DNA of 64,000 bases from an uncultured Phycisphaeraceae bacterium (GTDB lineage Bacteria; Planctomycetota; Phycisphaerae; Phycisphaerales; Phycisphaeraceae), in contig CAZFZS010000001.1 of the NCBI GenBank assembly GCA_964523485.1, positions 148,466 through 212,465 of the forward strand. The letters are read 5' to 3'. The translations under genes and the position numbers were made by a program. The notes under the pieces were generated by a model. The model searched no databases. It saw only the letters and a list, made by a program, of their open reading frames with translations, and was not told the DNA's origin. Shown here piece by piece: positions 1 through 64,000 of this stretch. Numbering within the stretch: position 1 is the first letter of the stretch; every line of letters begins with the position of its first letter.

Positions 1-5
1 TCGCG

Positions 6-3000
6 TTGGAGAACTACGGCAAATCGCTTGGCAAAGACAACACGGATGTCGAGGTGTTGCTCAAGTACATCGACACGATGCGCAGCGTCCGCGTCAACGA
101 CTCGATCGAGGCCCGTGAATTCCTGCAGACGATCTTCAGCCAATACCGCATCGCGACCGAGATGCGGCCGGCAGATCAGCAATTGCTCGATGACTTTTTC
201 CAGATGGTTTATGACTGGGCGCAAGACACCCAGGACCTGGATCTGTACCAGAGCATCGAACGCATTGCGACCGGCAAGCTCGAAGCCAATCCTCAAAGCA
301 CGACGGCTCTCAAGTGGCGGGCGATCGCCCAGACCCGCCGAATGGGCATCGACCTGCCGGAAGACCGTTTCGATGAATTGCTTCAGGACCTTGAAACCGC
401 AAAACAGGCTTTTCCCGATGACCCCGATTTGCTGCATCACCTGGCTCGATTCAAGGTGTTCCAAGCTCAGCGATTGGACGGTGACGACCTGACCGACGAG
501 CAGCAACAGCAGGTCGATCAACTACATCAGGAAGCGGTTGAGCATTCTCGGCAGGCCTTCGAGGCGAACCCGAATAATGGGCAGGCCGCGGCCGATCACA
601 TTGCAATCCTTCTTTCTGAAAGTATTGATAACCGCGACGAGGCCCGCCCGGTGCTCGCCGGGCTGGAGTCGTATCTGCTGGAGAATCCGGACCCGCCGAA
701 GCTGGTACGTCGCGTGGCCGATCTGCTGCCGGTGCTGTATCGGCCGACCGAAGAGCAAGCCGAAGCCGAAACTGAAGGTGAAGCTCAGGGTCAGCAGGTC
801 TCGGAGGGGGTGCAGCGGGCTGAGCGTCTGCTTCGCCGTGCGATCGAGCGTCGGCCGTCCAACCTGATGTTCCGCGTCCAGTTGGCGGGTCTTTTAAGAG
901 GCCAGGGTCGGCTGGAGGACGCACTTGAAGTCAATGAACAGGCAAAGACGATCGAAACGACCGGCACCGCGGAGATGTCTCGGTTGCAGGGAGCGCTCAA
1001 ACCACAGATCAGCTACGACATCGCCACGATCAAGATTCAGTTGGCCCAGCGGACGGACGATCCGGGCAGACGAGAAGCATTGCTGAAAGAAGCCGAAGAG
1101 GCGACTGAGCAACTGATCGATCTGGCGGGTGAATCCGCGGGAGCTTTACTGCTGCAGGGCAAGTTGGCGATGCAGGAGCGGTCCTGGTCCGAGGCGATGA
1201 TCAAGATCGACCGGGCCAGCGATATGTTCAAGGATCGCAACCTCGAGGCGCTGCTATTGTCGGCGCAGGCCCGCTCCCAGGCGGGGCAGTGGGGGGCTGC
1301 TCTGTCAAGGCTGCGGCAGGTGATGCCGATGATCCGCGATAACCCGCAGGTCGAATTGCAGACGCGGATCCGTCGGCAGTTGGCGGGGATGCTGATCCGT
1401 GCCAACGAATTGGACGATGCCCGCGAACAGCTTCGCATTTTGTTGGAGGCCGATCCGCAGGACGCCCAGGCCCGCCGCCTTCTCGCCCAGTGGTACGCCG
1501 CCTCGGGCCAGTCCGCCGATGCCACGCAGATCCTTGAGTCGTTCGAGAGTCAGGATGCCGGCACGACGCGCTCGCTCGTTCAGGCTTACCTGCGCGATGG
1601 CCGCACCGAAGAAGCGCAGACCCTGATCCGCGAGTCTTTTGAGAAAGACCCCAGTGAGATTTGGCTGCTCCAATCGATGCTTTCGATGACACGCGAGGAC
1701 GAAGCCCGGCTGGAATTGATCGCACGCAGCCGAGAGGCCGGAGCCAGTTCCGCGATCCTCGACCTGCTCGAGTCGCAGATCAACAACGAAGGTCAGATGG
1801 CCTACGAAGACATGGTCGAACGCCTCGCTTCAGAAGACGCCCAGCCGTTGCAGCTCGCTCTGAATAAAGCCCGCCATTATTTGGAGCGAAATGAGTTAGA
1901 CCAAGCCCGCAAGTTTTATGAGCAGGCGAAAGCTATCGACGCGGAAGCGTCAGAAGTGAAGCTGATGTCGCTGGATTTCGCGATCCAAGAAGAAGATTTC
2001 GACACGGCGGATCGATTGGTCGCTCAATTGGCTCGGGAGAACGCGGACCTGGCTCAGGGCCACCTGCTGCGTGCCCGTCTCGCCGAGGCCAAGGGGCAGT
2101 TGCCCCAGGCGATTTCGTCCTACCGCACCGCGATGGAACTGCGCCCAGTCTTTGACCGGGGCTGGCAGATGTATGGCTCAGCTTTGCTTCGCAACGGCGA
2201 AACGGAACGAGCGATCGAAGCGTTTGGCAAGGCGGTCAGTCAGCGTCCTGACAACTTGCAGGCTTTGCTCGGTTTGGCCCAGTCGCAAATGCAGGCCGGC
2301 CGAACCACGCAAGGCTTGGAGACGATGCGTAACGCTTATGTGAAAAATCCGAACAACGCTTCGTTGCGTGAACAGTACCTGCGCCTGGAAGTTGCACAGG
2401 GCTCGCCGCAGCGGGCGCTCCAAATCCGCGAAGCGATCGCGCAGCGAAATCCGGAAAACCTCGACAACCGTTTTATGTTGGCGATGACGCAGGCCAATGC
2501 GGATCAGATCGACGAAGCGCTGTCGACACTGGATGACATTGAGGATGCGCAAGGCCAATCGCTGCGGACCGTTTCGATCCGTTCACAGATCCTGTTAGAT
2601 GCCGAACAGCCCGAAGAGGCCCGGCGGGTGGTTGAAGACTACGTCGCCTCGCAGGGCGATGAAGCCAGCCTGCAGGACTTGCTGACCCGGGCCCGGGTGC
2701 TGCGTCGTGTCGACGGCATAGACGCTGCCGCGTCGGCCTATCAGCAAGCAATCAGTATCGAGAACCCTCAGCAGATGCAGGCCTCCCGCGAGTGGGCTGA
2801 TGCCCTGTTCGATGCGGGTCAGACGGAGCAAGCGAGTGAGGTCTATCAGCAGGTCTACGCTTCGGTGCAGGATGAATCCTCCCGGCAGGCGATCGGCCTG
2901 CGGCTGACTGAAAGCTATGTCCGGACGAATCAACTCGATGCAGCAGCAGCAATGCTGCGAGAGATCGAGCAGGATGCGACAGCGAAAAGCTTGGCCGCCA

Positions 3001-4361
3001 TCATCGCGCAGCAGCGCGGCAACCGCGATCAAGCTCTGACGTTAATTAACGAAGCGATCGCTGCGAACAGCCGCAATGCCATGGCTTACATCCAGCGGGC
3101 TTCCATCCTGGCCACCGAGCCTGACCAACGCGACCGCGCGCTGAACGATGTCGAACAGGCCCTCAAGCTTCGTCCCAACATGCCGGAAGCTTTGTCGCTT
3201 AAAGCGCAGCTCCTGCTGGCCGAAGGTGCATCGACGCAGCAGGCCATCGACGCCCTCGAATCCATGCTGCGTCAGACGCCGGACAACAACCCGGTTCGCC
3301 TGCAACTCGCGCAGCTATACTCGCGGGCGGGTCAGGCCGACGCGATGAATAATCTGGTAACGCAAAGCCGTGAACTGTATCCCGAAAATTCACAGTGGAT
3401 GCAGTTGGCCGCGGGCGTGGCTCAGCAGCGTGGCGAGACCGGTCGGGCGGTATCACTCCTGGAGCAGGCGGTCGAAATCGAGGCGACCCCGCAACGCATC
3501 GCCAGCCTGGTCGAGCTTTATCTCGAGACAGACCGGCCCCGCTCGGCGGAAGCATTAATCAACAATCATCCGGAACTGCTGAACACCTCGCCCACAATGC
3601 AGGCGCTTCGTGGTTCGACGCTGGCTGCACTGGACGACGAGCAGGGGGCAACGCGTGTGTTCCATCTGGCGCTCGAGCGTGCGACTGCGCCCGGCGAGGT
3701 CGGGCTCATCGTCTCGCGTGCCGTGGAATCGATTGGTTTGGATACGGTCATCGCCTCGGTCGCCGATTCGGTCTCGGGCGAAAAATCAGCTTGGGTCGAA
3801 CTGACGCTGCTGCCCAGACTGGCCGCCGATCAGCGGCAGGAAGAGGCGCTCAGCCGCATTAGAAATCTAAGCGAAGTCGAGAATGAAGCGATTGCGACCC
3901 GGCTCAAGCAGTTCGAAGCGCTCTTCAACCAGCAGCTTGGTCGATATCAGGAAGCCCGCGACATCTATCGGCAGGTACTGGAAGCGCAGCCCGATAACGT
4001 CGAAGTGCTCAACAACTTGGCGTATCTGTTGGCAAAAAATTTGAATCAGGCTCAAGCGGCGGTACCTTTGGCTGAGCGTGCGGCCGGAATTTTGCCCGAA
4101 AATGCCGAGATCCTCGATACACTGGGGCTTGCCCAGCTCAACGCGGGTCAAACCGCAAACGCCCGTACCACTCTGGAGCGGAGCGTACAGATCAAGCCCC
4201 TTCCGATTAACACTTTGCACCTGGCCCAGGTGTACATGGAACTTGAACTAGCGGGCAGGGCGAGCCAGCAACTCCGCCGTTCGATCGAGTTGGCTCGCGA
4301 AGCCGGCGAACAGGACATCCAGAATCAGGCCCAGTCGTTGCTCGACAGCCTCTCGCAGTGA
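6..4361 (+). CDS. Very large TPR-repeat protein (PrsT-like), 5'-truncated by the window edge
   Basis: 1451-aa ORF open to the left edge; many TPR-like helical repeats (e.g. VEVLNNLAYLLA, AEILDTLG, YRTAMELRP); directly upstream of a Wzc-like gene. Confidence 0.85.
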   Translation: MENYGKSLGKDNTDVEVLLKYIDTMRSVRVNDSIEAREFLQTIFSQYRIATEMRPADQQLLDDFFQMVYDWAQDTQDLDLYQSIERIATGKLEANPQSTTALKWRAIAQTRRMGIDLPEDRFDELLQDLETAKQAFPDDPDLLHHLARFKVFQAQRLDGDDLTDEQQQQVDQLHQEAVEHSRQAFEANPNNGQAAADHIAILLSESIDNRDEARPVLAGLESYLLENPDPPKLVRRVADLLPVLYRPTEEQAEAETEGEAQGQQVSEGVQRAERLLRRAIERRPSNLMFRVQLAGLLRGQGRLEDALEVNEQAKTIETTGTAEMSRLQGALKPQISYDIATIKIQLAQRTDDPGRREALLKEAEEATEQLIDLAGESAGALLLQGKLAMQERSWSEAMIKIDRASDMFKDRNLEALLLSAQARSQAGQWGAALSRLRQVMPMIRDNPQVELQTRIRRQLAGMLIRANELDDAREQLRILLEADPQDAQARRLLAQWYAASGQSADATQILESFESQDAGTTRSLVQAYLRDGRTEEAQTLIRESFEKDPSEIWLLQSMLSMTREDEARLELIARSREAGASSAILDLLESQINNEGQMAYEDMVERLASEDAQPLQLALNKARHYLERNELDQARKFYEQAKAIDAEASEVKLMSLDFAIQEEDFDTADRLVAQLARENADLAQGHLLRARLAEAKGQLPQAISSYRTAMELRPVFDRGWQMYGSALLRNGETERAIEAFGKAVSQRPDNLQALLGLAQSQMQAGRTTQGLETMRNAYVKNPNNASLREQYLRLEVAQGSPQRALQIREAIAQRNPENLDNRFMLAMTQANADQIDEALSTLDDIEDAQGQSLRTVSIRSQILLDAEQPEEARRVVEDYVASQGDEASLQDLLTRARVLRRVDGIDAAASAYQQAISIENPQQMQASREWADALFDAGQTEQASEVYQQVYASVQDESSRQAIGLRLTESYVRTNQLDAAAAMLREIEQDATAKSLAAIIAQQRGNRDQALTLINEAIAANSRNAMAYIQRASILATEPDQRDRALNDVEQALKLRPNMPEALSLKAQLLLAEGASTQQAIDALESMLRQTPDNNPVRLQLAQLYSRAGQADAMNNLVTQSRELYPENSQWMQLAAGVAQQRGETGRAVSLLEQAVEIEATPQRIASLVELYLETDRPRSAEALINNHPELLNTSPTMQALRGSTLAALDDEQGATRVFHLALERATAPGEVGLIVSRAVESIGLDTVIASVADSVSGEKSAWVELTLLPRLAADQRQEEALSRIRNLSEVENEAIATRLKQFEALFNQQLGRYQEARDIYRQVLEAQPDNVEVLNNLAYLLAKNLNQAQAAVPLAERAAGILPENAEILDTLGLAQLNAGQTANARTTLERSVQIKPLPINTLHLAQVYMELELAGRASQQLRRSIELAREAGEQDIQNQAQSLLDSLSQ

Positions 4362-4371
4362 GAACCTCCGT

Positions 4372-6768
4372 ATGACCGCCAACCCACTCTCCAACATCCC
4401 GCCGCTGGGTCAGCCCACGGGCATGCAGCCTCCGCCGTCGTCTGGCAAGTTCAAGCCGATCGACCCGATGCGGCTGCTACGCAAATATATGTGGTTGCTG
4501 ATCATCACCGCTGTGATCGGCATCGGCATCGGCGTCGGACTGACGCTGCTGCTCAAAGCTAAATCACCCAAGTACGCATCGGAAGCAGCGTTGCTGGTCG
4601 ACGCGGCCGGCTTGAGCGATCCTTGGGGCGCCGGCCAGGCTGAAAACAGCCAGGCCCGCGATGAAGATATCGAACGCTACATCCAGAACCAGATCAGCTA
4701 CATCAAATCGGACGAAATTATTCGGCAGGCGATCGCCAAGTACGAGATTCAGAACTCGCAGTGGTTTGCGCAGTTCAACAATGATGTGCAGAAAGCTCAG
4801 AAGGTGCTCCAGGAAGAACTGCTTGGTGTCAGCCATCCGCGTGGCAGCACGATTATCGCGTTGAAGCTGACGACACGCCATGAAGACGATGCCAAGCCGA
4901 TGCTCGAAGCGGTGGTGTCGACCTATTTGGGATCAAAACGTCTGGAGCAGACCGAAGAGGGCTCGGCCTTGCGTCGGGTGTTTCTCACCGAGCGCGATGC
5001 AGCGGATGACGAGGTCATCCGTTTGCGTGAGCGAATCTCCCGATTTGTTCGTGACAACGAGATCGACAGCCTCCGCGGCAGCCGTAGCGAAACCGAAGCA
5101 CGATTTGCAACGCTGAGCAACGAGCAGATCGTGATGAGTCTGGAACTCGACCGGGCGACGCAGGCCTACGACAGCTTGTTGGCCTCGGCCGACGTCGCGG
5201 AAATGAACGAAGAGGAATACGCCTACATCAAGATGCTGCCCGAGGTGGCGACTCGGGAAGAGCAGTTGATTCAGCTCGAAGAGCAGAAGTCGATTCTGCT
5301 CTCACAAGGCTTGAAACCGCAACACCCCGAAGTCGAAAGGCTCAATCGGACTTCCCGTGCCGTCGAAAGCAAGCTGCAACGCGAAATTGAGAAAGAACTC
5401 GGCGAACTGCGAGCCCTTCAGATCAAACAGGCGTCCAAAGCCAAGGAAGCGGTGGCTGCGAACCTGCAGGCCCTACAGCCGAAGCTTCAGCAGGCCGCTT
5501 TACGCAAGCAGGAACTGACAGCGAAGCTCGATGAATACGCGGCGTTGGAGGAAGCCCGCGTTCTGGCTCAGGAAAAATTTGCCCGTGCGGTCGCGGCGCT
5601 CGATGAGCTTCGGCTGCGTGAAGTTCGGCCGGATGCGGTGCGGGTCAGCAGCTTTTCCCGCGCTTCCGAAGCCGAACTGACCTTCCCGAAACTGCCCGTC
5701 GTGGTTGGCGGCACAACATTGCTGTTGCTCGGTTTAGTCGGCGGCCTGCTGACACTCCGCGAGATGCTGGACCAGAAAGTCCGCAGCCCGATGGACATCA
5801 AACTGCTGCCCGATGCCCAGATGCTCGGCCTGATCCCGCACGCCAGCGAAGACCCCTCCGGCAACAGCGAGCCGGAACTGACGGTCGAACATGCACCGAC
5901 CGGTTTGCTCGCCGAGTCGTACCGGCAGGTCCGCACCGCGGTGCTCGGGAAGATGGATCGGCGGGGATATAAATCGCTGGTTTGCGTGGGCGCTAAACCC
6001 GGCGCAGGCGTTTCGGTCGTCACGCAGAACCTTGCTGCGAGTTTGGCTCACAACGGCCGACGTGTGCTGATCGTCGATACTAACTTCCGCCGACCCCAGC
6101 AGCACGAAATTGTGCACAGCGACAACCGTCAGGGCCTGATCGATATACTCGAAGACCGTGCGACACTGGACGAGGTCGTCTTGGAGCGCGAAGGCATCTC
6201 TGTATCCATTCTTCCGACCGGCAACGCCGCGGACCGCCCGCCCGAAGTCCTCGAAAGCCCGGCTTTCAGGAATCTGCTCAACGAACTTGAATCGCAATAT
6301 GACTTGATTCTTATTGACACCGCCCCGGCGTTGTTGACCTCGGACTGCCAGCTGCTCGCCAAGCATGTCGACGCAATAGCGATCGTTGTCCGTGCCGACG
6401 CCGACCAGCGTGGCATGCTCAGTCGAATGCTTAATCGCCTGGATGGCCAGCGGGCCGACATCTTGGGCATCGTGCTTAACGGCGTCCGCTCCGCGGCTGG
6501 CGGGTACTTCCGCAAGTCCTACGAAGAGTTCTACCGCTACAACCAGAACGGGGCCAACGGTAAGTCCGGCAAGTCCGGCAAATCAAAACGTGGCAAGTCC
6601 CGCCGCGGGGCTGAGCCTGTCGTGGCCGCGGCTCCGAGCCGAGAGGACAGCGCGGACTTCGACGATCTGGAATTGCTGGCCGATAATGCGGGTCGCGCAG
6701 ACCAAGCGTTCGCAAACCTCGAAGAGTCGGCTGAGATTGCAGAGCAGGACAAGAACGGCCACGCTTAG
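4372..6768 (+). CDS. wzc: Wzc/GumC-CapB-like polysaccharide co-polymerase with BY-kinase-like domain (degenerate Walker A)
   Basis: N-terminal TM, coiled-coil periplasmic region, second TM, ESYRQVRT, LIVDTNFRRP, LILIDTAP, GIVLNGV, Tyr cluster GYFRKSYEEFYRY. Confidence 0.88.
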   Translation: MTANPLSNIPPLGQPTGMQPPPSSGKFKPIDPMRLLRKYMWLLIITAVIGIGIGVGLTLLLKAKSPKYASEAALLVDAAGLSDPWGAGQAENSQARDEDIERYIQNQISYIKSDEIIRQAIAKYEIQNSQWFAQFNNDVQKAQKVLQEELLGVSHPRGSTIIALKLTTRHEDDAKPMLEAVVSTYLGSKRLEQTEEGSALRRVFLTERDAADDEVIRLRERISRFVRDNEIDSLRGSRSETEARFATLSNEQIVMSLELDRATQAYDSLLASADVAEMNEEEYAYIKMLPEVATREEQLIQLEEQKSILLSQGLKPQHPEVERLNRTSRAVESKLQREIEKELGELRALQIKQASKAKEAVAANLQALQPKLQQAALRKQELTAKLDEYAALEEARVLAQEKFARAVAALDELRLREVRPDAVRVSSFSRASEAELTFPKLPVVVGGTTLLLLGLVGGLLTLREMLDQKVRSPMDIKLLPDAQMLGLIPHASEDPSGNSEPELTVEHAPTGLLAESYRQVRTAVLGKMDRRGYKSLVCVGAKPGAGVSVVTQNLAASLAHNGRRVLIVDTNFRRPQQHEIVHSDNRQGLIDILEDRATLDEVVLEREGISVSILPTGNAADRPPEVLESPAFRNLLNELESQYDLILIDTAPALLTSDCQLLAKHVDAIAIVVRADADQRGMLSRMLNRLDGQRADILGIVLNGVRSAAGGYFRKSYEEFYRYNQNGANGKSGKSGKSKRGKSRRGAEPVVAAAPSREDSADFDDLELLADNAGRADQAFANLEESAEIAEQDKNGHA

Positions 6769-6853
6769 CAATATAAATCGCGGTGAGCCGTTATGATATG
6801 GCTCCCTATTGATTCATCGTTTCGAGTGTTTCACCTGCCTCCCGGATATTTGT

Positions 6854-7879
6854 TTGACGCATGGCATCACGATCATCACCGGGGGCGCTGGATTCATCGG
6901 CTCGCACCTGAGTGAACAACTCAAGCGGGACGGCCATCGCTTGCGTTTGATCGATGACCTTTCCACCGGCAGCCGATCGAATGTCGAGCACCTGCTCGAT
7001 GACCAATGCGAATTAATCGAAGCCAAAGCGGCTCAGGTTGCCGAAGACCCATCGCTCTTCGAGGGTGTCACACGGGTGTTCCACCTGGCCGCCGCCGTCG
7101 GCGTCAAGTTGGTTGTTGATGACCCGGCCGGGATGATACGCAACAACATCGATGAAACCGATGCGGTGCTCCGTGCGGCGGGGCGGGTGAACGCGGCGGT
7201 GCTCATTACTTCATCCAGCGAGGTCTATGGCAAATGCCCGGTCCTGCCCCTCGCTGAAGACATGGACCTGGTCTACGGCCCGACGACCGCCTCGCGATGG
7301 AGCTACGGCCTGAGCAAGGCCATCGATGAACATCTTGCGATCGATCTGGCTCGGCGGATCGGCCTGCGGTCGGTGGTGGTACGACTGTTTAACACGATCG
7401 GACCTCGCCAGATCGGGCGGTATGGCATGGTCGTGCCCCGCATGGTCGCCCAGGCTGTGAACGGTGAGCCGCTGACGATTTATGGCGACGGCGAACAGAC
7501 CCGCGCGTTTTGTGATGTCCGCGACGTGGTCCGTGCACTGAGCCAACTGATCGACACGGTTGCAGCCTACGGCGGGGTCTACAACGTCGGGTCCACCTCG
7601 CCGATTTCCATCAACACGCTTGCGGATCAGATCAGCGAGGCGGTGGTCGAAGCGGGGCTGCCTCAGCCGGTTCGGAAACGCATCGCTTATGAGGTCGCCT
7701 ATGGCGAGGGCTTCGAGGACCCGCCGCATCGCCTGCCGGACATGACCCGGCTGCAACAGGCCATCGGCTTCAGTCCCGAGATCAAGCTGAAGCAGACTCT
7801 ACGCGAACTGGTCCGAGATCAGATTGAATCGAGCGGGCAAAATACGGCTGCTTCTTCCGCGCAGGAGGCACCGGCATGA
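6854..7879 (+). CDS. NAD-dependent nucleotide-sugar epimerase/dehydratase (extended SDR)
   Basis: ITGGAGFIGSHL, HLAAAVGV, TSSSEVYG, YGLSK (YxxxK), RLFNTIGPRQ; start uncertain (TTG 6854 preferred over the ORF-track start 6809). Confidence 0.92.
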   Translation: MTHGITIITGGAGFIGSHLSEQLKRDGHRLRLIDDLSTGSRSNVEHLLDDQCELIEAKAAQVAEDPSLFEGVTRVFHLAAAVGVKLVVDDPAGMIRNNIDETDAVLRAAGRVNAAVLITSSSEVYGKCPVLPLAEDMDLVYGPTTASRWSYGLSKAIDEHLAIDLARRIGLRSVVVRLFNTIGPRQIGRYGMVVPRMVAQAVNGEPLTIYGDGEQTRAFCDVRDVVRALSQLIDTVAAYGGVYNVGSTSPISINTLADQISEAVVEAGLPQPVRKRIAYEVAYGEGFEDPPHRLPDMTRLQQAIGFSPEIKLKQTLRELVRDQIESSGQNTAASSAQEAPA

Positions 7880-9183
7880 TCGGCCTGCTTGCCTATGCTG
7901 AGCCTGCCAATGCGCCCGAATCGCTCAGCCCGCTCGCAGTCTTGTCACCCTACATGGGTGTTTTTTTCGTGGCGTTCTTTGTCGCGATTATCAGCACACC
8001 GATTCTGACCAAGTTAGCCACAGCCAATGGCATCGTGGATTGGCCCGACCTGAAGCGGAAGAATCACATCAAGCCCGTCGCGTACCTCGGGGGTATTGCG
8101 ATCTTCATCGCGTGGATTGCCGGGGTGATTGCGAGTCATTATTTCTCACCTGCCATCAGTAAGGCCGGCTTCCCCTTGACGCTGATCCTCGGTGCCGGTT
8201 TGATTACCGCCACCGGGTTGATCGATGATGTCTACGGCCTTCGAGCCCGCGTTAAACTCGGCGGCCAACTCTTTGCCGCCGCGGCCCTGACCGCCCAGCA
8301 CGTCGGCTTCGAATTTACCGAATCCCTGACCGGGGCTATTGGCTTGGAGCTCTCGTCGCAGCTGATCTATTTCCTGACAACCTTTTACGTTGCTGTTCTC
8401 GTCTTAGGCGGTTGCAACGCGGTCAATCTGATTGATGGTTTGGATGGCTTGGCGTCGGGCGTGGTTGCAATCGCCATGACAGGCTTCTTGGTGATCGCGC
8501 TGATTACTGCACAGCCGAATACGATTGCGGCGATCAACAGCCCGGTCACGATCGTGCTCTGCCTCGCCACCCTCGGGGCGATCCTGGGGTTCCTGCCCTA
8601 CAACTTCAACCCGGCAAGCATCTTCATGGGGGACGCCGGTTCCCTGCTGCTGGGCTTCCTTGCCGTCAGTGCGATCCTCATGCTCGGCGAGGCGGGGTCG
8701 CAGGCTTTACGGGTGGTGACCGCGGCGTTGATCGTCTTTGCCGTGCCGATCACCGATACCTCCCTCGCGATCATCCGCCGGAAGATGCGGGGCCAGCCCA
8801 TCATGAGCCCGGACAACCAGCACCTGCACCACCTGCTGCGACGCACGGGCATGTCGGTCCGCAAAGCGGTGCTGTGCATGTACAGCCTGGCGGTGATCTT
8901 CGCCCTGATCGGCATCCTGCTCATTGCTCTGGATTTGCAGTGGCGATACGTATTGGCAGTCTTCTTCGTGGTTTACGGCTTCATCATGGTGACCGCGTTC
9001 AAATACGGCAGCCATTGCCTGACGCGCGACCGCCTGCGTGCGCAGGCCTTGGCCGAGGTGCCGATCCCGGCCAGGGCACCGATCGACCAGTCGGAAAACG
9101 GCTACACCGACCAAGGCGTCAACGGCGACAGCGCCGCGAGCTTCACCGAGCCGACCTCGGCCGGGAATGGCCGAACGGCGTAG
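7876..9183 (+). CDS. wecA: MraY/WecA/TagO family undecaprenyl-phosphate GlcNAc-1-phosphate transferase
   Basis: Multi-TM; GLIDD, NAVNLIDGLDGLASG, FLPYNFNPASIFMGDAGS, HLHHLL; 4-bp start/stop overlap with the epimerase. Confidence 0.92.
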   Translation: MIGLLAYAEPANAPESLSPLAVLSPYMGVFFVAFFVAIISTPILTKLATANGIVDWPDLKRKNHIKPVAYLGGIAIFIAWIAGVIASHYFSPAISKAGFPLTLILGAGLITATGLIDDVYGLRARVKLGGQLFAAAALTAQHVGFEFTESLTGAIGLELSSQLIYFLTTFYVAVLVLGGCNAVNLIDGLDGLASGVVAIAMTGFLVIALITAQPNTIAAINSPVTIVLCLATLGAILGFLPYNFNPASIFMGDAGSLLLGFLAVSAILMLGEAGSQALRVVTAALIVFAVPITDTSLAIIRRKMRGQPIMSPDNQHLHHLLRRTGMSVRKAVLCMYSLAVIFALIGILLIALDLQWRYVLAVFFVVYGFIMVTAFKYGSHCLTRDRLRAQALAEVPIPARAPIDQSENGYTDQGVNGDSAASFTEPTSAGNGRTA

Positions 9184-9212
9184 AACTGATTGGAATTCGG
9201 CAAATCTAAAAT

Positions 9213-9240
9213 TTGCAGCGGGGCTTAGTTGCGTTACAAT
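9213..9240 (+). promoter_or_regulatory. Putative sigma70 promoter of rpsB-tsf
   Basis: TTGCAG-N16-TACAAT, 276 nt upstream of the rpsB start. Confidence 0.6.
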
Positions 9241-9516
9241 GCGGCACGCGGCGGAGTTGCCGCGCGTCAAGGTCTGTGCTGCCGAGGGTGGATGTCCCGC
9301 CTTCCGGATCGCTCGCACAGGCTTTTTTGTTGACCCAGCCCTCGGTCGGGGCGAGCCTGCGGCACGGAGCCGACGGTTCGATTCCCCCCTCGACGCGGCC
9401 TGCCGATCTTGAAATCGGCACCGCGGACCTCGGCGACCCTGCGTGGCATGATCCCACGCCTTTTTATTCAGCATGGCCCGGCTCGATGGTAAGCCCGGCC
9501 GCAAGGAGTCTCTCGC
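9241..9516 (+). promoter_or_regulatory. Structured rpsB 5' leader (candidate S2 autoregulatory/t44-like element)
   Basis: Several hairpins (9247-9264, 9272-9322+T6, 9401-9420, 9441-9459+T5) and a GGTTCGATTCC T-loop-like motif at 9375-9385. Confidence 0.5.
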
Positions 9517-10392
9517 ATGGCCTCGCTCGTTAAAGACCTCGTCGAAGCCGGGATCCACTTCGGACACCGGTCCACCCACTGGAACCCGAAGATGGCCCCG
9601 TACATCTTCGGCAAACGCAACCGCATCCACATCATCGATGTCAAGGAAACGATCAAGGGCCTGCTCCTTGCCCGCAAGTTCCTGACCAAGACCGTCGCTT
9701 CGGGCAAGGACGTGTTGTTCGTCGGCACGAAACGCCAGGCCCGAAACATCATCGAGCAGCACGTCAAAGAGGCTGGCATGCACTACTGCACCGAGCGCTG
9801 GCTCGGCGGCACGCTGACCAACTTCTCGACCATCCGCCAACGCCTCAAGCGCCTCGAAGAACTCGAGCGTCTTGAAGAGTCCGGCGAGATGGAAAACTAC
9901 TCCAAGAAAATGGAAGCCACCCTCAACCGCGAGAAGACCAAAATCCTCCGCAACCTTGAGGGCATCCGCAATATGACCAAGCTGCCCGGGGCCATGGTCA
10001 TCATCGACGTCAACGCCGAAACCAACGCCGTCAAGGAAGCCCGCAAGCTGGGCATCCCGACGGTCTGCCTGATCGACACCGACAGCGATCCGGAATTCGC
10101 GGACATTCCAATCCCCGGCAACGACGACGCCATGCGGGCGATCGAGTTGGTTGTTGACCAGCTCTGCCGTGCGATCAACGAAGGCAAGCAGTCGCGTACC
10201 GCGACGGCAGAAGGTGCCGACCCCGAAGGCGGCGATGGCTCGGGCGAGAAGCCCCGCCGTCGCAGCAAGCGGGCCCAGTTTAGCGCCGATGCCCCAGCCC
10301 CCGCTGCCGATGATGATGACAACGCCGCTGGTGAAAGCGGCGATGTCAGCGAGTCCGTCGCATCGAAGGACGAGGCCCCAGCCAGCGCGTGA
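9517..10392 (+). CDS. rpsB: 30S ribosomal protein S2
   Basis: LVEAGIHFGH..WNPKM, ERWLGGTLTNF, IDTDSDP, IPGNDD; AAGGAG SD; acidic low-complexity C-terminal extension. Confidence 0.99.
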   Translation: MASLVKDLVEAGIHFGHRSTHWNPKMAPYIFGKRNRIHIIDVKETIKGLLLARKFLTKTVASGKDVLFVGTKRQARNIIEQHVKEAGMHYCTERWLGGTLTNFSTIRQRLKRLEELERLEESGEMENYSKKMEATLNREKTKILRNLEGIRNMTKLPGAMVIIDVNAETNAVKEARKLGIPTVCLIDTDSDPEFADIPIPGNDDAMRAIELVVDQLCRAINEGKQSRTATAEGADPEGGDGSGEKPRRRSKRAQFSADAPAPAADDDDNAAGESGDVSESVASKDEAPASA

Positions 10393-10511
10393 TTGTTGAG
10401 CGAATGATTCGCAACAAGGCCGATGCGAAAAGCGGCTACTGCGATTTAATGGACTGCCGGTTTCGCCGGTGGTCTCCTGTCGAACCCCCAGAATATTGAA
10501 GTGAGAAGACC

Positions 10512-11333
10512 ATGGCTATTACCGCCAAAGATGTGAACGCCCTCCGCCAAAAGACCGGCATGGGCATGATGGAATGCAAGAAGGCTCTGACCGATGCCGA
10601 CGGCGATGTCGAGAAGGCCGTCGAACTGCTGCGTGAGCGGGCCGGTGGCAAGATGGACACCCGAGAAGCCGACGCCGGCGAAGGCGCGATCGCCGTCGCC
10701 GTCGACGACTCGGGCGAACAAACCGCGATCGCGATCGTTAAGGTCATGTCTGAAACCGACTTCGCCGCCCGCAACGCGGACTTCTTGGCGAAGACCCAGC
10801 ACATCGCCGACCACGCGGTCAAGCTGGACAAGGCCGGCGAGATCGAAGCCAACGACGCGATGAATGCTCTGATCGAAGACCTGCGGATCACCATCAAGGA
10901 AAAGATCACCTTCGGCGGCGGCTACCGCCTTGTTGGCGACCAGGCGGCAAGCTATGTTCACACCGACCGCAAGTCCGGCGCGATCCTGACTGCTGAGGGC
11001 GGCCTGGACGACGAGTTGATGCGTGGCATCTGCATGCACATCACCGCGATGGCTCCCCCCGCGTTCTCCGCACCCTTGGCTGTCGACAAAGACAGCTTGC
11101 CGTTGGAAGAAGTCGAGAAGGCTAAGGCTGGGTTTACCAAAGAGGCCGAGGACACCGGAAAGCCACCGCAGATCGCCGAGAAGATCGCGATGGGCAAAAT
11201 GAATAAGTGGACCAACGAAAACACCCTGCTTGGCCAGGACTACCTCGTTAAACAGGACGAGAAAAAACCCGTCGGCGAATACCTGCCGAAAGACGGCAAA
11301 ATCACCGCATTCAAGCGGCTGGCCGTCGGCTAA
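10512..11333 (+). CDS. tsf: Translation elongation factor Ts
   Basis: LRQKTGMGMMECKKAL, SETDFAARN, ICMHITAM, KPPQIAEKIAMGK; follows rpsB. Confidence 0.98.
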   Translation: MAITAKDVNALRQKTGMGMMECKKALTDADGDVEKAVELLRERAGGKMDTREADAGEGAIAVAVDDSGEQTAIAIVKVMSETDFAARNADFLAKTQHIADHAVKLDKAGEIEANDAMNALIEDLRITIKEKITFGGGYRLVGDQAASYVHTDRKSGAILTAEGGLDDELMRGICMHITAMAPPAFSAPLAVDKDSLPLEEVEKAKAGFTKEAEDTGKPPQIAEKIAMGKMNKWTNENTLLGQDYLVKQDEKKPVGEYLPKDGKITAFKRLAVG

Positions 11334-11350
11334 GCAAACGACTGAATAAA

Positions 11351-11391
11351 AAAAAATAAGCCCACGGATTTTCATCCGTGGGCTTATTTTT
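11351..11391. terminator. Bidirectional intrinsic terminator built on a family-A palindrome
   Basis: A-tract-AAGCCCACGGAT-TTTC-ATCCGTGGGCTT-ATTTTT between convergent tsf and the Sel1 gene. Confidence 0.85.
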
Positions 11392-11419
11392 GTTTGTAGA
11401 CTTCGATCTCTAGGTTTGA

Positions 11420-12814
11420 TCACTTCGGCGTCACGACGACGTAGCTGTGGTAGCCGAGGATGAAGTCGCCGCTGCCGGCACTGTTTTGAATCTCCGGCAG
11501 GAGCTGTTCATCCGCGATTTTGCGGGCCTGGCTGATCGTCTGCTGATCGTTGTTTCGCTTGAGCTTCTCGAGGTTATCGACCGCGGTACGTTCACCGTGG
11601 TCAGCGGCGATCATGATGTAGGCGATGCCCTCAGCGGTCGAAGCTTTGTAGTTGCCGTTGAGGATGTCTCCGCCGAAGTCGTTGATCGCGGTGAGGTGGC
11701 CGCGGTGGGCCGCTTGCTTGAGGAGTTCAACGCCGCCTTGGAAATCTTTTTGCGTGCCGCTGCCGTTACGCATGTTCCACGAGAGGTGATACATCGACCC
11801 GGGATGGCTGACCCGCAGGCCCTTTTCGAACCACTCGACAGCCTTGGCGGAGTCGACCGGATCGACGTTGCCGAACTTATAGTTCAACCCCATCATATAG
11901 GCGGCGCCCATGTGGCCCTTCTCTGCCAACGGCTTAAAGATGCGGTAGGCAGCTTGATAGTCGCCGTTGTCGAAAGCCTGGCCGGCCTTCTCGAGTTGCT
12001 GATAATCGGCATCGCCCCGTGCACCCATGGTCATGGTGATGTTCATGCCCGGGCCGGTGTCGCTCTCGGCTGAATCGTCCACCATGTCGAATGCCGGCTC
12101 GTCTTTCACCAGCTCGGGGGCGTTGTACGCCGGCCGCCCGCCCGCTTCGTAGCCCGGCTCGGCCAGCGGGTTGTTGGCTTTGGGATGAGGCGACTGTCCG
12201 CCGCTCAAGGGATTGTTCGCCTCGGGCTGATTCGGGTTACTCAGCGGGTTGCCGCCCGGGGCTTCGGGGTCCAGTTCTTCGATGACCGGCAGGGGCGGCT
12301 CGACGTAGCTGAGCACGAAGGTGGACTGGCCGGTCTTGACAATGAGCTTGTTGCCATCGTTGCGATCCACCTCCGCGGTGAAGCGAAACTGTTGGCCGTT
12401 AGCCGTGAAGTGGCCGGCCACCTTGTCGTCGTCGCCGGTCGTGCTGGCAGTGAAAGGGAAACGGTTGCCGTCGAACTCCATATCGCCGGACACGCGGTAT
12501 TCCCTCTCGGTTTCGCGTTCGTCGGTGACGATCATCTTCAGGCCGTCGCCTTCGTATTCGTAGAGCGGGCCGACATTGTCCCAGTCGATTTGATCTTCGA
12601 ATTGGCGTTGTTCATCGAGGTACTGCTGGTACGTTTTGCCCTGCATGTTCTGGTCGTCGTAGACGGCTCCGTCCTGTTCGTTGACCGTGCCGAGGTCGGC
12701 CTCGTAAGTCCGGCTGGTCTGCCCCAGAGCGGGCAGGCCCATGGTCAGGACGCTGGCCAAGAGGATGCTTTTGAACGTGCGGGGGAATCGGATCGTGGTT
12801 TTTGAGCGGTTCAT
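11420..12814 (-). CDS. Secreted protein with C-terminal Sel1-like repeats
   Basis: Signal peptide (SILLASVLTMGLPALG); Sel1 motifs (KAVEWFEKG, YHLSWNMRNGSGTQKDFQGGVELLKQAAHRGH); start ATG at 12814 preferred. Confidence 0.8.
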   Translation of the reverse strand: MNRSKTTIRFPRTFKSILLASVLTMGLPALGQTSRTYEADLGTVNEQDGAVYDDQNMQGKTYQQYLDEQRQFEDQIDWDNVGPLYEYEGDGLKMIVTDERETEREYRVSGDMEFDGNRFPFTASTTGDDDKVAGHFTANGQQFRFTAEVDRNDGNKLIVKTGQSTFVLSYVEPPLPVIEELDPEAPGGNPLSNPNQPEANNPLSGGQSPHPKANNPLAEPGYEAGGRPAYNAPELVKDEPAFDMVDDSAESDTGPGMNITMTMGARGDADYQQLEKAGQAFDNGDYQAAYRIFKPLAEKGHMGAAYMMGLNYKFGNVDPVDSAKAVEWFEKGLRVSHPGSMYHLSWNMRNGSGTQKDFQGGVELLKQAAHRGHLTAINDFGGDILNGNYKASTAEGIAYIMIAADHGERTAVDNLEKLKRNNDQQTISQARKIADEQLLPEIQNSAGSGDFILGYHSYVVVTPK

Positions 12815-13028
12815 GGTGGTTCTCAAAAAGGGGTTGGGTTAGTTTCAATCGGTTCCGCAGGTTTTACGTCAAGGTAACCTCAGGCCTGCGTGGGCTAAAG
12901 TCAATTTGCGAAAAATCTCAAGGTTCTGTTGCTTCAACGGATTGGGAAGACAGCTCAGAAGCCAGCGTGTGATGAAAACCTCGCCTACGATGGCGGGCGG
13001 GATATCGGAAACTGTGTTGGCTGATGGC

Positions 13029-14648
13029 ATGAGCAAAAGGATCATCATTGTTGGAGCGGGGCCGGGCGGTTTGGCGGCGGCGATGCTGCTGGCCAGGACC
13101 GGGGCGGAGGTCACCTTGCTTGAGCGCCGCGACCGCGTTGGCGGGCGGACGTCGACGATCACAACCGAGCAGGGATTTAAGTTCGACCTTGGCCCGACAT
13201 TCTTCCTGTATCCGCGGATCCTCGAAGAGCTATTTGCGATGTGCGGGCGGGACCTGCACGCCGAGGTCGAGATGGTTCGGCTGGATCCGCAGTACCACTT
13301 GGTGTTCGAGAAGAGGCCCACGGATACCATCCGTGGGCTTTGTGAGGTGGATGACATTTTGGCGACGCCCGACATCGAGCAGATGCAGGCGCAAATCGCC
13401 CGGATTGCGCCAAGGGATGCCGAGCGGTTTCCGAAATTTATTGCGGACAATAGGAAAAAATTTGAAGCGTTCACGCCGATCCTCCAGCGGCCATGGGAGA
13501 GCCTGCTGGACTACGCCAATCCCGGAATGGCGGGGATGCTGCCGCTGGTCCGACCTTGGGCGAGCGTCGATGCCGATCTCGGGCGGTATTTCAAGGATGA
13601 ACGCGTCCGCCTCGCGTTCAGCTTCCAGAGCAAATACTTGGGGATGAGCCCGTTCCGCTGCCCGAGCCTGTTCACGATCCTCAGCTACCTTGAATATGAC
13701 TATGGCGTCTACCACCCCACCGGCGGGTGCGGCGCGGTCAGCGAAGCCATGGCCCGCGTCTGCCGGGAGATGGGCGTCGACATCCGGCTGAACGCCGAGG
13801 TCACTGAAATGACTTTCGCACCCGGAAGTCATCGGTGCAATGGCATTCGTACCAGCGATGAAGAATTCCGGGGGGATGGCGTCGTGGTCAACGCGGACTT
13901 TGCTCATGCGATGCACAAGCTCGTGCCGGACCGCCTGCGTAAGCGGTGGACCGATCGCAAACTCGAAAGCAAGAAATATTCCTGCTCGACCTTCATGCTC
14001 TACCTTGGCCTGAACCTGCCCCCGGAAGCACTCAAGGGAGCGAGCCAGGCGGAAGACGGCCTGCAGCATCACACGATCTTCCTCGCCAACGACTACCCGA
14101 AAAATCTCGATGAGATCGAGAACCAGCACAAGCTCTCCGACAACCCGAGCATCTACATTCAGAACCCCGGCTTCACTGACCCGACCATGGCTCCCCCCGG
14201 AAAGTCCGCGATCTATGTGTTGGCCCCCGTCACGCATGAACACACTAACGTCGATTGGTCGAAGCAGGCCTCAGCTTTCCGCGAAAAGATCCTCGACCAA
14301 ATGCAGAAGCTCGGCCTGCCGGACCTGCGGCCGCACATCGAATACGAAAAAATGCTGACACCCGACGATTGGCGGGATGACCTTCATATCTACCGCGGGG
14401 CGACTTTTAATTTGGCTCACAACCTCGGCCAAATGCTGCACCGTCGGCCGCGGAATCGGTTTGAGGATTTGGAGGGCGTGTACCTCGTTGGCGGTGGGAC
14501 GCATCCAGGCAGCGGCCTGCCAGTGATCTATGAGGGTGCCCGAATCACCGCCCGGCTGTTGGCGGATGACTTGGGTCTGGACGCCGATTGGCTGACGGAT
14601 GAGCCAGCGACGGCAACGCCGGGGGTGGCGACGGCAATGAGGGGTTAA
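13029..14648 (+). CDS. crtN: CrtN/CrtI-family carotenoid desaturase (4,4'-diapophytoene desaturase-like)
   Basis: IIVGAGPGGLAAA, FDLGPTFF, SFQSKYLGMSP, YSCSTFMLYLG, GATFNLAH, GGGTHPGSGLP; ATG at 13029. Confidence 0.88.
   Translation: MSKRIIIVGAGPGGLAAAMLLARTGAEVTLLERRDRVGGRTSTITTEQGFKFDLGPTFFLYPRILEELFAMCGRDLHAEVEMVRLDPQYHLVFEKRPTDTIRGLCEVDDILATPDIEQMQAQIARIAPRDAERFPKFIADNRKKFEAFTPILQRPWESLLDYANPGMAGMLPLVRPWASVDADLGRYFKDERVRLAFSFQSKYLGMSPFRCPSLFTILSYLEYDYGVYHPTGGCGAVSEAMARVCREMGVDIRLNAEVTEMTFAPGSHRCNGIRTSDEEFRGDGVVVNADFAHAMHKLVPDRLRKRWTDRKLESKKYSCSTFMLYLGLNLPPEALKGASQAEDGLQHHTIFLANDYPKNLDEIENQHKLSDNPSIYIQNPGFTDPTMAPPGKSAIYVLAPVTHEHTNVDWSKQASAFREKILDQMQKLGLPDLRPHIEYEKMLTPDDWRDDLHIYRGATFNLAHNLGQMLHRRPRNRFEDLEGVYLVGGGTHPGSGLPVIYEGARITARLLADDLGLDADWLTDEPATATPGVATAMRG
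13316..13338. repeat. Family-A palindrome inside the crtN coding sequence
   Basis: GCCCACGGAT-ACC-ATCCGTGGGC, same arms as the copies at 11358 and 53380. Confidence 0.8.
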
Positions 14649-14826
14649 CCGCGAAGAACGCGAAGCGAACGACGAAAGCTTTTGACAGGATTGCAGAATC
14701 GAGTGAATAGATAGAATCAGATTTTTTGTTTTGTCGTTATTGGATTTTGCAAAAGCATCTGAATTTCGTCGATGTGATCGAATCGACAGCTTGAATTTCT
14801 TCGCGCTCTTCTCGTCCTTTGCGGTT
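14647..14826. repeat. AT-rich MITE-like element with imperfect terminal inverted repeats
   Basis: Left end AACCGCGAAGAACGCGAAG vs reverse complement of right end AACCGCAAAGGACGAGAAG (16/19); no coding capacity. Confidence 0.65.
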
Positions 14827-14876
14827 GATTGCTTTTCAACCCGCCTATGCTTGCAGGTAGTCAGCCGAGTGCATCT

Positions 14877-16367
14877 ATGAGTCAAGTCACCCTCAGCCCG
14901 CCCACCGCCGCCGAGTCCGATCTTCGGGCGGACGCGGAAAATGTAGGCGTGACAGACTGGTCGCGTGTGCCGATCCAGCAGCGGGTAACGCTCATTGGGA
15001 AACTCCGACATGTCCTTGCGGAACAGCCCGAGCCGTTTCTTGAAGCGTTGCGGTTGCCGACACGGCAAGATGATGCGGAGTCGTTAGCGTCGGAACTGCT
15101 GCCGTTGGCGGCCGCGGCGCATTGGTTAAGCAAGAAGGCAGCAACGATTCTGAAGCCCCGGCGGCTGGGATCATCGGGTCGGCCGATGTGGCTGTGGGGC
15201 GTGCATTCGACGGTCTATCGCGAACCGATCGGGCGGGTGCTGATCATCGGCCCGGGCAATTTCCCGCTGTTTTTACCGGGTACGCAGGCGTTGCACGCGT
15301 TGGCGGCGGGCAACACCGTGACTGTCAAGCCGGCGCCCGGCGGCGAGCAGGCCATGCTTGCCTTACGCAAAGCGCTGATCGATCTCGGCCTGCCGGGCGA
15401 TGCCTTCGAATTGCTGGATGCCGACCCGCAAGGCCTCGAAGGCCGATGGCAGGAGTTCGGTAAGGTCGTGCTGACCGGCTCGGAGAAAACCGGCCTCGCG
15501 GTACGACGGCAACTCGCCGAGGCCGGCGTGCCGTGCATCATGGAGCTCTCCGGCTGCGATGCGGTGTTCATCCTGCCCGACGCAAAAGATGAGCGACTTC
15601 AACTCGCCATCGACTGTATCCGCTTCGGGTTAATGCTCAACAGTGGCGCGACCTGTATCGCGCCGCGGCGGTTGTTCGCGGATAGTCAATCGCTCAAGAC
15701 TTTGGAAGACGATCTGGTCAATCAACTCGCGGCGGCCGACCCTGTGTATGTCGAGCCGGCGACGCTGGCGAAGGTCGAGCAGATGGTCTCTGCCGGCGAG
15801 GCGGCGGGCGCCCGCCGACTCGCCGGCGGTTTCTGCGGTATCGATCACATGACGCCGATTGTTTTGGCGGACGTGACGGCCGAGATGGCGATCGCCTGCA
15901 GCGATGTCTTCGCCCCCGTGATTTCACTGATGCAGCCTTGTGAAACCAAGCAGGCCATGCTCGATGCTGCGCCTTGCTGCGGCTATGCCCTGGGTGCCGC
16001 GGTGTTTGGCCAAGCGCAGCAGGCTCGCGATTTCGCGGAGCGGGTCGATGCGGCGAATGTCGTGGTCAACGACATGGTCGTGCCGACGGCCGACCCGCGT
16101 CTGCCGTTTGCGGCGCGCGGTCGCAGCGGCTTCGGGGTCACCCGCGGTCCGGAGGGTTTGCTCTCGATGACGCGGATCAAAAGCGTCGCCCACCGCCAGG
16201 GTTCGATTCGGCCGCACCTGATGCCTACCAGCCGCCACACTTCACCGCTGCTCGCTGAACTGTTAAAGATGATGCACAGCCGAGGGCTGATGGCCCGGCT
16301 GAAGTCGGCGCTGAGTGTCATGCGCATATACAAGAAGCAATTGACCGCAGATGAGAACGCGGATTGA
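14877..16367 (+). CDS. aldH: Aldehyde dehydrogenase (4,4'-diapocarotenoid aldehyde oxidase AldH/CrtNc-like)
   Basis: IGPGNFP, VKPA, LTGS, MELSG, catalytic Cys in GATCIAPRR, FAPV, LPFAARGRSGFG; carotenoid cluster context. Confidence 0.85.
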   Translation: MSQVTLSPPTAAESDLRADAENVGVTDWSRVPIQQRVTLIGKLRHVLAEQPEPFLEALRLPTRQDDAESLASELLPLAAAAHWLSKKAATILKPRRLGSSGRPMWLWGVHSTVYREPIGRVLIIGPGNFPLFLPGTQALHALAAGNTVTVKPAPGGEQAMLALRKALIDLGLPGDAFELLDADPQGLEGRWQEFGKVVLTGSEKTGLAVRRQLAEAGVPCIMELSGCDAVFILPDAKDERLQLAIDCIRFGLMLNSGATCIAPRRLFADSQSLKTLEDDLVNQLAAADPVYVEPATLAKVEQMVSAGEAAGARRLAGGFCGIDHMTPIVLADVTAEMAIACSDVFAPVISLMQPCETKQAMLDAAPCCGYALGAAVFGQAQQARDFAERVDAANVVVNDMVVPTADPRLPFAARGRSGFGVTRGPEGLLSMTRIKSVAHRQGSIRPHLMPTSRHTSPLLAELLKMMHSRGLMARLKSALSVMRIYKKQLTADENAD

Positions 16368-16494
16368 AGCAACGATGTCAAAGGATCGATGTCCGATCTT
16401 ACTTGGCGTCTCCGCGTCCCGGCGTTTTCACCTGACCCGCGATAAGTCGCATCATCTACGACTAAACCGTTTTCATCGAGCTAACCTGTACACC

Positions 16495-18105
16495 ATGAAC
16501 GCATCATCCTCGGATCGGGTCGTCGTCATCGGGGCGGGCCTCGCGGGCCTGACCGCCGCCTGCACACTTGCTGCAAGGGGTCACGCGGTCACCCTGTTAG
16601 ACAAAAACAGCTGGCTGGGCGGCAAGGCAGCGCAGCTCGTCTCGCCGGACGAATATGAAAGCGTCACCGGCGATAAAGGGCGATTCACGTTCGACATGGG
16701 CCCGACGATCCTGACCGTGCCGCGTGTGCTGCGGCGGGTGTTCAGCGAAGCCGAACGCGACCTGGATGACTATGTCGAACTGATTAAGCTCGACCCGCAA
16801 TGGCGGTGCTTCTTCGACGATGGCAGCGTGCTGGACCTGCGCGAGGATGTCGGCGAGATGCAGCAGAAGCTGCGCGACTTCAAGGCGGAGGGGTCATCGG
16901 CTGAGGGTTACGAACAGCTCGTGCGTTATTCAGAACGGCTGCACCGCATCAGCGATGATTTCTATTTCTGGAAGTCCATCGGCGGGCTGCGCGACATGAT
17001 GAAAAACGGCGGGGTCGGTGGGACGTTCAACCTCGGCACGCTCAGCGATGTGCTGTCGATGCGGATGGGTCGGTCCGTCGCCAGCACGATCCGCAAATAC
17101 ATCCCCGACCACCGCGTGTCGCAGATGCTCGACCACTTCACGCAGTACGTCGGTAGCTCGCCCTACGGCAGCCCGGCCATCCTCACCGGCATCGCGTCGA
17201 TGCAAGTCAATGAGGGCGTTTGGTACCCACGGGGCGGCACCCGGGCGGTTCCAGAAGCGCTGACCACACTCGCGGAAGAACTCGGCGTCGAGCTGCGGCC
17301 GGGTGAGGAAGTCACCCGCATCGAAGTGCAAGGCAATCGCGTCACCGGCGTGCAGACCGCTGACGGCGAGACCATTGCCTGCTCGCAAGTTGTGTCCAAC
17401 ATGGATGCCGTCCGCACCCACCGCGAGCTCATCGGCGGAACCATCGGCCAAGCCTTCGACCGCAAGCGTACCTACGAACCCGCCTGTTCAGGCGTAGTGC
17501 TCTACCTTGGGCTCAACAAGGCCTACGAGCACTTGGCCCACCACGACTTTGTTTTCAGCCGTGACCCGGAGGAGGAGTTCGATGCGATCTACAAGCGTGG
17601 CGAACCCGCCCCGGACCCGACCGCCTACCTCGCCGCGACCGCCCGCACCGAGGCCCCCGGAAAAGTGGCACCGGCGGGGGGGGAAGCGCTTTATGTCTTG
17701 GTCCACACGCCCTACCTCCGCGACCATCACGACTGGTCGAAAGACGGCGAGCTTTACCAGAGCTACCGCCAAACCATCCTCGACAAGCTCAAGCGGACGG
17801 CGGGCATGCCCGACCTCGAAGAGCGGATCGTCTTCGAGCGGTCGCTCACGCCGCAGGACATCCATGAGCGATACAAAGTCCTCAACGGCGCGATCTACGG
17901 CCTTGCATCGCATGGCAAATTCCTCGGCGCTTTCAAACCCGCCAACCGCAGCCCGCAGGTCGAAGGCCTCTACCTCGCCGGCGGCGCCGCCCACCCCGGC
18001 CCGGGCATGCCCATGGTCATGATGTCCGGCTGGATCGCCGCGGACAGTTTAGATCAGGACACAGGCGGGGTCAGCCAGAATGAATCCGAAGCCGTATCGG
18101 TTTGA
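16495..18105 (+). CDS. crtP: CrtP/CrtNb-family diapolycopene oxygenase (CrtI superfamily)
   Basis: VIGAGLAGL, FDMGPTILTVP, HFTQYVGSSP, ACSGVVLYLG, GAIYGLASHG, GGAAHPGPGMPM; second CrtI paralogue in the cluster. Confidence 0.82.
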   Translation: MNASSSDRVVVIGAGLAGLTAACTLAARGHAVTLLDKNSWLGGKAAQLVSPDEYESVTGDKGRFTFDMGPTILTVPRVLRRVFSEAERDLDDYVELIKLDPQWRCFFDDGSVLDLREDVGEMQQKLRDFKAEGSSAEGYEQLVRYSERLHRISDDFYFWKSIGGLRDMMKNGGVGGTFNLGTLSDVLSMRMGRSVASTIRKYIPDHRVSQMLDHFTQYVGSSPYGSPAILTGIASMQVNEGVWYPRGGTRAVPEALTTLAEELGVELRPGEEVTRIEVQGNRVTGVQTADGETIACSQVVSNMDAVRTHRELIGGTIGQAFDRKRTYEPACSGVVLYLGLNKAYEHLAHHDFVFSRDPEEEFDAIYKRGEPAPDPTAYLAATARTEAPGKVAPAGGEALYVLVHTPYLRDHHDWSKDGELYQSYRQTILDKLKRTAGMPDLEERIVFERSLTPQDIHERYKVLNGAIYGLASHGKFLGAFKPANRSPQVEGLYLAGGAAHPGPGMPMVMMSGWIAADSLDQDTGGVSQNESEAVSV

Positions 18106-18147
18106 ATCCGAGTCATCGCTTGGATTGTTGCCGGATAGGATGGCTCC

Positions 18148-19008
18148 GTGTCAATTGATTACGAACTCCCGCAAACCTCCGACCGGCTGATTCGGCTGTT
18201 CAGTTGGTATGCCCCGCGGTTTATCCGCAAGCATTTCAATGCGGCCCGATTGCTGGGCGACATGCCCGACACCGCAGACCCGCGGCCGATGTTGATCTAC
18301 CTCAATCACCCGTCGTGGTGGGACCCGATGACGATCTCGCTTCTGATCAGCAAACATTTCATGCATCGTCCGGGCTACGGGCCGATCGAAGCGGAGGCGC
18401 TCGAGCAGTACAAGTTCATGGCGAAGCTGGGCTACTTCGGCATCGACCCCGAGACACGCGAAGGGTCGATCAAGTTTCTGAAGCTCGGCTCGAAAGTGTT
18501 GACGACGCCGAATCAAACGTTGTGGGTGACCGCTCAGGGTCAGTTCACGGACCCCCGGGATCGGCCGATCGACCTGCGGCCGGGCATCGCGCATCTCGCG
18601 AAACGTGTGTCGAAAGTCCAAATTAAAAAAAATCCGGTCGGAGAACCCCGACTCCCGGGGGTTGCGCTTCCGCTTGCGGTGGAGTATCCGTTCTGGATCG
18701 AGAAGCGGCCGGAGATGTTGATGCACTTCGGCCAGCCGATCGAACTCGATGATCCGGATCGATCGGTGGAGCAGTGGCATGCGTTGTTTACCGAGCATTT
18801 GACTGACGCGATGGATCGCCTGTCCGCCGCCGCACGACGGCGTGATACCGAAGCGTTTACCACCTTGCTCGACGGCCAACGCTCGCTCGGCTTCGGCTAC
18901 GATTTCTGGCAGCGGGCCAAGGCGTTATTCACCGGCCGACGTTTCGAGTCCGGCCACGGCCGAGGCCTGCCAGTCCGGGACAACCCGGCAGAAGGTCAGG
19001 ATTCATGA
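18148..19008 (+). CDS. PlsC-like acyltransferase (probable carotenoid glycoside acyltransferase)
   Basis: YLNHPSWWD (HxxxxD motif), LRPGIAHLA, VEYPFWIEKRPE; between crtP and the GT2 gene. Confidence 0.8.
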   Translation: MSIDYELPQTSDRLIRLFSWYAPRFIRKHFNAARLLGDMPDTADPRPMLIYLNHPSWWDPMTISLLISKHFMHRPGYGPIEAEALEQYKFMAKLGYFGIDPETREGSIKFLKLGSKVLTTPNQTLWVTAQGQFTDPRDRPIDLRPGIAHLAKRVSKVQIKKNPVGEPRLPGVALPLAVEYPFWIEKRPEMLMHFGQPIELDDPDRSVEQWHALFTEHLTDAMDRLSAAARRRDTEAFTTLLDGQRSLGFGYDFWQRAKALFTGRRFESGHGRGLPVRDNPAEGQDS

Positions 19009-20144
19009 GCATTCTCGGCATCGCGAGTCTGATCCTGGCGGCACTTCCCTTCGCGATGATCTGTCGCAACCTCGCTCTCTATCGCAAACCTATCAACGCA
19101 ACGCAGCCGGGGGTGCATGCCCCCGGCCCCGCTCATCCCGCCGTCAGCGTCCTGATCCCCGCTCGCGATGAGGCAGCCAACATCGAGGCTTGCATCCAAT
19201 CCGTGCTCGATGCGGCCGAGGGGGTCGAACTCGAACTGATCGTGCTGGATGATCATTCCACCGATGACACCGCCGCGATCGTCAGCCGACTCTCACAAGC
19301 CGATCCACGCATCCGCCTCGAACACGCCCCCGACTTGCCCCAAGGCTGGGTCGGCAAGCAGCACGCCTGCTGGGTTCTCGCTCAGCGGGCTACGCACGAC
19401 ACCCTCATCTGGATCGATGCCGACGTCCGACTCGCCCCCGGAAGTTTCCCCGGTAGTCTCCACGCCTTGGCCCAACAACTCGCAACCGGCGAGGCCAAGC
19501 TCATCAGCGGCGTGCCCCGCCAAATCACCGGCTCGGCCATGGAACGTTTGATCGTCCCGCAAGTCCTGCTCGTCCTTCTTGGATACCTGCCCATCGACCG
19601 GATGCGGCAGTCCACTCAACCCGGACTCGGCGCGGGTTGTGGCCAACTCTTCGTCGCCGACCGCAAAGCTTATTTTGAGACCGGTGGGCACGAGCAGATC
19701 AAATGGACGATGCACGACGGTGTCGCGCTGCCCCGGTTGTTTCGCCGACATAATTTCCTCACCGACCTGTTTGATGCGACCGAGACGGCGACCTGTCGGA
19801 TGTATGAAGGCACGTCCGCGACTTGGCGGGGATTTATGAAAAACGCGACCGAAGGCATGGCTTCACCGATCGCCATTGTGCCGTGGACCGTGCTGCTAAT
19901 CGGCGGACATGTTTTGCCTTGGGTCCTGATTGCGTGTGGCGTGCTGACCTGGCCGGTGCTGATCGCGTGCGGCTTGAGTTTGGCGATGAGTGTCGCGTTG
20001 GCACTTCGCTTTAAGCAGGGCATCTATGCCGCGGTGCTTCGGCCGATCGGTGTGATGTTGCTGGTGATGCTGCAATGGCAGGCGCTATTCAATCGGTTGC
20101 GTGGCAAGCAGCCGACTTGGCGTGGCCGGGCGATCACGGACTGA
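19005..20144 (+). CDS. crtQ: GT2 glycosyltransferase (CrtQ-like diapocarotenoate glycosyltransferase)
   Basis: VLIPARDE, LDDHSTD, GWVGKQHAC, WIDADV, GCGQ, CRMY; N- and C-terminal TM segments. Confidence 0.82.
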   Translation: MSILGIASLILAALPFAMICRNLALYRKPINATQPGVHAPGPAHPAVSVLIPARDEAANIEACIQSVLDAAEGVELELIVLDDHSTDDTAAIVSRLSQADPRIRLEHAPDLPQGWVGKQHACWVLAQRATHDTLIWIDADVRLAPGSFPGSLHALAQQLATGEAKLISGVPRQITGSAMERLIVPQVLLVLLGYLPIDRMRQSTQPGLGAGCGQLFVADRKAYFETGGHEQIKWTMHDGVALPRLFRRHNFLTDLFDATETATCRMYEGTSATWRGFMKNATEGMASPIAIVPWTVLLIGGHVLPWVLIACGVLTWPVLIACGLSLAMSVALALRFKQGIYAAVLRPIGVMLLVMLQWQALFNRLRGKQPTWRGRAITD

Positions 20145-20799
20145 GCCGCTGCAGCGACCAGCCCGACTCGGCCTGGTCATCGCGGACATAGCGCATCCGG
20201 TCATGCAACCTTGAGGGTTGGCCCTGCCAGAACTCGATGCGTCGTGGCACGACCCGGTATCCGCCCCAGTCCGCCGGCACGGGGATTGGCTGATCGTCGC
20301 CATATTTCGCTTTCAATTCTTCAAACTTCTCGTCCAGCACGTCCCGGCTGGGGATCACCGCGGACTGGTCCGAGCACCACGCGCCGAGCTGACTGGCCCG
20401 GGGTCGGCTAGCGAAATAGGTTGCAGTTTCTTGAGCATCGATCTTGCTGACATTGCCGACTACCCGCACGCATCGCTGTGCCCGGCCCCAGAAAAAATTC
20501 ATCGCCGCCCGCGGGTTCTCCGACAATTGCTTCGCCTTGTCGCTGGTGTAATTCGTGAAAAACACGAAGCCGCGATCGGCACCAGCGTCCTTCGAGTCCA
20601 CGCTCTTGAGCAAAAGCGTCCGTGCATCCGGCTCGCCGTCTGCCGAGGCGGTCGCCAACGTGAAAGCATTCGGCTCGACCACCATCGCCGCCTTTGCTGC
20701 GTAAAACCACTCGGTGAATTGCTCGAACGGATCGGCTTTCATCGACTGCAGATCGACGGCCGGCTGGTTGTATTCCTGACGAAGTTGGTGAATTGCCAT
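20134..20799 (-). CDS. pdxH: Pyridoxamine 5'-phosphate oxidase
   Basis: EPNAFTLAT, RTLLLK, FFTNYTSDKA, YFASRPRASQLGAWCS, EFWQGQPSRLHDR. Confidence 0.96.
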   Translation of the reverse strand: MAIHQLRQEYNQPAVDLQSMKADPFEQFTEWFYAAKAAMVVEPNAFTLATASADGEPDARTLLLKSVDSKDAGADRGFVFFTNYTSDKAKQLSENPRAAMNFFWGRAQRCVRVVGNVSKIDAQETATYFASRPRASQLGAWCSDQSAVIPSRDVLDEKFEELKAKYGDDQPIPVPADWGGYRVVPRRIEFWQGQPSRLHDRMRYVRDDQAESGWSLQRLSP

Positions 20800-20972
20800 G
20801 GTTGAATTTTACCGCGTTACCTTGCGAGGTAGGGCAATGTAGTTCGACTACCTAGTAGGCTTGTATGAACCTGCTGCCATTCGCGAAGTAAATTTTCTCG
20901 CGGAGATAGAACCTGCGGTCCTCGCGTCCTACGCTTTAGCCGTTCCCTTATTTCAAACAAAGGAAGACGAAG

Positions 20973-21173
20973 ATGGACGACACGCAGAATTGGCCGGACC
21001 TCGCGATTGGGCTTTACGATCGGCTGACCGGCCGCGGGGCGGAGATCACCTACGAGTTCGAAAAGATGCAGGTGTCGATCCCCTCTTCGACCAGCGACAA
21101 CGCGAAGCAGGCGACCTGGACGCTCGATGGCGTGCTGAAAATCCGCACCCGTGACAACGCCTCCGAGGGCTGA
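20973..21173 (+). CDS. Small hypothetical protein (66 aa)
   Basis: AAGGAAG SD-like sequence upstream; protein-like composition (WPDLAIGLYDRLTGRGAEITYEF); stop abuts the next start. Confidence 0.75.
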   Translation: MDDTQNWPDLAIGLYDRLTGRGAEITYEFEKMQVSIPSSTSDNAKQATWTLDGVLKIRTRDNASEG

Positions 21174-21557
21174 ATGTCTGTCGATATCACCGGCAAAGCC
21201 ACCGCGACACAAGGCGACGCGGTCATCGAACTGCTCGGCGAAGGGCAGACGCTTTTGATCAAAGCGGACTCGCTGGACACATTGCGATCGCTCAAACCCA
21301 AGCGGTCGAATGCCGAAGGCGATGCAGGCAAAAAGGACGGCGTTTTCTCACTCACGGGCTCGGCGAGTCAGGCGAAAAAGCTTACCGCGATGCTCGAGAA
21401 GATGGGCCTGACCGTCAAGGTGCAGGTCGAAGACGAGGTCGTTGCCACTGTCGGGGCAGGCGTCGAAACCGGCTGGCTGGAGGAGAAGCTGGGATTCGAT
21501 GGCGTCGACATCAACAAGTGGCAGCTCATCAAGTCCTACTTCAAGGGCAAAGACTGA
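21174..21557 (+). CDS. Hypothetical protein (127 aa)
   Basis: TGA-ATG junction with the upstream gene; typical codon usage. Confidence 0.75.
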   Translation: MSVDITGKATATQGDAVIELLGEGQTLLIKADSLDTLRSLKPKRSNAEGDAGKKDGVFSLTGSASQAKKLTAMLEKMGLTVKVQVEDEVVATVGAGVETGWLEEKLGFDGVDINKWQLIKSYFKGKD

Positions 21558-21603
21558 TTCGGGTTTTCAGGTCGGATGAGACCTAAGGGCTTATGCTTTA
21601 GCT

Positions 21604-23046
21604 ATGAATTTTTCGCACTATCCCGCTTGGCTAATCGCACTAACATTTCTCACGACAGCCTGCTCACCCCCGGCGTCATCTCAAAACGTCAATCAGATCT
21701 TCAAGCAGAACTGCGCTTCCTGCCACGGCATGGAACTCGAAGGCGGCAGCGCCGCGTCACTCCTCGACGATGAGTGGGCTGGCGGCAGTAGCGATCGGGA
21801 CCTTTACGACGCGGTGTGGAACGGCATGAAAGACTTGGGCATGCCTGCCTATCAAGGCGGGCTGACCGAACCCGAAGCCTGGGCAACGGTGGTTTATATC
21901 CGTGAAAAGCGGTACGCCAAGCAGCGCGAGCTGGAGGGAAACGCCAAGCCGAATAATGGTGTGTACAGCACCCAGTATCACGACTACCGCGTCGAAACAG
22001 TGATCCCCGGGGCGCCGAATTTCGATCGGCCGTGGGCGATTGATTTTCTTCCAGACGGGACACCGCTGGTGACTGAACGGGCTGGCACGCTCTATCTGAT
22101 CCGGGACGGCAAGCTGCGGCCGATTGACAGCACGCCCGATGTATGGGCCAAGGGGCAGGGCGGGCTGCTTGAAGTAGCCGTTGCCCCCGGCGATTCAGGC
22201 GATGGCTCGCCCTGGGTTTACCTAGCGTATTCAGTCAACACGCAACGTAACCGCGGCGAGGGCAACACTGCGATCGCGCGTGGTCGAGTCGATACGAACC
22301 AACTGAAATGGATCGACCACGAAGTGATTTACCGTCCGGACTCGAAACACGACGGCGGGTCGGGCGTGCACTTCGGCAGCCGAATTGTCTTCGACCCCGA
22401 TGGCGAACACCTCTACTTCGTCGTCGGCGAGAGAGGCGTGCAGCAGCCCGCCCAGAGTTTGAAATCGCCGGTCGGCAAGGTTCACCGGACCAAGCTCGAT
22501 GGCTCGGTCCCTGAAGGTAATCCGTTCCCGGATTCGGATCAGCCGACGACCTGGACGCTGGGCCACCGCAATCCACAGGGTTTGTCCATGCATCCCGAGA
22601 CCGGCGAGATGTATGCCGTCGAACATGGCCCGCGCGGCGGCGACGAGATCAACCGCCTCGAGCCCGGTCGAAACTTCGGTTGGCCAACCGTCGCCTACTC
22701 GATCAACTACAACGGCCAACCCTTCGGCGAGATCGCCCCATTCCACGAGGAAGCCGGCTTCGACGAACCGGTCTACTACTGGCTGCCCAGCATCGCGATT
22801 TGCGGCACGGCGTTCTACACCGGCGAGCAATTCCCACAATGGCAAAACGACCTGTTCGTCGCTGCACTGGCCAAGCAGGAAATCCACCGCGTCCGCTTCG
22901 ATGAATCTGGCGATCAGGTCATCGAGGACGAGGTGCTGCTGCGCGGCATCGGCCGCGTCCGCGACGTCGCCACCGGCCCGGACGGTGCGCTGTGGGTCGC
23001 GGTCGAACGACCCGGTCGTATCTTGAAACTGGTGCCAGCTGAATAA
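21604..23046 (+). CDS. PQQ-dependent sugar (glucose/sorbosone) dehydrogenase lipoprotein with N-terminal cytochrome c
   Basis: Lipobox LTTAC, CASCH heme motif, GQGGLLEV, HFGSRI, GHRNPQG, EHGPRGGDEIN, GRVRDV. Confidence 0.9.
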   Translation: MNFSHYPAWLIALTFLTTACSPPASSQNVNQIFKQNCASCHGMELEGGSAASLLDDEWAGGSSDRDLYDAVWNGMKDLGMPAYQGGLTEPEAWATVVYIREKRYAKQRELEGNAKPNNGVYSTQYHDYRVETVIPGAPNFDRPWAIDFLPDGTPLVTERAGTLYLIRDGKLRPIDSTPDVWAKGQGGLLEVAVAPGDSGDGSPWVYLAYSVNTQRNRGEGNTAIARGRVDTNQLKWIDHEVIYRPDSKHDGGSGVHFGSRIVFDPDGEHLYFVVGERGVQQPAQSLKSPVGKVHRTKLDGSVPEGNPFPDSDQPTTWTLGHRNPQGLSMHPETGEMYAVEHGPRGGDEINRLEPGRNFGWPTVAYSINYNGQPFGEIAPFHEEAGFDEPVYYWLPSIAICGTAFYTGEQFPQWQNDLFVAALAKQEIHRVRFDESGDQVIEDEVLLRGIGRVRDVATGPDGALWVAVERPGRILKLVPAE

Positions 23047-23049
23047 TAT

Positions 23050-24588
23050 TTAATCGGTCGTGACCTCGCCAATAAACCGCTCCGCAGCGTTGAGAATCTT
23101 TTCTTTACGCTCGGCCTTCGTGCGGTCGAACGTGCCGACCATCACCGCGAGTCTCGCGTTGCCTTTGAAAAAGTCACGCTGATTATCGACGAATCGCCAG
23201 TACAGCCCGTCCATGATGTCGGTCCATTCGCCGTTGGAAAACGCGGTGTCGTCGCTCATCTTCTTCAGGTAGTTGCTCCCCGCTGAATAAGGCTTGGTCG
23301 CGAACAGCCCACCGTCGCTGACCAGCCCCATGCCATAGACATTCGGCCCCATCACCCAGTCGCTTGAATCGACGAACATCTCCATGAACCAGTCGTGGAC
23401 CACCTTCGGCTCGAGTTCGCAGAGGTTCATGCAGTTGCCCAGCACCATCAGCCGTTCGATGTGATGCGTCCAGCCGAGCTTGACGGCCTTCTTGATCGCA
23501 TCATCCAACGGCGGCAGGCCGGTCGTGCCGTCGTACCAGCAAGGCTTCATCTTGCGGTGATGCCCCCACGCATTCGCTTCTTCCTGCTGCTCGCTGTGAT
23601 GCTGATACACCCCGCGGATGAACTCGCGCCAGCCGATGATCTGGCGGACGAAACCTTCCAGTGAATTCATTGGGACATCACCCCCGGAAGTCTCTGCAAA
23701 CTCAATTGCCCGGTCGATAATTTCTTCCGGCGTGATCAGGCCGAGGTTGATCATCGGCGAAACCACGCTGTGAAATAGCACCGGGTCGCGGTTGCTCAAA
23801 GCGTCTTCATACGGGCCGAATTCCTTGAAGCGCGTCTCGAAGAATTTACGAAGCCAGGCCAGCGATTGGCGGCGGGTCGTGGGCAGCCAAAAGTTTTCGA
23901 CCTCGCCGGGGTGGTCGGGGAACATCTCGGCGACCATCGCTTTGACATCCTCGACATGGTCCAGCGGATCGGCCCAAGGCGTTTCGGGGATTGGCTGCAT
24001 CTCAGGCAACTTCTCGCGATTCAGCTCATCAAAGCTCCACTTCCCGCCCACGGGTTTGCCTTGCTTGGTCGTAAGAATGTTGAGCCGACGGCGTTGCCAT
24101 TTGTAAAAGTCCGCCATGAAAAGCTTCCCGTCTGCATCATCCAGGTATTCCGCGAAGTCCTGCCGGGAGGTCAGAAACATCGGGCTGGGCAGGATTTTCA
24201 GCTGCAGGCCACGGTCATCGGCGAACGCCTCCATGCGTGACTCGAAGAATTTGTCTTCGATCTCGAACATAACCAGGCGGTCGAACGATTTACTTTTCAG
24301 GCCGTCGATGTAGTCGGCCAATTTTTGCTCGTAACTCGCCTTACGCTCTTTTTCAAATTGACGATCAAGTCGGCTGTAATGCACCGTGCAATCGTTCGAC
24401 CGCAGCTCATCGCGGTAGCTACGCATCGCGGCGAGGAAGAGTACAAGCTTGAGCTTGTGATGCCGGGTGTAGGTGCACAGCCCGACGTCCTCCGCCATGT
24501 AAAACGTCGCATCCCGGTGGGCTTTGAGGTGGGCAAACGGGAAGAGTTGATTGCCGAGGACAACGAAGAGATCGGCGTTACTGGGCAT
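23050..24588 (-). CDS. Cryptochrome/photolyase family protein (bacterial (6-4) photolyase class, without Fe-S cysteines)
   Basis: LGNQLF, HKLKL, GGKWSFD..NR, FGPYEDA, RQIIGWREF, HHIERLM, WVMGPNVYGM, KPY...NY; ATG at 24588. Confidence 0.92.
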   Translation of the reverse strand: MPSNADLFVVLGNQLFPFAHLKAHRDATFYMAEDVGLCTYTRHHKLKLVLFLAAMRSYRDELRSNDCTVHYSRLDRQFEKERKASYEQKLADYIDGLKSKSFDRLVMFEIEDKFFESRMEAFADDRGLQLKILPSPMFLTSRQDFAEYLDDADGKLFMADFYKWQRRRLNILTTKQGKPVGGKWSFDELNREKLPEMQPIPETPWADPLDHVEDVKAMVAEMFPDHPGEVENFWLPTTRRQSLAWLRKFFETRFKEFGPYEDALSNRDPVLFHSVVSPMINLGLITPEEIIDRAIEFAETSGGDVPMNSLEGFVRQIIGWREFIRGVYQHHSEQQEEANAWGHHRKMKPCWYDGTTGLPPLDDAIKKAVKLGWTHHIERLMVLGNCMNLCELEPKVVHDWFMEMFVDSSDWVMGPNVYGMGLVSDGGLFATKPYSAGSNYLKKMSDDTAFSNGEWTDIMDGLYWRFVDNQRDFFKGNARLAVMVGTFDRTKAERKEKILNAAERFIGEVTTD

Positions 24589-24684
24589 GTGGCAGCATAG
24601 GCGTCGCATTCGGCCGACGTCCGAACGACGGGTGGGACGCCCATCCCAATTCAGTTATGAAAACTCGCTTTCGTTGAATCGGGT

Positions 24685-26283
24685 TTACGCTGTATTCGGA
24701 CCAGCTTTTCGTGTTTCTTCGCTGGTCTGGTCGGCGTACTTTTTAAAGTTCTTTATGAACAATTCCGCCAACTTCGAGGCGGCTTGGTCGTAGGCGGCGG
24801 GGTCTTTCCAATTGTTGCGAGGCAAGAGCAAATCTTCGGGAACGCCCTCGATCTTCGTCACCACCTCGAAGCCGAAGATCGGATCGGTCTGGGTTGTTGC
24901 GTTGCCGAGTTTGTTCTGATGGATCGCGTCGATGATGGCCCGGGTGTATTTGAGTTTGATGCGTGAGCCCTGCTGATCCCCGAAAGCCCCACCGCCGGTC
25001 CAGCCGGTGTTGACCAGCCAGACGTTGGACTGGTGCTGCTTCATTTTTTCGGCAAGAAGTTCCGCGTATTTGCTTGGATGCCAAACGAGGAACGGCCCGC
25101 CGAAGCAGGGGCTGAACGTCGCCTCGGGTTCGGTGACGCCCATCTCCGTGCCGGCCACTTTCGCGGTGTAGCCGGAAATAAAGTGGTACATCGCGTGGGC
25201 GGGCGACAGTTTCGCGATGGGCGGCAGGACGCCAAACGCATCGCAGGTCAGGAAGATCACATCCGTCGGATGGCCGGCCACGCAGGGAATCTTCGCGTTA
25301 TCGATGTATTCGATCGGATAGGCGCCGCGGGTGTTCTCGGTGATGCTCGTGTCATCGAAATCGACATGACGCCCGGCCTCGTCGTAGCGCACGTTTTCCA
25401 GCACCGAGCCGAATCGCAAGGCATTGAAAATCTGCGGTTCGTTTTCACGCGAGAGGTGGATGGCTTTCGCGTAGCAGCCGCCCTCGATGTTGAAGATGCC
25501 GGTGTCGGTCCAGACGTGTTCATCGTCGCCGACGAGTTGACGGTTAGGGTCAGCAGACAACGTGGTTTTGCCTGTGCCCGACAGGCCGAACAGCAGCGAG
25601 GATCGGCCGGTCTCCGGGTCGGCCGTCGCCGAGCAGTGCATCGATAGTTGGCCTTTCTTGGGCATCAGGTAATTCATCACCGTGAAAATGCCCTTTTTCA
25701 TTTCACCGGCGTACTCCGTGCCGAGGATGACGATCTGTTGCTGGTCGATGTTGAGGTCGACGCTGGTTCGGCTGGTCATCCCGGTGACGCGCGGGTTGGC
25801 GGGGAAGCGGCCGGCGTTGAAAATCGTCCAGTCCGGCTCGCCGTAGCTCTCGCTTTCCTCCGGCGTCGGACGGATCAGCATGGTCCACATGAATAGCGCG
25901 TGGTACGGCCGTTCGCAGATCACACGGACCTTGATGCGATGCTCGGGGTCCCAACCCGCGAAGGCATCGACGATGTAAAGCTTCTTGCGTGTGTTTAGGT
26001 AATCGATCGCGCGCTGGCGGTTGATCTCGAACGTGTCTTCATCGATCGGGATGTTGACGTTGCCCCACCAGATATCGTCGGCCGAGGCAACCTGTCGGAC
26101 GATGCGTTTGTCCTTGGGAGATCGGCCGGTCTTCCCGCCGGAGTAGGCGATCAGGGCGGCGGAGTCGGCGATGGTTGATCCTTCATCACCGCGGATCGCT
26201 TCTTCGTAAAGGCTGGCGGGTGAGAGATTGCGTTTGACGTCGGCGACGGTCAGGCCGAGGTCGGCGAGGTTGTAGTTGTCCAT
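24685..26283 (-). CDS. pckA: Phosphoenolpyruvate carboxykinase (ATP)
   Basis: TGRSPKDK, GTEYAGEMKK, GLSGTGKTTLS, GDDEH, FNIEGGCYAK, TENTRGAYP; ATG at 26283. Confidence 0.98.
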   Translation of the reverse strand: MDNYNLADLGLTVADVKRNLSPASLYEEAIRGDEGSTIADSAALIAYSGGKTGRSPKDKRIVRQVASADDIWWGNVNIPIDEDTFEINRQRAIDYLNTRKKLYIVDAFAGWDPEHRIKVRVICERPYHALFMWTMLIRPTPEESESYGEPDWTIFNAGRFPANPRVTGMTSRTSVDLNIDQQQIVILGTEYAGEMKKGIFTVMNYLMPKKGQLSMHCSATADPETGRSSLLFGLSGTGKTTLSADPNRQLVGDDEHVWTDTGIFNIEGGCYAKAIHLSRENEPQIFNALRFGSVLENVRYDEAGRHVDFDDTSITENTRGAYPIEYIDNAKIPCVAGHPTDVIFLTCDAFGVLPPIAKLSPAHAMYHFISGYTAKVAGTEMGVTEPEATFSPCFGGPFLVWHPSKYAELLAEKMKQHQSNVWLVNTGWTGGGAFGDQQGSRIKLKYTRAIIDAIHQNKLGNATTQTDPIFGFEVVTKIEGVPEDLLLPRNNWKDPAAYDQAASKLAELFIKNFKKYADQTSEETRKAGPNTA

Positions 26284-26351
26284 GGGGCAAGCTCGTTCGA
26301 GGTTCGGAACGATCAGTGTACTGCGATGGCTGGATAGGGCGACGAACCGGT

Positions 26352-27134
26352 TCAAGCAGCGATGATGCGATGCGACAAACAGTCCGCGAGGATTAACGAC
26401 GCGATGATGGCGGACGCTGGACTATTGATATGGACCTGCGTAGTGAGGTCGTGAATCTGCTGATCGGCTAGAGAGACTGTGGGCGTGCTCGAGAGAAACG
26501 CGGAGAGGCCCCATGGCTGATAGGTGGTGTAATCCGGTTGGGTATGGGCGAGGTGGTAAGCCGCTGCCGCGGTGACACGCCCCTGGATTTCGCTGCTTGC
26601 CAATGCGGTTGCCAATCCTTGCAACGCCTGCAACCCGACCAGCTCGCGATACGTCCAGTGGTCCATTGCTTCGTCGACTGACTGGGGATGCAGCGGGCCG
26701 TCGGCATCAAGGTCGACCGCCTGTGTGATTGCGGATCGCACCGCTTCAAGCGATAGGTTCTTTGCCGTTGCTTTTAACAATGTCTGCCAAAGCTGTGATG
26801 AGAAATCTTCGTTTGTGTCGCTGAGTTGAATAGGTTGCGGACTGCCCCGGGCGAGTTGGTAAATGCGTATCGCGAGATGGCGGTAGGCGGGCCGGGTATG
26901 GCCGTGACCATCTTCGAATTTGACGTCGAGGTCGTCGGCCGGTGGTGAGGGGTAGTCGTCGGTTTGACTCGTTTCAGCATCGATCAACCTGCGGGCGGCG
27001 GGCAGCAGGTTCGACATGCGGTATCGTTTTTCCCCGGCGCGTGGCTGGTGCGTCCAATTGTCTCTAGCGACGTCGAGCAGTTGCTCAATTAAACGCCTCA
27101 ACGTCGGGCGGTAGTCGGTAAGATGCTCGGCCAT
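26352..27134 (-). CDS. Hypothetical protein (260 aa)
   Basis: Long ORF upstream of pckA on the same strand; helical C-terminal region (YRELVGLQAL..QPDYTTYQPW); no recognisable family. Confidence 0.65.
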   Translation of the reverse strand: MAEHLTDYRPTLRRLIEQLLDVARDNWTHQPRAGEKRYRMSNLLPAARRLIDAETSQTDDYPSPPADDLDVKFEDGHGHTRPAYRHLAIRIYQLARGSPQPIQLSDTNEDFSSQLWQTLLKATAKNLSLEAVRSAITQAVDLDADGPLHPQSVDEAMDHWTYRELVGLQALQGLATALASSEIQGRVTAAAAYHLAHTQPDYTTYQPWGLSAFLSSTPTVSLADQQIHDLTTQVHINSPASAIIASLILADCLSHRIIAA

Positions 27135-27164
27135 CCCTGCAGTTTATCCCGAGGCGATAGCACC

Positions 27165-27503
27165 ATGCCCGAATGGACCGATCTCGGCAAGACCGAGGAA
27201 TTCGATGACAGCTCACAGGTCTGCCTTGATATCGAAGGCGTGCCGGTGGTCGTGTTCAAAGTGGACGACGGCTACCGCGTCATGGCGAACGTCTGTCCGC
27301 ATGCCGGCCTGCCGCTGGGTGACGGCGAGCGGCGCGGCGACACGATTACCTGCCCGTATCACGGCTATACCTACTCGATCCGCAACGGGGCCGACCTCGA
27401 CGACCCGGAGTTCGGCCAACCCGCGACGATGTACCCCGTCCGCATCGAAGGCGACACCTTACAAGTCGACCTCGACCCACAGGACGATCCCAAGCAGATA
27501 TAG
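27165..27503 (+). CDS. Rieske [2Fe-2S] ferredoxin
   Basis: CPHAGLPL...CPYHG Rieske boxes. Confidence 0.93.
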   Translation: MPEWTDLGKTEEFDDSSQVCLDIEGVPVVVFKVDDGYRVMANVCPHAGLPLGDGERRGDTITCPYHGYTYSIRNGADLDDPEFGQPATMYPVRIEGDTLQVDLDPQDDPKQI

Positions 27504-27526
27504 AAACACACTCATCAACACTCGCC

Positions 27527-28942
27527 ATGCTTGAAACTATTCTCCAACAAGTCGGCCAGGATCATGAACAGGCGGTCGAACGCCTATGTGATTTGCTGAG
27601 CATCCCCAGCGTCAGCACCGATCCGGCTTATAAGCAGCATGTCGAGGCCGCCGCACGATGGGTCGGCTCGACCTGCGAATCGATGGGGCTGACCGTCGAG
27701 GTCTGCCGACCGGCTGAGGACCAAGGCGGGCACCCGATCGTGGTCGCCAAGACCACGCCGCAGCTTGTCGCTGACCCGGATGCACCGCGGGTGCTGTTTT
27801 ACGGCCATTACGACGTGCAGCCGCCCGACCCGGTGGAAAAATGGTCGTCGCCGCCGTTCGAGCCAGCGGTGCGTGATGGCAAAATCTTCGCCCGTGGTGC
27901 CAGCGACGACAAGGGCCAGGTCGCGACATTTCTCGAAGCGGTCAAAGCCTACCGCGACACGGACACCCCCCTGCCCTGCCACCTGACTATCTTGATTGAA
28001 GGTGAAGAGGAATGCGGCAGCGTGAGCATGCCGGTCTTTCTCGAAAAACATGCGGACTTACTCGAAGCGGACGCAGACACCGTCTGCGTGGTCAGCGATA
28101 CGTCCATGTGGGATTCGCAGGATGCCGAATCGGGTTACATCCCGACAATCACCTACGCCTTGCGTGGTCTGGTCTATTTCGATGTCAAGCTACACGGCCC
28201 ATCTCGCGATCTGCATTCAGGTGTCTACGGCGGGACGCTCGCCAACCCCGCAACGCAGCTCGCCCGCGTCCTGGGCAAGCTGATCGATGATGACCAGCGT
28301 CTGACGATCCCCGGCTTCTACGACGATGTCGATGCGACCCAGCCTGCTGAGCATGATGCCTGGTCGAAGCTCGGCTTCGATGAGCACCGCTTCACCGGCG
28401 AGGTTGGCAGTGTGCCATTCGGCGAGCGTGACTACTCGACGCTAGAGCGCCGATGGACCCGGCCCAGCTGCGATATCAACGGCTTGTATGGCGGGTATAT
28501 GGGCGAAGGGGCCAAGACCGTGATCCCGACCTTTGCCGGTGCGAAGGTCAGCTTCCGCATCCCCGCGTCGATGGACCCCCGGAAAGTGGCACAATCGTTT
28601 ACCGATTGGCTTCACACGCACGACACCGGCGGCTGCCGATGGGAGCTGACCAACCACGGCGAGGCCGACCCGGTGGCCACGCCGACCGATTCGCGCTGGG
28701 TCGTCGCCGCAAGCAAAGCGATCGAGCAGGTCGCTAAGCAACCGCCCGCCCTGGTCCGCGAAGGGGCAACGATCCCCGTCATCGCCGAGTTCAAAAAGCA
28801 GTTGGGCATCGACACGCTGCTCATCGGCTTCGGCCTAAACAGCGACAACATCCACTCGCCCGACGAACACTTCGGCCTCGACCGCTTCCTGCTGGGCTGC
28901 AAAACCCACGCCGCATTGCTCGACGCAATCGCGAAGGCGTGA
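27527..28942 (+). CDS. M20 family metallo-dipeptidase (ArgE/DapE/Cys-Gly dipeptidase-like)
   Basis: YGHYDVQP, RGASDDKGQ, EGEEE, DLHSG, NIHSPDEHF. Confidence 0.94.
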   Translation: MLETILQQVGQDHEQAVERLCDLLSIPSVSTDPAYKQHVEAAARWVGSTCESMGLTVEVCRPAEDQGGHPIVVAKTTPQLVADPDAPRVLFYGHYDVQPPDPVEKWSSPPFEPAVRDGKIFARGASDDKGQVATFLEAVKAYRDTDTPLPCHLTILIEGEEECGSVSMPVFLEKHADLLEADADTVCVVSDTSMWDSQDAESGYIPTITYALRGLVYFDVKLHGPSRDLHSGVYGGTLANPATQLARVLGKLIDDDQRLTIPGFYDDVDATQPAEHDAWSKLGFDEHRFTGEVGSVPFGERDYSTLERRWTRPSCDINGLYGGYMGEGAKTVIPTFAGAKVSFRIPASMDPRKVAQSFTDWLHTHDTGGCRWELTNHGEADPVATPTDSRWVVAASKAIEQVAKQPPALVREGATIPVIAEFKKQLGIDTLLIGFGLNSDNIHSPDEHFGLDRFLLGCKTHAALLDAIAKA

Positions 28943-29188
28943 GACTGTTTTTGCCAGTGAACAATCGTAATAGAAGCTTCGGGCAAGGAACAAAAATACC
29001 CATTGTTTAGCGCTGCGCGATCCTCACACAATTCAAGTTCAAGGTTTCAGCGAAGGCCTGACAGCCTTAAAGCTCTCGGCTTACTCGGAGTTGCTGACAA
29101 TGAAGATTGAATACGCAGCATTCATTCCCTGAAAATAACTTTGAAAAATCTCTTCATTGCAGCCTCAAGCTTGTCGTAAAATTAAACT

Positions 29189-29959
29189 ATGTCCTGTGCG
29201 ATGAGTCCATCCGTTACGACGACGGTTTTGCTGATTACTTTGATGTGGGGCGGGATTGCCTCGGCTCAAATCGCTCTCAATCCCGGAAGCCCCGGTTCCC
29301 CCGGTTCCCCCGTCGACACCAATGTTGCGGATCACGACCCCTTGGCGACGAGCCTTCGGCGGGTCGAGCGGGGTAATGCGCAGTTTTCGTATCAGGCCCG
29401 GATGACTGTGGTCGACTTCGGCGTTGGTTGGCAGAGCGCCGGCCGAACCCAGCGCGACCCCGCGACCGGGTTGCAGCATCATCAGGCTTATCAGTACCGG
29501 GCACCGGGGGTGCGTGCCCTGATTGATCGGCCGGCCTATCTCGACCGGTCGTCGGCCGACGGCCTGCAAGCGACCCTCATCCCCGCCAACACCGTCTTTT
29601 TATTAACGCCGGAGAAACAACGCGAGCCGGATGTCGATCAACCCCTGCCGCCTCCGAGCAATCTGCTCGACACCCGCGTCGACTTCCGCATCGCCCCCGC
29701 CCCCGGAAGTGCCCCCGGAAGTGCCCCCGGAAGTGCCCCCAACATGACTCCGCGCACGCCGTTGACCGCCGAGCAATTGCAGGGTGCCGCATACCCTTCG
29801 CTTATGCAGCCGCCCCGGCCGATCTCCAATGCCCCGCTGATTCAACGACGAAGCAAATCGTCTGAGCCGAGCAACGGGGCGGAGATGATGTCTGACGATC
29901 GTCAATCGGCCTCGCCAGCGGAATCTTCAGTCGAGGAATCATCCGAAGATTCGCCTTGA
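29189..29959 (+). CDS. Secreted Pro-rich hypothetical protein
   Basis: Signal peptide (VLLITLMWGGIASA); GSP and APGS tandem repeats; start 29189 or 29201. Confidence 0.7.
   Translation: MSCAMSPSVTTTVLLITLMWGGIASAQIALNPGSPGSPGSPVDTNVADHDPLATSLRRVERGNAQFSYQARMTVVDFGVGWQSAGRTQRDPATGLQHHQAYQYRAPGVRALIDRPAYLDRSSADGLQATLIPANTVFLLTPEKQREPDVDQPLPPPSNLLDTRVDFRIAPAPGSAPGSAPGSAPNMTPRTPLTAEQLQGAAYPSLMQPPRPISNAPLIQRRSKSSEPSNGAEMMSDDRQSASPAESSVEESSEDSP
29699..29740. repeat. 12-bp tandem repeat (GCCCCCGGAAGT)x3.5, coding APGS
   Basis: Direct reading of the sequence; the unit contains the genome-enriched 11-mer. Confidence 0.95.
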
Positions 29960-29972
29960 TTTTTTTCGCCCA

Positions 29973-30133
29973 GCCTCCAACAATAGGGGTGACAGGCAGC
30001 AGACTGTCACCTGAAAGGAGGCCGACCGACGTGATGTACACCTGACAGATTGGGCTCCTGAAGCCCGCCGAGCGCCGCGAACGTTCCCCCTGATATTCTT
30101 TTCTCATTCATTCCCGCGCCGCTCGGTTTTTTT
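29973..30133 (+). ncRNA. Candidate structured RNA / attenuator-like leader upstream of upp
   Basis: GCCTCC/GGAGGC outer stem, GGTGACAG/CTGTCACC inner stem, 4-codon mini-ORF, CCGAGCG/CGCTCGG hairpin followed by T7. Confidence 0.4.
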
Positions 30134-30208
30134 ATGCGCGGATTGAATCGTGAATTGCGGCCAATACGCGAGACTTCGTGAGCTTTTGACGACCGATTGA
30201 TTGCACTT

Positions 30209-30844
30209 ATGCACGACCCGACCATCCATGTCATCGAACACCCGCTGGTGCAGCACATGCTGACCGATCTGCGGGACAAGCGGACGCCGCCGATCCGGTT
30301 TCGGCAGGCGATGGAGACGTTGGGCACCCTGCTGTGTTACGAAGCGATCCGCGGCGTGCCGATGATCGATGCATCGATCGAAACGCCGCTCGAGGCATTC
30401 GATTCGCCGAGGCTGCGGCAGACTGTCACGCTTGTGCCGATTCTTCGGGCCGGGCTGGGACTAACCGCGGGGATGATTCGGCTGTTGCCCGATGCGCAGG
30501 TCGGGCATCTGGGTATGGCCCGCGATGAGGAGAAGCTCGAACCGGTGAGTTATTACGAGAAGCTACCCGCGGATATTGCCGAAGGCCCGGTGCTGCTTTG
30601 CGATCCGATGCTCGCGACAGGCGGCAGTGCGGTGGCGGCGTTGGACCTACTCAAAGCGCGAGGCTGCCATGCAATCCATTTCATCGGTGTGCTCGCTGCT
30701 CCCGAAGGTCTGGACCGGGTCCGCGAAGCCCACCGCGATGTGCCGATCACCCTTGCTGCCATCGACCGCGAACTCAACGACGTCGGCTACATCCTGCCCG
30801 GTCTCGGCGACGCCGGCGACCGCGTCTTCGGGACACTGCCGTGA
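30209..30844 (+). CDS. upp: Uracil phosphoribosyltransferase
   Basis: HPLVQHML..LRD, VPILRAGLG, RDEE, DPMLATGGS, YILPGLGDAGDRVFGT. Confidence 0.98.
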   Translation: MHDPTIHVIEHPLVQHMLTDLRDKRTPPIRFRQAMETLGTLLCYEAIRGVPMIDASIETPLEAFDSPRLRQTVTLVPILRAGLGLTAGMIRLLPDAQVGHLGMARDEEKLEPVSYYEKLPADIAEGPVLLCDPMLATGGSAVAALDLLKARGCHAIHFIGVLAAPEGLDRVREAHRDVPITLAAIDRELNDVGYILPGLGDAGDRVFGTLP

Positions 30845-30857
30845 TCTTAAAACACAT

Positions 30858-32243
30858 TCAACCTTTCGCCCGGTTGCGATAATCCTCGGTCAACGGATGC
30901 TCGCGGAACCGCTGCATCGCTTCGGCATATCCCGGATCATCGAAAACATTCCGTGACTCCAGCGGGTCGCGTGAGAGGTCAAACAACACTTCACGATGCT
31001 CGGGTCTATCGCAGCTTTCGCGTGCGTAATACTGATATTTGAGATTGCCATGCTTGAGCATCAGATTCAGGCCTTCAAATTCCGAGACGGCGTAGTCATC
31101 CCATTCTGTCGCGTCGCCAGTCATCAGGCCGACCAGCGAGCGGCTGTCGAGCTTGCCCGCCGGGGTCAACGATCTATCCGGAGGCAGATCGAAACCTACG
31201 AGATCGCAGAGCGTGGCAAACAGGTCGCAGGTGCTGACGTTCGCATCGATGTGTCGAGCAGGGCCGGCTTGCGGTGGGCGGATGAATAGAGGCACTTTGG
31301 CTGACGCTTCGTAAAACACCTGCTTTTCCCAGACGCCGTGCTCGCCGAGCATCTCGCCATGGTCCGCGGTGAACAGAATGATCCATTCGTCAAGGTTTTG
31401 GCCGTGCTGATGAAGCGCTTGGACAATTTGGCCGAAGTCGTGGTCAACCTCATCGATCATGCCGTAATACGCCGCAGTCGCCCGCTGCACATCGCGGGGT
31501 GTGACATCCTCGCCAATCCGGACACGATGCTTTGACAGAAAAGGGTGGCCGGAAACTTCCTGATCAAAATACGGCTGAACACGATTCAGGTAGTAGTTAA
31601 ATCGATCCTCATCCGTGAAGTATGGGTAGTGCGGGCGATTCAAGCTGACCTTCAGCATCAGTGGCTGATGGCTGGAGGGACGGTCATAAAACGGATCGCT
31701 GAAGTATTCGCTGATGTAAGTCAGCGCACCTTCGAGTGCGAGCTTGTCATAGTCGTGGTTCGTGGTGCCGTGACCCACGCCGGCCCGCCGAACTTCCTTA
31801 GCGTCGCTCCATTTGGTCAGACCAGTTTCAGAGCCGGGCTTTACCGGTGCGTTGCCGCGGGTGACCGGGCGATTGACTGCGGTGTCCATACCAATGCGGC
31901 GGGTCCAGCCCTGCATCTGGTCTTCGCCCATGTGGTGGAGCTTACCGGCACAGCAGGTTGTATAGCCGTGTTCCGCAAACCATCGGGCGATGGTCGTCGA
32001 TTGCGGCGGCAGGTCTTGGCCGTAACGTTCAACACCGCAGGAACTGGCGGTTCGGCCCACCGCGATGCATTGCCGGGAAGGGACGCAGATCGGGCTGGGC
32101 GTATAAGCGTTATTGAAGATCACGCCGCGACTGGCCAAGGCATCCAGCACAGGCGTACGGATGATCGGGTTGCCGGCATAGCCCAGCACATCCGCGCGGT
32201 GTTCATCGGACATCAGCCAGAGAATATTGGGCGGCTTAGACAT
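30858..32243 (-). CDS. Sulfatase (choline-sulfatase-like)
   Basis: PNILWLMSDEH, CVPSR FGly motif, GKLH, TADHGEMLG, FYEASAKVPL. Confidence 0.93.
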   Translation of the reverse strand: MSKPPNILWLMSDEHRADVLGYAGNPIIRTPVLDALASRGVIFNNAYTPSPICVPSRQCIAVGRTASSCGVERYGQDLPPQSTTIARWFAEHGYTTCCAGKLHHMGEDQMQGWTRRIGMDTAVNRPVTRGNAPVKPGSETGLTKWSDAKEVRRAGVGHGTTNHDYDKLALEGALTYISEYFSDPFYDRPSSHQPLMLKVSLNRPHYPYFTDEDRFNYYLNRVQPYFDQEVSGHPFLSKHRVRIGEDVTPRDVQRATAAYYGMIDEVDHDFGQIVQALHQHGQNLDEWIILFTADHGEMLGEHGVWEKQVFYEASAKVPLFIRPPQAGPARHIDANVSTCDLFATLCDLVGFDLPPDRSLTPAGKLDSRSLVGLMTGDATEWDDYAVSEFEGLNLMLKHGNLKYQYYARESCDRPEHREVLFDLSRDPLESRNVFDDPGYAEAMQRFREHPLTEDYRNRAKG

Positions 32244-32252
32244 CGCTCGATT

Positions 32253-32963
32253 CTAAGCCAAGCGTTCCGCGCGTTCTGCCGGTGACCAGCCCCAGGGGTT
32301 GCTGAGGTCATGGACCCGACCCTCGTTGTTCGAGACGCCGTAGCACAAAGTGTAAGGCTCGGGCCAATCGCGGGTTAATGCGGCGTCGATCAACGAGCCG
32401 GCGTCGGCGTGGCTGAGCCAGACCCGGCGTTCCCAATCATCCGTGGGGTGGGGCTGATTGTCAGCGGTCACCGCGCCGTAACGGATGCAGGCGACCCGCA
32501 TCGCATCGTTGGTAAAGCGGCAAGCAAGCTCTTCGACCATGACCTTTGCGCAGCCATACGGTCCGTTGCCGCGTGGTTCATCGTGCGGATGCTTGAGGGC
32601 TGGGCCGGTCCAGTCGTAGAAGTAGTCGGCGTGCACCGAACTGGCCAGCAACACCCGGCCAACGCCGACAGTTGCCGCGGCTTCGAGGACGTTCAGGTTC
32701 ATCCTCAGGTTGTCGAAATAGTCCAGCGACTGCGGCGCATCGGAACCTGCATACTGCCAGGCGAGATGCACCACCGCATCAAGGTCGGCAAAGCGATCGA
32801 TGAGTTGGCCCGGGTCTATCAGGTCCGTGCCGTCGATCGACCGCGACATGGGAATGAGCTCGAAGCGGTCGGCCAGTTGCTTCATCAGCGCTCGGCCGAC
32901 CGTGCCGCTGGCCCCGGTGATGCCGACGCGAGGGAAATCGGATGGCGACTTTTTTTTCGGCAT
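32253..32963 (-). CDS. NAD-dependent epimerase/dehydratase (uronate-dehydrogenase-like)
   Basis: GITGASGTVG, VVHLA, ASSVH, YGCAK, WLSHAD, YGVSNN; ATG at 32963 (the ORF-track 5' extension is spurious). Confidence 0.85.
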   Translation of the reverse strand: MPKKKSPSDFPRVGITGASGTVGRALMKQLADRFELIPMSRSIDGTDLIDPGQLIDRFADLDAVVHLAWQYAGSDAPQSLDYFDNLRMNLNVLEAAATVGVGRVLLASSVHADYFYDWTGPALKHPHDEPRGNGPYGCAKVMVEELACRFTNDAMRVACIRYGAVTADNQPHPTDDWERRVWLSHADAGSLIDAALTRDWPEPYTLCYGVSNNEGRVHDLSNPWGWSPAERAERLA

Positions 32964-33002
32964 TGGTCGAGTGTACCGCGGAGGGTGTCTACGATGCGGG
33001 CG

Positions 33003-33236
33003 ATGGCGAAACACACTTGTAACATCGACGCGAAAGGCAAGGCCGTCCGGCTGATCGGCGGGTTCATCACGCTGCTGATCGCAATCTTGCTGGCCGTCAT
33101 CATATTGGTGGGCGGTCTCGCCCCGGTCTGGTGGTGGGCGGTCGTCGGCACATTGTCGGGCGCAGCATTTCAACTCTACGAAGGCTGGTCCGGCTGGTGC
33201 GCGTTGCGGGCGATGGGGTTTAAGACGCCGATTTGA
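33003..33236 (+). CDS. Small two-TM membrane protein (YgaP/DUF2892-like)
   Basis: CNID..GKAVRL, two TM helices, GWCALRAMGFKTPI C-terminus. Confidence 0.7.
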   Translation: MAKHTCNIDAKGKAVRLIGGFITLLIAILLAVIILVGGLAPVWWWAVVGTLSGAAFQLYEGWSGWCALRAMGFKTPI

Positions 33237-33244
33237 GGAGTGTG

Positions 33245-33300
33245 GCAGTAGGGCAGCAGTGCAGTAGAACAGTAGAGCAGTAAAGCAATAGAGCAGCGGG
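33245..33300. repeat. Degenerate 8-bp tandem repeat (GCAGTAGA)x7
   Basis: gcagtagg gcagcagt gcagtaga acagtaga gcagtaaa gcaataga gcagcggg. Confidence 0.85.
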
Positions 33301-33431
33301 TGCATTTTGAGTACCGTCAAGCTTGTTCATCGACGTTGCAGCTTCACAATTTTCCGCTTTTGCGTTTTATAATTTTCTGCTTTGCTTCCAACTTGCGCCG
33401 CCGCGATCCCTGCGAGAGATAAAATGGCCCC

Positions 33432-34067
33432 ATGGATCGCCCCGACACAAAATCAGCACTGCCTGTGATGTTGGATGTGGCGGATTGGCGGTGCGTGGTG
33501 GTCGGGGCTGGGCCGGTCGGGAAGCGGCGGGCGACGAAGCTGGCAGCGGCGGGGGCCAACGTGCTGCTGATCGACCCAGCAGAAGCAAGCGACCTTCCAG
33601 CAGGCATCGAGCATCAGCAAAAACCATTTGCCACCGGCGACCTCGACGGGGCACGGCTGGTCGTCATCGCGACCGGTGATGCCAAGGTGAACGCAAAGGT
33701 TGAGGCAGAGGCGGCCGCGTCGAGGCTGCTCATCAATCGTGCGGATGATGGCGGCGAGGGCGACGTGTCATTTATGGCCAGCGTGACCACGGGGCCGGCC
33801 ACGGTCGCGGTCGACTCCGGTGGCGGGTCGGCCGGCTTGGCCAAGCGAATCAGCCAGCAGTTGGCGGATCAGATTGCCCCGGATGACATTAGGCTTCTGG
33901 AAGCCGCGGCCCGTTGGCGGCCGCGTATCAAAGCGTTGAATTGGCCCGCCCCTCGGCGAGCACAGGCCATTGCCCGGCTGACGGATGACAACGCCCGAGC
34001 TATCCTTGCCCAGCGCGGCCCGGCTGGCCTCGACGCCCACTTGGCCAAGCTGCTATCCGACCCCTGA
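33432..34067 (+). CDS. sirC: Precorrin-2 dehydrogenase / sirohydrochlorin ferrochelatase (SirC/Met8, CysG N-terminal half)
   Basis: LPVMLD, VVVGAGPVGKRRA, LVVIAT, LINRADD, VAVDSGGGS..LAKRI. Confidence 0.88.
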   Translation: MDRPDTKSALPVMLDVADWRCVVVGAGPVGKRRATKLAAAGANVLLIDPAEASDLPAGIEHQQKPFATGDLDGARLVVIATGDAKVNAKVEAEAAASRLLINRADDGGEGDVSFMASVTTGPATVAVDSGGGSAGLAKRISQQLADQIAPDDIRLLEAAARWRPRIKALNWPAPRRAQAIARLTDDNARAILAQRGPAGLDAHLAKLLSDP

Positions 34068-34091
34068 TCGGCCGCCGCCGCCACCCACCCG

Positions 34092-35093
34092 ATGAACGAA
34101 CCGCTATTACCAATCGCCCTTTTCGTCCTCACGCTGCTCGCCATCGCGGGCAGTGTGCTGGCCGTGCGTCGGCTGCGGGCGGGGGGGACATCCGGAGATT
34201 CGCAAAGCCTCATCACCGGCTTGGATCAGCAAAGCCATACGGCAACACAGGACGGGCTTGTCCTGCTGAACATGCTCGTGGGCATCATCCTCATGGTCGC
34301 CGCCGGGCTCATCGGCAGCCGATGGATCGAGGCGTATCGGTTCGGCCAAACCTGGTCGCCCGTCACCGCGCACGTCGATGGCTTGCTGCTCATCGCCACG
34401 CTCTGGTCCGCGACGCTGCTCTACCTTCAAAGCCGACCGCGGATGCTGGGGATCAGCGCGTTCGGCCTGCCCATGCTCGCCCTGATCCTCGCTTGGGGCG
34501 TTTGCGCCTCGCTGTGGACCTACCGGCCATTCGATATCCACACCGTTTGGCGATCGGTACACCTGGCCGGGGTCTACCTCGGAACGCTAGGCGCCGCCTT
34601 GGCCGCGATCTCCGGGGCGATGTTTCTATATGCTCAAAAACGGCTGAAGAACAAATCCGACGTTGGTCAAGCGGCCCGCGATCGGCGGGTGCGGATGCCC
34701 AGCCTCGAATCACTTGAACGATTCATCCAGCAGGGCTCGATCATCAGCTTTGCCCTGCTGAGCCTGGGGATCGCGACCGGCGTAGTCATCCTTCTTGAAG
34801 AACAGACCATGGCAAAGGGCTGGTGGTACACGCCCAAGGTCATCCTCGCAGCGGTCTGCTGGGGCGTTTTTGCGGTACTGATCAACATCCGGCAGGCGTC
34901 GAGTTTCCGCGGCCGACGGGCGGCTTGGCTAGCGATCGGCGGGTTCGTGCTGCTGCTGGTGGTCTACGGGTTGGTGACGGCGGGGCCGAGTGATGCTCAA
35001 GAGCGATCCGGGGATTCGCAAAGCCTCATCCCCGGCCCGGAGAAATCGATCGTTCAGGACGTTGTCACTTCCGGGGGTGGGCCATGCGGCTGA
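34092..35093 (+). CDS. CcsA/HemX-family membrane protein
   Basis: About 8 TM helices, conserved His (SVHLAG), PSLESLE, degenerate WWD-like region (WWYTPKVI); immediately upstream of hemA. Confidence 0.8.
   Translation: MNEPLLPIALFVLTLLAIAGSVLAVRRLRAGGTSGDSQSLITGLDQQSHTATQDGLVLLNMLVGIILMVAAGLIGSRWIEAYRFGQTWSPVTAHVDGLLLIATLWSATLLYLQSRPRMLGISAFGLPMLALILAWGVCASLWTYRPFDIHTVWRSVHLAGVYLGTLGAALAAISGAMFLYAQKRLKNKSDVGQAARDRRVRMPSLESLERFIQQGSIISFALLSLGIATGVVILLEEQTMAKGWWYTPKVILAAVCWGVFAVLINIRQASSFRGRRAAWLAIGGFVLLLVVYGLVTAGPSDAQERSGDSQSLIPGPEKSIVQDVVTSGGGPCG
34189..34222 (+). repeat. Family-B 34-bp REP-like element (intragenic, hemX/ccsA)
   Basis: CATCCGGAGATTCGCAAAGCCTCATCACCGGCTT. Confidence 0.85.
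35005..35038 (+). repeat. Family-B 34-bp REP-like element (intragenic, hemX/ccsA C-terminus)
   Basis: GATCCGGGGATTCGCAAAGCCTCATCCCCGGCCC. Confidence 0.9.
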
Positions 35094-36547
35094 TGCTGCT
35101 GGGCATTAACCACCGCACCGCGCCCGTCGAGGTGCGCGAGCGACTCGCATTAGGCGGCGAGCAGTTGGGCCCGACGCTGTCCGCCTGGTGTGAACACTTT
35201 GCCGGGGCCGAGGCGGTGATGCTGAGCACCTGCAACCGCACGGAGCTTTACATCGCCCGACCCCACGAGGCCGAGCCGAGCATCGAACAGGTCCGGGCTT
35301 TCCTCGCGCAGCAGACCGATGCCTCGATCGAGGCGTTGACCGCCGCGTCGGTCCACCGCGAGCAAGGCCCGGCGGTTCATCACCTGCTGCGGGTCACCGC
35401 CGGGTTGGACGCGATGGCCGTCGGCGAATCGCAGGTGCTCGGCCAAGTCAAACGCGCTTATGAATCCGCCCAGCAGGCAGGCACAGCCGGCCCGGTGCTC
35501 AACCGACTCTTCCAACAAGCCCTCGCCGAGGCGAAGCAGGCCCGCCAAGCCAGCGGCATCGACATGCTGCGACATTCCATCAGCTCGATGGCCGTCGACT
35601 TCGCCAGCGATGTGTTCGACTCGTTCGAGGACAAGACGGTCGTCGGCATCGGGGCGGGCGAAATCACAAAGGCGACGCTGCGGCGGATGCTCGAACTGCG
35701 GCCCGGCAAGATGTGGGTGGTCAACCGATCGGCCGACCGGGGGTTGGCGTTGGCGCGGGGGTTGGGGCTGGTGGGCTCGAGTGACGGGGCGCGACCCGCG
35801 GATTCGCAGAGCCTCATCCGCGACTTGGCGAACATTTCCGGAGGCGCGAGGCCTTGGGAGGCGATGGAAGAAGTCCTGGTCGAGGCGGATGTGGTGTTGA
35901 CCGCGACCGGGGCGAGTGAGCCGATCGTCACCGAGGCGGGGTTTGCGAAGTTGATCAAGAGGCGTCGGAATCGGCCGATCTTCATGATCGACATGGCTGT
36001 GCCGCGCGACATCGAGCCAAGCGTCGGTACGCTGCCGAACGTGTATCTCTACAACATCGATGATTTGCAGCAGGCGCTGGACCAATCGCCGCACCGCCGC
36101 GAGTCGATCCAAGCTTGCGAAGACCGGGTGCGGGATGCGGCCGACCGTTGCCTGGGTGCGTTGCAACATCAGGACCTGGGCGTGCTGGTGCGGCAACTGC
36201 GTGGCAAGCTGCTCGCCATCGGTGAGCAGGAACGGGCCCGGACCCGCAAGAAAATGTCCGCCATGCTGCCCGAGTACGTCAGTGCCGACACAGGCGAGGC
36301 GGTCGACCATCGTGACCAAGTCGATGCACTGGGCGCGTTGCTCGATGAGCACACGCACCGGCTGATCAACAAGGTGCTGCACCTGCCGCTGCGTCAGCTC
36401 GGCCCGGAGCAGAAGGATGCCCCGCTGGGTTTCTATGCGGCCGCCTTGCGGAAGCTATTCGATCTCGATGGCATGTCGGGTGAGAGCGGGGAAAAATCAG
36501 CCGCGGATGAAGAGCGCGACGCCGACGTCGGATCGAGTCATGATTAG
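35084..36547 (+). CDS. hemA: Glutamyl-tRNA reductase
   Basis: LGINHRTAPVEVRE, LSTCNRTELY, GLDAMAVGESQVLGQVK, GAGE, VNRS, DMAVPRDIE, LYNIDDL. Confidence 0.98.
   Translation: MRLMLLGINHRTAPVEVRERLALGGEQLGPTLSAWCEHFAGAEAVMLSTCNRTELYIARPHEAEPSIEQVRAFLAQQTDASIEALTAASVHREQGPAVHHLLRVTAGLDAMAVGESQVLGQVKRAYESAQQAGTAGPVLNRLFQQALAEAKQARQASGIDMLRHSISSMAVDFASDVFDSFEDKTVVGIGAGEITKATLRRMLELRPGKMWVVNRSADRGLALARGLGLVGSSDGARPADSQSLIRDLANISGGARPWEAMEEVLVEADVVLTATGASEPIVTEAGFAKLIKRRRNRPIFMIDMAVPRDIEPSVGTLPNVYLYNIDDLQQALDQSPHRRESIQACEDRVRDAADRCLGALQHQDLGVLVRQLRGKLLAIGEQERARTRKKMSAMLPEYVSADTGEAVDHRDQVDALGALLDEHTHRLINKVLHLPLRQLGPEQKDAPLGFYAAALRKLFDLDGMSGESGEKSAADEERDADVGSSHD
35793..35826 (+). repeat. Family-B 34-bp REP-like element (intragenic, hemA)
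   Basis: GACCCGCGGATTCGCAGAGCCTCATCCGCGACTT. Confidence 0.9.
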
Positions 36548-38780
36548 GTCGGCCGACCCACCCCTGGCTGAACCTGAACCGCAAGCGACAACCCAGTCGC
36601 CCAGCAACGCTTGGCCGATGCTTCTGAGCATCATCGTTTCCGCGGCCTTGGCCTGGGTGCTGCTGAGCGGGTTCGGATTGCAGCCCTGGCTTTCGGCACT
36701 GGGCATCGTGGCCGATGCGCTGCCGAGTTTGATCATGCTCTGGGCGGCCGCGGCGGGGATGGGTCAACTCGTTTTTCGACTTGGCTTAATGAGTCGTGAC
36801 GCGATGCCTTGGTCGATCCGGTGTGCGATCGGTCTTATGGCGCTCGGGCTGCTGCTTTACACGTTGGCGTGGACCGTCGCGCTTCACCGCTCGATGGTAA
36901 TGAGCGTCTTGGCGGTCGGTTGGATCATGTTGATCGCGGAAGGTTTCCGAAAGTTGCGCAGGGCCGGGCGGGGTGAGTCGCACCCCACGCTGAGGTCGAT
37001 CCGACAATCGCTCTCGTCAATGAATGCTTTGTGGTTCTCACTTCCGGGGGCGGCGTTGTTGGTGATGGCGGCGTGCTGTCCGCCGGGCACGATTTGGCGG
37101 GTCGAGGCGATGGGCTATGACGTGATGAGCTATCACCTGCAGGTCCCACGCGAGTGGGTCGCGGCAGGTCGGATGCTCGGGCTGGAGCACAACGTCTACA
37201 GCTTTCTTCCGGGCATGATGGAACTGTTTTACGCGGTGCTGATCACGCTGCGTGGCGGCGAGGCAATCGGATCGTTGTATGCGTGTCAGTTGTTTTCGGT
37301 GAGTTTGATGGGGTTGGCCGCGGCGGGGGTAGGGTGTGCGGTGCTTGCCGTGATGCGGCGTGACACTTCCGGGGGTGATCCGCGGATTCGCAAAGCCTCA
37401 TCCGCGGCTTCGGGGGTGATTGGAGGAATAGTTGCAGGGGTTTTTCTATGTGTGCCTTGGGTGTTGGTCACCGGGTCGATGGCGTATCACGAGGCGGGGA
37501 TGCTGGCCTTCGGCATCGCGGCGTTGACGGTGGCGTTGCAGGGTGGCTTGGGTGTGAGACACGCGGCGGTGGTGGGGCTGCTGTTGGGTATGGCGACGCT
37601 GTGTAAACCAACGGCGGGGTTCATGCTCGGCCTGCCGATCGGCGTACTCATACTGCTGCTGGCTTGGCGAAATGCACCATCAGAAAAACGCGTCGGCGTC
37701 ACCTTACGGGTCGCGGCGGTTTGTCTCGCAGTCGGTCTGCTCACGCTCAGCCCGTACCTCGCCCGCAACGCGGCGGCAACGGGCAACCCGTTGTTCCCCT
37801 TCGCGCTGGACCTGCTGGGGCAGGGCCATTGGTCGGACGCCACGGCCGAGCGTTGGCAACTCGCCCACGGCGAGGCCCCCCGGAAGTTGGCCGCGGTGAC
37901 TGCCATCTGGCAGCAAGTCTTAGGCAACACCGGCTACGGCGCAATCGGCGGATCGCCCACCCCGGCCGAGTCCTACAACATCGCGCGCTTCGCCAACCAA
38001 GGCGGCCTGCCTGTGCTGTGGATCACCGTCGCCATCGCATCAGGGCTAGGCCTATTCTCCACGCCCGTATTCAAGCATCAGAAACTTCTGGTACTCGCGA
38101 TGCTCGGTTGGATCGCCTGGCAGGTGTTGTGCTGGTTAGGCCTGACCCATCGCCAGTCGCGGTTCATGATCACGCTGCTGCCGCCCGCGGTCGTGCTGCT
38201 TGGCATCGGATTGGGGACGCTTGCTCATTTCGGCAGACCCGCGAAGGCGGTTGCGCTCGGTTGCGGGGGGCTGGTGATCGTCGCCTTGCTTTGGGTCAGC
38301 TTCTTGACCCTGCAAAATCAGACGACGCCTTTACGTGATGCAGCCGGCAACCCGCTCGGCCCGGCCCCGTTGGGGTTGATCGTCGATGCCCTGCCTACAC
38401 CCCATGGCACGGGTCTGTTGCCCGAACCGATCGTCAACCAACGGCCAATCGGCAGCCCGGTGCTCATCGTCGCGGACAACAGCTCGCTGCTTTACGCCGA
38501 AGCGCCGTTTCACTATGCGAGTGCGTTTGACGAACCTTGGTTGGCCGATGCGATTCAGCGGGCCGAGCAGACCAATACGCCTAGCCGATCGCTCGCCATC
38601 GAACTTCGTGAGCGGGGCATCCGATACGTCTACGTCGGCTATGGCGAACTGAGCCGCCTGCACGCTACCTATGGATTTGACCCCCGCATCACCGAAGCCA
38701 GCCTGCGTACCCTGACCGTCGATTGGCCCCGCGAGTTCGAAAGCCGCGTCGCGGGCTTCTACCGCGTCCCGCAAAACTGA
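36540..38780 (+). CDS. Multi-pass membrane protein, GT-C (ArnT/PMT-like) glycosyltransferase candidate
   Basis: More than 12 TM segments, YDVMSYHLQVP motif, CKPTA, RNAAATGNPLFPF, QSRF; ATG overlaps the hemA stop. Confidence 0.7.
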   Translation: MIRSADPPLAEPEPQATTQSPSNAWPMLLSIIVSAALAWVLLSGFGLQPWLSALGIVADALPSLIMLWAAAAGMGQLVFRLGLMSRDAMPWSIRCAIGLMALGLLLYTLAWTVALHRSMVMSVLAVGWIMLIAEGFRKLRRAGRGESHPTLRSIRQSLSSMNALWFSLPGAALLVMAACCPPGTIWRVEAMGYDVMSYHLQVPREWVAAGRMLGLEHNVYSFLPGMMELFYAVLITLRGGEAIGSLYACQLFSVSLMGLAAAGVGCAVLAVMRRDTSGGDPRIRKASSAASGVIGGIVAGVFLCVPWVLVTGSMAYHEAGMLAFGIAALTVALQGGLGVRHAAVVGLLLGMATLCKPTAGFMLGLPIGVLILLLAWRNAPSEKRVGVTLRVAAVCLAVGLLTLSPYLARNAAATGNPLFPFALDLLGQGHWSDATAERWQLAHGEAPRKLAAVTAIWQQVLGNTGYGAIGGSPTPAESYNIARFANQGGLPVLWITVAIASGLGLFSTPVFKHQKLLVLAMLGWIAWQVLCWLGLTHRQSRFMITLLPPAVVLLGIGLGTLAHFGRPAKAVALGCGGLVIVALLWVSFLTLQNQTTPLRDAAGNPLGPAPLGLIVDALPTPHGTGLLPEPIVNQRPIGSPVLIVADNSSLLYAEAPFHYASAFDEPWLADAIQRAEQTNTPSRSLAIELRERGIRYVYVGYGELSRLHATYGFDPRITEASLRTLTVDWPREFESRVAGFYRVPQN
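37377..37410 (+). repeat. Family-B 34-bp REP-like element (intragenic, GT-C gene)
   Basis: GATCCGCGGATTCGCAAAGCCTCATCCGCGGCTT. Confidence 0.92.
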
Positions 38781-38792
38781 TTGACTGCAGCA

Positions 38793-39830
38793 TCAACCTT
38801 CCGATGTGATCTTCACCAGTTTTTCCAGCACCTGCTTCGCTGCACCGGTATCGATTGCTTCGCTGGCCAGGGTCAGGCCGTGGTCGATTGAGTCGGCGGC
38901 GTCGGCGATGAGCAGGGCGGCGGCGGCGTTGAGCAGCGTGATATCACGGGCCGGTCCTTGCTCGCCGTCGAGCACCCGCTGCACGATGGCGGCCGAGTCG
39001 CTGGGCGTCTCGATCGCGACCGAGTCGGGCACCGCGAAGGGCAGACCTAATGCCGCGGGGTCGAGTGGGTAGGTTTTCACCATGCCGTTGTGAAGTTCCC
39101 AGGCGTTGGCCGGGCCGAACGTCGTCAGTTCCCCGAGGCTTCGGCCGTCCGGCAGGACGCTATGCACCAGCATCACCCGCTCGGCATCGAGACGGATCAG
39201 GGCATCGACCATCAGCTGGGCGACCTCTGGCGAAGGCACGCCGATGAGCTGCCGCGTCGCCCGGGCAGGGTTGGTCAGCGGGCCGACGAGATTGAAAATC
39301 GTGCGGAACCCCAGGGCCGCGCGGATCGGCCCGGCATGTTTCATGGCGGGATGATGCTGCGGTGCAAAACAAAAGCACATGCCCGCTTCATCAAGACATT
39401 GAGTCAAGACCTCCGGCGGGGCGGTCAGCGTCACGCCAAGCTGTTCGAGCACATTGGATGAGCCGCTCTTAGAGGTGACCGAGCGATTGCCATGCTTGGC
39501 CACCGCGATGCCCAGCGGCCGACCCGCCGCGGACGCGACGATCGCCGCCGTAGTCGAAATATTGAAAAAGTTCGACCCCGTCCCCCCCGCCCCGCAGGTG
39601 TCGATCACCGTCAGCCCATCGGGCACGTCCACCGGCACGCTGAGCTTGCGCATCACCCGGGCGGCACCGACCAGTTCGTCCGCCACCGCGCCGCGCTGGG
39701 CGATCAGGGCGAGCATCGCGCCGGCCTGGGCGGGGTCGAGTTCGCCGGCCATCAACAACCCGAATGCCTGCTCCGCCTGCGACTCGGAAAACGGCGACCC
39801 ATCGACCAGATGCGAGAGGAGTTCTTTCAT
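38793..39830 (-). CDS. trpD: Anthranilate phosphoribosyltransferase
   Basis: DTCGAGGTG..FNIST, KHGNRSVTSKSGS, HHPAMKH, RTIFNLVGPLTNP, LNAAAAL. Confidence 0.98.
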   Translation of the reverse strand: MKELLSHLVDGSPFSESQAEQAFGLLMAGELDPAQAGAMLALIAQRGAVADELVGAARVMRKLSVPVDVPDGLTVIDTCGAGGTGSNFFNISTTAAIVASAAGRPLGIAVAKHGNRSVTSKSGSSNVLEQLGVTLTAPPEVLTQCLDEAGMCFCFAPQHHPAMKHAGPIRAALGFRTIFNLVGPLTNPARATRQLIGVPSPEVAQLMVDALIRLDAERVMLVHSVLPDGRSLGELTTFGPANAWELHNGMVKTYPLDPAALGLPFAVPDSVAIETPSDSAAIVQRVLDGEQGPARDITLLNAAAALLIADAADSIDHGLTLASEAIDTGAAKQVLEKLVKITSEG

Positions 39831-39847
39831 ACAGAAAGTCTACCCAA

Positions 39848-39873
39848 AGCCGACGGATCGCCATCCGTCGGCT
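39848..39873. repeat. Family-A palindrome
   Basis: AGCCGACGGAT-CGCC-ATCCGTCGGCT between the small membrane gene and trpD. Confidence 0.88.
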
Positions 39874-39892
39874 GTACGAAGTCAAAACAGAT

Positions 39893-40132
39893 TCAAAGCA
39901 CCCAAACCATCATCCACAACGCCACGGCCGCGGCCCCCATGAAAATCACGATCTGCAGTGTCAGCTTCACAACCTCACGCGGCAACTGGCTCAGGTCCCG
40001 CAGCTTGATCGTTTTGTACGCCACCGCGATCAGCACGATCAACGGCAGAAACAACAGCAGCCAACCCACCGTCCCGGTGTATGGGATCGGATCGATGAAT
40101 GGGCGATAAGCGACGTGTAGCAACGGAAGCAT
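39893..40132 (-). CDS. Small two-TM hypothetical membrane protein
   Basis: RPFIDPIP..WLLLFLPLIVLIAVAYKTIK; start 40132 or 40150. Confidence 0.7.
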   Translation of the reverse strand: MLPLLHVAYRPFIDPIPYTGTVGWLLLFLPLIVLIAVAYKTIKLRDLSQLPREVVKLTLQIVIFMGAAAVALWMMVWVL

Positions 40133-40225
40133 GGGGAGCGATTGGACCATTGCGACGCTTGAGCAAGGACAGGACAACAGCAAATCAGGAAAACGATAAG
40201 TCAGCAATTGGAGCTTTGCGCTGAA

Positions 40226-40834
40226 TCATGATGGATTCGTTTCCCGCTTCTCTGATTTTCTATTTTTCTTCTCCGTGTCTCCGTGTCTCGGTGTTCTCTG
40301 TGGTTGATTTCGCGGCTCGCGGTAAAGCACGTCGATCATAGCCAGGAGGTTCAGCAGCCCGGCCATGCAGGTAAACAGCGTGCCCTGCTCGTGGGCTCGG
40401 CCCAGCGCTGGTTCAAAGGGCGGCTCATCGACGGGGTCAAAGGATCGGCCGGCCATGAGCTGGTCGGCGACCATCTGATCGCGGTACCAGTCGGCAACGG
40501 TCGACGGGGCGATGAGCATCTGGCCGAGGAACCAGGCCGGCTGATTATTGCGGTCAATTACGGAGATCCCACCGACGAATAATCCGATGAGCCAGAGCGT
40601 GCCGATGCTGATCGCGAGGATGACGGCTCGTTTCTGCTGGCCCAGTAAAAAATGACCCAGCCCCGGCAACACCCATCCCGCGACGGCGGCCGCGAGATGC
40701 CAGGAGGACGGCGAGCCCTCGGGCGAAGCGGTTTCCTTGACGCTATCCGCGTCAGCTTCGGGGGCGGCTTCCGCGGTGAATTCCGGGGGCGGCTGGGTTG
40801 CTTGTTCGGGTTCGGGGTGGGGTGATGGTGTCAC
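40226..40834 (-). CDS. DUF6677-like membrane protein
   Basis: AGWVLPGLGHFLLG...AGLLNLLAMID pattern; acidic Pro-rich N-terminus; 3' end runs into a 9-bp repeat (40271-40303). Confidence 0.65.
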   Translation of the reverse strand: MTPSPHPEPEQATQPPPEFTAEAAPEADADSVKETASPEGSPSSWHLAAAVAGWVLPGLGHFLLGQQKRAVILAISIGTLWLIGLFVGGISVIDRNNQPAWFLGQMLIAPSTVADWYRDQMVADQLMAGRSFDPVDEPPFEPALGRAHEQGTLFTCMAGLLNLLAMIDVLYREPRNQPQRTPRHGDTEKKNRKSEKRETNPS

Positions 40835-40930
40835 GGATCAGCGGTTCGGGCATGGGTTTGTCGGACTATAACGATCGCGCGGGTTATGCTGGGGGGAAAG
40901 AAAAAGTTTGCAAACCGCTCGAATCGACCA

Positions 40931-40958
40931 TTGACAAAATCCATCGGACCGATAGTTT
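40931..40958 (+). promoter_or_regulatory. Putative sigma70 promoter
   Basis: Perfect TTGACA, 16-bp spacer, TAGTTT; upstream of the acidic/basic gene pair. Confidence 0.55.
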
Positions 40959-41049
40959 AAGCGCCAGTTGGCTCAAGCCCGGGAGGCGTGGCGGCCGACA
41001 ACGGTATTTGTTGCTTTACACCAGCGGTTTTATTGGGAGGTTACGACCC

Positions 41050-41313
41050 ATGTTGGCATTCACACCCTTTCGGCAGACCCCCGGATTTCTCCTGGATTCT
41101 GAAGAAGACCCGCGTTGGCCGATGCTGGTCGACGACGACGGCGAATTTGAGGACGACGACTTTCTGGACGATGAAGAGGATGAGGACGACCTCTACGACG
41201 ACGACGATGAAGAAGACGAGGACGACGACTTCTTCGACGACGACGATGATGAAGAGGACGACCTGTTCGACGACGACGAGGACGAAGACCTCTTCGACGA
41301 CGATGACGATTGA
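41050..41313 (+). CDS. Small polyacidic protein (87 aa; 48 of the last 60 residues D/E)
   Basis: GGAGG SD before ATG 41050; synonymous variation (GAC/GAT/GAA/GAG) through the acidic tract supports coding. Confidence 0.75.
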   Translation: MLAFTPFRQTPGFLLDSEEDPRWPMLVDDDGEFEDDDFLDDEEDEDDLYDDDDEEDEDDDFFDDDDDEEDDLFDDDEDEDLFDDDDD

Positions 41314-41372
41314 TCCGGCCTGACGCTTCGTGTCGTCGGCCGACCCCGGCAGGACGACTACGGAGCAGATTC

Positions 41373-41756
41373 ATGGCCCAGCCCGACAAGCAAGAACAAA
41401 CCCCCCGCGGCAACGACCGCCGACAGAACGTGGTCGACACCCGCCCGGCCGGCACCGGCTTGGAGCGTCGCCGCGGCCCGGGACGCCGCCGCAGCGACTT
41501 CATCAAAGCCGCAGAGGAAGGCGAGATGACCGGCGAGCAGTTCCTGTTCATCAAGGCCATCGACGCATACAAGCGTGTCAACGATCGGCCGTTCCCGACC
41601 TGGACCGAGGTGCTCGAAGTCTTGCGCAAGCTCGGCTATCGCAAAACGATGCCGACCGAATTGCAGATTCCCTCGGCCGAGGACTGGACCGAATCCGCCA
41701 ACGCCCCGGCCTTCCCGCCGCCGGCCGAGGACCTGCCCGAGCAGGAAGCGGCGTGA
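41373..41756 (+). CDS. Hypothetical protein with Arg-rich DRR/ERRR motif and a small helical domain
   Basis: GGAG SD; NDRR..LERRRGPGRRRSD, EMTGEQF..AIDAYKRVNDRPFPTWTEVLEV..LGYRK. Confidence 0.8.
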   Translation: MAQPDKQEQTPRGNDRRQNVVDTRPAGTGLERRRGPGRRRSDFIKAAEEGEMTGEQFLFIKAIDAYKRVNDRPFPTWTEVLEVLRKLGYRKTMPTELQIPSAEDWTESANAPAFPPPAEDLPEQEAA

Positions 41757-41759
41757 GGG

Positions 41760-41865
41760 AATTTTTGATTTTGGACTGAGGATTTTGGATTGTTCACTCA
41801 ACCTACCTGCAGCAAATGTCGGCAGCAGGCCAAATCAAAAATCCTCACTCAATAATCTAAAATCG
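41760..41865. repeat. AT-rich inverted-repeat element of the ATTTTGG/CCAAAAT type
   Basis: TTTTTGATTT..TGAGGATTTT on the left vs AAATCAAAAATCCTCA..AATCTAAAATC on the right. Confidence 0.65.
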
Positions 41866-41885
41866 TTTCCCCTAAACTGTCGTCC

Positions 41886-42437
41886 ATGCCCGGCGACCAT
41901 CCGCACGACACATCTCACCTGCCTTACCGCATTGCGGTGTTGTGCTATCTGTTCGATGAGCAGGGCCGACTGCTGCTGTTGCATCGACGTAAGGCTCCGA
42001 ACCGCGACTTGTATTCACCCATCGGCGGCAAACTCGAGCAGGCGATCGGCGAGAGCCCGACCGCCTGTGCTGTCCGCGAAATCCAGGAAGAGGTCGGCCT
42101 GGCCGTCAGTGAGCAGGATCTGCACCTGACCGGCATCGTCTCGGAAACCGCGTTCGAGGACCAAGGCCATTGGCTGATGTTTCTATTCGAGATGACCCGG
42201 CCCGCGGCGGTGGAGCGGATGGAATTCGATGAGGGTCGGCTGGAATGGCATGATGTCGAGGCCGTCACCGACCTGAATATCCCCGACACCGATCGGCAGA
42301 TCATTTGGCCACAGTTTCTCGCTCACCGCGGTGGATTCTTCGCGGCCCACATCGACTGCCACGGCGGCAAGACGGATTGGGCGATGCATCAGTCCACCCC
42401 CGCCGCTGACCTGGTCGGGCCATCGGGCTCACCATAA
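41886..42437 (+). CDS. NUDIX hydrolase (MutT-like)
   Basis: GGKLE...ESP..CAVREIQEEVGL Nudix box. Confidence 0.92.
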   Translation: MPGDHPHDTSHLPYRIAVLCYLFDEQGRLLLLHRRKAPNRDLYSPIGGKLEQAIGESPTACAVREIQEEVGLAVSEQDLHLTGIVSETAFEDQGHWLMFLFEMTRPAAVERMEFDEGRLEWHDVEAVTDLNIPDTDRQIIWPQFLAHRGGFFAAHIDCHGGKTDWAMHQSTPAADLVGPSGSP

Positions 42438-42625
42438 TGGGTCCTGAAATGAATTCACATACTTCACAGTTGCGTTCTCAATTCGCTTGATTGCGGGCGG
42501 TGGTTTATCCTATGGTTCTGCCCGCTCGTTTCGCCCCGCTGGGCGTTAAGCTATGGCGGGCCGGCCGACCGATGAATGGGCTTGGCCTTTGAACTTTGAC
42601 CGACCCGCCCCGAAGGATTCGACTG

Positions 42626-43054
42626 ATGCAACATCGCTCCCGCCGCCTGACTGGCTCGCTGCTCGCCTGTGTCTGCCTCGCCGCTGTCGTCGCCTTGGGC
42701 GGCTGCTCGCAGGACCAGCACGTCTACCGCTCGACCGCATTGGCCCCGAAGGCGGTGTCGATCATCTCCTACGAGACCGGCAAGACGCTTTGGAGCATGA
42801 ACATCCCCGTCGGCCAACAGCTGCACTTGGATTTCAGCCGAAAGAACAAAGGCGGCGAGGTCTATCGCAGCCCGAACATTCCGGCCGACAAGGTCAAGTG
42901 GACGCTGTACTCGCTTGACGCTATGCCTGAATACGGCGGCCACAAGATGAAGGGTGGTAAACGCATCAAGGGCGACACCGTGAAGCTGCCCGGCGAGGCG
43001 ATCGGCATCGAGGTCTCGCTCATCGATCAGGAAACGGCCGCGAGTGCCCAGTAA
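42626..43054 (+). CDS. Hypothetical lipoprotein
   Basis: Basic N-region, hydrophobic core, lipobox LGGC. Confidence 0.75.
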   Translation: MQHRSRRLTGSLLACVCLAAVVALGGCSQDQHVYRSTALAPKAVSIISYETGKTLWSMNIPVGQQLHLDFSRKNKGGEVYRSPNIPADKVKWTLYSLDAMPEYGGHKMKGGKRIKGDTVKLPGEAIGIEVSLIDQETAASAQ

Positions 43055-43081
43055 ATTGTCAGCACCATTTCAACATTGATC

Positions 43082-43111
43082 AAAGCCCACGGCATTGTGT
43101 CCGTGGGTTTT
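43082..43111. repeat. Family-A palindrome variant / probable terminator
   Basis: AAAGCCCACGG-CATTGTGT-CCGTGGGTTTT after the lipoprotein gene. Confidence 0.75.
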
Positions 43112-43185
43112 TCATTGCCTAGCCGTTGCGGTGGTGAGCGATTGCGACGTTGAGCCGTTAAACTTCCGGGCCGAAAGATGGATTT

Positions 43186-44622
43186 ATGACTGAAAACGAC
43201 ACCGCGACCGATCCTGCTGAACTTTACCAACCTGCCGACCCGGAGCAGGAGCTTTTTGATACCTCCAAGACGTTCGCCGATCTGGGTCTGAGCGAACGCG
43301 TCGTCAAGGGGCTGACCGAGGCCGGCTTTGAACATCCCACCGGGATTCAAGCAGAACTGATCCCGCTGATCATCCAAGGCAAGGACGTCATCGGCCAAGC
43401 CAAGACCGGGACGGGCAAGACCGCGGCGTTCGGCCTGCCCGTGCTGTCCATGGCTGACCCGGATATCCGCGGGCAGGCCCTTGTGCTCGCCCCAACCCGC
43501 GAACTCGCCGCTCAGGTCGCCGCGGAACTCGACAGTCTGGGCAAGGCGACGAGCATCCGTACCTCGGTCATCATCGGCGGCGAGTCAATGCGGCAGCAGC
43601 AGAAATCATTGGAGCGCGGCGGCCATCTGGTCGTCGGCACGCCCGGCCGGGTGATGGATTTGCACGGCCGGGGCCAACTAGACTTCAATCAGGTCCGCTA
43701 CGTCATCCTTGACGAGGTTGACCGGATGCTGGACATCGGCTTTCGCGAAGACATCCGCAAGATTTTGAAGGCAATCCCTCGGCCGATCGACAAACCCGTC
43801 ACCGAAGGCGGCCGACAGACGATCTTTGTCTCCGCCACCGTGGATGTGCAGATCGAACGGTTGGCCCGGTCGTTCATGAAGCCGGATGCGGAAAAAATCA
43901 CGACCGTGTCCGGCTCGCTGACCGTCGCGATGGTCGATCAAAAATATTTTGCCGTCGAACCTTGGGACAAACGGGCGCTTTTGCTGAAACTGATGCAGAA
44001 GGAAAAGCCCGACACGACGGTCGTTTTCTGCAAGACCAAAGCGACGGTCCGCAAGGTCGCGGAATACCTCAAACGCAAAGAGCTCAACGTCCGCGAGATA
44101 CACGGCGACTTGCACCAGTCCAAGCGCAATAAAGTCATGGATGCGCTGCGCAAGGAACGGGTCGATGTGCTGATCGCCAGCGATTTGGCGGCGCGTGGCT
44201 TGGATGTTGACCATATCACGCATGTGATTAACTACGACTTGCCCGAAGACCCGGAGGTGTACATCCACCGGATTGGGCGGACGGCCCGTGCGGGTCGGCG
44301 GGGGGTGGCGTGGACCTTTGTCACGCCGGACCAGGGCCAGATGTTGACCGAGGTCGAAAAGCTCGCCGGCGCGATGATCGACAAGCAGGACTACCCCGAC
44401 TTCAAGCCCGGCCCCGTGCCGAAGGATGTGCAGGAAGAACGGGCGACCGGCATTAGCAAGCGCGACAAGCCCCGCTCCATCGCCGACCGCCAGACCGTCG
44501 GCGGCGTCGACCCCGCTGCGGGCTACAGCGACGAAGAACTCAAGGCCATGTTCCCCGACGGGAAGATCCCCAAGAATCTGCCGCCCAAGACGCTGGGCAG
44601 CAAGTTCAAGCGTCGGCGATGA
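43186..44622 (+). CDS. DEAD-box RNA helicase
   Basis: Q motif, GTGKT, PTRELA, TPGR, DEVD, SAT, ARGLD, YIHRIGRTARAG. Confidence 0.97.
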   Translation: MTENDTATDPAELYQPADPEQELFDTSKTFADLGLSERVVKGLTEAGFEHPTGIQAELIPLIIQGKDVIGQAKTGTGKTAAFGLPVLSMADPDIRGQALVLAPTRELAAQVAAELDSLGKATSIRTSVIIGGESMRQQQKSLERGGHLVVGTPGRVMDLHGRGQLDFNQVRYVILDEVDRMLDIGFREDIRKILKAIPRPIDKPVTEGGRQTIFVSATVDVQIERLARSFMKPDAEKITTVSGSLTVAMVDQKYFAVEPWDKRALLLKLMQKEKPDTTVVFCKTKATVRKVAEYLKRKELNVREIHGDLHQSKRNKVMDALRKERVDVLIASDLAARGLDVDHITHVINYDLPEDPEVYIHRIGRTARAGRRGVAWTFVTPDQGQMLTEVEKLAGAMIDKQDYPDFKPGPVPKDVQEERATGISKRDKPRSIADRQTVGGVDPAAGYSDEELKAMFPDGKIPKNLPPKTLGSKFKRRR

Positions 44623-44647
44623 GACATATCCATGATCGACTTGTTTC

Positions 44648-44677
44648 AAAGCCGAGGGATGGCCATCCCTCGGCTTT
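44648..44677. repeat. Family-A palindrome
   Basis: AAAGCCGAGGGAT-GGCC-ATCCCTCGGCTTT (perfect). Confidence 0.92.
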
Positions 44678-44751
44678 GCCGTTACGCTTCCATTGCTCGG
44701 CGGCGGGTGCGTCCCTAAGATGGGAGAACCGCTCGAACCGAAACCTCCGCC

Positions 44752-47220
44752 ATGTCCTCTACGCACGAAACAGCTCGCTCCGGCCGCCGCTCCACCGATC
44801 GGCGGGGTTGGCCGGGCCTGAACGCAATCTCGATGATCGGCAACAACCTGCCGCGTCGCTGTGGGATCGCCACATTCACTTCTGATCTGTCGGATGCTTT
44901 AGCAGCTACTGCGCCGGAGATCGCGACGCACACGATCGCGATGAACGACCGGGCCGAGGGCTACCGTTACCCCTCGCGGGTCTGGTTCGAAATCAACGAG
45001 TCGCGCTTGGCCGAGTATCGCTTGGCAGCAGACTTTTTGAACATGTCCAGCGTGGACGTCGTCAGCCTGCAGCATGAGTTCGGCATCTTCGGCGGCAAGG
45101 CGGGCAGCCACCTTTTCGAGCTGCTGCGACGCCTGCGGATGCCGGTCGTCACGACGCTGCACACGGTCCTGAAAGACCCCGCCCCGGAGTACCGAGAGGG
45201 CCTGCTAGAACTGGCCAAGCATTGCGACCGATTCGTCGTGATGGCCGACCGGGCATTCGATTTTCTTACTGATATCTACGATATCCCGGAAGAGCGTATT
45301 CAGCTGATTCACCACGGCATCCCGGATGTGCCGTTCGTCGACCCGGCGTTTTATAAGGACCAGTTCGGCGTTGAGGGCAAGAAAGTCATCCTGACCTTCG
45401 GCCTGCTCGGGCCTTCCAAAGGCTTGGAAAACATGATCGAGGCGCTGCCCGCGATCGTGAAGGCCCACCCCGATGTCGTCTACATAGTGCTCGGCGCCAC
45501 CCACCCCGGTGTGCTTGCGCATTCCGGCGAAGAATATCGGCTCGGCCTGCAACGCCGGGCGAAAGAGCTGGGCGTCGATAAGAACATTAAATGGTTCAAC
45601 AAATTCGTCGAGCAGCAGGAGCTGGTCGAGTTTCTCGGGGCGGCAGACGTGTACGTCACGCCTTACGAGAACGAAGCCCAGATCACGTCCGGCACGTTGG
45701 CGTACGCGCTGGGCACGGGCAAGGCGACGGTTGCGACACCTTATTGGTATGCCCAAGAGATGTTGGCCGATGGCCGGGGCCGGATTGTGCCATTCAAGGA
45801 CACGCCGGCGATGAGCGAGGCGATCATCGGCCTTTTCGACAAGGAAATCGACCGCCACGCGATGCGGAAGAAGGCGTATCAGTTCACCCGCGACATGCGT
45901 TGGCGTGAGGTCGCTTCGCAGTACCTCGACTTGTTTGATCGGGTTCGTGAGGAGCGGGAGCGGTCGCCTAAGCCGTTGGCCGGCAAGAGCAAGCAGCACA
46001 GCACGACGCCGGAGCTGCAGGAGATCAAGCCCGACCACCTGCGGACGCTGACGGATGATTGCGGGATTCTTAGTCACGCGAAATTTACCGTGGCGGATCG
46101 TCAGTCCGGTTATACAACAACCAACAACGCCCGAGCCTTGGTCGCGGTGCTTGTCGCACAGGACCACCTCACGGCGGTCGCCACCGACGGGCCGAGGCTG
46201 GATGAGTTGGCGGGCAGGTATCTCGCGTTTTTAGAGCACGCATTCGACCATGGATCGGGGCGGTTTCGCGGGCGGATGAGCTTCGATCGGACCTGGGACC
46301 CGCAGACCTTCAGCGAAGACACACACGGTCAGGCGATTCGGGCCTTGGGCGAGTGCGTCGCGCGGTCGGGTGTGCGTGGCCACATGATGCTGGCGACCAA
46401 CCTGTTTCACCGGGCGCTGCCAGCCTGCGAGCAGTTTGAGCATGTCCACGGCTGGGCTTACTCGCTCATCGGCATCCACGCCTACCTCCGCCGGTTCTCC
46501 GGCGACTCGAACGCACGACGCACCCGCGAGACCTTGGCCCATCGCCTATTTGATGCATTCAAGCAGAACGGCTCGAACGATTGGCCATGGCCGACCGACC
46601 GCGTGACGTACACCGCCAGCCGGCTGCCGCACGCGTTGCTGCTGTCCGGCCGCTGGATGTTCAACAACGAGATGATCCAGCAGGCGCTGCGCAGCCTGGA
46701 ATGGCTGCAATCGATTCAGTTCCGTGAAGACGACGGGCGATTCGCCCCGGTCGGCAGCCACGGCTGGTATCCGCGTGGCGGTGAGAAGGCCCGTTTTGAT
46801 CAACTGCCCGCCGAAGCGACCGGCACGATCGATGCGAATCTCGAAGCCTTCCGCGTCACGAACGACCGCAAGTGGATCGACCGGGCGTACAAATGTCTGA
46901 ACTGGTTCATGGGCGACAACGACCTGCGGCAGCCGCTCTACGACAACATCTCCGGCGGCTGCTATGACAAGCTGATGGTCCAGGGCGTCGATGAAAACCA
47001 GGGGGCAGAGTCGACGGTGAGTTGGCTGCTGTCGCTACTGTCGCTTTACGAGCACAATCTCGCGGAACAGACCGGCTCGGACCCGACCAAGGAGCCGGCC
47101 CCGGGTGCGGTCGCGTCCGACGATCCGCCGGCCGACCCCCGAACGCCGGTGATCAAACCCGCAGGCAAAACCGCCAAGCCCCAGCCGACACGGACTCCGC
47201 CCGCTGCGGCTTCGACCTGA
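44752..47220 (+). CDS. GT4 glycosyltransferase fused to a six-hairpin glycosidase-like domain
   Basis: PRRCGIATF, QHEFGIFGG, FGLLGPSKGLE, TPYENEAQITSGTLAYA; C-terminal HLRTLTDD, FDQLPAE, NQGAEST. Confidence 0.88.
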   Translation: MSSTHETARSGRRSTDRRGWPGLNAISMIGNNLPRRCGIATFTSDLSDALAATAPEIATHTIAMNDRAEGYRYPSRVWFEINESRLAEYRLAADFLNMSSVDVVSLQHEFGIFGGKAGSHLFELLRRLRMPVVTTLHTVLKDPAPEYREGLLELAKHCDRFVVMADRAFDFLTDIYDIPEERIQLIHHGIPDVPFVDPAFYKDQFGVEGKKVILTFGLLGPSKGLENMIEALPAIVKAHPDVVYIVLGATHPGVLAHSGEEYRLGLQRRAKELGVDKNIKWFNKFVEQQELVEFLGAADVYVTPYENEAQITSGTLAYALGTGKATVATPYWYAQEMLADGRGRIVPFKDTPAMSEAIIGLFDKEIDRHAMRKKAYQFTRDMRWREVASQYLDLFDRVREERERSPKPLAGKSKQHSTTPELQEIKPDHLRTLTDDCGILSHAKFTVADRQSGYTTTNNARALVAVLVAQDHLTAVATDGPRLDELAGRYLAFLEHAFDHGSGRFRGRMSFDRTWDPQTFSEDTHGQAIRALGECVARSGVRGHMMLATNLFHRALPACEQFEHVHGWAYSLIGIHAYLRRFSGDSNARRTRETLAHRLFDAFKQNGSNDWPWPTDRVTYTASRLPHALLLSGRWMFNNEMIQQALRSLEWLQSIQFREDDGRFAPVGSHGWYPRGGEKARFDQLPAEATGTIDANLEAFRVTNDRKWIDRAYKCLNWFMGDNDLRQPLYDNISGGCYDKLMVQGVDENQGAESTVSWLLSLLSLYEHNLAEQTGSDPTKEPAPGAVASDDPPADPRTPVIKPAGKTAKPQPTRTPPAAAST

Positions 47221-47233
47221 GCATGCGTCAATA

Positions 47234-47261
47234 AAGCCGGGGGATGGCCATCCCCCGGCTT
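47234..47261. repeat. Family-A palindrome between convergent genes
   Basis: AAGCCGGGGGAT-GGCC-ATCCCCCGGCTT (perfect). Confidence 0.92.
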
Positions 47262-47266
47262 ACTTT

Positions 47267-48250
47267 TCACATCGTCAGTTCGCCGCGACGCTTCAACTCG
47301 AGGTGGTCGAGTTTTTCCTCGTGCTGATTGCCGTTGAGTTGCCAATAGGGCAGGCGGTCGCTGGCGACCAGTTCGAGTGAGTAGCCGTCGCTGCGGGTGA
47401 GCTTGACCAGCTTGCGGTCGGCCCCGTTGCGGTCGACATAGAAGGTGTATCGCCGTGAGCCCGCAGTCGAGGTGATGTCGGCCGTGTAGATATCGCACTC
47501 GAACGAGCCGGCGGGGGTCTCGACGGTCTGCGGTTGACTACTCGCCGCGAGCACGGCGGTGTCCCAGGCGGGCGGCTTGTGCGTCAGCCGCTGGATCGCC
47601 AGCGAGCGGTAGACCGGCACCTGCAGCGTTTGGCCGGGCTTGATGGTCGGGCCCGCCAAGCCGCGCGCCCAGAGAAACAGCGCATCCTCGGGCATCCCGC
47701 TGTCAGGCATCGCCGACATCGTGGTGCGGTCAGCTTGTCCCTGGAAATAGCTGTGTAAATCGCTTTTCACGGAAAGGTCGCCTCGCGGGCCGAGCTTGCC
47801 GAAGTTCGCCTGCTGATAGACATGCCCGCACCACTCCTGGCTGGAAAAGCTGACCTTCGTCGTCGAGCCGGCGGGCATCCCCTTGGCCGGCTCGGTGGCC
47901 ACGAACACGCTGGTCATCAGGTTGTAGTCGTAGATGCCGGTCTGGAAATCCTCGATCAGATTCAGCTTGATCACGCCATAAGTGTCCTCGCCCGCCCGGT
48001 CGGCCTTGACCTGCTGCTCAGGGTCGAATGGTTCGGTCACCGTGATGGCTACCGCTGTCCCGGTCCGCTCTTGGGCATACCGCGGGTAGGTCAGCGTATA
48101 GGTGGACATCTCGGCCAATCCGTCGAACCAGACTTTGCCGAACGCAGTGTCATATTTCACCATCGTGCCCGAAGACGCGATCGAAGCCGGCAACAGGCAA
48201 ACCGCCGCGAGTAGAAATCTGGCACCGAAAAAATTCATTCGTCCATTCAT
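47267..48250 (-). CDS. Secreted hypothetical protein
   Basis: Signal peptide; RY..ER.G.AV.I.VTEPF, QVKAD, KLN...FQTGIYDY..MTSVF, SSQEWCGH, LPYWQLN; function not recognised. Confidence 0.75.
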   Translation of the reverse strand: MNGRMNFFGARFLLAAVCLLPASIASSGTMVKYDTAFGKVWFDGLAEMSTYTLTYPRYAQERTGTAVAITVTEPFDPEQQVKADRAGEDTYGVIKLNLIEDFQTGIYDYNLMTSVFVATEPAKGMPAGSTTKVSFSSQEWCGHVYQQANFGKLGPRGDLSVKSDLHSYFQGQADRTTMSAMPDSGMPEDALFLWARGLAGPTIKPGQTLQVPVYRSLAIQRLTHKPPAWDTAVLAASSQPQTVETPAGSFECDIYTADITSTAGSRRYTFYVDRNGADRKLVKLTRSDGYSLELVASDRLPYWQLNGNQHEEKLDHLELKRRGELTM

Positions 48251-48338
48251 CGAAAGGCTCCTGTTTCATCAGGCCCAAAATTGCTACCAATCACACAGCC
48301 CCTATCGTAGCGCGGTGCGTGACGGACACATGCTTATG

Positions 48339-48420
48339 GGCCACAAAAAATCACAAAAATCACGTAAATAGAACTGACAGAAGTTTCATTTTGTGCGGCT
48401 CTTGTGACTCTTTGCGGCTA
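48339..48420. repeat. Inverted-repeat element with ~9-bp CACAAAAA-type units
   Basis: GCCACAAAAAATCACAAAAA ... TTTTGTGCGGCTCTTGTGACTCTTTGCGGC. Confidence 0.55.
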
Positions 48421-48430
48421 TGCAACCGAC

Positions 48431-49189
48431 TCACCCCGACCCGAAAATCAGCCAGGCCCCGATTGCGAAGATCGCCAGGTCAGCCCAGATGTGGCTGACC
48501 CAGGCCGCATAGATATTGCTGTATTTGCGATACAGCACCGACCAGATCACCCCACCCATGAACACACCGAACGAGGCCAGGGCGGTCGTCTTCGCATCGA
48601 AATAGACATTCAGCGCGATGATGTGGTGAGCAGTGAACCACAGGGCCCCCAGTACGATGACCAGCGGACTCAACCATCGTAAGCCCGCCAGCAGGTCGCG
48701 TAGCCGGGCATCGACGAACCACCGCCAAAAATATTCCTCGAGCAGGCTGTTGATGAAGCTCAGGTAGACGGCAAACGCAATGAATAGCCACACCCGATCC
48801 ATACCGACCGCGGCGATTTGGCTCCGCATCGCGTCAAGGTCGATCCACCGCTGGCCCACCGTGAGGTAGGCGGCGAAGATGGCACTTGCGATGAGCAATC
48901 CCGTGACATGTCCGGCAACCATCCCACGATTGGACCATTTAGGCATCCGGATCGGCTGCCGCTCGACGAACTTCAGCCAAAGCAGCGGCACCAGCAGCAG
49001 CCAGACCTTGCCCGCCATGAACAAGCCCTTCGCCGCCGGGTTGTCCGGCCAAATCACCAACGCCACGGTCGTACCGACGCTCGGAACGGTGGCACTGATC
49101 AGCAACGCAAGCAAGCCCAATCCCCGCCGACCGGACGCGGATGCAGCCTTCCGTAAATCTCCCCCCGGATCGGTTTGGTACTCGTTCAT
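48431..49189 (-). CDS. CPBP (CAAX/Abi) intramembrane glutamic endopeptidase
   Basis: EEYFWR, FTAHH, SHIWAD motifs; multi-TM. Confidence 0.9.
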   Translation of the reverse strand: MNEYQTDPGGDLRKAASASGRRGLGLLALLISATVPSVGTTVALVIWPDNPAAKGLFMAGKVWLLLVPLLWLKFVERQPIRMPKWSNRGMVAGHVTGLLIASAIFAAYLTVGQRWIDLDAMRSQIAAVGMDRVWLFIAFAVYLSFINSLLEEYFWRWFVDARLRDLLAGLRWLSPLVIVLGALWFTAHHIIALNVYFDAKTTALASFGVFMGGVIWSVLYRKYSNIYAAWVSHIWADLAIFAIGAWLIFGSG

Positions 49190-49349
49190 AAAAAAATTCT
49201 GATTAGAACGCGGACGTTCTTTGTATTTGTGTGATATTCACGTCTATAATTTAATCAGTTGCAGATTTAGTCAGTTGCCGGGCTTTGTCATTTCGGCGGA
49301 CCGGCTTTTCCGCAGGGTAGCAGCGGGTCGAACGACCTAAGGCAAAATC

Positions 49350-50072
49350 ATGGCCATCAGCCCAATACTGCAGCGGCTGCGTCAGACCCCGGGTGTCTTG
49401 CCCAAGCTCTGGGATTCGGTCATCGAAGACCCCAACACTTACGTGTTGATGATCAACGACCGACTCGAGATTCTTTATACCAACGAAAACGCTCATTCCT
49501 TCTTCACAGGCGACGAAACCGGGTCCGCTGGGGATTATCTCGGTAAAAATCTCGAAGAGGTCTTTCCCGCTCAGTATTTCGAGGAACGAGTACAACTGTT
49601 CCGCAAAACCATGGAAGACCGTAAGGTCCGCCTGGTCCGTGGGATATGGATGGGTTGGCAGTATCTGAATCGGCTGATTCCGCTATCACGGCGGGAGACA
49701 GATTTCGATTCCGCCTTACTGGTGATCGGCCGTCGAACCCCGGGTTATCAGGTTTTCGAAGATTTATTGGCTGACGGCGAAGAAATTATTGAGGCGGAGG
49801 TCGTTAATCTGGGACCCCTGGACCTGCTGACCTCGCGTGAATTGGAAGTGCTGGCTCTGCTGGGCCGAGGACATTCCATCAAGGAGGTCGCCAAAGCGTT
49901 GCATCGCTCGCCCAAAACGATTGAAAACCACCGGATGTCCATCGGTACGAAGCTGGGCATCAGCGACAGGGCGGAACTGATCGAGTTGGCTCGACAGGCG
50001 GGCTTAACCTTGCAAGACGCCGGAAGAACCCGTAGCCGACCGCCGATTGTGGTTGAACCTGCCGCAGAATGA
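49350..50072 (+). CDS. PAS-domain LuxR-family transcriptional regulator
   Basis: N-terminal PAS-like region; LTSRELEVLALLGRGHSIKEVAKALHRSPKTIENHRMSIGTKLG. Confidence 0.92.
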   Translation: MAISPILQRLRQTPGVLPKLWDSVIEDPNTYVLMINDRLEILYTNENAHSFFTGDETGSAGDYLGKNLEEVFPAQYFEERVQLFRKTMEDRKVRLVRGIWMGWQYLNRLIPLSRRETDFDSALLVIGRRTPGYQVFEDLLADGEEIIEAEVVNLGPLDLLTSRELEVLALLGRGHSIKEVAKALHRSPKTIENHRMSIGTKLGISDRAELIELARQAGLTLQDAGRTRSRPPIVVEPAAE

Positions 50073-50117
50073 GGCATACACCCCATTGAAATCCCTTAGT
50101 TTTTGTGGATGATGCTT

Positions 50118-50310
50118 AGATGCGAACCAGGGGTCGCACGGGTAGAAAGCTATTTCCGGTACACCAAGATTTGTTCAAGCTGGGATAGTTCCGGATCCCA
50201 GAACTTGCTGTGTCGCACAATGATGTTTGGGTTCACTCATACCACCCCCCCGGAGTGGGCTCGGATGTCACCATGAGTGCCGGTCCTTTAGGGCCGGCAC
50301 TCTTTTTTTT
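50118..50310 (+). ncRNA. Candidate small RNA (or long structured 3' UTR)
   Basis: Hairpins at 50121-50137 and 50180-50201, C-rich loop at 50234-50257, strong terminator; only short ORFs (up to about 22 codons) seen. Confidence 0.4.
50275..50310 (+). terminator. Intrinsic terminator
   Basis: GAGTGCCGGTCC-TTTA-GGGCCGGCACTC followed by T8. Confidence 0.92.
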
Positions 50311-50425
50311 GGAATCGTTTCTCAACACTGATGCAACCCCTCCCGTGCAATAGGCTTACTATGGACAGCGAATCTTACGCGAATGTGCCAGCTTTCCGTG
50401 TGATTGCTGATCCGAGCTGCTGACC

Positions 50426-51088
50426 ATGGCCGAATCCAAATCTCACTCGCACGATTCAGCGATGCACCGCGAACTCGCGGCGTCCTGTCCGCAGTGGCCC
50501 GCGGCGGGGGAATTGCTGACTGCTGTCGTGGATCGTCTCGAGTCGATGGTGAACGCCGATGGCGTACTGCTGACTTGTGGCAACGGCGGCAGCGCGGCCG
50601 ATGCCTCGCACATCGTGGCCGAACTGGTCAAATGTTTTCGGGTCAAGCGGCCGCTGGATGAAAAGCAACGCAGGCAATTCGAAGATAACGCCCCCGACGC
50701 TGGCGGCGACACCGCGGATCGCTTAGAGCAAGGCATCCGTGCGGTCAGTCTGACCTGTTCGACGCCGATTCTTACCGCCATCGCCAACGACTGCGGGGCC
50801 GATCTGGTTTTTGCTCAGCAGGTCTGGGCGTTGGCTCGACCCAATGACGTTGTGCTGGGGCTGAGCACCTCCGGCAACTCAGAAAACGTGCTCCAGGCAT
50901 TCCGGGCCGCCAAGGTCCGCGGCTGCACGACCATCGGTTTGTGCGGCGAACAAAGCTGCAAGATGGACGGCCTATGCGACCTGCTGGTCAAAGCGCCCTC
51001 ATCAAAAACTTTCCGCATCCAGGAATACCACCTTGCGTTTTATCACGCGATGTGTGCATTGCTGGAGCAGCGGGTTTTCCAAAAATAA
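50426..51088 (+). CDS. gmhA: D-sedoheptulose 7-phosphate isomerase (SIS domain)
   Basis: CGNGGSAADASHIVAEL, TAIAND, FAQQV, LSTSGNSENV, RIQEYH. Confidence 0.93.
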   Translation: MAESKSHSHDSAMHRELAASCPQWPAAGELLTAVVDRLESMVNADGVLLTCGNGGSAADASHIVAELVKCFRVKRPLDEKQRRQFEDNAPDAGGDTADRLEQGIRAVSLTCSTPILTAIANDCGADLVFAQQVWALARPNDVVLGLSTSGNSENVLQAFRAAKVRGCTTIGLCGEQSCKMDGLCDLLVKAPSSKTFRIQEYHLAFYHAMCALLEQRVFQK

Positions 51089-51118
51089 AAAGCCGACGGA
51101 TGGCCATCCGTCGGCTTT
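51089..51118. repeat. Family-A palindrome between gmhA and the tRNA-Glu 3' end
   Basis: AAAGCCGACGGAT-GGCC-ATCCGTCGGCTTT (perfect). Confidence 0.92.
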
Positions 51119-51128
51119 GATCAGGCAA

Positions 51129-51201
51129 TACCCCCTACGAGATTTGAACTCGTGTCGCCGCCGTGAGAGGGCGGTGTCCTGGGCCACTAGACGAAGGGGG
51201 C
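51129..51201 (-). tRNA. tRNA-Glu (anticodon CUC)
   Basis: GCCCCCTTCGTCTAGTGGCCCAGGACACCGCCCTCTCACGGCGGCGACACGAGTTCAAATCTCGTAGGGGGTA; full cloverleaf, 73 nt, CCA not encoded. Confidence 0.97.
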
Positions 51202-51262
51202 GTCAAGGCTCGGCCGATCGGGTGAGCCGGGTCGGCAAGCGTAGAAGCCCGCCGCAACCGCG

Positions 51263-52255
51263 TCAAGCCTGCCGACGGAGCTTCAGCGGATCGATGTTTA
51301 AGCGTCCCAGCTCGCCACGGACCTCCTGCCAGAACCGCTTGGCGTCGCTGCCGTAGCCCTTGGTCGGCGCGACCTCAGGCAGTCGTTCGGCAAACCAGGC
51401 CTGAAAGCGGTGCATCAGCAGCTCGCGGGTGTACTTGGCCAACATCGATGCCAGGGCGGTGGGCATGTGGTCCGACTCGGCCTGCGTTTGAAAATGCACC
51501 AGCATCCGTCGGCCCGCGGAACCGTTCTGCCAAATCTCGTAGCTCGAATGAGCCGGCGTCTCCCGCACGATATCGATGTTGCAATCGGCAAAGGTATCGG
51601 CCAGCAGCCTTCGGTAATGCGACCGCCCGGATTGACGGTCGACGACGACGGTGGGGCGGTGCTGGCTGTGGTGTTGCCAGATGTGAAGCAGGTGGCCGGC
51701 CACGCGGGTGAAGCTCACCGCCGCCTTCGAGCGGGTGGTCTGCACCTCTTCATTAAAGCGGTCCTCGAAGACAACCTGGACGCCCAGGTGTTCAACCTGC
51801 ACGCCGATGCGGTGAGCGGTGGTGGCCAGCAGGCCACGGGCGATGGCGAGTTGGCCGGGGTCCGCCGCATCAGGCAGTGCTTGCCAGGGCCGATCCGCAG
51901 TCGCGGCATACCAAGGCAGAACCGCGTCGCCGCGATGCCCCTCAGCCCCCATCGCGTCGAGCCATCGCCCGACATCTTCAGGATGATGGTCCGCCATCGC
52001 GGCGAAGGCCAGGCAGCCGGTTTCGAGATGGGCGATCCCCGCGGCCTTGGTCGTCAGCTTCTTGCTGTCGTTAACAACAACTCGGCCCTTGCGGCCGGTC
52101 AGCGTCTTGCACACCGCTTTGTTCAGCCGCCGCCACAGGTCCGGCGGGTCGGCCCCGGCCTCAAGCTTGGGGATCGACAGCACGCAGCAACCCACCGTCA
52201 GCGGCCCGAAGAACGGCCCATACCCCGCTTCATCGATACCGGCATAAATAAACAT
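51263..52255 (-). CDS. rnhB: Ribonuclease HII-like protein (divergent, with insertions)
   Basis: AGIDEAGYGP, NDSKK, VDRQSGR, ALASMLAKYTRE, KGYG; ATG at 52255. Confidence 0.82.
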   Translation of the reverse strand: MFIYAGIDEAGYGPFFGPLTVGCCVLSIPKLEAGADPPDLWRRLNKAVCKTLTGRKGRVVVNDSKKLTTKAAGIAHLETGCLAFAAMADHHPEDVGRWLDAMGAEGHRGDAVLPWYAATADRPWQALPDAADPGQLAIARGLLATTAHRIGVQVEHLGVQVVFEDRFNEEVQTTRSKAAVSFTRVAGHLLHIWQHHSQHRPTVVVDRQSGRSHYRRLLADTFADCNIDIVRETPAHSSYEIWQNGSAGRRMLVHFQTQAESDHMPTALASMLAKYTRELLMHRFQAWFAERLPEVAPTKGYGSDAKRFWQEVRGELGRLNIDPLKLRRQA

Positions 52256-52476
52256 GACAAGCCCGAACTTTAACACAGCCCCTCCGGCAGCAATCATTAT
52301 TTAAGACCGCACTGAAATGTTTACCCAGATTAACTTCGAGGAAATTCTCTCGTTTTTAGCCGTCCAGCCGCGTAGGATCAGGGCAGGAGTTCGACGCGAA
52401 TTGCGGATTTTGCGGCCGTGCCGAACAGCATGTCACGGATGGTTGAAGATCGAAAATTTTGTGTGAGGTAGATGTT

Positions 52477-53349
52477 ATGACTCAGATGACAAGTAAACTG
52501 GCACTGGCAGGTACAGCGGGTTTCGCAGTGGCGTTCGCGGCAGCGGTGCTGACCACGATGCCCGCTGCGGGGCAGATGACCTATTCCGCGGCTGGCGTGT
52601 CGGTCGGCGAGTCGACCGCCTCTACGTCTGACATCCGCGAACGAGCTTTGCGGGCCTATCGATCCGACGGGGCAATCTCCATCGGCGTCGTCCGAGACCT
52701 TCGGCTGACCCCCGCCTTCGACCCCCGCACAGACTTCAGCCGATTCAACCGTTTCGACCGGTCGGACCGCTGGATCGCCCGCGAAGTGATTCTCGGCCGC
52801 ATCGACCCGCTGCGCAGCCGTGATCAATCCGTCGGCATCGTCCGGGCCTACCGCAACATTCCCGGCGTCGATGTAAGCCAACCCCGCCCCGGCGTGCTCG
52901 TATTCCGCAACGCCAATGCGGAGGATGAAACGCAGGAAAACACCGGCGAGCAATCGCAAAATCAATCGCTACCCAACACAGCAAACTCGAACGAGCCGGT
53001 ACAGATCGTGGCGGTGCAAAGCCGCTCCGTTGAACTCGACAGCGACCCGTGGGTGTTGCTCAACCAAGGCCTGTATCGCGATGCCCGGGAACAGTTCAAC
53101 GCGATGCAGGATGCGGATAGCGTCGAGTCGATGACCGGCCGAGCCCTGGCTGCGGCCTTGGCGGGCGACCTCGCTGGAGCTAGCGAGTTGATGCCCGATT
53201 CACCGACTTTGCCCGACAGCGTCACGCTCGCAGAAGCGACACGCACCCGGATCAATCAGGTCAAAAACCTGCTATTCCAAGGCGATGACCAAATGCAGGA
53301 AGCACTGCAAGCGATCCTCGACGCGACCACACCGCCAACGGCAAGTTGA
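52477..53349 (+). CDS. Secreted hypothetical protein
   Basis: Signal peptide (ALAGTAGFAVAFAAAVL..AAG); TPR-like helical C-terminal part. Confidence 0.7.
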   Translation: MTQMTSKLALAGTAGFAVAFAAAVLTTMPAAGQMTYSAAGVSVGESTASTSDIRERALRAYRSDGAISIGVVRDLRLTPAFDPRTDFSRFNRFDRSDRWIAREVILGRIDPLRSRDQSVGIVRAYRNIPGVDVSQPRPGVLVFRNANAEDETQENTGEQSQNQSLPNTANSNEPVQIVAVQSRSVELDSDPWVLLNQGLYRDAREQFNAMQDADSVESMTGRALAAALAGDLAGASELMPDSPTLPDSVTLAEATRTRINQVKNLLFQGDDQMQEALQAILDATTPPTAS

Positions 53350-53379
53350 AGTCATTCTCCGAACCTATCCCCGTCCCCG

Positions 53380-53406
53380 AAGCCCACGGATTCAATCCGT
53401 GGGCTT
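53380..53406. repeat. Family-A palindrome overlapping the GT9 stop codon
   Basis: AAGCCCACGGAT-TCA-ATCCGTGGGCTT. Confidence 0.9.
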
Positions 53407-54435
53407 TATTGTCAGTTGTTCTAAGACCGCAGCCCTGACCCGCTCCATCGACAGCTTCCGGATCAGCGTGTCATCGTCGCGATGTCGGCGGTACTGATAG
53501 GTTTGTCCTTGCGCTTCCGAGGGGCGGAGTACGAGGTGGCGGGTGTCGCGGGGTGACCAGTCGTATGGACCAACCGCGGCGGGATCGGTCGGGCCGAACA
53601 AGCTGACCGTCGGCCGATCCAATCCCACCGCCAGATGCAGCGGGGCCGAATCGTTGCAGACCACCAAATCCGCCCCCGCGATCACGGCCATCGATTGCCC
53701 GACAGTGGTGCGTGGGAAAACGATTTTGCCCTCGCAATGATGAACTACTTCGCTGAAGCTTTGCTCCACCCAATCCATCTCGTGCGGCCCGGCGACCACG
53801 ATAACCCGCTGGGTCAGCTCTTCATCGATCAGCCAACCCGCCAGCTCCGCGTACCGCTCGATTGGCCAACATTTACAACCCCACTGTGCTGTTGGTGCCA
53901 ACACGACACAGCCTTGTTGTTGCGAAGCCCATTGGCTTTTCGCATCAGCCCACCACATTTCCGCGTCCGGCGGCACGAATAGCCGCAAATCATCCTCGGC
54001 GTTTAACCCATCTGCCTGTAACAGCCCGAGCATCTTCCTGACGGTGTGCATCTCCTCCACCCGATACCGACGGTTATACGCCAGCCAGGCGCCCTCCCGC
54101 GCATCGCGGAAGCCGACCCTGGCCCCGGCCCCCGTTGCCAGCGTGAACAGCCCCGATCGTGCGAGGCCTTGCAAGTCGTAGACCCGTTCGTAGCGGTGTT
54201 TCCGAAGCTCCATGGCGAGCTTGATCGACTCACCAAGATTTCCGCGGTCAAACGGGATCGCTCGATCCAATGCCGGGTGATGGGCAACCGCATCCACGAA
54301 CGGCCGACTCACCAGCCAATCGATGCGGTGCTGGGGATAGGCTTGACGCAGCGTGACCAGGCAGCCGACGGTCCGTGCGACGTCGCCCAGGGCGGTGGGG
54401 CGGATCATCAGGATGGCAGTGCGGTCATCGGGCAT
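53392..54435 (-). CDS. GT9 glycosyltransferase (WaaC/WaaF-like heptosyltransferase)
   Basis: IRPTALGDVA, YDLQGLARS, KCWP, CNDSAPLHLA, LFGPT. Confidence 0.92.
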   Translation of the reverse strand: MPDDRTAILMIRPTALGDVARTVGCLVTLRQAYPQHRIDWLVSRPFVDAVAHHPALDRAIPFDRGNLGESIKLAMELRKHRYERVYDLQGLARSGLFTLATGAGARVGFRDAREGAWLAYNRRYRVEEMHTVRKMLGLLQADGLNAEDDLRLFVPPDAEMWWADAKSQWASQQQGCVVLAPTAQWGCKCWPIERYAELAGWLIDEELTQRVIVVAGPHEMDWVEQSFSEVVHHCEGKIVFPRTTVGQSMAVIAGADLVVCNDSAPLHLAVGLDRPTVSLFGPTDPAAVGPYDWSPRDTRHLVLRPSEAQGQTYQYRRHRDDDTLIRKLSMERVRAAVLEQLTIKPTD

Positions 54436-54534
54436 GCGTCAGGCTTCGCGGTCGGCTTTGCGTTACATTAACCGTTTGGGCCACGCTTTCGCCCGATCAT
54501 CCCTCGAACTCACGCCTCATTCCGGCGACCGACT

Positions 54535-55290
54535 ATGATCACCGCTGTCATCTCCGATATCCACGGCAACGTCGACGCACTTAACACCGTGCTGAACGAT
54601 ATCGATCAGCGTGGCATCGAGCGGGTCGTCTGCCTGGGCGATGTCATCGGCTATGGGCCGAACCCGACCGACTGCCTCGACCTGGTAATGGACCGCTGTG
54701 AATTTTCGATGATGGGCAACCACGACTTCGCGGTGCTCTACGAGCCGACGAGTTTCAACACCTCCGCCGAGCAGGCCGCGTTCTGGACCCGCCGCCAGCT
54801 CGAAGAGGAATCCGACGCCGACAAACGCCGCAAGCGGTGGGAATACCTGGGTAACCTGCTGGTTCGTCGTTGGCATGAAGGTGCGCTGTGGGTCCACGCC
54901 TCGCCGCGCCGGCCGATCAACGAATACATCTTTCCTGATGATGTGATTGCCGCCCCAAACAAGATGCATGCGATTTTCGATCGGATTGAGAGCCGGGCGT
55001 TCTGCGGGCATACTCATGTGGCGGGCGTCTTCACCGATGAGCCGGACTTCTATCCGCCGCAGGACTTGGGCGGGGCGTACACCTTCCGCGACAGCGAGAA
55101 GTGCATCATCAACCCCGGCAGCGTCGGCCAACCCCGCGACCGCGACCCCCGCGCCAGCTACGCCATCCTGCAGGATGACAAAGTCGAGTTCATCCGCCTC
55201 GAATATGACATCCAAGCAGTGATCGACAAGATCGATCAGATCGAAGAGCTGTCCGATTTCCTCGGCCAGCGTCTGCTTGACGGGCGGTGA
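54535..55290 (+). CDS. Metallophosphoesterase (calcineurin-like)
   Basis: SDIHGN, LGDVIGYGP, GNHD, CGHTH, INPGSVGQPRD. Confidence 0.93.
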   Translation: MITAVISDIHGNVDALNTVLNDIDQRGIERVVCLGDVIGYGPNPTDCLDLVMDRCEFSMMGNHDFAVLYEPTSFNTSAEQAAFWTRRQLEEESDADKRRKRWEYLGNLLVRRWHEGALWVHASPRRPINEYIFPDDVIAAPNKMHAIFDRIESRAFCGHTHVAGVFTDEPDFYPPQDLGGAYTFRDSEKCIINPGSVGQPRDRDPRASYAILQDDKVEFIRLEYDIQAVIDKIDQIEELSDFLGQRLLDGR

Positions 55291-55298
55291 CGTTCATC

Positions 55299-55328
55299 AA
55301 AGCCGAGGGATTGCAATCCCTCGGCTTT
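55299..55328. repeat. Family-A palindrome between convergent genes
   Basis: AAAGCCGAGGGAT-TGCA-ATCCCTCGGCTTT (perfect). Confidence 0.92.
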
Positions 55329-55335
55329 ACATGGA

Positions 55336-55683
55336 TCAAAATGACGCCAGCGCGTCGTCGATGTCGTCGAAGACGCCGAAGATGTCGTCGAGCTTTGTCA
55401 CTTTGAACAAAAACGAGACATTGTCGGCACAGTTGCCCAGCGCGATCTTGCCACGCATCGGCTCGACTTCGCGGAGCAACTCGACCAGCGATCCGATACA
55501 GGCCGAGGCGAGAAAGTCGATCTGCTTGAGGTCGAACAGGAAGTTCGTTGCCTGGTCGTAGCGCATCTTGTCACAGCAGGCCGCGATGACTTCCTGGAAG
55601 TCGGCGTGCGAGGCTTCGGGCCCGGGGAAGCGGACGGTGACGGTCGCGCCGTTCTGTTCGATTTCGGTTTCTTGGCTGGCCAT
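55336..55683 (-). CDS. STAS-domain anti-sigma factor antagonist
   Basis: FLFDLKQIDFLASACIG, LFKVTKLD; ATG at 55683. Confidence 0.88.
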   Translation of the reverse strand: MASQETEIEQNGATVTVRFPGPEASHADFQEVIAACCDKMRYDQATNFLFDLKQIDFLASACIGSLVELLREVEPMRGKIALGNCADNVSFLFKVTKLDDIFGVFDDIDDALASF

Positions 55684-55818
55684 GATGCAAAAACTCCGCC
55701 GACCGAAAGGCCGGTAACTTCTATATCGAAACAATAGCCCCCCCGGCTTCACCGCTCGGCGTGATTCCTATCGTGAATCTTGCTTACCCAACCGGCATAA
55801 CCCTTCAAGACGGCCCGA

Positions 55819-56157
55819 TCAGGCCTCGCTGGGCTTGCCTTCTGCCAACTCGAACAATGCATCCAGCCTGGCCAATCGCAGCAGAAACGCGACATTCTCC
55901 TGGCAGTTCAGTAGCACGATCGAGCCACCCTGCTTTTTGACATCCTGATAGAACATCAAGAGCAAAGCGAGGCAGGCGGAGGGCAGGAACTCAACCTTGT
56001 CGAACTCAAGAACGAAACGCTTGGCATCGGTTTCGGTGAGTCGCTGCTTGAGGCTGCCGACCAGCTCGCGCAACTCGTCGGTTTCGACCTCGCTGTGATG
56101 AATGTCGACGATGACGCGTTGGCCGTCCTGCTGGATGTCGGCAAGGGGGGTGCTCAT
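55819..56157 (-). CDS. STAS-domain anti-sigma factor antagonist
   Basis: VLEFDKVEFLPSACL, VAFLLRLARLD. Confidence 0.88.
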   Translation of the reverse strand: MSTPLADIQQDGQRVIVDIHHSEVETDELRELVGSLKQRLTETDAKRFVLEFDKVEFLPSACLALLLMFYQDVKKQGGSIVLLNCQENVAFLLRLARLDALFELAEGKPSEA

Positions 56158-56293
56158 AGGAACCCAGAGTTTAGCGTGGCGAGAAAGAAACGTCCCGGCG
56201 AAAACATCCTACATCAGCGATCCCAGCCGTGACCCTTCAAGCCGTAGATATGGCTAGGCGAATCCACAGAACCGCATGGGCTTATCTCGACCC

Positions 56294-56327
56294 GATCCGA
56301 CGATTCGCAAAGCCTAATCGTCGGCTT
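56294..56327 (+). repeat. Family-B 34-bp REP-like element (downstream of ygfZ)
   Basis: GATCCGACGATTCGCAAAGCCTAATCGTCGGCTT. Confidence 0.9.
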
Positions 56328-56337
56328 GAGTTTTTGT

Positions 56338-57570
56338 TTAATCGGCTAGCTCCCGCAGCTGCTCCACCCGCGCTTCGATCAACTGACCCTCGGCCGGCAC
56401 AAGCACCGTTGTGCCCGGCTTGTGTCGGCCCCACCGCATCATCGCAATCGCCACCGCTTTCTGCCCACGCAAGGGCGACGCCGCCGAGCTGGTCACCCCG
56501 CCGATGACCTTCTGCTTGTCGCCCGGCTCGAGCACCTGCGCCCCCGCGACCGGCAGGCCGTCACCGTCCAGCTCCAGCCGAACCAGCAGCTTCTTGGGAT
56601 GACCCAGGCTTTTCATCCGCGCGACGACCTCCTGGCCGAGGTAGCAGCCCTTGGTGAAGCTCACCGCTTCGTCGAGCAGACCGGCCTCGGCGGGCAGCGA
56701 GTCCGTGCCGAAGTCGATGTGATGCATCGGTACGCCCTGCTCAACCCGGACCGTGTTGAACGCCGACCAGCCGATCGGCCGACCCCGCAATGACGCCCGC
56801 CGCCGCTCAGCGAACTCCGCGTCGACCTCCGCATCCGGTTCGTAACCCGCCATGTCGAGCAGGGCTCGATGTACCGCCACCGCATCAGCGCTCGGAACAA
56901 TCAGCCGAACACCCAGCACCGTCCCCAAGTCCCAGCGGTAGGCGGTCGCCTGTACCCGCTCTGCATCGCTGTTTCCCGAAGCAGCGACGGCGATGCCCAC
57001 CACCTGATGATTACCCCGTTCACCCAACGGTGGCGAAGCCTGCTCGGCCTGCGACACCTTGTCCATCAGCCGCAGCGCCGCCGGGCCGAGCAGCCAGAAC
57101 ACGGATCGTTGATCCAGAATTTCAGTCGTCACATCCTCGGTGAACAGCCTGGCATCGATCAGCTCGCGTAGCCAGTCCACGTCGAACAGGTCCGTCTCCA
57201 GCCAGGTCGATGCGTCGCCATGATGAATGATCAGGTCCGCCGCGATGTGGCCCTTTTCGTTGAGCTGCAACCCGCGGACGGTCTGCCCGCCCGTCAGCTT
57301 GTTGATCTCCTGCGTACACAGGCGGTGCAGGTAGTCCTTCACATCGGTCCCGGTCAACTGCAGGATCGTTCGCTGCGGCAGGTGCAGGATGCCGACGTGC
57401 CTTCGGATCGCGGCATACTCCGCCTCGAAGCTGCCCTCCCCAGTGGCATGGCCAAACGACTCGGCCATCTCGATCCGCCGACCATCGCCCAGCTCCGGCC
57501 CCCACGCCATCATCTCCGCCCCGAGACTTTCGAGGTGCCGGGTCATCTCGCTTTGATGCAAACTGTCCAT
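56338..57570 (-). CDS. ygfZ: YgfZ/GcvT-family folate-binding Fe-S cluster repair protein
   Basis: LTGTDVKDYLHRL, SFTKGCYLGQEVVAR signature. Confidence 0.93.
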   Translation of the reverse strand: MDSLHQSEMTRHLESLGAEMMAWGPELGDGRRIEMAESFGHATGEGSFEAEYAAIRRHVGILHLPQRTILQLTGTDVKDYLHRLCTQEINKLTGGQTVRGLQLNEKGHIAADLIIHHGDASTWLETDLFDVDWLRELIDARLFTEDVTTEILDQRSVFWLLGPAALRLMDKVSQAEQASPPLGERGNHQVVGIAVAASGNSDAERVQATAYRWDLGTVLGVRLIVPSADAVAVHRALLDMAGYEPDAEVDAEFAERRRASLRGRPIGWSAFNTVRVEQGVPMHHIDFGTDSLPAEAGLLDEAVSFTKGCYLGQEVVARMKSLGHPKKLLVRLELDGDGLPVAGAQVLEPGDKQKVIGGVTSSAASPLRGQKAVAIAMMRWGRHKPGTTVLVPAEGQLIEARVEQLRELAD

Positions 57571-57594
57571 CCCGCCAGTCTATCCCGCCCAACC

Positions 57595-57628
57595 AAGCCG
57601 CGGATGAGGCTCTGTGAATCCGCGGATC
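57595..57628 (-). repeat. Family-B 34-bp REP-like element (upstream of ygfZ, inverted)
   Basis: Reverse complement GATCCGCGGATTCACAGAGCCTCATCCGCGGCTT, 32/34 identical to the 37377 copy. Confidence 0.92.
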
Positions 57629-57707
57629 GAATCGTTTTCGATCCTGCCCGAATTGGCCGACCCACCCGCGATCCCGTAAAGTCTCCGCTCCCCGCTAGGA
57701 GAAAACC

Positions 57708-58913
57708 ATGCCAAAGCAAACCATTGCCGATGTCGACCTGAACAGCAAAAAAGTCCTGATGCGTGTCGACTTTAACGTCCCGCTCGATGATGCGGGCAAC
57801 GTCACGGACGACCGCCGCGTCCGCATGGCGGTTCCGACGATCCAGCACGTGCTGGACCACGGCGGGTCGGTCGTGCTGATGAGCCACCTGGGCCGACCCA
57901 AGGGCGAGCCGGACCCGAAGTTCAGCCTCAAGCCCGCGGCCGACAAACTCGCCGAACTGCTCGGCCAGCCGGTCCCGCTGACCGCCGACACCGCCGGCGA
58001 GGCGGCCGACAAGCGGGTGCGTGCGATGGCAGCGGGCGAAGTGGTCTGCCTCGAAAACGTCCGTTTCAACGCCGGCGAAAAGAAAGGCGATGACGAGGCC
58101 TACATCAACGCCCTGGCCGACTTGGGCGATGTCTACTGCAATAACGCCTTCGGCACGTGTCACCGCACCGAAGCCTCGATGTATGCCGTGCCAAAAAAGA
58201 TGAAAGAGCAGGGCAAGCCGGCCGTCGTGGGCTTCCTCGTCGAGAAGGAAATCCAGTACCTGACGGACACGATCCAGTCGCCGCAGCGGCCGTTCATCGC
58301 GATCTTGGGTGGGGCCAAGGTCAGCGACAAGATCAACGTCATCGACAACCTGCTGGGCATCTGCGACAAGGTCCTGATCGGCGGGGCGATGGCGTACACC
58401 TTCAGCCTGGCCCAGGGCGGCAAGGTCGGCGGCTCGCTCGTTGAACCGGACAAGACCGACTTGGCGAAAGAGTTGATCGAAAAGGGTGGGGAGAAATTGG
58501 TGCTGCCGACCGATACGCACGCCGGGGATGACTTCTCGGGTGATTGCAACAAGCAGGTGGTGCAGTCCGGCGAGATCCCGGATGGTTACGAGGGCTTGGA
58601 CATCGGCCCGGAGACCGCCAAGCATTACGCTTCGCTGATCAAGGACGCCAAAACTGTGGTCTGGAACGGCCCGATGGGCGTCTTCGAGATGCCGCCGTTC
58701 GACCACGGGACAAAAGCCGTCGCCCAGGCCATCGCCGAGGCGACTTCTTCCGGGGGCGCGACGACGATCATCGGCGGGGGCGACTCGGCCGCGGCCATCG
58801 AGCAGATGGGCCTGGCCGATCAGGTCAGCCACGTCAGCACCGGCGGCGGGGCCAGCCTCGAAATGCTCGAAGGCAAATCCTTCGCCAGCGTCGATTTGCT
58901 GGATGACAAATAA
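57708..58913 (+). CDS. pgk: Phosphoglycerate kinase
   Basis: [52 protein letters not shown]; AGGAG SD. Confidence 0.99.
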
Positions 58914-58925
58914 ATCAGCAGCCTT

Positions 58926-59050
58926 AACCGCAGATTACGCAGATCACACAGATTAAAAACTGATTTTCTCAATCAGATTTTAATCAGCGAAATCTGCGTA
59001 ATCTGTGTTCGAGGCTGTTTTCCCCGCGTAACTTTGCGAACTCTGCGGTT
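58926..59050. repeat. Nested inverted-repeat element (AACCGC...GCGGTT) with 9-bp units
   Basis: Perfect CAGATTACGCAGAT (58931-44)/ATCTGCGTAATCTG (58992-59005); outer AACCGCAG/CTGCGGTT. Confidence 0.8.
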
Positions 59051-59057
59051 TAATAAA

Positions 59058-60614
<1,557 letters not shown>

Positions 60615-60626
60615 GAAAGTAATGCG

Positions 60627-60689
60627 TTTAGCGGGTGACGCGGAGCGTCCCGCGGATCGTCCACGGGCACCTTCGGTGCACCCGCTAAA
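60627..60689. repeat. Stem-loop element between convergent glyQS and ccoS
   Basis: Perfect 11-bp inverted repeat TTTAGCGGGTG/CACCCGCTAAA; the right arm contains the ccoS stop codon. Confidence 0.7.
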
Positions 60690-60831
60690 GGTCCTCATCA
60701 TCGAACAGCACCCGCGTCGGCGGGGTGTCGAGGTCGTCAAGTTGGCCCTTGCGTATCGACCAGATGAACGCGGCCAGTGCGGCCCCGGCGAGGACCAAGG
60801 CCAGCGGAATCATGATGTAGATCACGGACAT
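60685..60831 (-). CDS. ccoS: cbb3-type cytochrome oxidase assembly protein CcoS/FixS (48 aa, absent from the ORF track)
   Basis: [48 protein letters not shown]; start overlaps the ccoI stop. Confidence 0.95.
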
Positions 60832-63368
60832 GTAGCACCCCCTTGCCAGCGGGTCAGTCGAGCGACGGCGTGGCTGAGCACGGTCAGCGAGCTGATCGGC
60901 ATCAGGATCGCCGCCAGCCAGGGCGAGATCAGCCCGGCTGCGGCGAGGCTGACCGCCAAGGCGTTATAGCCCAGCGACAGCACGAGGTTGCGTCGGATAA
61001 GTTGCACCGTAAATCGGCTCAGGCGGATCAGTTCGGTCAGCGGGGCCAGGCCCGGCCGAGCGGTGTAGACATCGGCGACTGCCATCGCGGCCTCGACCCC
61101 ACCCTTCACCGCGATCCCGACGTCCGCTGCCGCCAGGGCTGCGGTGTCGTTGACGCCATCGCCGACCATGATGATGCGTCGGCCGTCGCCGCGGTATTGC
61201 CGAACCAACACCGGCTTGTCCTCTGGGGCGAGTTGGGCGTGGCCATCCTGCGTGGCGATGCCGACGGACGCGGCGACATGGCGGACCGCCTCGGCCGAGT
61301 CACCGGAGAAGATGACGGGCTGCCAACCGGAGGTGCGGAGTTCTGCGACCGCCTCGGCACTGCCGATCTGCAGCGTGTCCTGCAACACCGCGAATGCGCT
61401 GACCTCGTGTTGCCATGCAACCCAGACCACCGAAGCGCCCTGAGCGGTGAACGCTTTGGCCTGTCGTTGCCAAGCTTCGCTCAACGCGATGCCTTGTTCC
61501 ACCAGAAAGCGGTCATTGCCAAGATGCAAAACTTGCTCATCGTTCGTGGCGGTCAGCCCGCCGCGGGGGTCTTCGACGATTTGCGTGAATGGATTTGCCT
61601 GGCCGGGTGATGATTGACCGTAGGTATCGTGCAGCGCTTGGCCGACAGGGTGGGTCGCGTCTTGCTCAGCGAGACCCACGAGCGGTTGCAGGGCGGGGTC
61701 GCCGACCCAGTCGGTGACACGGAGTTGGCCGGCGGTGATGGTGCCGGTCTTGTCGAGGGCGAGGATGCCGGTTGTTTGATCTTTGGAATGAGCGTGGCCG
61801 AGCTTCTCGAACACGGCGGCGTCTTTGACGAGGATGTCACGGCGGGCCGCGACGCCGACACTCATCGCGAGGGTCAGCGGGGTGGCCAGGCCCAGTGCGC
61901 AGGGACAGGCGACAATGAGCAAGGCGACCGCGTGGCTGATTGCGGGTTCCGGACCGGCCGCCCACCACCAGCCGGCGAGTACCGCCCCGGCCAAACCCAA
62001 AACGGCCAACGTAAACCACCCCGCGATGCGGTCGGCGAGCCGCACGATCGCGGGCTTGTGTTGCACATCGGCCGACGCTTCCTCCATGAGTCGCGACAGG
62101 CGGGTGGCCGGTCCGACGGCTTGAACGGTGATTTCGATGGCCGGGCCGACGTTGCGTGTGCCGGCAAAAACCGCGTCGCCTTCCCCGACCGCGGTGGGCA
62201 GGGCTTCGCCGGTGAGCGAGGCGGTGTCGAGATGGGTTTGGCCATGCAACACAAAGCCATCCACCGACAGCCGTTGGTTGCTCGGGATGCGGACGCGGTC
62301 CCCCGGCACGACCGCTTCGATGGGCAAGTTGACCCATGTGTCACCCCGCCAAACCGTGCAGCCGACAGGCGTGAGCGATTGCATCAGCGTGACGGAATCC
62401 ACCGCATGACGCTGCTGCCGCATTTGTAGATACCTGCCGACCAGTAGCAGAAACACGAGCACGCACAGCGAATCGAAATAGATCTCGCCCCGTCCGGTGA
62501 TGACGTTGACCAGCCCCGCCACCCCGCCGACGCCGAGCGCTAAAGCGATGGGCAGGTCGAGTGTGACGCTGCGGGTTTTCAAGCCCGCCCACGCCCCGCG
62601 AAAGAAAAGTGACCCCGGCCAGGCGAGGGCGATGATGCCGACGATAACGCTGATGAGGCGGAAGAAGTTTTCGTACTCGGCGGCCATCGCGTCGAGCAGA
62701 CCGAGGTAGAGCGCGGTCGCCAGCAGCATGGCGTTGCCGGCACACGCCCCGGCGATGCCGATGCGGACCAGCATGTCGCGCTCGTTCTGCAGACGGACTT
62801 CACGGGCAGTGCGATCCCCAGCCGGGTGCGGCGGGTAGCCGAGCCGATGCAGCGTCAAGGCCACTTTAGAAAATGAGACTTGGTCTGGGTCCCATGTGAC
62901 ACGGGCGACGCTTTGGCGGAGGCTGAGCCGGGCCTCGACAACGCCGGGGCAGACGCGAGGCAGTTTTTCGATCAGCCAGAGGCAGGCGGCGCAGTGGACG
63001 TTGCTGAGCCGGAGGTCCGCCTGCCGCAGCCCGGTGGGCAGCAGGGATGTGTGTGCGTCGAGGAATTCGGCCTCGTCGTAGGGCCGGTACCCGCTGTCGG
63101 ATTCGGTCGCGTCGGACGGTCCGATGGGCGGGGCGGTTTGGCCGAGCGTTTTGCGGAGCTCGTAATATCGGCTGAGGTCGCAGCCATGGATCATGCGATA
63201 CACCGCGGCACAGCCGTTGCAGCAGAACTGCTCATCCGCCCCCGGGATGATCAAGCCGTCGGGGACCGGTAAATCGCAGTGGCTGCAGGTTGCTGAGTCC
63301 GGGGTCGTGTCAGCTTCTTTCGGTAAAGCAACTTCCGAGGGTGGCGGCGTTGGAGCAAGGGTGGTCAC
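60822..63368 (-). CDS. ccoI: Cu-translocating P1B-ATPase for cbb3 oxidase maturation (CcoI/FixI)
   Basis: N-terminal CSHC..FCCNGC, HCAAC HMA motif, [24 protein letters not shown]; ccoS downstream. Confidence 0.95.
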
Positions 63369-64000
63369 GGGTTGCCCCTAGCCTGAGGATCGGCATCGCA
63401 ACACGGCGGGGCAGGCAACTCACTTGCGTGACACGCCGGCGTCACCGCGTGCGGCTGGTCCGCGGTCACCGCCTCGGCCCGCGCGAGGGTGGGGATGTCG
63501 AGTTGGCCTCGGCCGACCAATGTCCAGCCACCCAGCACGATCAGCGTGATACACGTCAGTGTCGGCAGCCGTCGTCCGAGCGGCCCGGCGAGGGCCTGGA
63601 TGCCCGCCCCGCAGGCGATCAGCGCAGGCAGCGTGCCACTCCAAAACACGGCCATCACCAGCCCGCCCAGCCAGGGGTTGGCCGTCCCCGCGGCGGTGGC
63701 GGCGAAGGCGTAGAGCCAGCCGCAGGGCAGCAGCGTGGTGAGCAGGCCGATCGTCAACGCCCGCCGGGCGGGTGGCATCCGCATGGCGAAGTGTTGCAGG
63801 CGATGAATATTCTTCACCCAGGCAGGCGGTAGACGCCAACGTCCGAGTTGGATGCCGCGCTGTCGCAGCAAGGTGATGATGCCAAACATCAGCAACGTTG
63901 CACCGGCTAGGGGCAAGGCAACTCGGTTGATACCGACGAGTGTTCCGCCGAGGTCGAGCAGCGAGCCGGCCGTCCCCGCCGCGATGCCGAGCAAGGTGTA
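63365..64000 (-). CDS. Sulfite exporter TauE/SafE (DsbD_2)-family membrane protein, 5'-truncated
   Basis: YTLLG..AG..G, GLLTTLLPCGWLY, MAVFWSGTLP; stop overlaps the ccoI start; open to the right edge. Confidence 0.88.
   Translation of the reverse strand, partial: YTLLGIAAGTAGSLLDLGGTLVGINRVALPLAGATLLMFGIITLLRQRGIQLGRWRLPPAWVKNIHRLQHFAMRMPPARRALTIGLLTTLLPCGWLYAFAATAAGTANPWLGGLVMAVFWSGTLPALIACGAGIQALAGPLGRRLPTLTCITLIVLGGWTLVGRGQLDIPTLARAEAVTADQPHAVTPACHASELPAPPCCDADPQARGNP

Follow-up and report, generated by a model that had tools for sequence, protein, structure and literature searches.

The REP/REPIN-RAYT systems of Enterobacteria and Pseudomonas, among them that of E. coli (TnpA-REP, PDB 4ER8) and the REPINs of Pseudomonas fluorescens, pair a short, imperfect palindrome that is repeated many times with a small Y1 HUH transposase gene that has the repeats on either side. 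In the E. coli system recognition reportedly rests, from the 4ER8 work, on the stem and on the tag. REPs also occur inside genes: intragenic GTAG/CGTC REPs are described e.g. from Opitutus terrae and, in genes for tRNA synthetases, from Xanthomonas oryzae and further species (Di Nocera, De Gregorio and Rocco 2013, PMC3733652). The same paper summarises the Rickettsia palindromic elements (RPE), which lie in frame in probably functional ORFs and add peptide segments to them. Finally, class 3 TnpA-Y1 transposases with atypical flanking hairpins are known from Planctomycetes and Acidobacteria, and the Tyr motifs of the known classes are YxxxNP or Y----Q (Quentin et al. 2018, PMC6006769).

We analysed a 34-bp repeat, referred to as family B, in a 64-kb stretch of DNA (the window, i.e. 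the whole stretch studied). The repeat is real and is a small mobile-type DNA hairpin of the REP type from Phycisphaerae bacteria. We estimate at about three in four the probability that it is, more precisely, a non-autonomous 34-40 bp REP-type hairpin belonging to a REP-RAYT system of the Phycisphaerae (Planctomycetota). A preliminary description of the window had spoken of an undescribed system; that part falls, since REP-RAYT systems, REPs inside genes and Planctomycetes Y1 transposases with atypical hairpins are already published (PMC3733652, PMC6006769). Its proposal of a REP-like structured hairpin repeat, on the other hand, is borne out.

A pattern search with a consensus of the GATCCG..CGGCTT type, tolerating up to 3 mismatches, found all six copies announced (0-3 mismatches each) and none elsewhere in the window at that level; the same search returned 0 copies in 100 dinucleotide shuffles of the window. 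Four copies are inside ORFs, as had been claimed. The copies and the genes that carry them are as follows.

34092..38780, + strand: host gene block encoding a CcsA-like cytochrome c assembly protein, HemA (glutamyl-tRNA reductase) and a large membrane protein, with four copies
34189..34222, + strand: copy 1, stem CCGGA/ACCGG with one A.A mismatch, in the variable N-terminal linker of the CcsA-like protein (ORF 34092-35093)
35005..35038, + strand: copy 2, stem CCGGG/CCCGG, within a 31-aa C-terminal extension of the CcsA-like protein
35793..35826, + strand: copy 3, in hemA (35084-36547), in a variable loop of the NADPH-binding domain
37377..37410, + strand: copy 4, a perfect match to the pattern, in the membrane protein (36540/36618-38780), with the 11-mer discussed below 1 nt upstream
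56239..56272, - strand: decayed seventh copy, stem broken, 25/34 identical to the reverse-strand consensus
56294..56327, + strand: copy 5, stem CCGAC/GTCGG, extragenic, 10 nt beyond the stop of a GCV_T-like gene (56338-57570, - strand)
57595..57628, - strand: copy 6, extragenic, in the divergent spacer between the GCV_T-like gene (- strand) and pgk (57708-58913, + strand)

The decayed copy and copy 5 form a REPIN-like inverted doublet with a 21-nt spacer (56239-56327). We built a covariance model from 49 distinct family members and scanned the whole window without filters. The six copies score 47-52 bits; the hairpins of a second repeat, family A, come next (14-21 bits), and the decayed copy reaches 14.7 bits. 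The CGGCTT end is indeed common to families A and B, as first described. The family A hairpins look terminator-like.

Each copy, folded as single-stranded DNA, gives an 8-bp stem and a 12-nt loop (-3.8 to -9.4 kcal/mol). The inner GAT/ATC pairs of the stem are fixed, and the outer five pairs vary between lineages and also from copy to copy within the source genome. The loop, TCGCARAGCCTC, is conserved across genera. It is bordered beyond the stem by two conserved, mutually unpaired feet, 5' GAT(C/A)CC and 3' GGCTTG(G), replaced by ACGCA and GCGT(G/C) in the Bin_17 lineage; conservation stops 8-12 nt either side of the core. The covarying stem with a near-fixed loop, claimed from the window alone, stands: the variable pairs of the six copies are CG/CG in three cases (the outer pair being broken in one of them), GG/CC, AC/GT, and GA/AC, the last with a single A.A mismatch. 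Among the 49 distinct hairpins both-sided changes are found at 5/8 stem pairs, the core being invariant, and 95% of stem cells are paired, against 20-46% when the partner is slid, a percentage that is inflated because the set was pre-filtered for at least 4/5 stem complementarity.

The strand bearing AAGCC folds much better than its complement, owing to an invariant G.U/G.T wobble in one lineage. An alternative AAGCC/GGCTT pairing had also been put forward. It is not conserved: in the register tested only a few copies, those of the window, are fully complementary; the lineage of the metagenomic organism Ga0163150 fits only after a shift of one nucleotide, and the largest lineage is complementary at 3/5 positions. 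The resemblance to the E. coli REP, for its part, holds for the design and fails for the sequence tag, GTAG being absent. We likewise rejected membership of the CGTC-tag group, for the GCGT of the Bin_17 lineage pairs with ACGC and thus is not an unpaired tag. A hammerhead-like reading of GAUGAGGC..GAA, judged by eye, was dropped as its core motifs are incomplete.

The family extends well beyond the six local copies. Its 18-nt core, GATTCGCARAGCCTCATC, is present in no fewer than 10 Phycisphaerae-type genomes, each lineage having its own compensating stem, and in many Phycisphaerae or Phycisphaerales MAGs. There are at least dozens of copies in Ga0163150, often as inverted doublets with spacers of 17-30 nt, and at least dozens in partial data from several Phycisphaerae genomes. 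Family B is a lineage-specific REP of the Phycisphaerae. By two crude criteria, about 75-90% of the copies in relatives are extragenic, and the spacers they occupy are unidirectional (38), convergent (11) or divergent (3); the window departs from its relatives in this respect with 4/6 copies intragenic. In one genome only, 5N602, a 125-190 bp element with terminal inverted repeats surrounds the core. Core matches outside the Phycisphaerae (Sorangium, Methanothrix, Bacteroidales and others) were treated as chance or coding coincidence because we estimate that 100 or more are expected for a degenerate 18-mer in 596 Gb. The Sorangium match sits within a conserved ORF.

The preliminary description had suggested looking for a RAYT/HUH gene flanked by the element. 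Within the window we found none, either by tblastn or by profile search of all six frames. In related genomes the outcome was positive: at least five of them (L044, L065, L129, L138 and L035) have a gene of 176-206 aa directly flanked by the element, and in L161 a RAYT-like gene is flanked by a variant hairpin with a related loop. The best NCBIfam match of this gene is NF047646 (REP_Tyr_transpos; 17-36 bits, below the curated cut-off of 80) and the best Pfam match is Y1_Tnp (PF01797; 17.5-29.3 bits for a cut-off of 23, passed by 1/4 proteins). Conservation and predicted structure point the same way. Across 97 homologues H100 and Y157 never vary and H98 hardly does; profile alignment to the PDB places the HUH and the Tyr in register with ISDra2 TnpA. 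In its predicted fold the AF2 model (pLDDT 91.8) resembles the TnpA of ISDra2 and of IS608 as well as the E. coli RAYT; the 18 best matches in Foldseek, 4ER8 among them, are without exception Y1 transposases. The protein has a conserved N-terminal segment, WLPGDPRGFR..H..HSSGDY..PPP, and the Tyr motif YI[LA]xH.

More than 2000 homologues exist, the named ones from Planctomycetota, and JGI labels many of them "REP element-mobilizing transposase RayT". None of the Y1 genes looked at has a tnpB beside it, and the hairpins far outnumber the Y1 genes. The loop does not track RAYT similarity: proteins 50-60% identical to that of L129 go with other loops, and ones 40% identical go with the same loop. 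From these relatives we infer that a cognate RAYT is encoded in the genome from which the window comes, and that it would mobilise the hairpin.

All reading frames of the host block are intact. Copy 1 is read as ..TSGDSQSLITG.. in the CcsA-like protein and copy 3 as ..RPADSQSLIRDL.. in HemA; 3/4 of the intragenic copies of the window share the DSQSLI frame, as does pheT of relatives, while copy 4 uses another frame giving DPRIRKASSAAS, in a segment that exceeds its counterpart in orthologues by 15-18 aa. Orthologues of the CcsA-like protein lack the C-terminal extension in which copy 2 lies, and their stop overlaps the hemA start. Orthologue alignments place the inserts in variable regions, and in the HemA model the insert has a pLDDT of 61-62 vs 93-98 for its surroundings. 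Relatives also carry such copies in pheT (same site in two species), argS and nadE, each time just outside or between Pfam-matched domains; in argS the frame is a different one, and in nadE the copy is antisense. Only one of the element's six reading frames contains a stop codon, so copies in frame in unconstrained loops, linkers or termini can survive as peptide inserts of 11-30 aa. The intragenic copies are most plausibly passengers that their host proteins tolerate, not functional modules; their inserts would be translated and neutral. We found no empty-site alleles, the nearest HemA homologue being 64% identical. A flanking CTTC(C)GGGGGTGAT repeat at copy 4, examined as a target-site duplication, would make the unit 41 nt long, a length that does not agree with the intact frame.

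The same flank raises the matter of the 11-mer ACTTCCGGGGG, the commonest 11-mer of the window, beside which all four intragenic copies had been said to lie. Counting sites with at most one mismatch within 40 nt, this holds for the copy at 37377, where the 11-mer is 1 nt upstream, and for that at 35005, where it is 28 nt downstream, not for those at 35793 and 34189, whose 'variants' (35834 and 34188) differ at 2 and 3 positions respectively. The element might then be specifically targeting the 11-mer as integration site, as IS608 does TTAC, the two forming one system. The co-location test lends this weak support: two of six copies next to the 11-mer has P ~0.003-0.013 under random placement or circular shift, and at 37365 the 11-mer abuts the element with the near-repeat CTTC-GGGGGTGAT following copy 4. 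Y1 transposases, however, insert at a fixed position beside their target, and here both offset and side differ; moreover, neither extragenic copy has an 11-mer nearby. Other carrier genomes sampled (~830 kb) contain no exact 11-mer, and one-mismatch sites are there at background level (0-1.9 per 64 kb vs 18 in the window). The 11-mer at 37040 just codes for a PG dipeptide that orthologues have too, and co-location might reflect that unconstrained protein loops are the only places where either short motif persists. Targeting of the 11-mer, as first proposed, therefore seems to us very unlikely.

Two further readings set the transposase aside. The hairpin could be mainly a host cis-element (mRNA 3' stabiliser, attenuator, gyrase/IHF-type site or regulator of the haem operon), working as an RNA or DNA structure to which a host protein would bind by recognising the conserved loop, the RAYT-like gene being incidental or secondary. 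The loop kept across genera while stems and RAYTs diverged would suit such a role, as would the better fold of the AAGCC strand, the scarcity of copies in divergent (promoter) spacers and the clustering of four copies in one haem-biosynthesis gene block. Extragenic singles in relatives nevertheless have no orientation bias relative to transcription (18 vs 20), which argues against a strand-specific RNA signal, and in relatives the copies turn up in genes unrelated to one another (pheT, argS, nadE) and at many intergenic sites. No T-run follows the family B copies, so the hairpin is not an intrinsic terminator (a GC-rich hairpin and then a T-run), and Rfam gave nothing relevant, whether at gathering thresholds on the window or in E-value mode on five loci. 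That the hairpins flank RAYT-like genes so tightly, and do so repeatedly, is hard to put down to coincidence, and a cis-acting role would in any case be compatible with RAYT-driven spread; as a substitute for it we consider this role improbable. The repeat could also owe its presence to selection in proteins, as a peptide motif (GDSQSLI) or repeat module, or to local duplication or gene conversion among neighbours. The shared DSQSLI frame speaks for the peptide; relatives use it in pheT too, and in L054 an ORF ends in a tandem 11-aa array read in this way. A different frame, however, is used by copy 4 and by the copy in argS, the nadE copy is antisense, two copies of the window and most elsewhere are extragenic and in both orientations, and compensatory stem changes suit a hairpin, not a peptide; the element is present in many genomes and therefore is not a local duplication. 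Contradicted by frame, strand and extragenic data, this last reading retains hardly any probability.

Under the REP-RAYT reading, which we prefer, a RAYT-type, single-strand-specific Y1 HUH transposase encoded elsewhere in the genome would bind the folded hairpin on single-stranded DNA, recognising the feet and probably the loop too. It would cut and rejoin the DNA, and copies would thus spread in trans. The stem may stay paired because the enzyme would need the hairpin and because, as we propose, intrastrand template switching can correct quasi-palindromes. Most copies would land between genes, and landings in frame at unconstrained sites would persist. A bolder version, which we hold to be unlikely, makes of it a distinct Planctomycetota REP-RAYT subclass whose enzyme would read the 12-nt loop, not a GTAG-type tag, whose elements would routinely colonise coding sequences in frames free of stops, and for which the genome-specific 11-mer might be a preferred landing site. 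If true, these elements would be a recurrent source of peptide insertions in the essential enzymes HemA, PheT, ArgRS and NadE.

The preferred reading would extend REP-RAYT biology to the Phycisphaerae and supply both a defined repeat consensus and a candidate enzyme, the latter from a family in which many members are unnamed or labelled 'hypothetical protein'. The repeats account for puzzling additional segments and C-terminal extensions of proteins annotated in Phycisphaerae MAGs, and the in-frame copies in haem-synthesis, tRNA-synthetase and NAD-synthetase genes are natural experiments on the insertion tolerance of essential enzymes. The conserved loop with variable stems should also make a clean substrate set for hairpin recognition by a divergent Y1 enzyme.

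Compared with known systems, family B departs from IS200/IS605 elements, the copies of the window being 34-nt hairpins without a gene, and from MITEs (70-300 bp, terminal inverted repeats, target-site duplication), its conservation ending so close to the core. The class 3 TnpA-Y1 proteins resemble the RAYT-like protein in size (~178 aa), NHVH-type HUH motif and phyla, but their published Y----Q motif and CnGA foot (PMC6006769) are not seen here, where YI[LA]xH goes with the feet AAGCC/GGAT. With the RPE, family B shares palindromic copies that lie in frame in genes, namely those of HemA, the CcsA-like protein (twice) and the membrane protein, and pheT, argS and nadE in relatives; it has no apparent sequence relation to them, RPE-1 is longer, and most members here are extragenic and associated with a RAYT-like gene. 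The intragenic GTAG/CGTC REPs (PMC3733652) are closer: they too lie in frame in genes whose products are known, tRNA synthetases among them, and add ~10-30 aa singly or in tandem, and they are present in the PVC superphylum. They belong to another sequence family with another tag, and here a candidate cognate transposase is found in relatives; the core sequence of family B was not found in the literature searched. Closest of all is the REP/REPIN-RAYT type. Differences are the phylum (Planctomycetota), the missing unpaired tag, GAT(C/A)CC and GGCTTG feet standing instead, the 12-nt loop kept across genera, doublet spacers of variable length where those of classical REPINs are conserved, and a very divergent RAYT, below the curated NCBIfam cut-off and with its own N-terminal WLPGDPRGFR segment and Tyr motif. 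Common to both are a dispersed imperfect palindrome of 20-40 bp in many copies, mostly extragenic in relatives of the window, inverted doublets, divergent spacers rarely occupied, and a small Y1 HUH gene flanked by the repeats, with a predicted fold like that of 4ER8.

A degenerate 34-mer describing family B, the 34-bp REP-like hairpin element of the window, matches at exactly six places with 0–3 mismatches, i.e. the six copies of the preliminary description, and gives no match in 100 dinucleotide shuffles. The flanks of these copies do not align outside a block of 34–36 nt. The single-stranded DNA of every copy forms a hairpin (8-bp stem, 12-nt loop; −3.8 to −9.4 kcal/mol); as RNA the folds reach −13.5 to −16.4 kcal/mol. 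The entire window was scanned, filters off, with a covariance model trained on 49 distinct family B members. The six copies score 47–52 bits and the rest of the window at most 21.5 bits, the next tier being the hairpins of family A, the second hairpin family of the window, which have the stem design in common. The scan also brought out a decayed seventh copy. The sites of the intragenic copies were judged by alignment with orthologues of three relatives.

Family B copies in the window
34189: CcsA-like protein, unconserved N-terminal linker
35005: CcsA-like protein, 31-aa C-terminal extension absent in orthologues
35793: HemA, hypervariable loop
37377: membrane protein, segment exceeding orthologues by 15–18 aa
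56239–56272 (−): decayed copy, inverted relative to copy 56294, 21 nt apart
56294 (+): extragenic, on one side of a GCV_T-like gene
57595 (−): extragenic, on the other side of that gene, in the divergent spacer upstream of pgk

Directly downstream of pgk lies an inverted repeat of lower G+C (58919–59017; arms of 47 nt, 81% complementary, gap of 5 nt).

Family B extends well beyond the window. The conserved 18-nt core GATTCRCARAGCCTMATC was searched in one genome per species (596 Gb), the matches listed being a lower bound; among them, about half of the loci belong to Phycisphaerae/Phycisphaerales MAGs, and the carriers include Bin_17, PDA_C_MAG.101, 5N602, Tepidisphaera, JB054, UBA5793 and others. 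In a metagenome scan the Ga0163150 contigs added a further organism with dozens of copies of the form ATACCCCGAC-core-ATCGGGCTTGG, many as inverted doublets 40–60 bp apart with variable spacers, like REPINs (inverted REP doublets). A purely local duplication is thus set aside. The arms flanking the core are complementary and lineage-specific (CCCAC/GTGGG, CCGGA/TCCGG, CCGAG/CTCGG, CCTGG/CCAGG, GGCC/GGCC). The covarying stem and fixed loop seen at the outset hold across 49 distinct hairpins, in which 95% of stem cells are paired versus 20–46% in slid controls, and two-sided changes occur in 5/8 stem pairs while the core is invariant. This set was restricted to copies with at least 4/5 complementary stem positions, which inflates the first figure and leaves the double changes unaffected. 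Information content falls to background 8–12 nt beyond the core, hence a unit of about 38–40 nt.

Scattered core matches in unrelated phyla were set aside because their number fits what a degenerate 18-mer is estimated to give by chance over 596 Gb. Three Sorangium genomes (L015 3814, L055 2771, L067 3408) hold the exact 18-mer with four further complementary flanking bases, within a conserved ORF and read ..TRIDSQSLIDD..; this is probably a coincidence. The repeat is also found in a MAG labelled Vicinamibacteraceae bacterium PLA1 (L007, L009, L011, L044 and other WYBR01 contigs), whose hairpin consensus is common with the Phycisphaerales PDA_C_MAG.101 and whose RAYT (REP-associated Y1 HUH transposase) is 72% identical to that of the latter; its taxonomic label looks doubtful. 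In genome 5N602 (JASGKR010000001.1; L002, L004, L008, L014, L024, L042, L051, L071, L083, L095) the core lies within a palindromic MITE-like element of 125–190 bp, with 30-nt terminal inverted repeats (GTCAGAGCCCGAAGCGTCAGCGAGGGAGGC), a second, inverted loop copy (GAGGCTTTGCGAGT) and, in some copies, an additional internal segment of about 60 nt. The 5' arm and loop also form tandem arrays (L054 608–724, L068 1887–1972, L019 7344–7394, L089 731–900) with a period of 33–34 nt, or 38 or 76 nt in L089; that of L054 extends a 382-aa ORF in frame at its C-terminus.

An associated gene was sought as ORFs bracketed by copies in the fetched loci, and a candidate for the RAYT/HUH gene anticipated by the preliminary description was found: in L044, L065, L129 and L138, an ORF of 186–206 aa has single copies or doublets on both sides. 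By tblastn, a homologue in L035 starts 47 nt past a copy, at the locus edge, and those of L080, L049, L140 and L071 have no adjoining copy; tblastn and a six-frame profile search detected no homologue in the window. The ORF has its best NCBIfam match in "REP-associated tyrosine transposase" and its best Pfam match in Y1_Tnp, with scores mostly under the curated cut-offs. Across 97 homologues neither the tyrosine nor the second histidine of the HUH motif varies, and the first histidine is nearly invariant; both motifs align with ISDra2 TnpA in a PDB profile search. The top 18 Foldseek matches of the AlphaFold model (pLDDT 91.8) are all Y1 transposases; they include ISDra2, IS608, Sulfolobus IS200 and 4ER8, a complex of the E. 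coli RAYT with a REP hairpin. The family counts over 2000 members; those with names are from Planctomycetota, and many carry the JGI label "REP element-mobilizing transposase RayT". Sequence and predicted structure are evidence for a putative Y1 HUH transposase of RAYT type.

Other homologues are flanked by other hairpins:

L155 2940–3000, 3545–3660: hairpins flanking a RAYT homologue
L158 2900–3000, 3567–3626: the same
L162 2935–3000, 3541–3620: the same
L161 2030–2140: hairpin that retains the GAGGCTTTGCGA loop and has other closing pairs

Those of L155, L158 and L162 have other loops and stems with related feet (conserved ends), which in L155 and L158 are the same AAGCC(C)...GGGAT(C/A/G). 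Loop identity does not simply track RAYT similarity, since RAYTs 50–63% identical to that of L129 go with other loops whereas 40%-identical ones (L044, L065) share the loop of the window.

On the best-supported reading, family B is a REP element that a RAYT-type Y1 enzyme spreads in trans by acting on the single strand in its folded form. Recognition would depend on the feet and probably also on the loop. Stem pairing would be maintained by a structural requirement and by palindrome correction via template switching; such correction is established for quasi-palindromes and may operate at family B stems. One lineage has an invariant C.A mismatch in the strand as written, which corresponds to a G.T wobble in the AAGCC strand; the latter strand folds at −16.4 versus −9.1 kcal/mol for the other, and this stronger folding suggests that it is the relevant one. 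For the genome of the window, we infer both mobilisation of family B and a cognate enzyme.

The distribution of family B speaks against a strand-specific RNA signal. Two crude coding criteria place about 75–90% of the copies in relatives outside genes. Extragenic singles lie in 38 unidirectional, 11 convergent and 3 divergent spacers, and their orientation relative to transcription is unbiased (18 sense, 20 antisense), the same pattern as described for REPs (PMC3733652).

In the window, intact ORFs hold four copies: two for a CcsA-like cytochrome c assembly protein, one for glutamyl-tRNA reductase HemA and one for a large membrane protein. Read off the sequence, 5/6 frames of the element lack stop codons; three inserts read ..DSQSLI.. 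and the fourth ..IRKASS.., and they are presumably translated. The window belongs to a JGI metagenome contig of 394 kb. Its HemA shares 59% identity with the Algisphaera agarilytica protein; where close homologues carry names, these point to Planctomycetota or Phycisphaeraceae. The AlphaFold model of the window HemA has an overall pLDDT of 88.5, with 61–62 at residues 231–250, the insert site, bounded by blocks at 93–98. In relatives, pheT of two species carries two tandem in-frame copies at the identical site, immediately upstream of the first Pfam-matched domain; between two Pfam-matched domains, argS has one in-frame copy and nadE one antisense copy. Most simply, the intragenic copies are survivors of selection, persisting only if the frame is kept and the segment is unconstrained. 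Elsewhere in the window, GAC/GAG/GAA-rich imperfect repeats (41130–41303) encode a strongly acidic low-complexity protein segment.

The 11-mer ACTTCCGGGGG, a proposed target of family B, is a real motif: it is the top 11-mer of the window with 9 exact copies, and sites with at most one mismatch number 18 versus 1.4 expected.

ACTTCCGGGGG sites in the window (both strands, several frames)
19435
23681
29700–29734
35067
37040
37365
37877

The ORF at 29201–29959 contains three tandem 12-nt units of it, and an extended form ACTTCCGGGGGTGAT is common to 23681 and 37365. The claimed proximity to all four intragenic family B copies is overstated: 2/6 copies have an 11-mer within 40 nt (P ~0.003–0.013). 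Targeting is disfavoured: spacing and side differ between these two cases, and the extragenic copies have no 11-mer nearby. At 37040 the 11-mer corresponds to codons of a PG dipeptide that orthologues have too, and the other carrier genomes sampled contain no exact copy, with one-mismatch sites at background. A relative (L110) has AATTCCGGGGG in the corresponding HemA loop and lacks the hairpin there; joint survival in permissive loops is thus at least as good an explanation of the co-location as targeting.

The CGGCTT end reported as common to families A and B was confirmed; family A hairpins share the AAGCCGNNGGAT arm and have a loop of 4 nt. Family A has the pattern AAGCC[CG]NNGGAT, 3–4 nt loop, ATCCNN[CG]GGCTT; one arm is the reverse-strand arm of family B, and its NN pairs covary too.

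Family A hairpins in the window
11358–11385
13314–13340
39847–39874
44649–44676
47234–47261
51090–51117
53380–53406
55300–55327

Sited mostly directly after gene ends, with A- and T-tracts, these hairpins look like bidirectional terminators. A tRNA gene (51129–51201, −; Rfam RF00005, 59 bits) directly adjoins one. The alternative AAGCC/GGCTT pairing proposed for family B does not generalise: in the tested register it is fully complementary in the lineage of the window only, it fits the Ga0163150 lineage only with a one-nucleotide shift, and it is 3/5 complementary in the largest lineage.

Both REP-RAYT systems and REPINs are already well documented. Our literature search found the core sequence in no paper, and none linking Phycisphaerae with REPs. 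Di Nocera et al. 2013 (PMC3733652) described intragenic REPs, some of them in tRNA-synthetase genes, as well as REPs in the PVC superphylum. Planctomycetes Y1 transposases with atypical, highly repeated flanking hairpins form the class 3 of Quentin et al. 2018 (PMC6006769), whose signature (Y----Q motif, CnGA foot) does not match the RAYT-like clade here. Three features of family B are somewhat unusual: the conservation of the loop across genera, the non-GTAG feet and the locally high share of in-frame intragenic copies.

Follow-up and report, generated by a model that had tools for sequence, protein, structure and literature searches.

The window, a 64-kb stretch of DNA, carries six copies of a 33-nt hairpin repeat, family B, which is a REP element family of Phycisphaerae and has probably been spread by a small transposase of its own. 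Four of the copies are intragenic, all within a cysG-like/hemX-like/hemA/membrane-protein operon, and two are intergenic, against a chance expectation of 0–0.33 copies. We hold with considerable confidence that this is a REP family, most likely dispersed by a RAYT, whose window copies have survived at permissive positions within genes. The case adds a further instance to what has already been described in Rickettsia and other bacteria and is not a new kind of system.

Family B hairpins in the window

The family B unit reads (G)AYCC-NNN-GAT / TCGCARAGCCTC / ATC-NNN-GG-CTT. Its 8-bp stem (CC-NNN-GAT / ATC-NNN-GG) varies with compensation in the middle three pairs, and the 12-nt loop (TCGCARAGCCTC) is conserved. 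The 3' tail is short, being CTT in the window lineage and CGTG or CGTC in others; when tails were compared, CTTG was found in the window and in Ga0163150 and CGTG/CGTC in many relatives, with no GTAG. The 18-nt core GATTCRCARAGCCTMATC matched the window six times versus 0.33 times expected from shuffles. A covariance model returned exactly these six copies at 52–57 bits, all of them singlets, and nothing else credible. A seventh match (62013–62061, 22.7 bits) was dropped; the opposite strand there codes for a conserved P-type ATPase segment. The hairpin is the minimum-energy fold in five of the six window copies. In 33 copies drawn from a number of genomes, 95.5% of stem cells were paired, and 39 double-sided stem changes were counted versus 13.3 in shuffles, a number that none of 500 shuffles reached. 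The covariation score of the true stem was 0.385, and slid controls gave 0.09 or less. No Rfam family was matched by the element at either gathering or permissive thresholds.

The four intragenic copies reported by the sequence-only reading were all present, in sense orientation and in open frame. Copies 1 (34190..34222, plus strand; ATCCGGAGATTCGCAAAGCCTCATCACCGGCTT) and 2 (35006..35038, plus) lie in a hemX/ccsA-like gene (34092..35093, plus), copy 3 (35794..35826, plus) in the glutamyl-tRNA reductase gene hemA (35084..36547, plus), and copy 4 (37378..37410, plus) in the gene for a large polytopic membrane protein (36618..38780, plus). Copy 5 (56295..56327, plus) sits about 10 nt past the stop codon of a minus-strand gene (56338..57570), and copy 6 (57595..57627, minus) occupies the divergent region between that gene and pgk (57708..58913, plus). 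Four of the six copies fall within 3.2 kb (simulation P = 0.007), which bears out the clustering noticed earlier. The GC skew is weak and gives no assignment of the replication strand.

The hexapeptide DSQSLI appears three times in two proteins, as would be expected if selection had favored the same protein motif separately in different proteins. This explanation is hardly credible. The repeat occurs in two reading frames, copy 4 being read in the other one, and twice between genes, and it is therefore not a protein motif. The copies moreover share at least 18 nucleotides, third codon positions included, their arms are palindromic, and a family copy in nadE of a relative is read antisense, as DEALRI.

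Direct repeats had also been proposed to flank the copy at 37378. There, the 10-nt sequence CGGGGGTGAT is indeed directly repeated, abutting both ends of copy 4, but it is the only abutting repeat among the window copies and such repeats are not general in the family. Local alignment of flanks against shuffles gave no target-site duplications at the window copies (P = 0.23–0.95), and among 126 other copies only 12.7% had flank direct repeats at P < 0.05, in part from arrays.

Insertion sites and host proteins

The hemX-like gene encodes a protein of 333 aa with a Pfam Cytochrom_C_asm domain, versus 288–294 aa in its orthologues. Copy 1 codes for TSGDSQSLITG (GDSQSLI) in the loop between predicted TM1 (residues 5–23) and TM2 (residues 56–74); its stem has one A.A mismatch, and a partial degenerate repeat, GGATCAGCAAAGCC, follows it. 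Copy 2 has a perfect 8-bp stem and codes for RSGDSQSLIPG in the C-terminal tail, within a 32-aa extension absent from the four orthologues examined. The hemX frame is open through the whole insert, so its overlap with the hemA start is kept, with the stop codon now 8 nt past the hemA ATG.

HemA (487 aa) has all three Pfam domains and a conserved catalytic STCNRTE motif. Copy 3 codes for GARPADSQSLIRDLANISGGARP and is part of a 24-aa insertion relative to solved GluTR structures, seen as a clean gap against PDB 1GPJ and 4N7R. Mapping onto a predicted structure, the check suggested with the original observation, placed the insert on the surface: AlphaFold gave pLDDT values of 55–58 at residues 231–250 and 92–97 on both sides, and the REP-coded segment is modeled as a low-confidence surface loop of the NADPH-binding domain. 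The GARP..GARP repeat described around this segment is present but does not abut the element. The REP-coded peptide was found in none of 120 HemA homologues. A peptide search with a REP-coded 50-mer returned five tiny ORFs and nothing more.

The third host gene encodes a conserved membrane protein of 720 aa that is syntenic in relatives. A Pfam search with this protein matched no family, and the earlier name GT-C is a putative label. Copy 4 has a perfect stem and is read in a different frame, giving GGDPRIRKASSAASG (DPRIRKASSAA) in a loop between predicted TM helices. On both sides of the intragenic copies the frames are open and the domains conserved, and the copies in membrane proteins are located in loops or tails.

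Orthologous operons in four relatives contain no copy of the element, and the proteins they encode have shorter segments at three of four insert sites, where the indels anticipated by the sequence-only reading were found. The exception is the first hemX site, a variable loop of 21–28 aa in the orthologues versus 29 aa here, with no clear net gain. By this comparison, the element replaced loop sequence at this site and did not add to it. The open frames imply that the inserts are translated; in that case, they would add or replace 11 to 32 residues. An example of a sequence that spans an insert junction is GARPADSQSLIRDLANISGGARPWE.

Misjoining of metagenome contigs at a short repeat might also create apparent in-gene copies. 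Short-k Logan contigs do break at copies 2, 3, and 4, and repeat-induced chimeric joints were seen. An artefact of this kind is nevertheless extremely improbable. Gene order and reading frames beside every copy match the orthologous operon of four relatives, a second sample assembled an identical 5.4 kb, so that two independent JGI samples are 100% identical across the four copies, and one Logan contig crosses copy 1 without a difference. Contigs of three DNA runs contained no form without an element, and a look for RNA runs of this sequence found none.

Very short hairpin repeats can accordingly persist in frame in core enzymes of a free-living bacterium, here glutamyl-tRNA reductase and, in relatives, PheT and NadE. 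Such inserts can resemble frameshifts or odd low-complexity loops, which matters for annotation, and they are of use for studying how proteins gain new linker sequence.

Relatives, a RAYT-like transposase, and survival in genes

Several Phycisphaerae MAGs carry the identical 18-nt core in multiple copies, related MAGs in dozens, and tandem arrays with a period of 33, 34, or 38 nt occur. That the repeat is abundant is also indicated by the contigs of the source metagenome, in which spikes of depth and numerous loose ends coincide precisely with the borders of the element. The 12-nt loop is conserved across genera, whereas the stems differ. In-frame family copies were found in pheT (L037, L032) and nadE (L098), in linkers between Pfam domains. 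Intragenic calls near 5' ends of genes in L127, L131, L140, and L153 were dropped as probable start-codon over-extensions, L140 being ambiguous. Together with the two frames, the intergenic copies, the covarying hairpin, and the shorter orthologues, the pheT and nadE copies support the earlier proposal of a coding-sequence-invading DNA repeat resembling the Rickettsia palindromic elements (RPEs).

A gene of 177–190 codons for a RAYT-like protein has REP copies on both sides in at least five contigs (L130, L139, L044, L065, and L156). Its flanks in L130 and L139 are inverted REP doublets, an arrangement also found upstream of miaB in L131, and in L035 a truncated homologue adjoins a REP copy. 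The protein has the invariant HUH histidines and an invariant tyrosine. It matched Pfam Y1_Tnp at E = 2e-4 (21.9 bits, under the cut-off of 23), and NCBIfam REP_Tyr_transpos matched six of seven members, with a best E of 5e-9 and at most 31.7 bits, under the cut-off of 80. A profile search of the PDB reached IS200/IS605 TnpA crystal structures at E of about 4e-4, and the match to E. coli TnpA-REP (4ER8) was weak (E = 0.24); a single-sequence PDB search gave one match, which was spurious and was discarded. Many homologues at JGI carry the name RayT. By these profile matches, we class the protein as a distant member of the family. In L156, the REP variant and the transposase lineage change together. 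The RAYT gene is absent from the 64-kb window, and two homologues considered as candidates for this organism's gene proved to derive from samples other than its own. We presume that this genome has a RAYT of its own, with ATCCGNNGAT-type REPs expected beside it.

Such repeats might be thought of as non-mobile signals, uptake-signal-like or protein-binding, that spread by recombination or gene conversion beside a coincidental transposase gene. The constancy of the loop across genera, which the stems do not share, would suit this explanation, as would the target-site duplications not seen. Uptake sequences also occur in coding regions and pair up as terminators. They lack hairpin covariation, however, and at least five independent contigs have copies on either side of the Y1 transposase gene, the REP variant tracks the transposase lineage in L156, and tandem arrays are present, which makes a non-mobile origin very unlikely.

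Most likely, a dedicated RAYT-type Y1/HUH single-strand-DNA transposase spreads family B; it would recognize the hairpin and insert it without target duplication, and few of the insertions that hit genes would be retained. Four singlets would have survived in the cysG-like/hemX-like/hemA/membrane-protein operon because 33 nt equals 11 codons, all three sense frames of the unit are free of stop codons, and the sites are permissive. These sites are the TM1–TM2 loop, the C-terminal tail, a HemA surface loop that varies in length and belongs to the Rossmann domain, and a loop between helices in the membrane protein. The inserts are presumably translated and neutral. REPINs, which are doublets, are thought to be the mobile unit, and this counts against such a mechanism, as the window copies are all singlets.

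About 49 copies, all intergenic, were counted in the organism whose REP subtype is closest, and by that measure four intragenic copies among six in the window are unusual (Fisher P = 4e-5), a fraction for which simple neutral survival does not account. The sense hairpins might instead serve the tetrapyrrole operon as co-opted cis-acting signals in RNA or DNA and be kept by selection, for example as sites of processing, stability, pausing, or protein binding. The significant clustering, the sense orientation of all four intragenic copies, the perfect stems in two coding copies, the intragenic fraction far above that of the related organism, and the hemX frame open through the whole insert all favor co-option. 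Against it, the stems of copies 1 and 3 are degraded, relatives have the same operon without any copy, the peptide is missing from all 120 HemA homologues, and Rfam gave no match. On balance, we regard co-option as unlikely. An equally doubtful but broader proposal is that REP hairpins were recruited in the haem operon as sense-strand RNA or DNA signals or evolvable linkers, that the REP/RAYT system regularly furnishes essential enzymes (hemA, pheT, and nadE) with new peptide segments, and that the 12-nt loop is a cross-genus recognition code.

Relation to known repeat systems

Family B was compared with the GTAG- and CGTC-tagged REP and REPIN-RAYT systems (Di Nocera et al. 2013, PMC3733652; Bertels & Rainey 2011, PMC3116915). 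It resembles them in being a multi-copy imperfect palindrome of 20–40 nt (33 nt here), in its mostly intergenic location in the related organism with few copies in divergent regions (3 of the 45 intergenic copies that were classified, the 45 being mostly from that organism), and in the inverted doublets beside a Y1/HUH transposase gene in L130 and L139. Unlike them, family B has no GTAG head, its tail is CTT in the window and CGTG/CGTC in relatives, and the window copies are all singlets with four of six intragenic. CGTC REP families have loops of 4–5 nt, whereas the family B loop has 12 nt and is its most conserved part. The Phycisphaerae belong to a phylum and class not covered in those studies, and family B extends the REP/RAYT system to them with a structure that is clearly defined by its conserved 12-nt loop and its covarying stem. 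This structure is of use in choosing substrates to test hairpin recognition by RAYTs.

Occasional REP copies that lie in frame within housekeeping genes are already on record for O. terrae and R. conorii (Di Nocera et al. 2013, PMC3733652). As with RPEs, a palindrome is found in frame in functional-looking genes, several of them unrelated and essential, and codes for surface-loop peptides. Family B, in contrast, is presumably unrelated to RPEs in sequence, its host is free-living with a GC-rich genome, and a transposase gene is identifiable. RPE insertions such as RPE-1 are far longer than 33 nt or 11 aa. Since the 33-nt unit is shorter than RPE-1 and the host phylum differs, the likeness is behavioral only. 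The Rickettsia analogy drawn from the sequence thus stands for behavior but does not extend to a common family, the element being a REP with an associated RAYT-type transposase.

A 33-nt unit without general direct repeats does not fit a MITE (70–300 bp, with IS terminal inverted repeats and target-site duplications), and this class was rejected. IS200/IS605 elements and their MITE derivatives share with family B the HUH/Y1 fold, subterminal hairpins, and lack of target duplication. The family B transposase gene, however, lies outside the repeated unit, which consists of the 33-nt hairpin alone and lacks both TnpB and terminal inverted repeats. Class 3 TnpA-Y1 "REPtron-like" loci have been described in Planctomycetes and Acidobacteria (Quentin et al. 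2018, PMC6006769). Both they and the RAYT-like gene encode a Y1 HUH protein (about 178 aa in Planctomycetes), with atypical flanking hairpins that may reach high copy numbers. Family B shows no evident CnGA foot of the published kind, and the tyrosine motif is YI[LA][DR]H or YVVQH, as opposed to the published YV[VI]xEQ.

Structure and distribution of the repeat unit

Six copies of the 18-nt core GATTCRCARAGCCTMATC lie in the window, where 0.33 would be expected. Copies 1–4 lie within genes, copies 1 and 2 in a hemX-like gene, copy 3 in hemA, and copy 4 in a large membrane-protein gene. The other two are intergenic, at 56295–56327 (+) and 57595–57627 (−). The complete REP unit, with limits set by contig edges in three public runs and by alignment of all copies, spans about 33 nt: (G)AYCC-NNN-GAT TCGCARAGCCTC ATC-NNN-GG CTT. 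A covariance-model search of the window returned only these six copies; a seventh, weak match was rejected as a conserved ATPase motif. Four of the six copies fall inside 3.2 kb (P = 0.007 by simulation).

Pairing and covariation were counted over 33 distinct copies, aligned across the window and other genomes. The 8-bp stem was paired in 95.5% of cells, and each of the three central pairs showed three to four Watson–Crick types. Double-sided stem changes numbered 39 against 13.3 in shuffles, a value reached by none of 500 shuffles, and the covariation score fell from 0.385 to at most 0.09 when partner columns were slid. The element is a hairpin under structural constraint. In five of the six window copies it is also the minimum-energy DNA fold (−8.3 to −9.4 kcal/mol); the stem of copy 1 carries an A.A mismatch. 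The most conserved portion of the unit is its 12-nt loop. The unit equals 11 codons in length, and reading its sequence directly showed five of six frames, including all three sense frames, to be stop-free. The flanking direct repeats that the sequence-only reading noted at copy 4 are present as an abutting 10-nt repeat; such repeats occur at that copy alone and are not general in the REP family.

Coding copies in a conserved operon

The window sequence belongs to a 394-kb JGI microbial-mat metagenome contig, and 5.4 kb of the operon region is 100% identical in the assembly of a second sample. The plus-strand operon contains an NAD_binding_7 (sirohaem-synthase-like) gene (33432..34067, Pfam), a hemX/ccsA-like gene (34092..35093, Pfam Cytochrom_C_asm), hemA (35084..36547), and a gene for a 720-aa polytopic membrane protein (36618..38780, no Pfam family). 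This gene order is kept in four relatives, including Algisphaera agarilytica. Identity to the closest HemA homologues, which are from Phycisphaerae (Algisphaera-like), does not exceed 64%. The presence of the repeat is lineage-specific, with no REP copies in the 13-kb operon regions of the four relatives. A regulatory role in the operon, for which the hairpins would have been co-opted, is an improbable explanation in our estimate; we favor insertions that survived where the protein could accommodate them.

All four genic copies were confirmed to be in sense orientation with open frames, as had been claimed. The peptides they encode are GDSQSLI (both hemX-like copies), ADSQSLIRD (HemA), and, in another frame, DPRIRKASSAA (membrane protein). 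These inserts are probably translated. The earlier proposal that the sites are longer than in orthologues held for three of them and came close to refutation at copy 1, where the length is nearly equal. Copy 3 sits in a HemA linker of clade-variable length, 14 aa above the commonest length in the clade. Residues 229–252 form a clean insertion relative to the GluTR structures 1GPJ and 4N7R, located in the NADPH domain between the alpha-B helix and the beta-3 strand. In the AlphaFold model (mean pLDDT 83.6), residues 231–250 lack secondary structure and score 55–58, against 92–97 on both sides. The REP-coded peptide was present in none of 120 HemA homologues. Copy 4 accompanies 15+3 additional residues between two predicted TM helices.

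Copy 2 lies in a 32-aa C-terminal extension of the hemX-like protein. The hemX-like stop overlaps the hemA ATG in all four relatives; the window ORF reads through the insert and stops 8 nt past the hemA ATG. A duplication of the hemX/hemA junction may surround copy 2. Both 34953–34990 (VYGLVTAGPSD) and 35052–35083 (VQDVVTSGGGP) resemble the orthologues' 3′ end, VYGIVTSGGPD*, and TGATGCT at 34996 is repeated at 35092, a spacing of 96 nt. At copy 1, the TM1–TM2 loop measures 29 aa against 21–28 aa in relatives, with no clear net gain; copy 1 and a partial second copy appear to have replaced loop sequence.

Transposase association and family history

In locus L044 of a related genome, a 196-aa ORF that has an HVH motif and a C-terminal tyrosine lies between two REP copies. 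Homologues are REP-flanked in L065, L130, L139, and L156, and a truncated one adjoins a REP copy in L035. Inverted REP doublets stand on either side of the transposase gene in L130 and L139. In L156, the loop-proximal stem base is changed with compensation (GAT/ATC to GGC/GCC) and the loop is retained. The HUH histidines and tyrosine are invariant in this transposase-like family. The protein matched Pfam Y1_Tnp at E = 2e-4 (21.9 bits, just below the cut-off of 23), six of seven members matched NCBIfam REP_Tyr_transpos under its cut-off, and the family profile matched IS200/IS605 TnpA crystal structures (E about 4e-4) and, weakly, E. coli TnpA-REP. Its 166 homologues are mainly from Planctomycetota, many called RayT by JGI. 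These loci show the REP-flanked transposase organization by which REP/RAYT systems are defined (PMC3116915, PMC3733652), and hairpins of high copy number flanking Planctomycete Y1 genes were noted previously (PMC6006769). No RAYT-like gene was found in the 64-kb window. REP mobility presumably depends on such a transposase.

When one genome per species was scanned for the core, several Phycisphaerae MAGs proved to carry it many times, in hairpins with other stems, most commonly CCCACGAT/ATCGTGGG, then CGTG. Intergenic head-to-tail arrays have periods of 33, 34, and 38 nt (L054 608–724; L068 1887–1972; L089 731–900; L019 7344–7394). About 50 copies of the window's subtype (CTTG tail) turned up in another organism during a metagenome scan. 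There, every one of about 49 copies is intergenic; apparent genic copies were rejected as probable start-codon over-extensions. Few copies lie between divergent genes: of the intergenic copies classified, most of them from this organism, 31 had tandem neighboring genes, 11 convergent ones, and 3 divergent ones. Against this organism, four genic copies of six in the window are unusual (Fisher P = 4e-5). Elsewhere, PheT in L037 carries two tandem in-frame units ('TPRDSQSLIVGVNAPRDSQSPFAGV') before the B3_4 domain with a period of 39 nt, a multiple of three. PheT in L032 has three to four in-frame units at the same position, and NadE in L098 has one antisense in-frame copy ('DAGDEALRISGSP') in the CN_hydrolase/NAD_synthase linker. 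Coding persistence at linkers is thus a recurring though rare property of the family.

Most likely, a RAYT-type enzyme would copy the hairpin on single-stranded DNA and insert it without target duplication, selection would purge nearly all genic insertions, and the survivors would be those in loops, tails, and linkers, where they are probably neutral. This history gives no explanation for the local clustering and uniform sense orientation of the four copies. The suggested analogy to Rickettsia palindromic elements, as a coding-sequence-invading repeat, is supported in behavior, probably without kinship. Housekeeping genes with REPs inside them were already on record (PMC3733652). The element is best described as a new REP/RAYT family, with no GTAG head, a CGTG/CGTC/CTTG tail, and an unusually long conserved loop.

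Related and neighboring repeats

In Phycisphaerales MAG 5N602 (JASGKR010000001.1), a larger element of about 150–230 nt contains the core, together with terminal inverted repeats of about 30 bp (GTCAGAGCCCGAAGCGTCAGCGAGGGAGGC) and an inverted second core. It occurs in at least 10 copies (L002, L004, L008, L014, L024, L042, L051, L071, L083, L095) and resembles a MITE formed around the REP loop. WYBR01, labelled Vicinamibacteraceae PLA1 (an acidobacterium), carries the same REP type (L007, L009, L011, L023, L031, L044, L049, L050, L061, L074, L079, L080), and its RAYT-like protein shares 73% identity with the one in a Phycisphaerales MAG; the taxonomic label or the binning of WYBR01 may be wrong.

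A second hairpin family in the window, AAAGCCGNNGGAT-GGCC-ATCCNNCGGCTTT with covarying NN, lies at gene or tRNA 3′ ends (11357–11385, 39846–39874, 44648–44676, 47233–47261, 51089–51117, 55299–55327). The tRNA at 51129–51201 has one copy directly downstream, and the copy at 55299 is between convergent genes. These look like bidirectional terminator hairpins. Their CCGNNGGAT/ATCCNNCGGCTT arms also occur in the REP family, to which they are possibly related evolutionarily.

The 11-mer ACTTCCGGGGG occurs nine times against 0.01 expected (19435, 23681, three tandem 12-mers at 29700–29734, 35067, 37040, 37365, 37877), and two occurrences adjoin REP copies 2 and 4. Simple insertion does not account for the motif, since at 37040 and 37877 it codes for conserved residues with no indel relative to orthologues. 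The ORF at 40798–41313 ends in a long Asp/Glu-rich low-complexity tract (GACGAC/GAAGAG repeats, 41130–41303).
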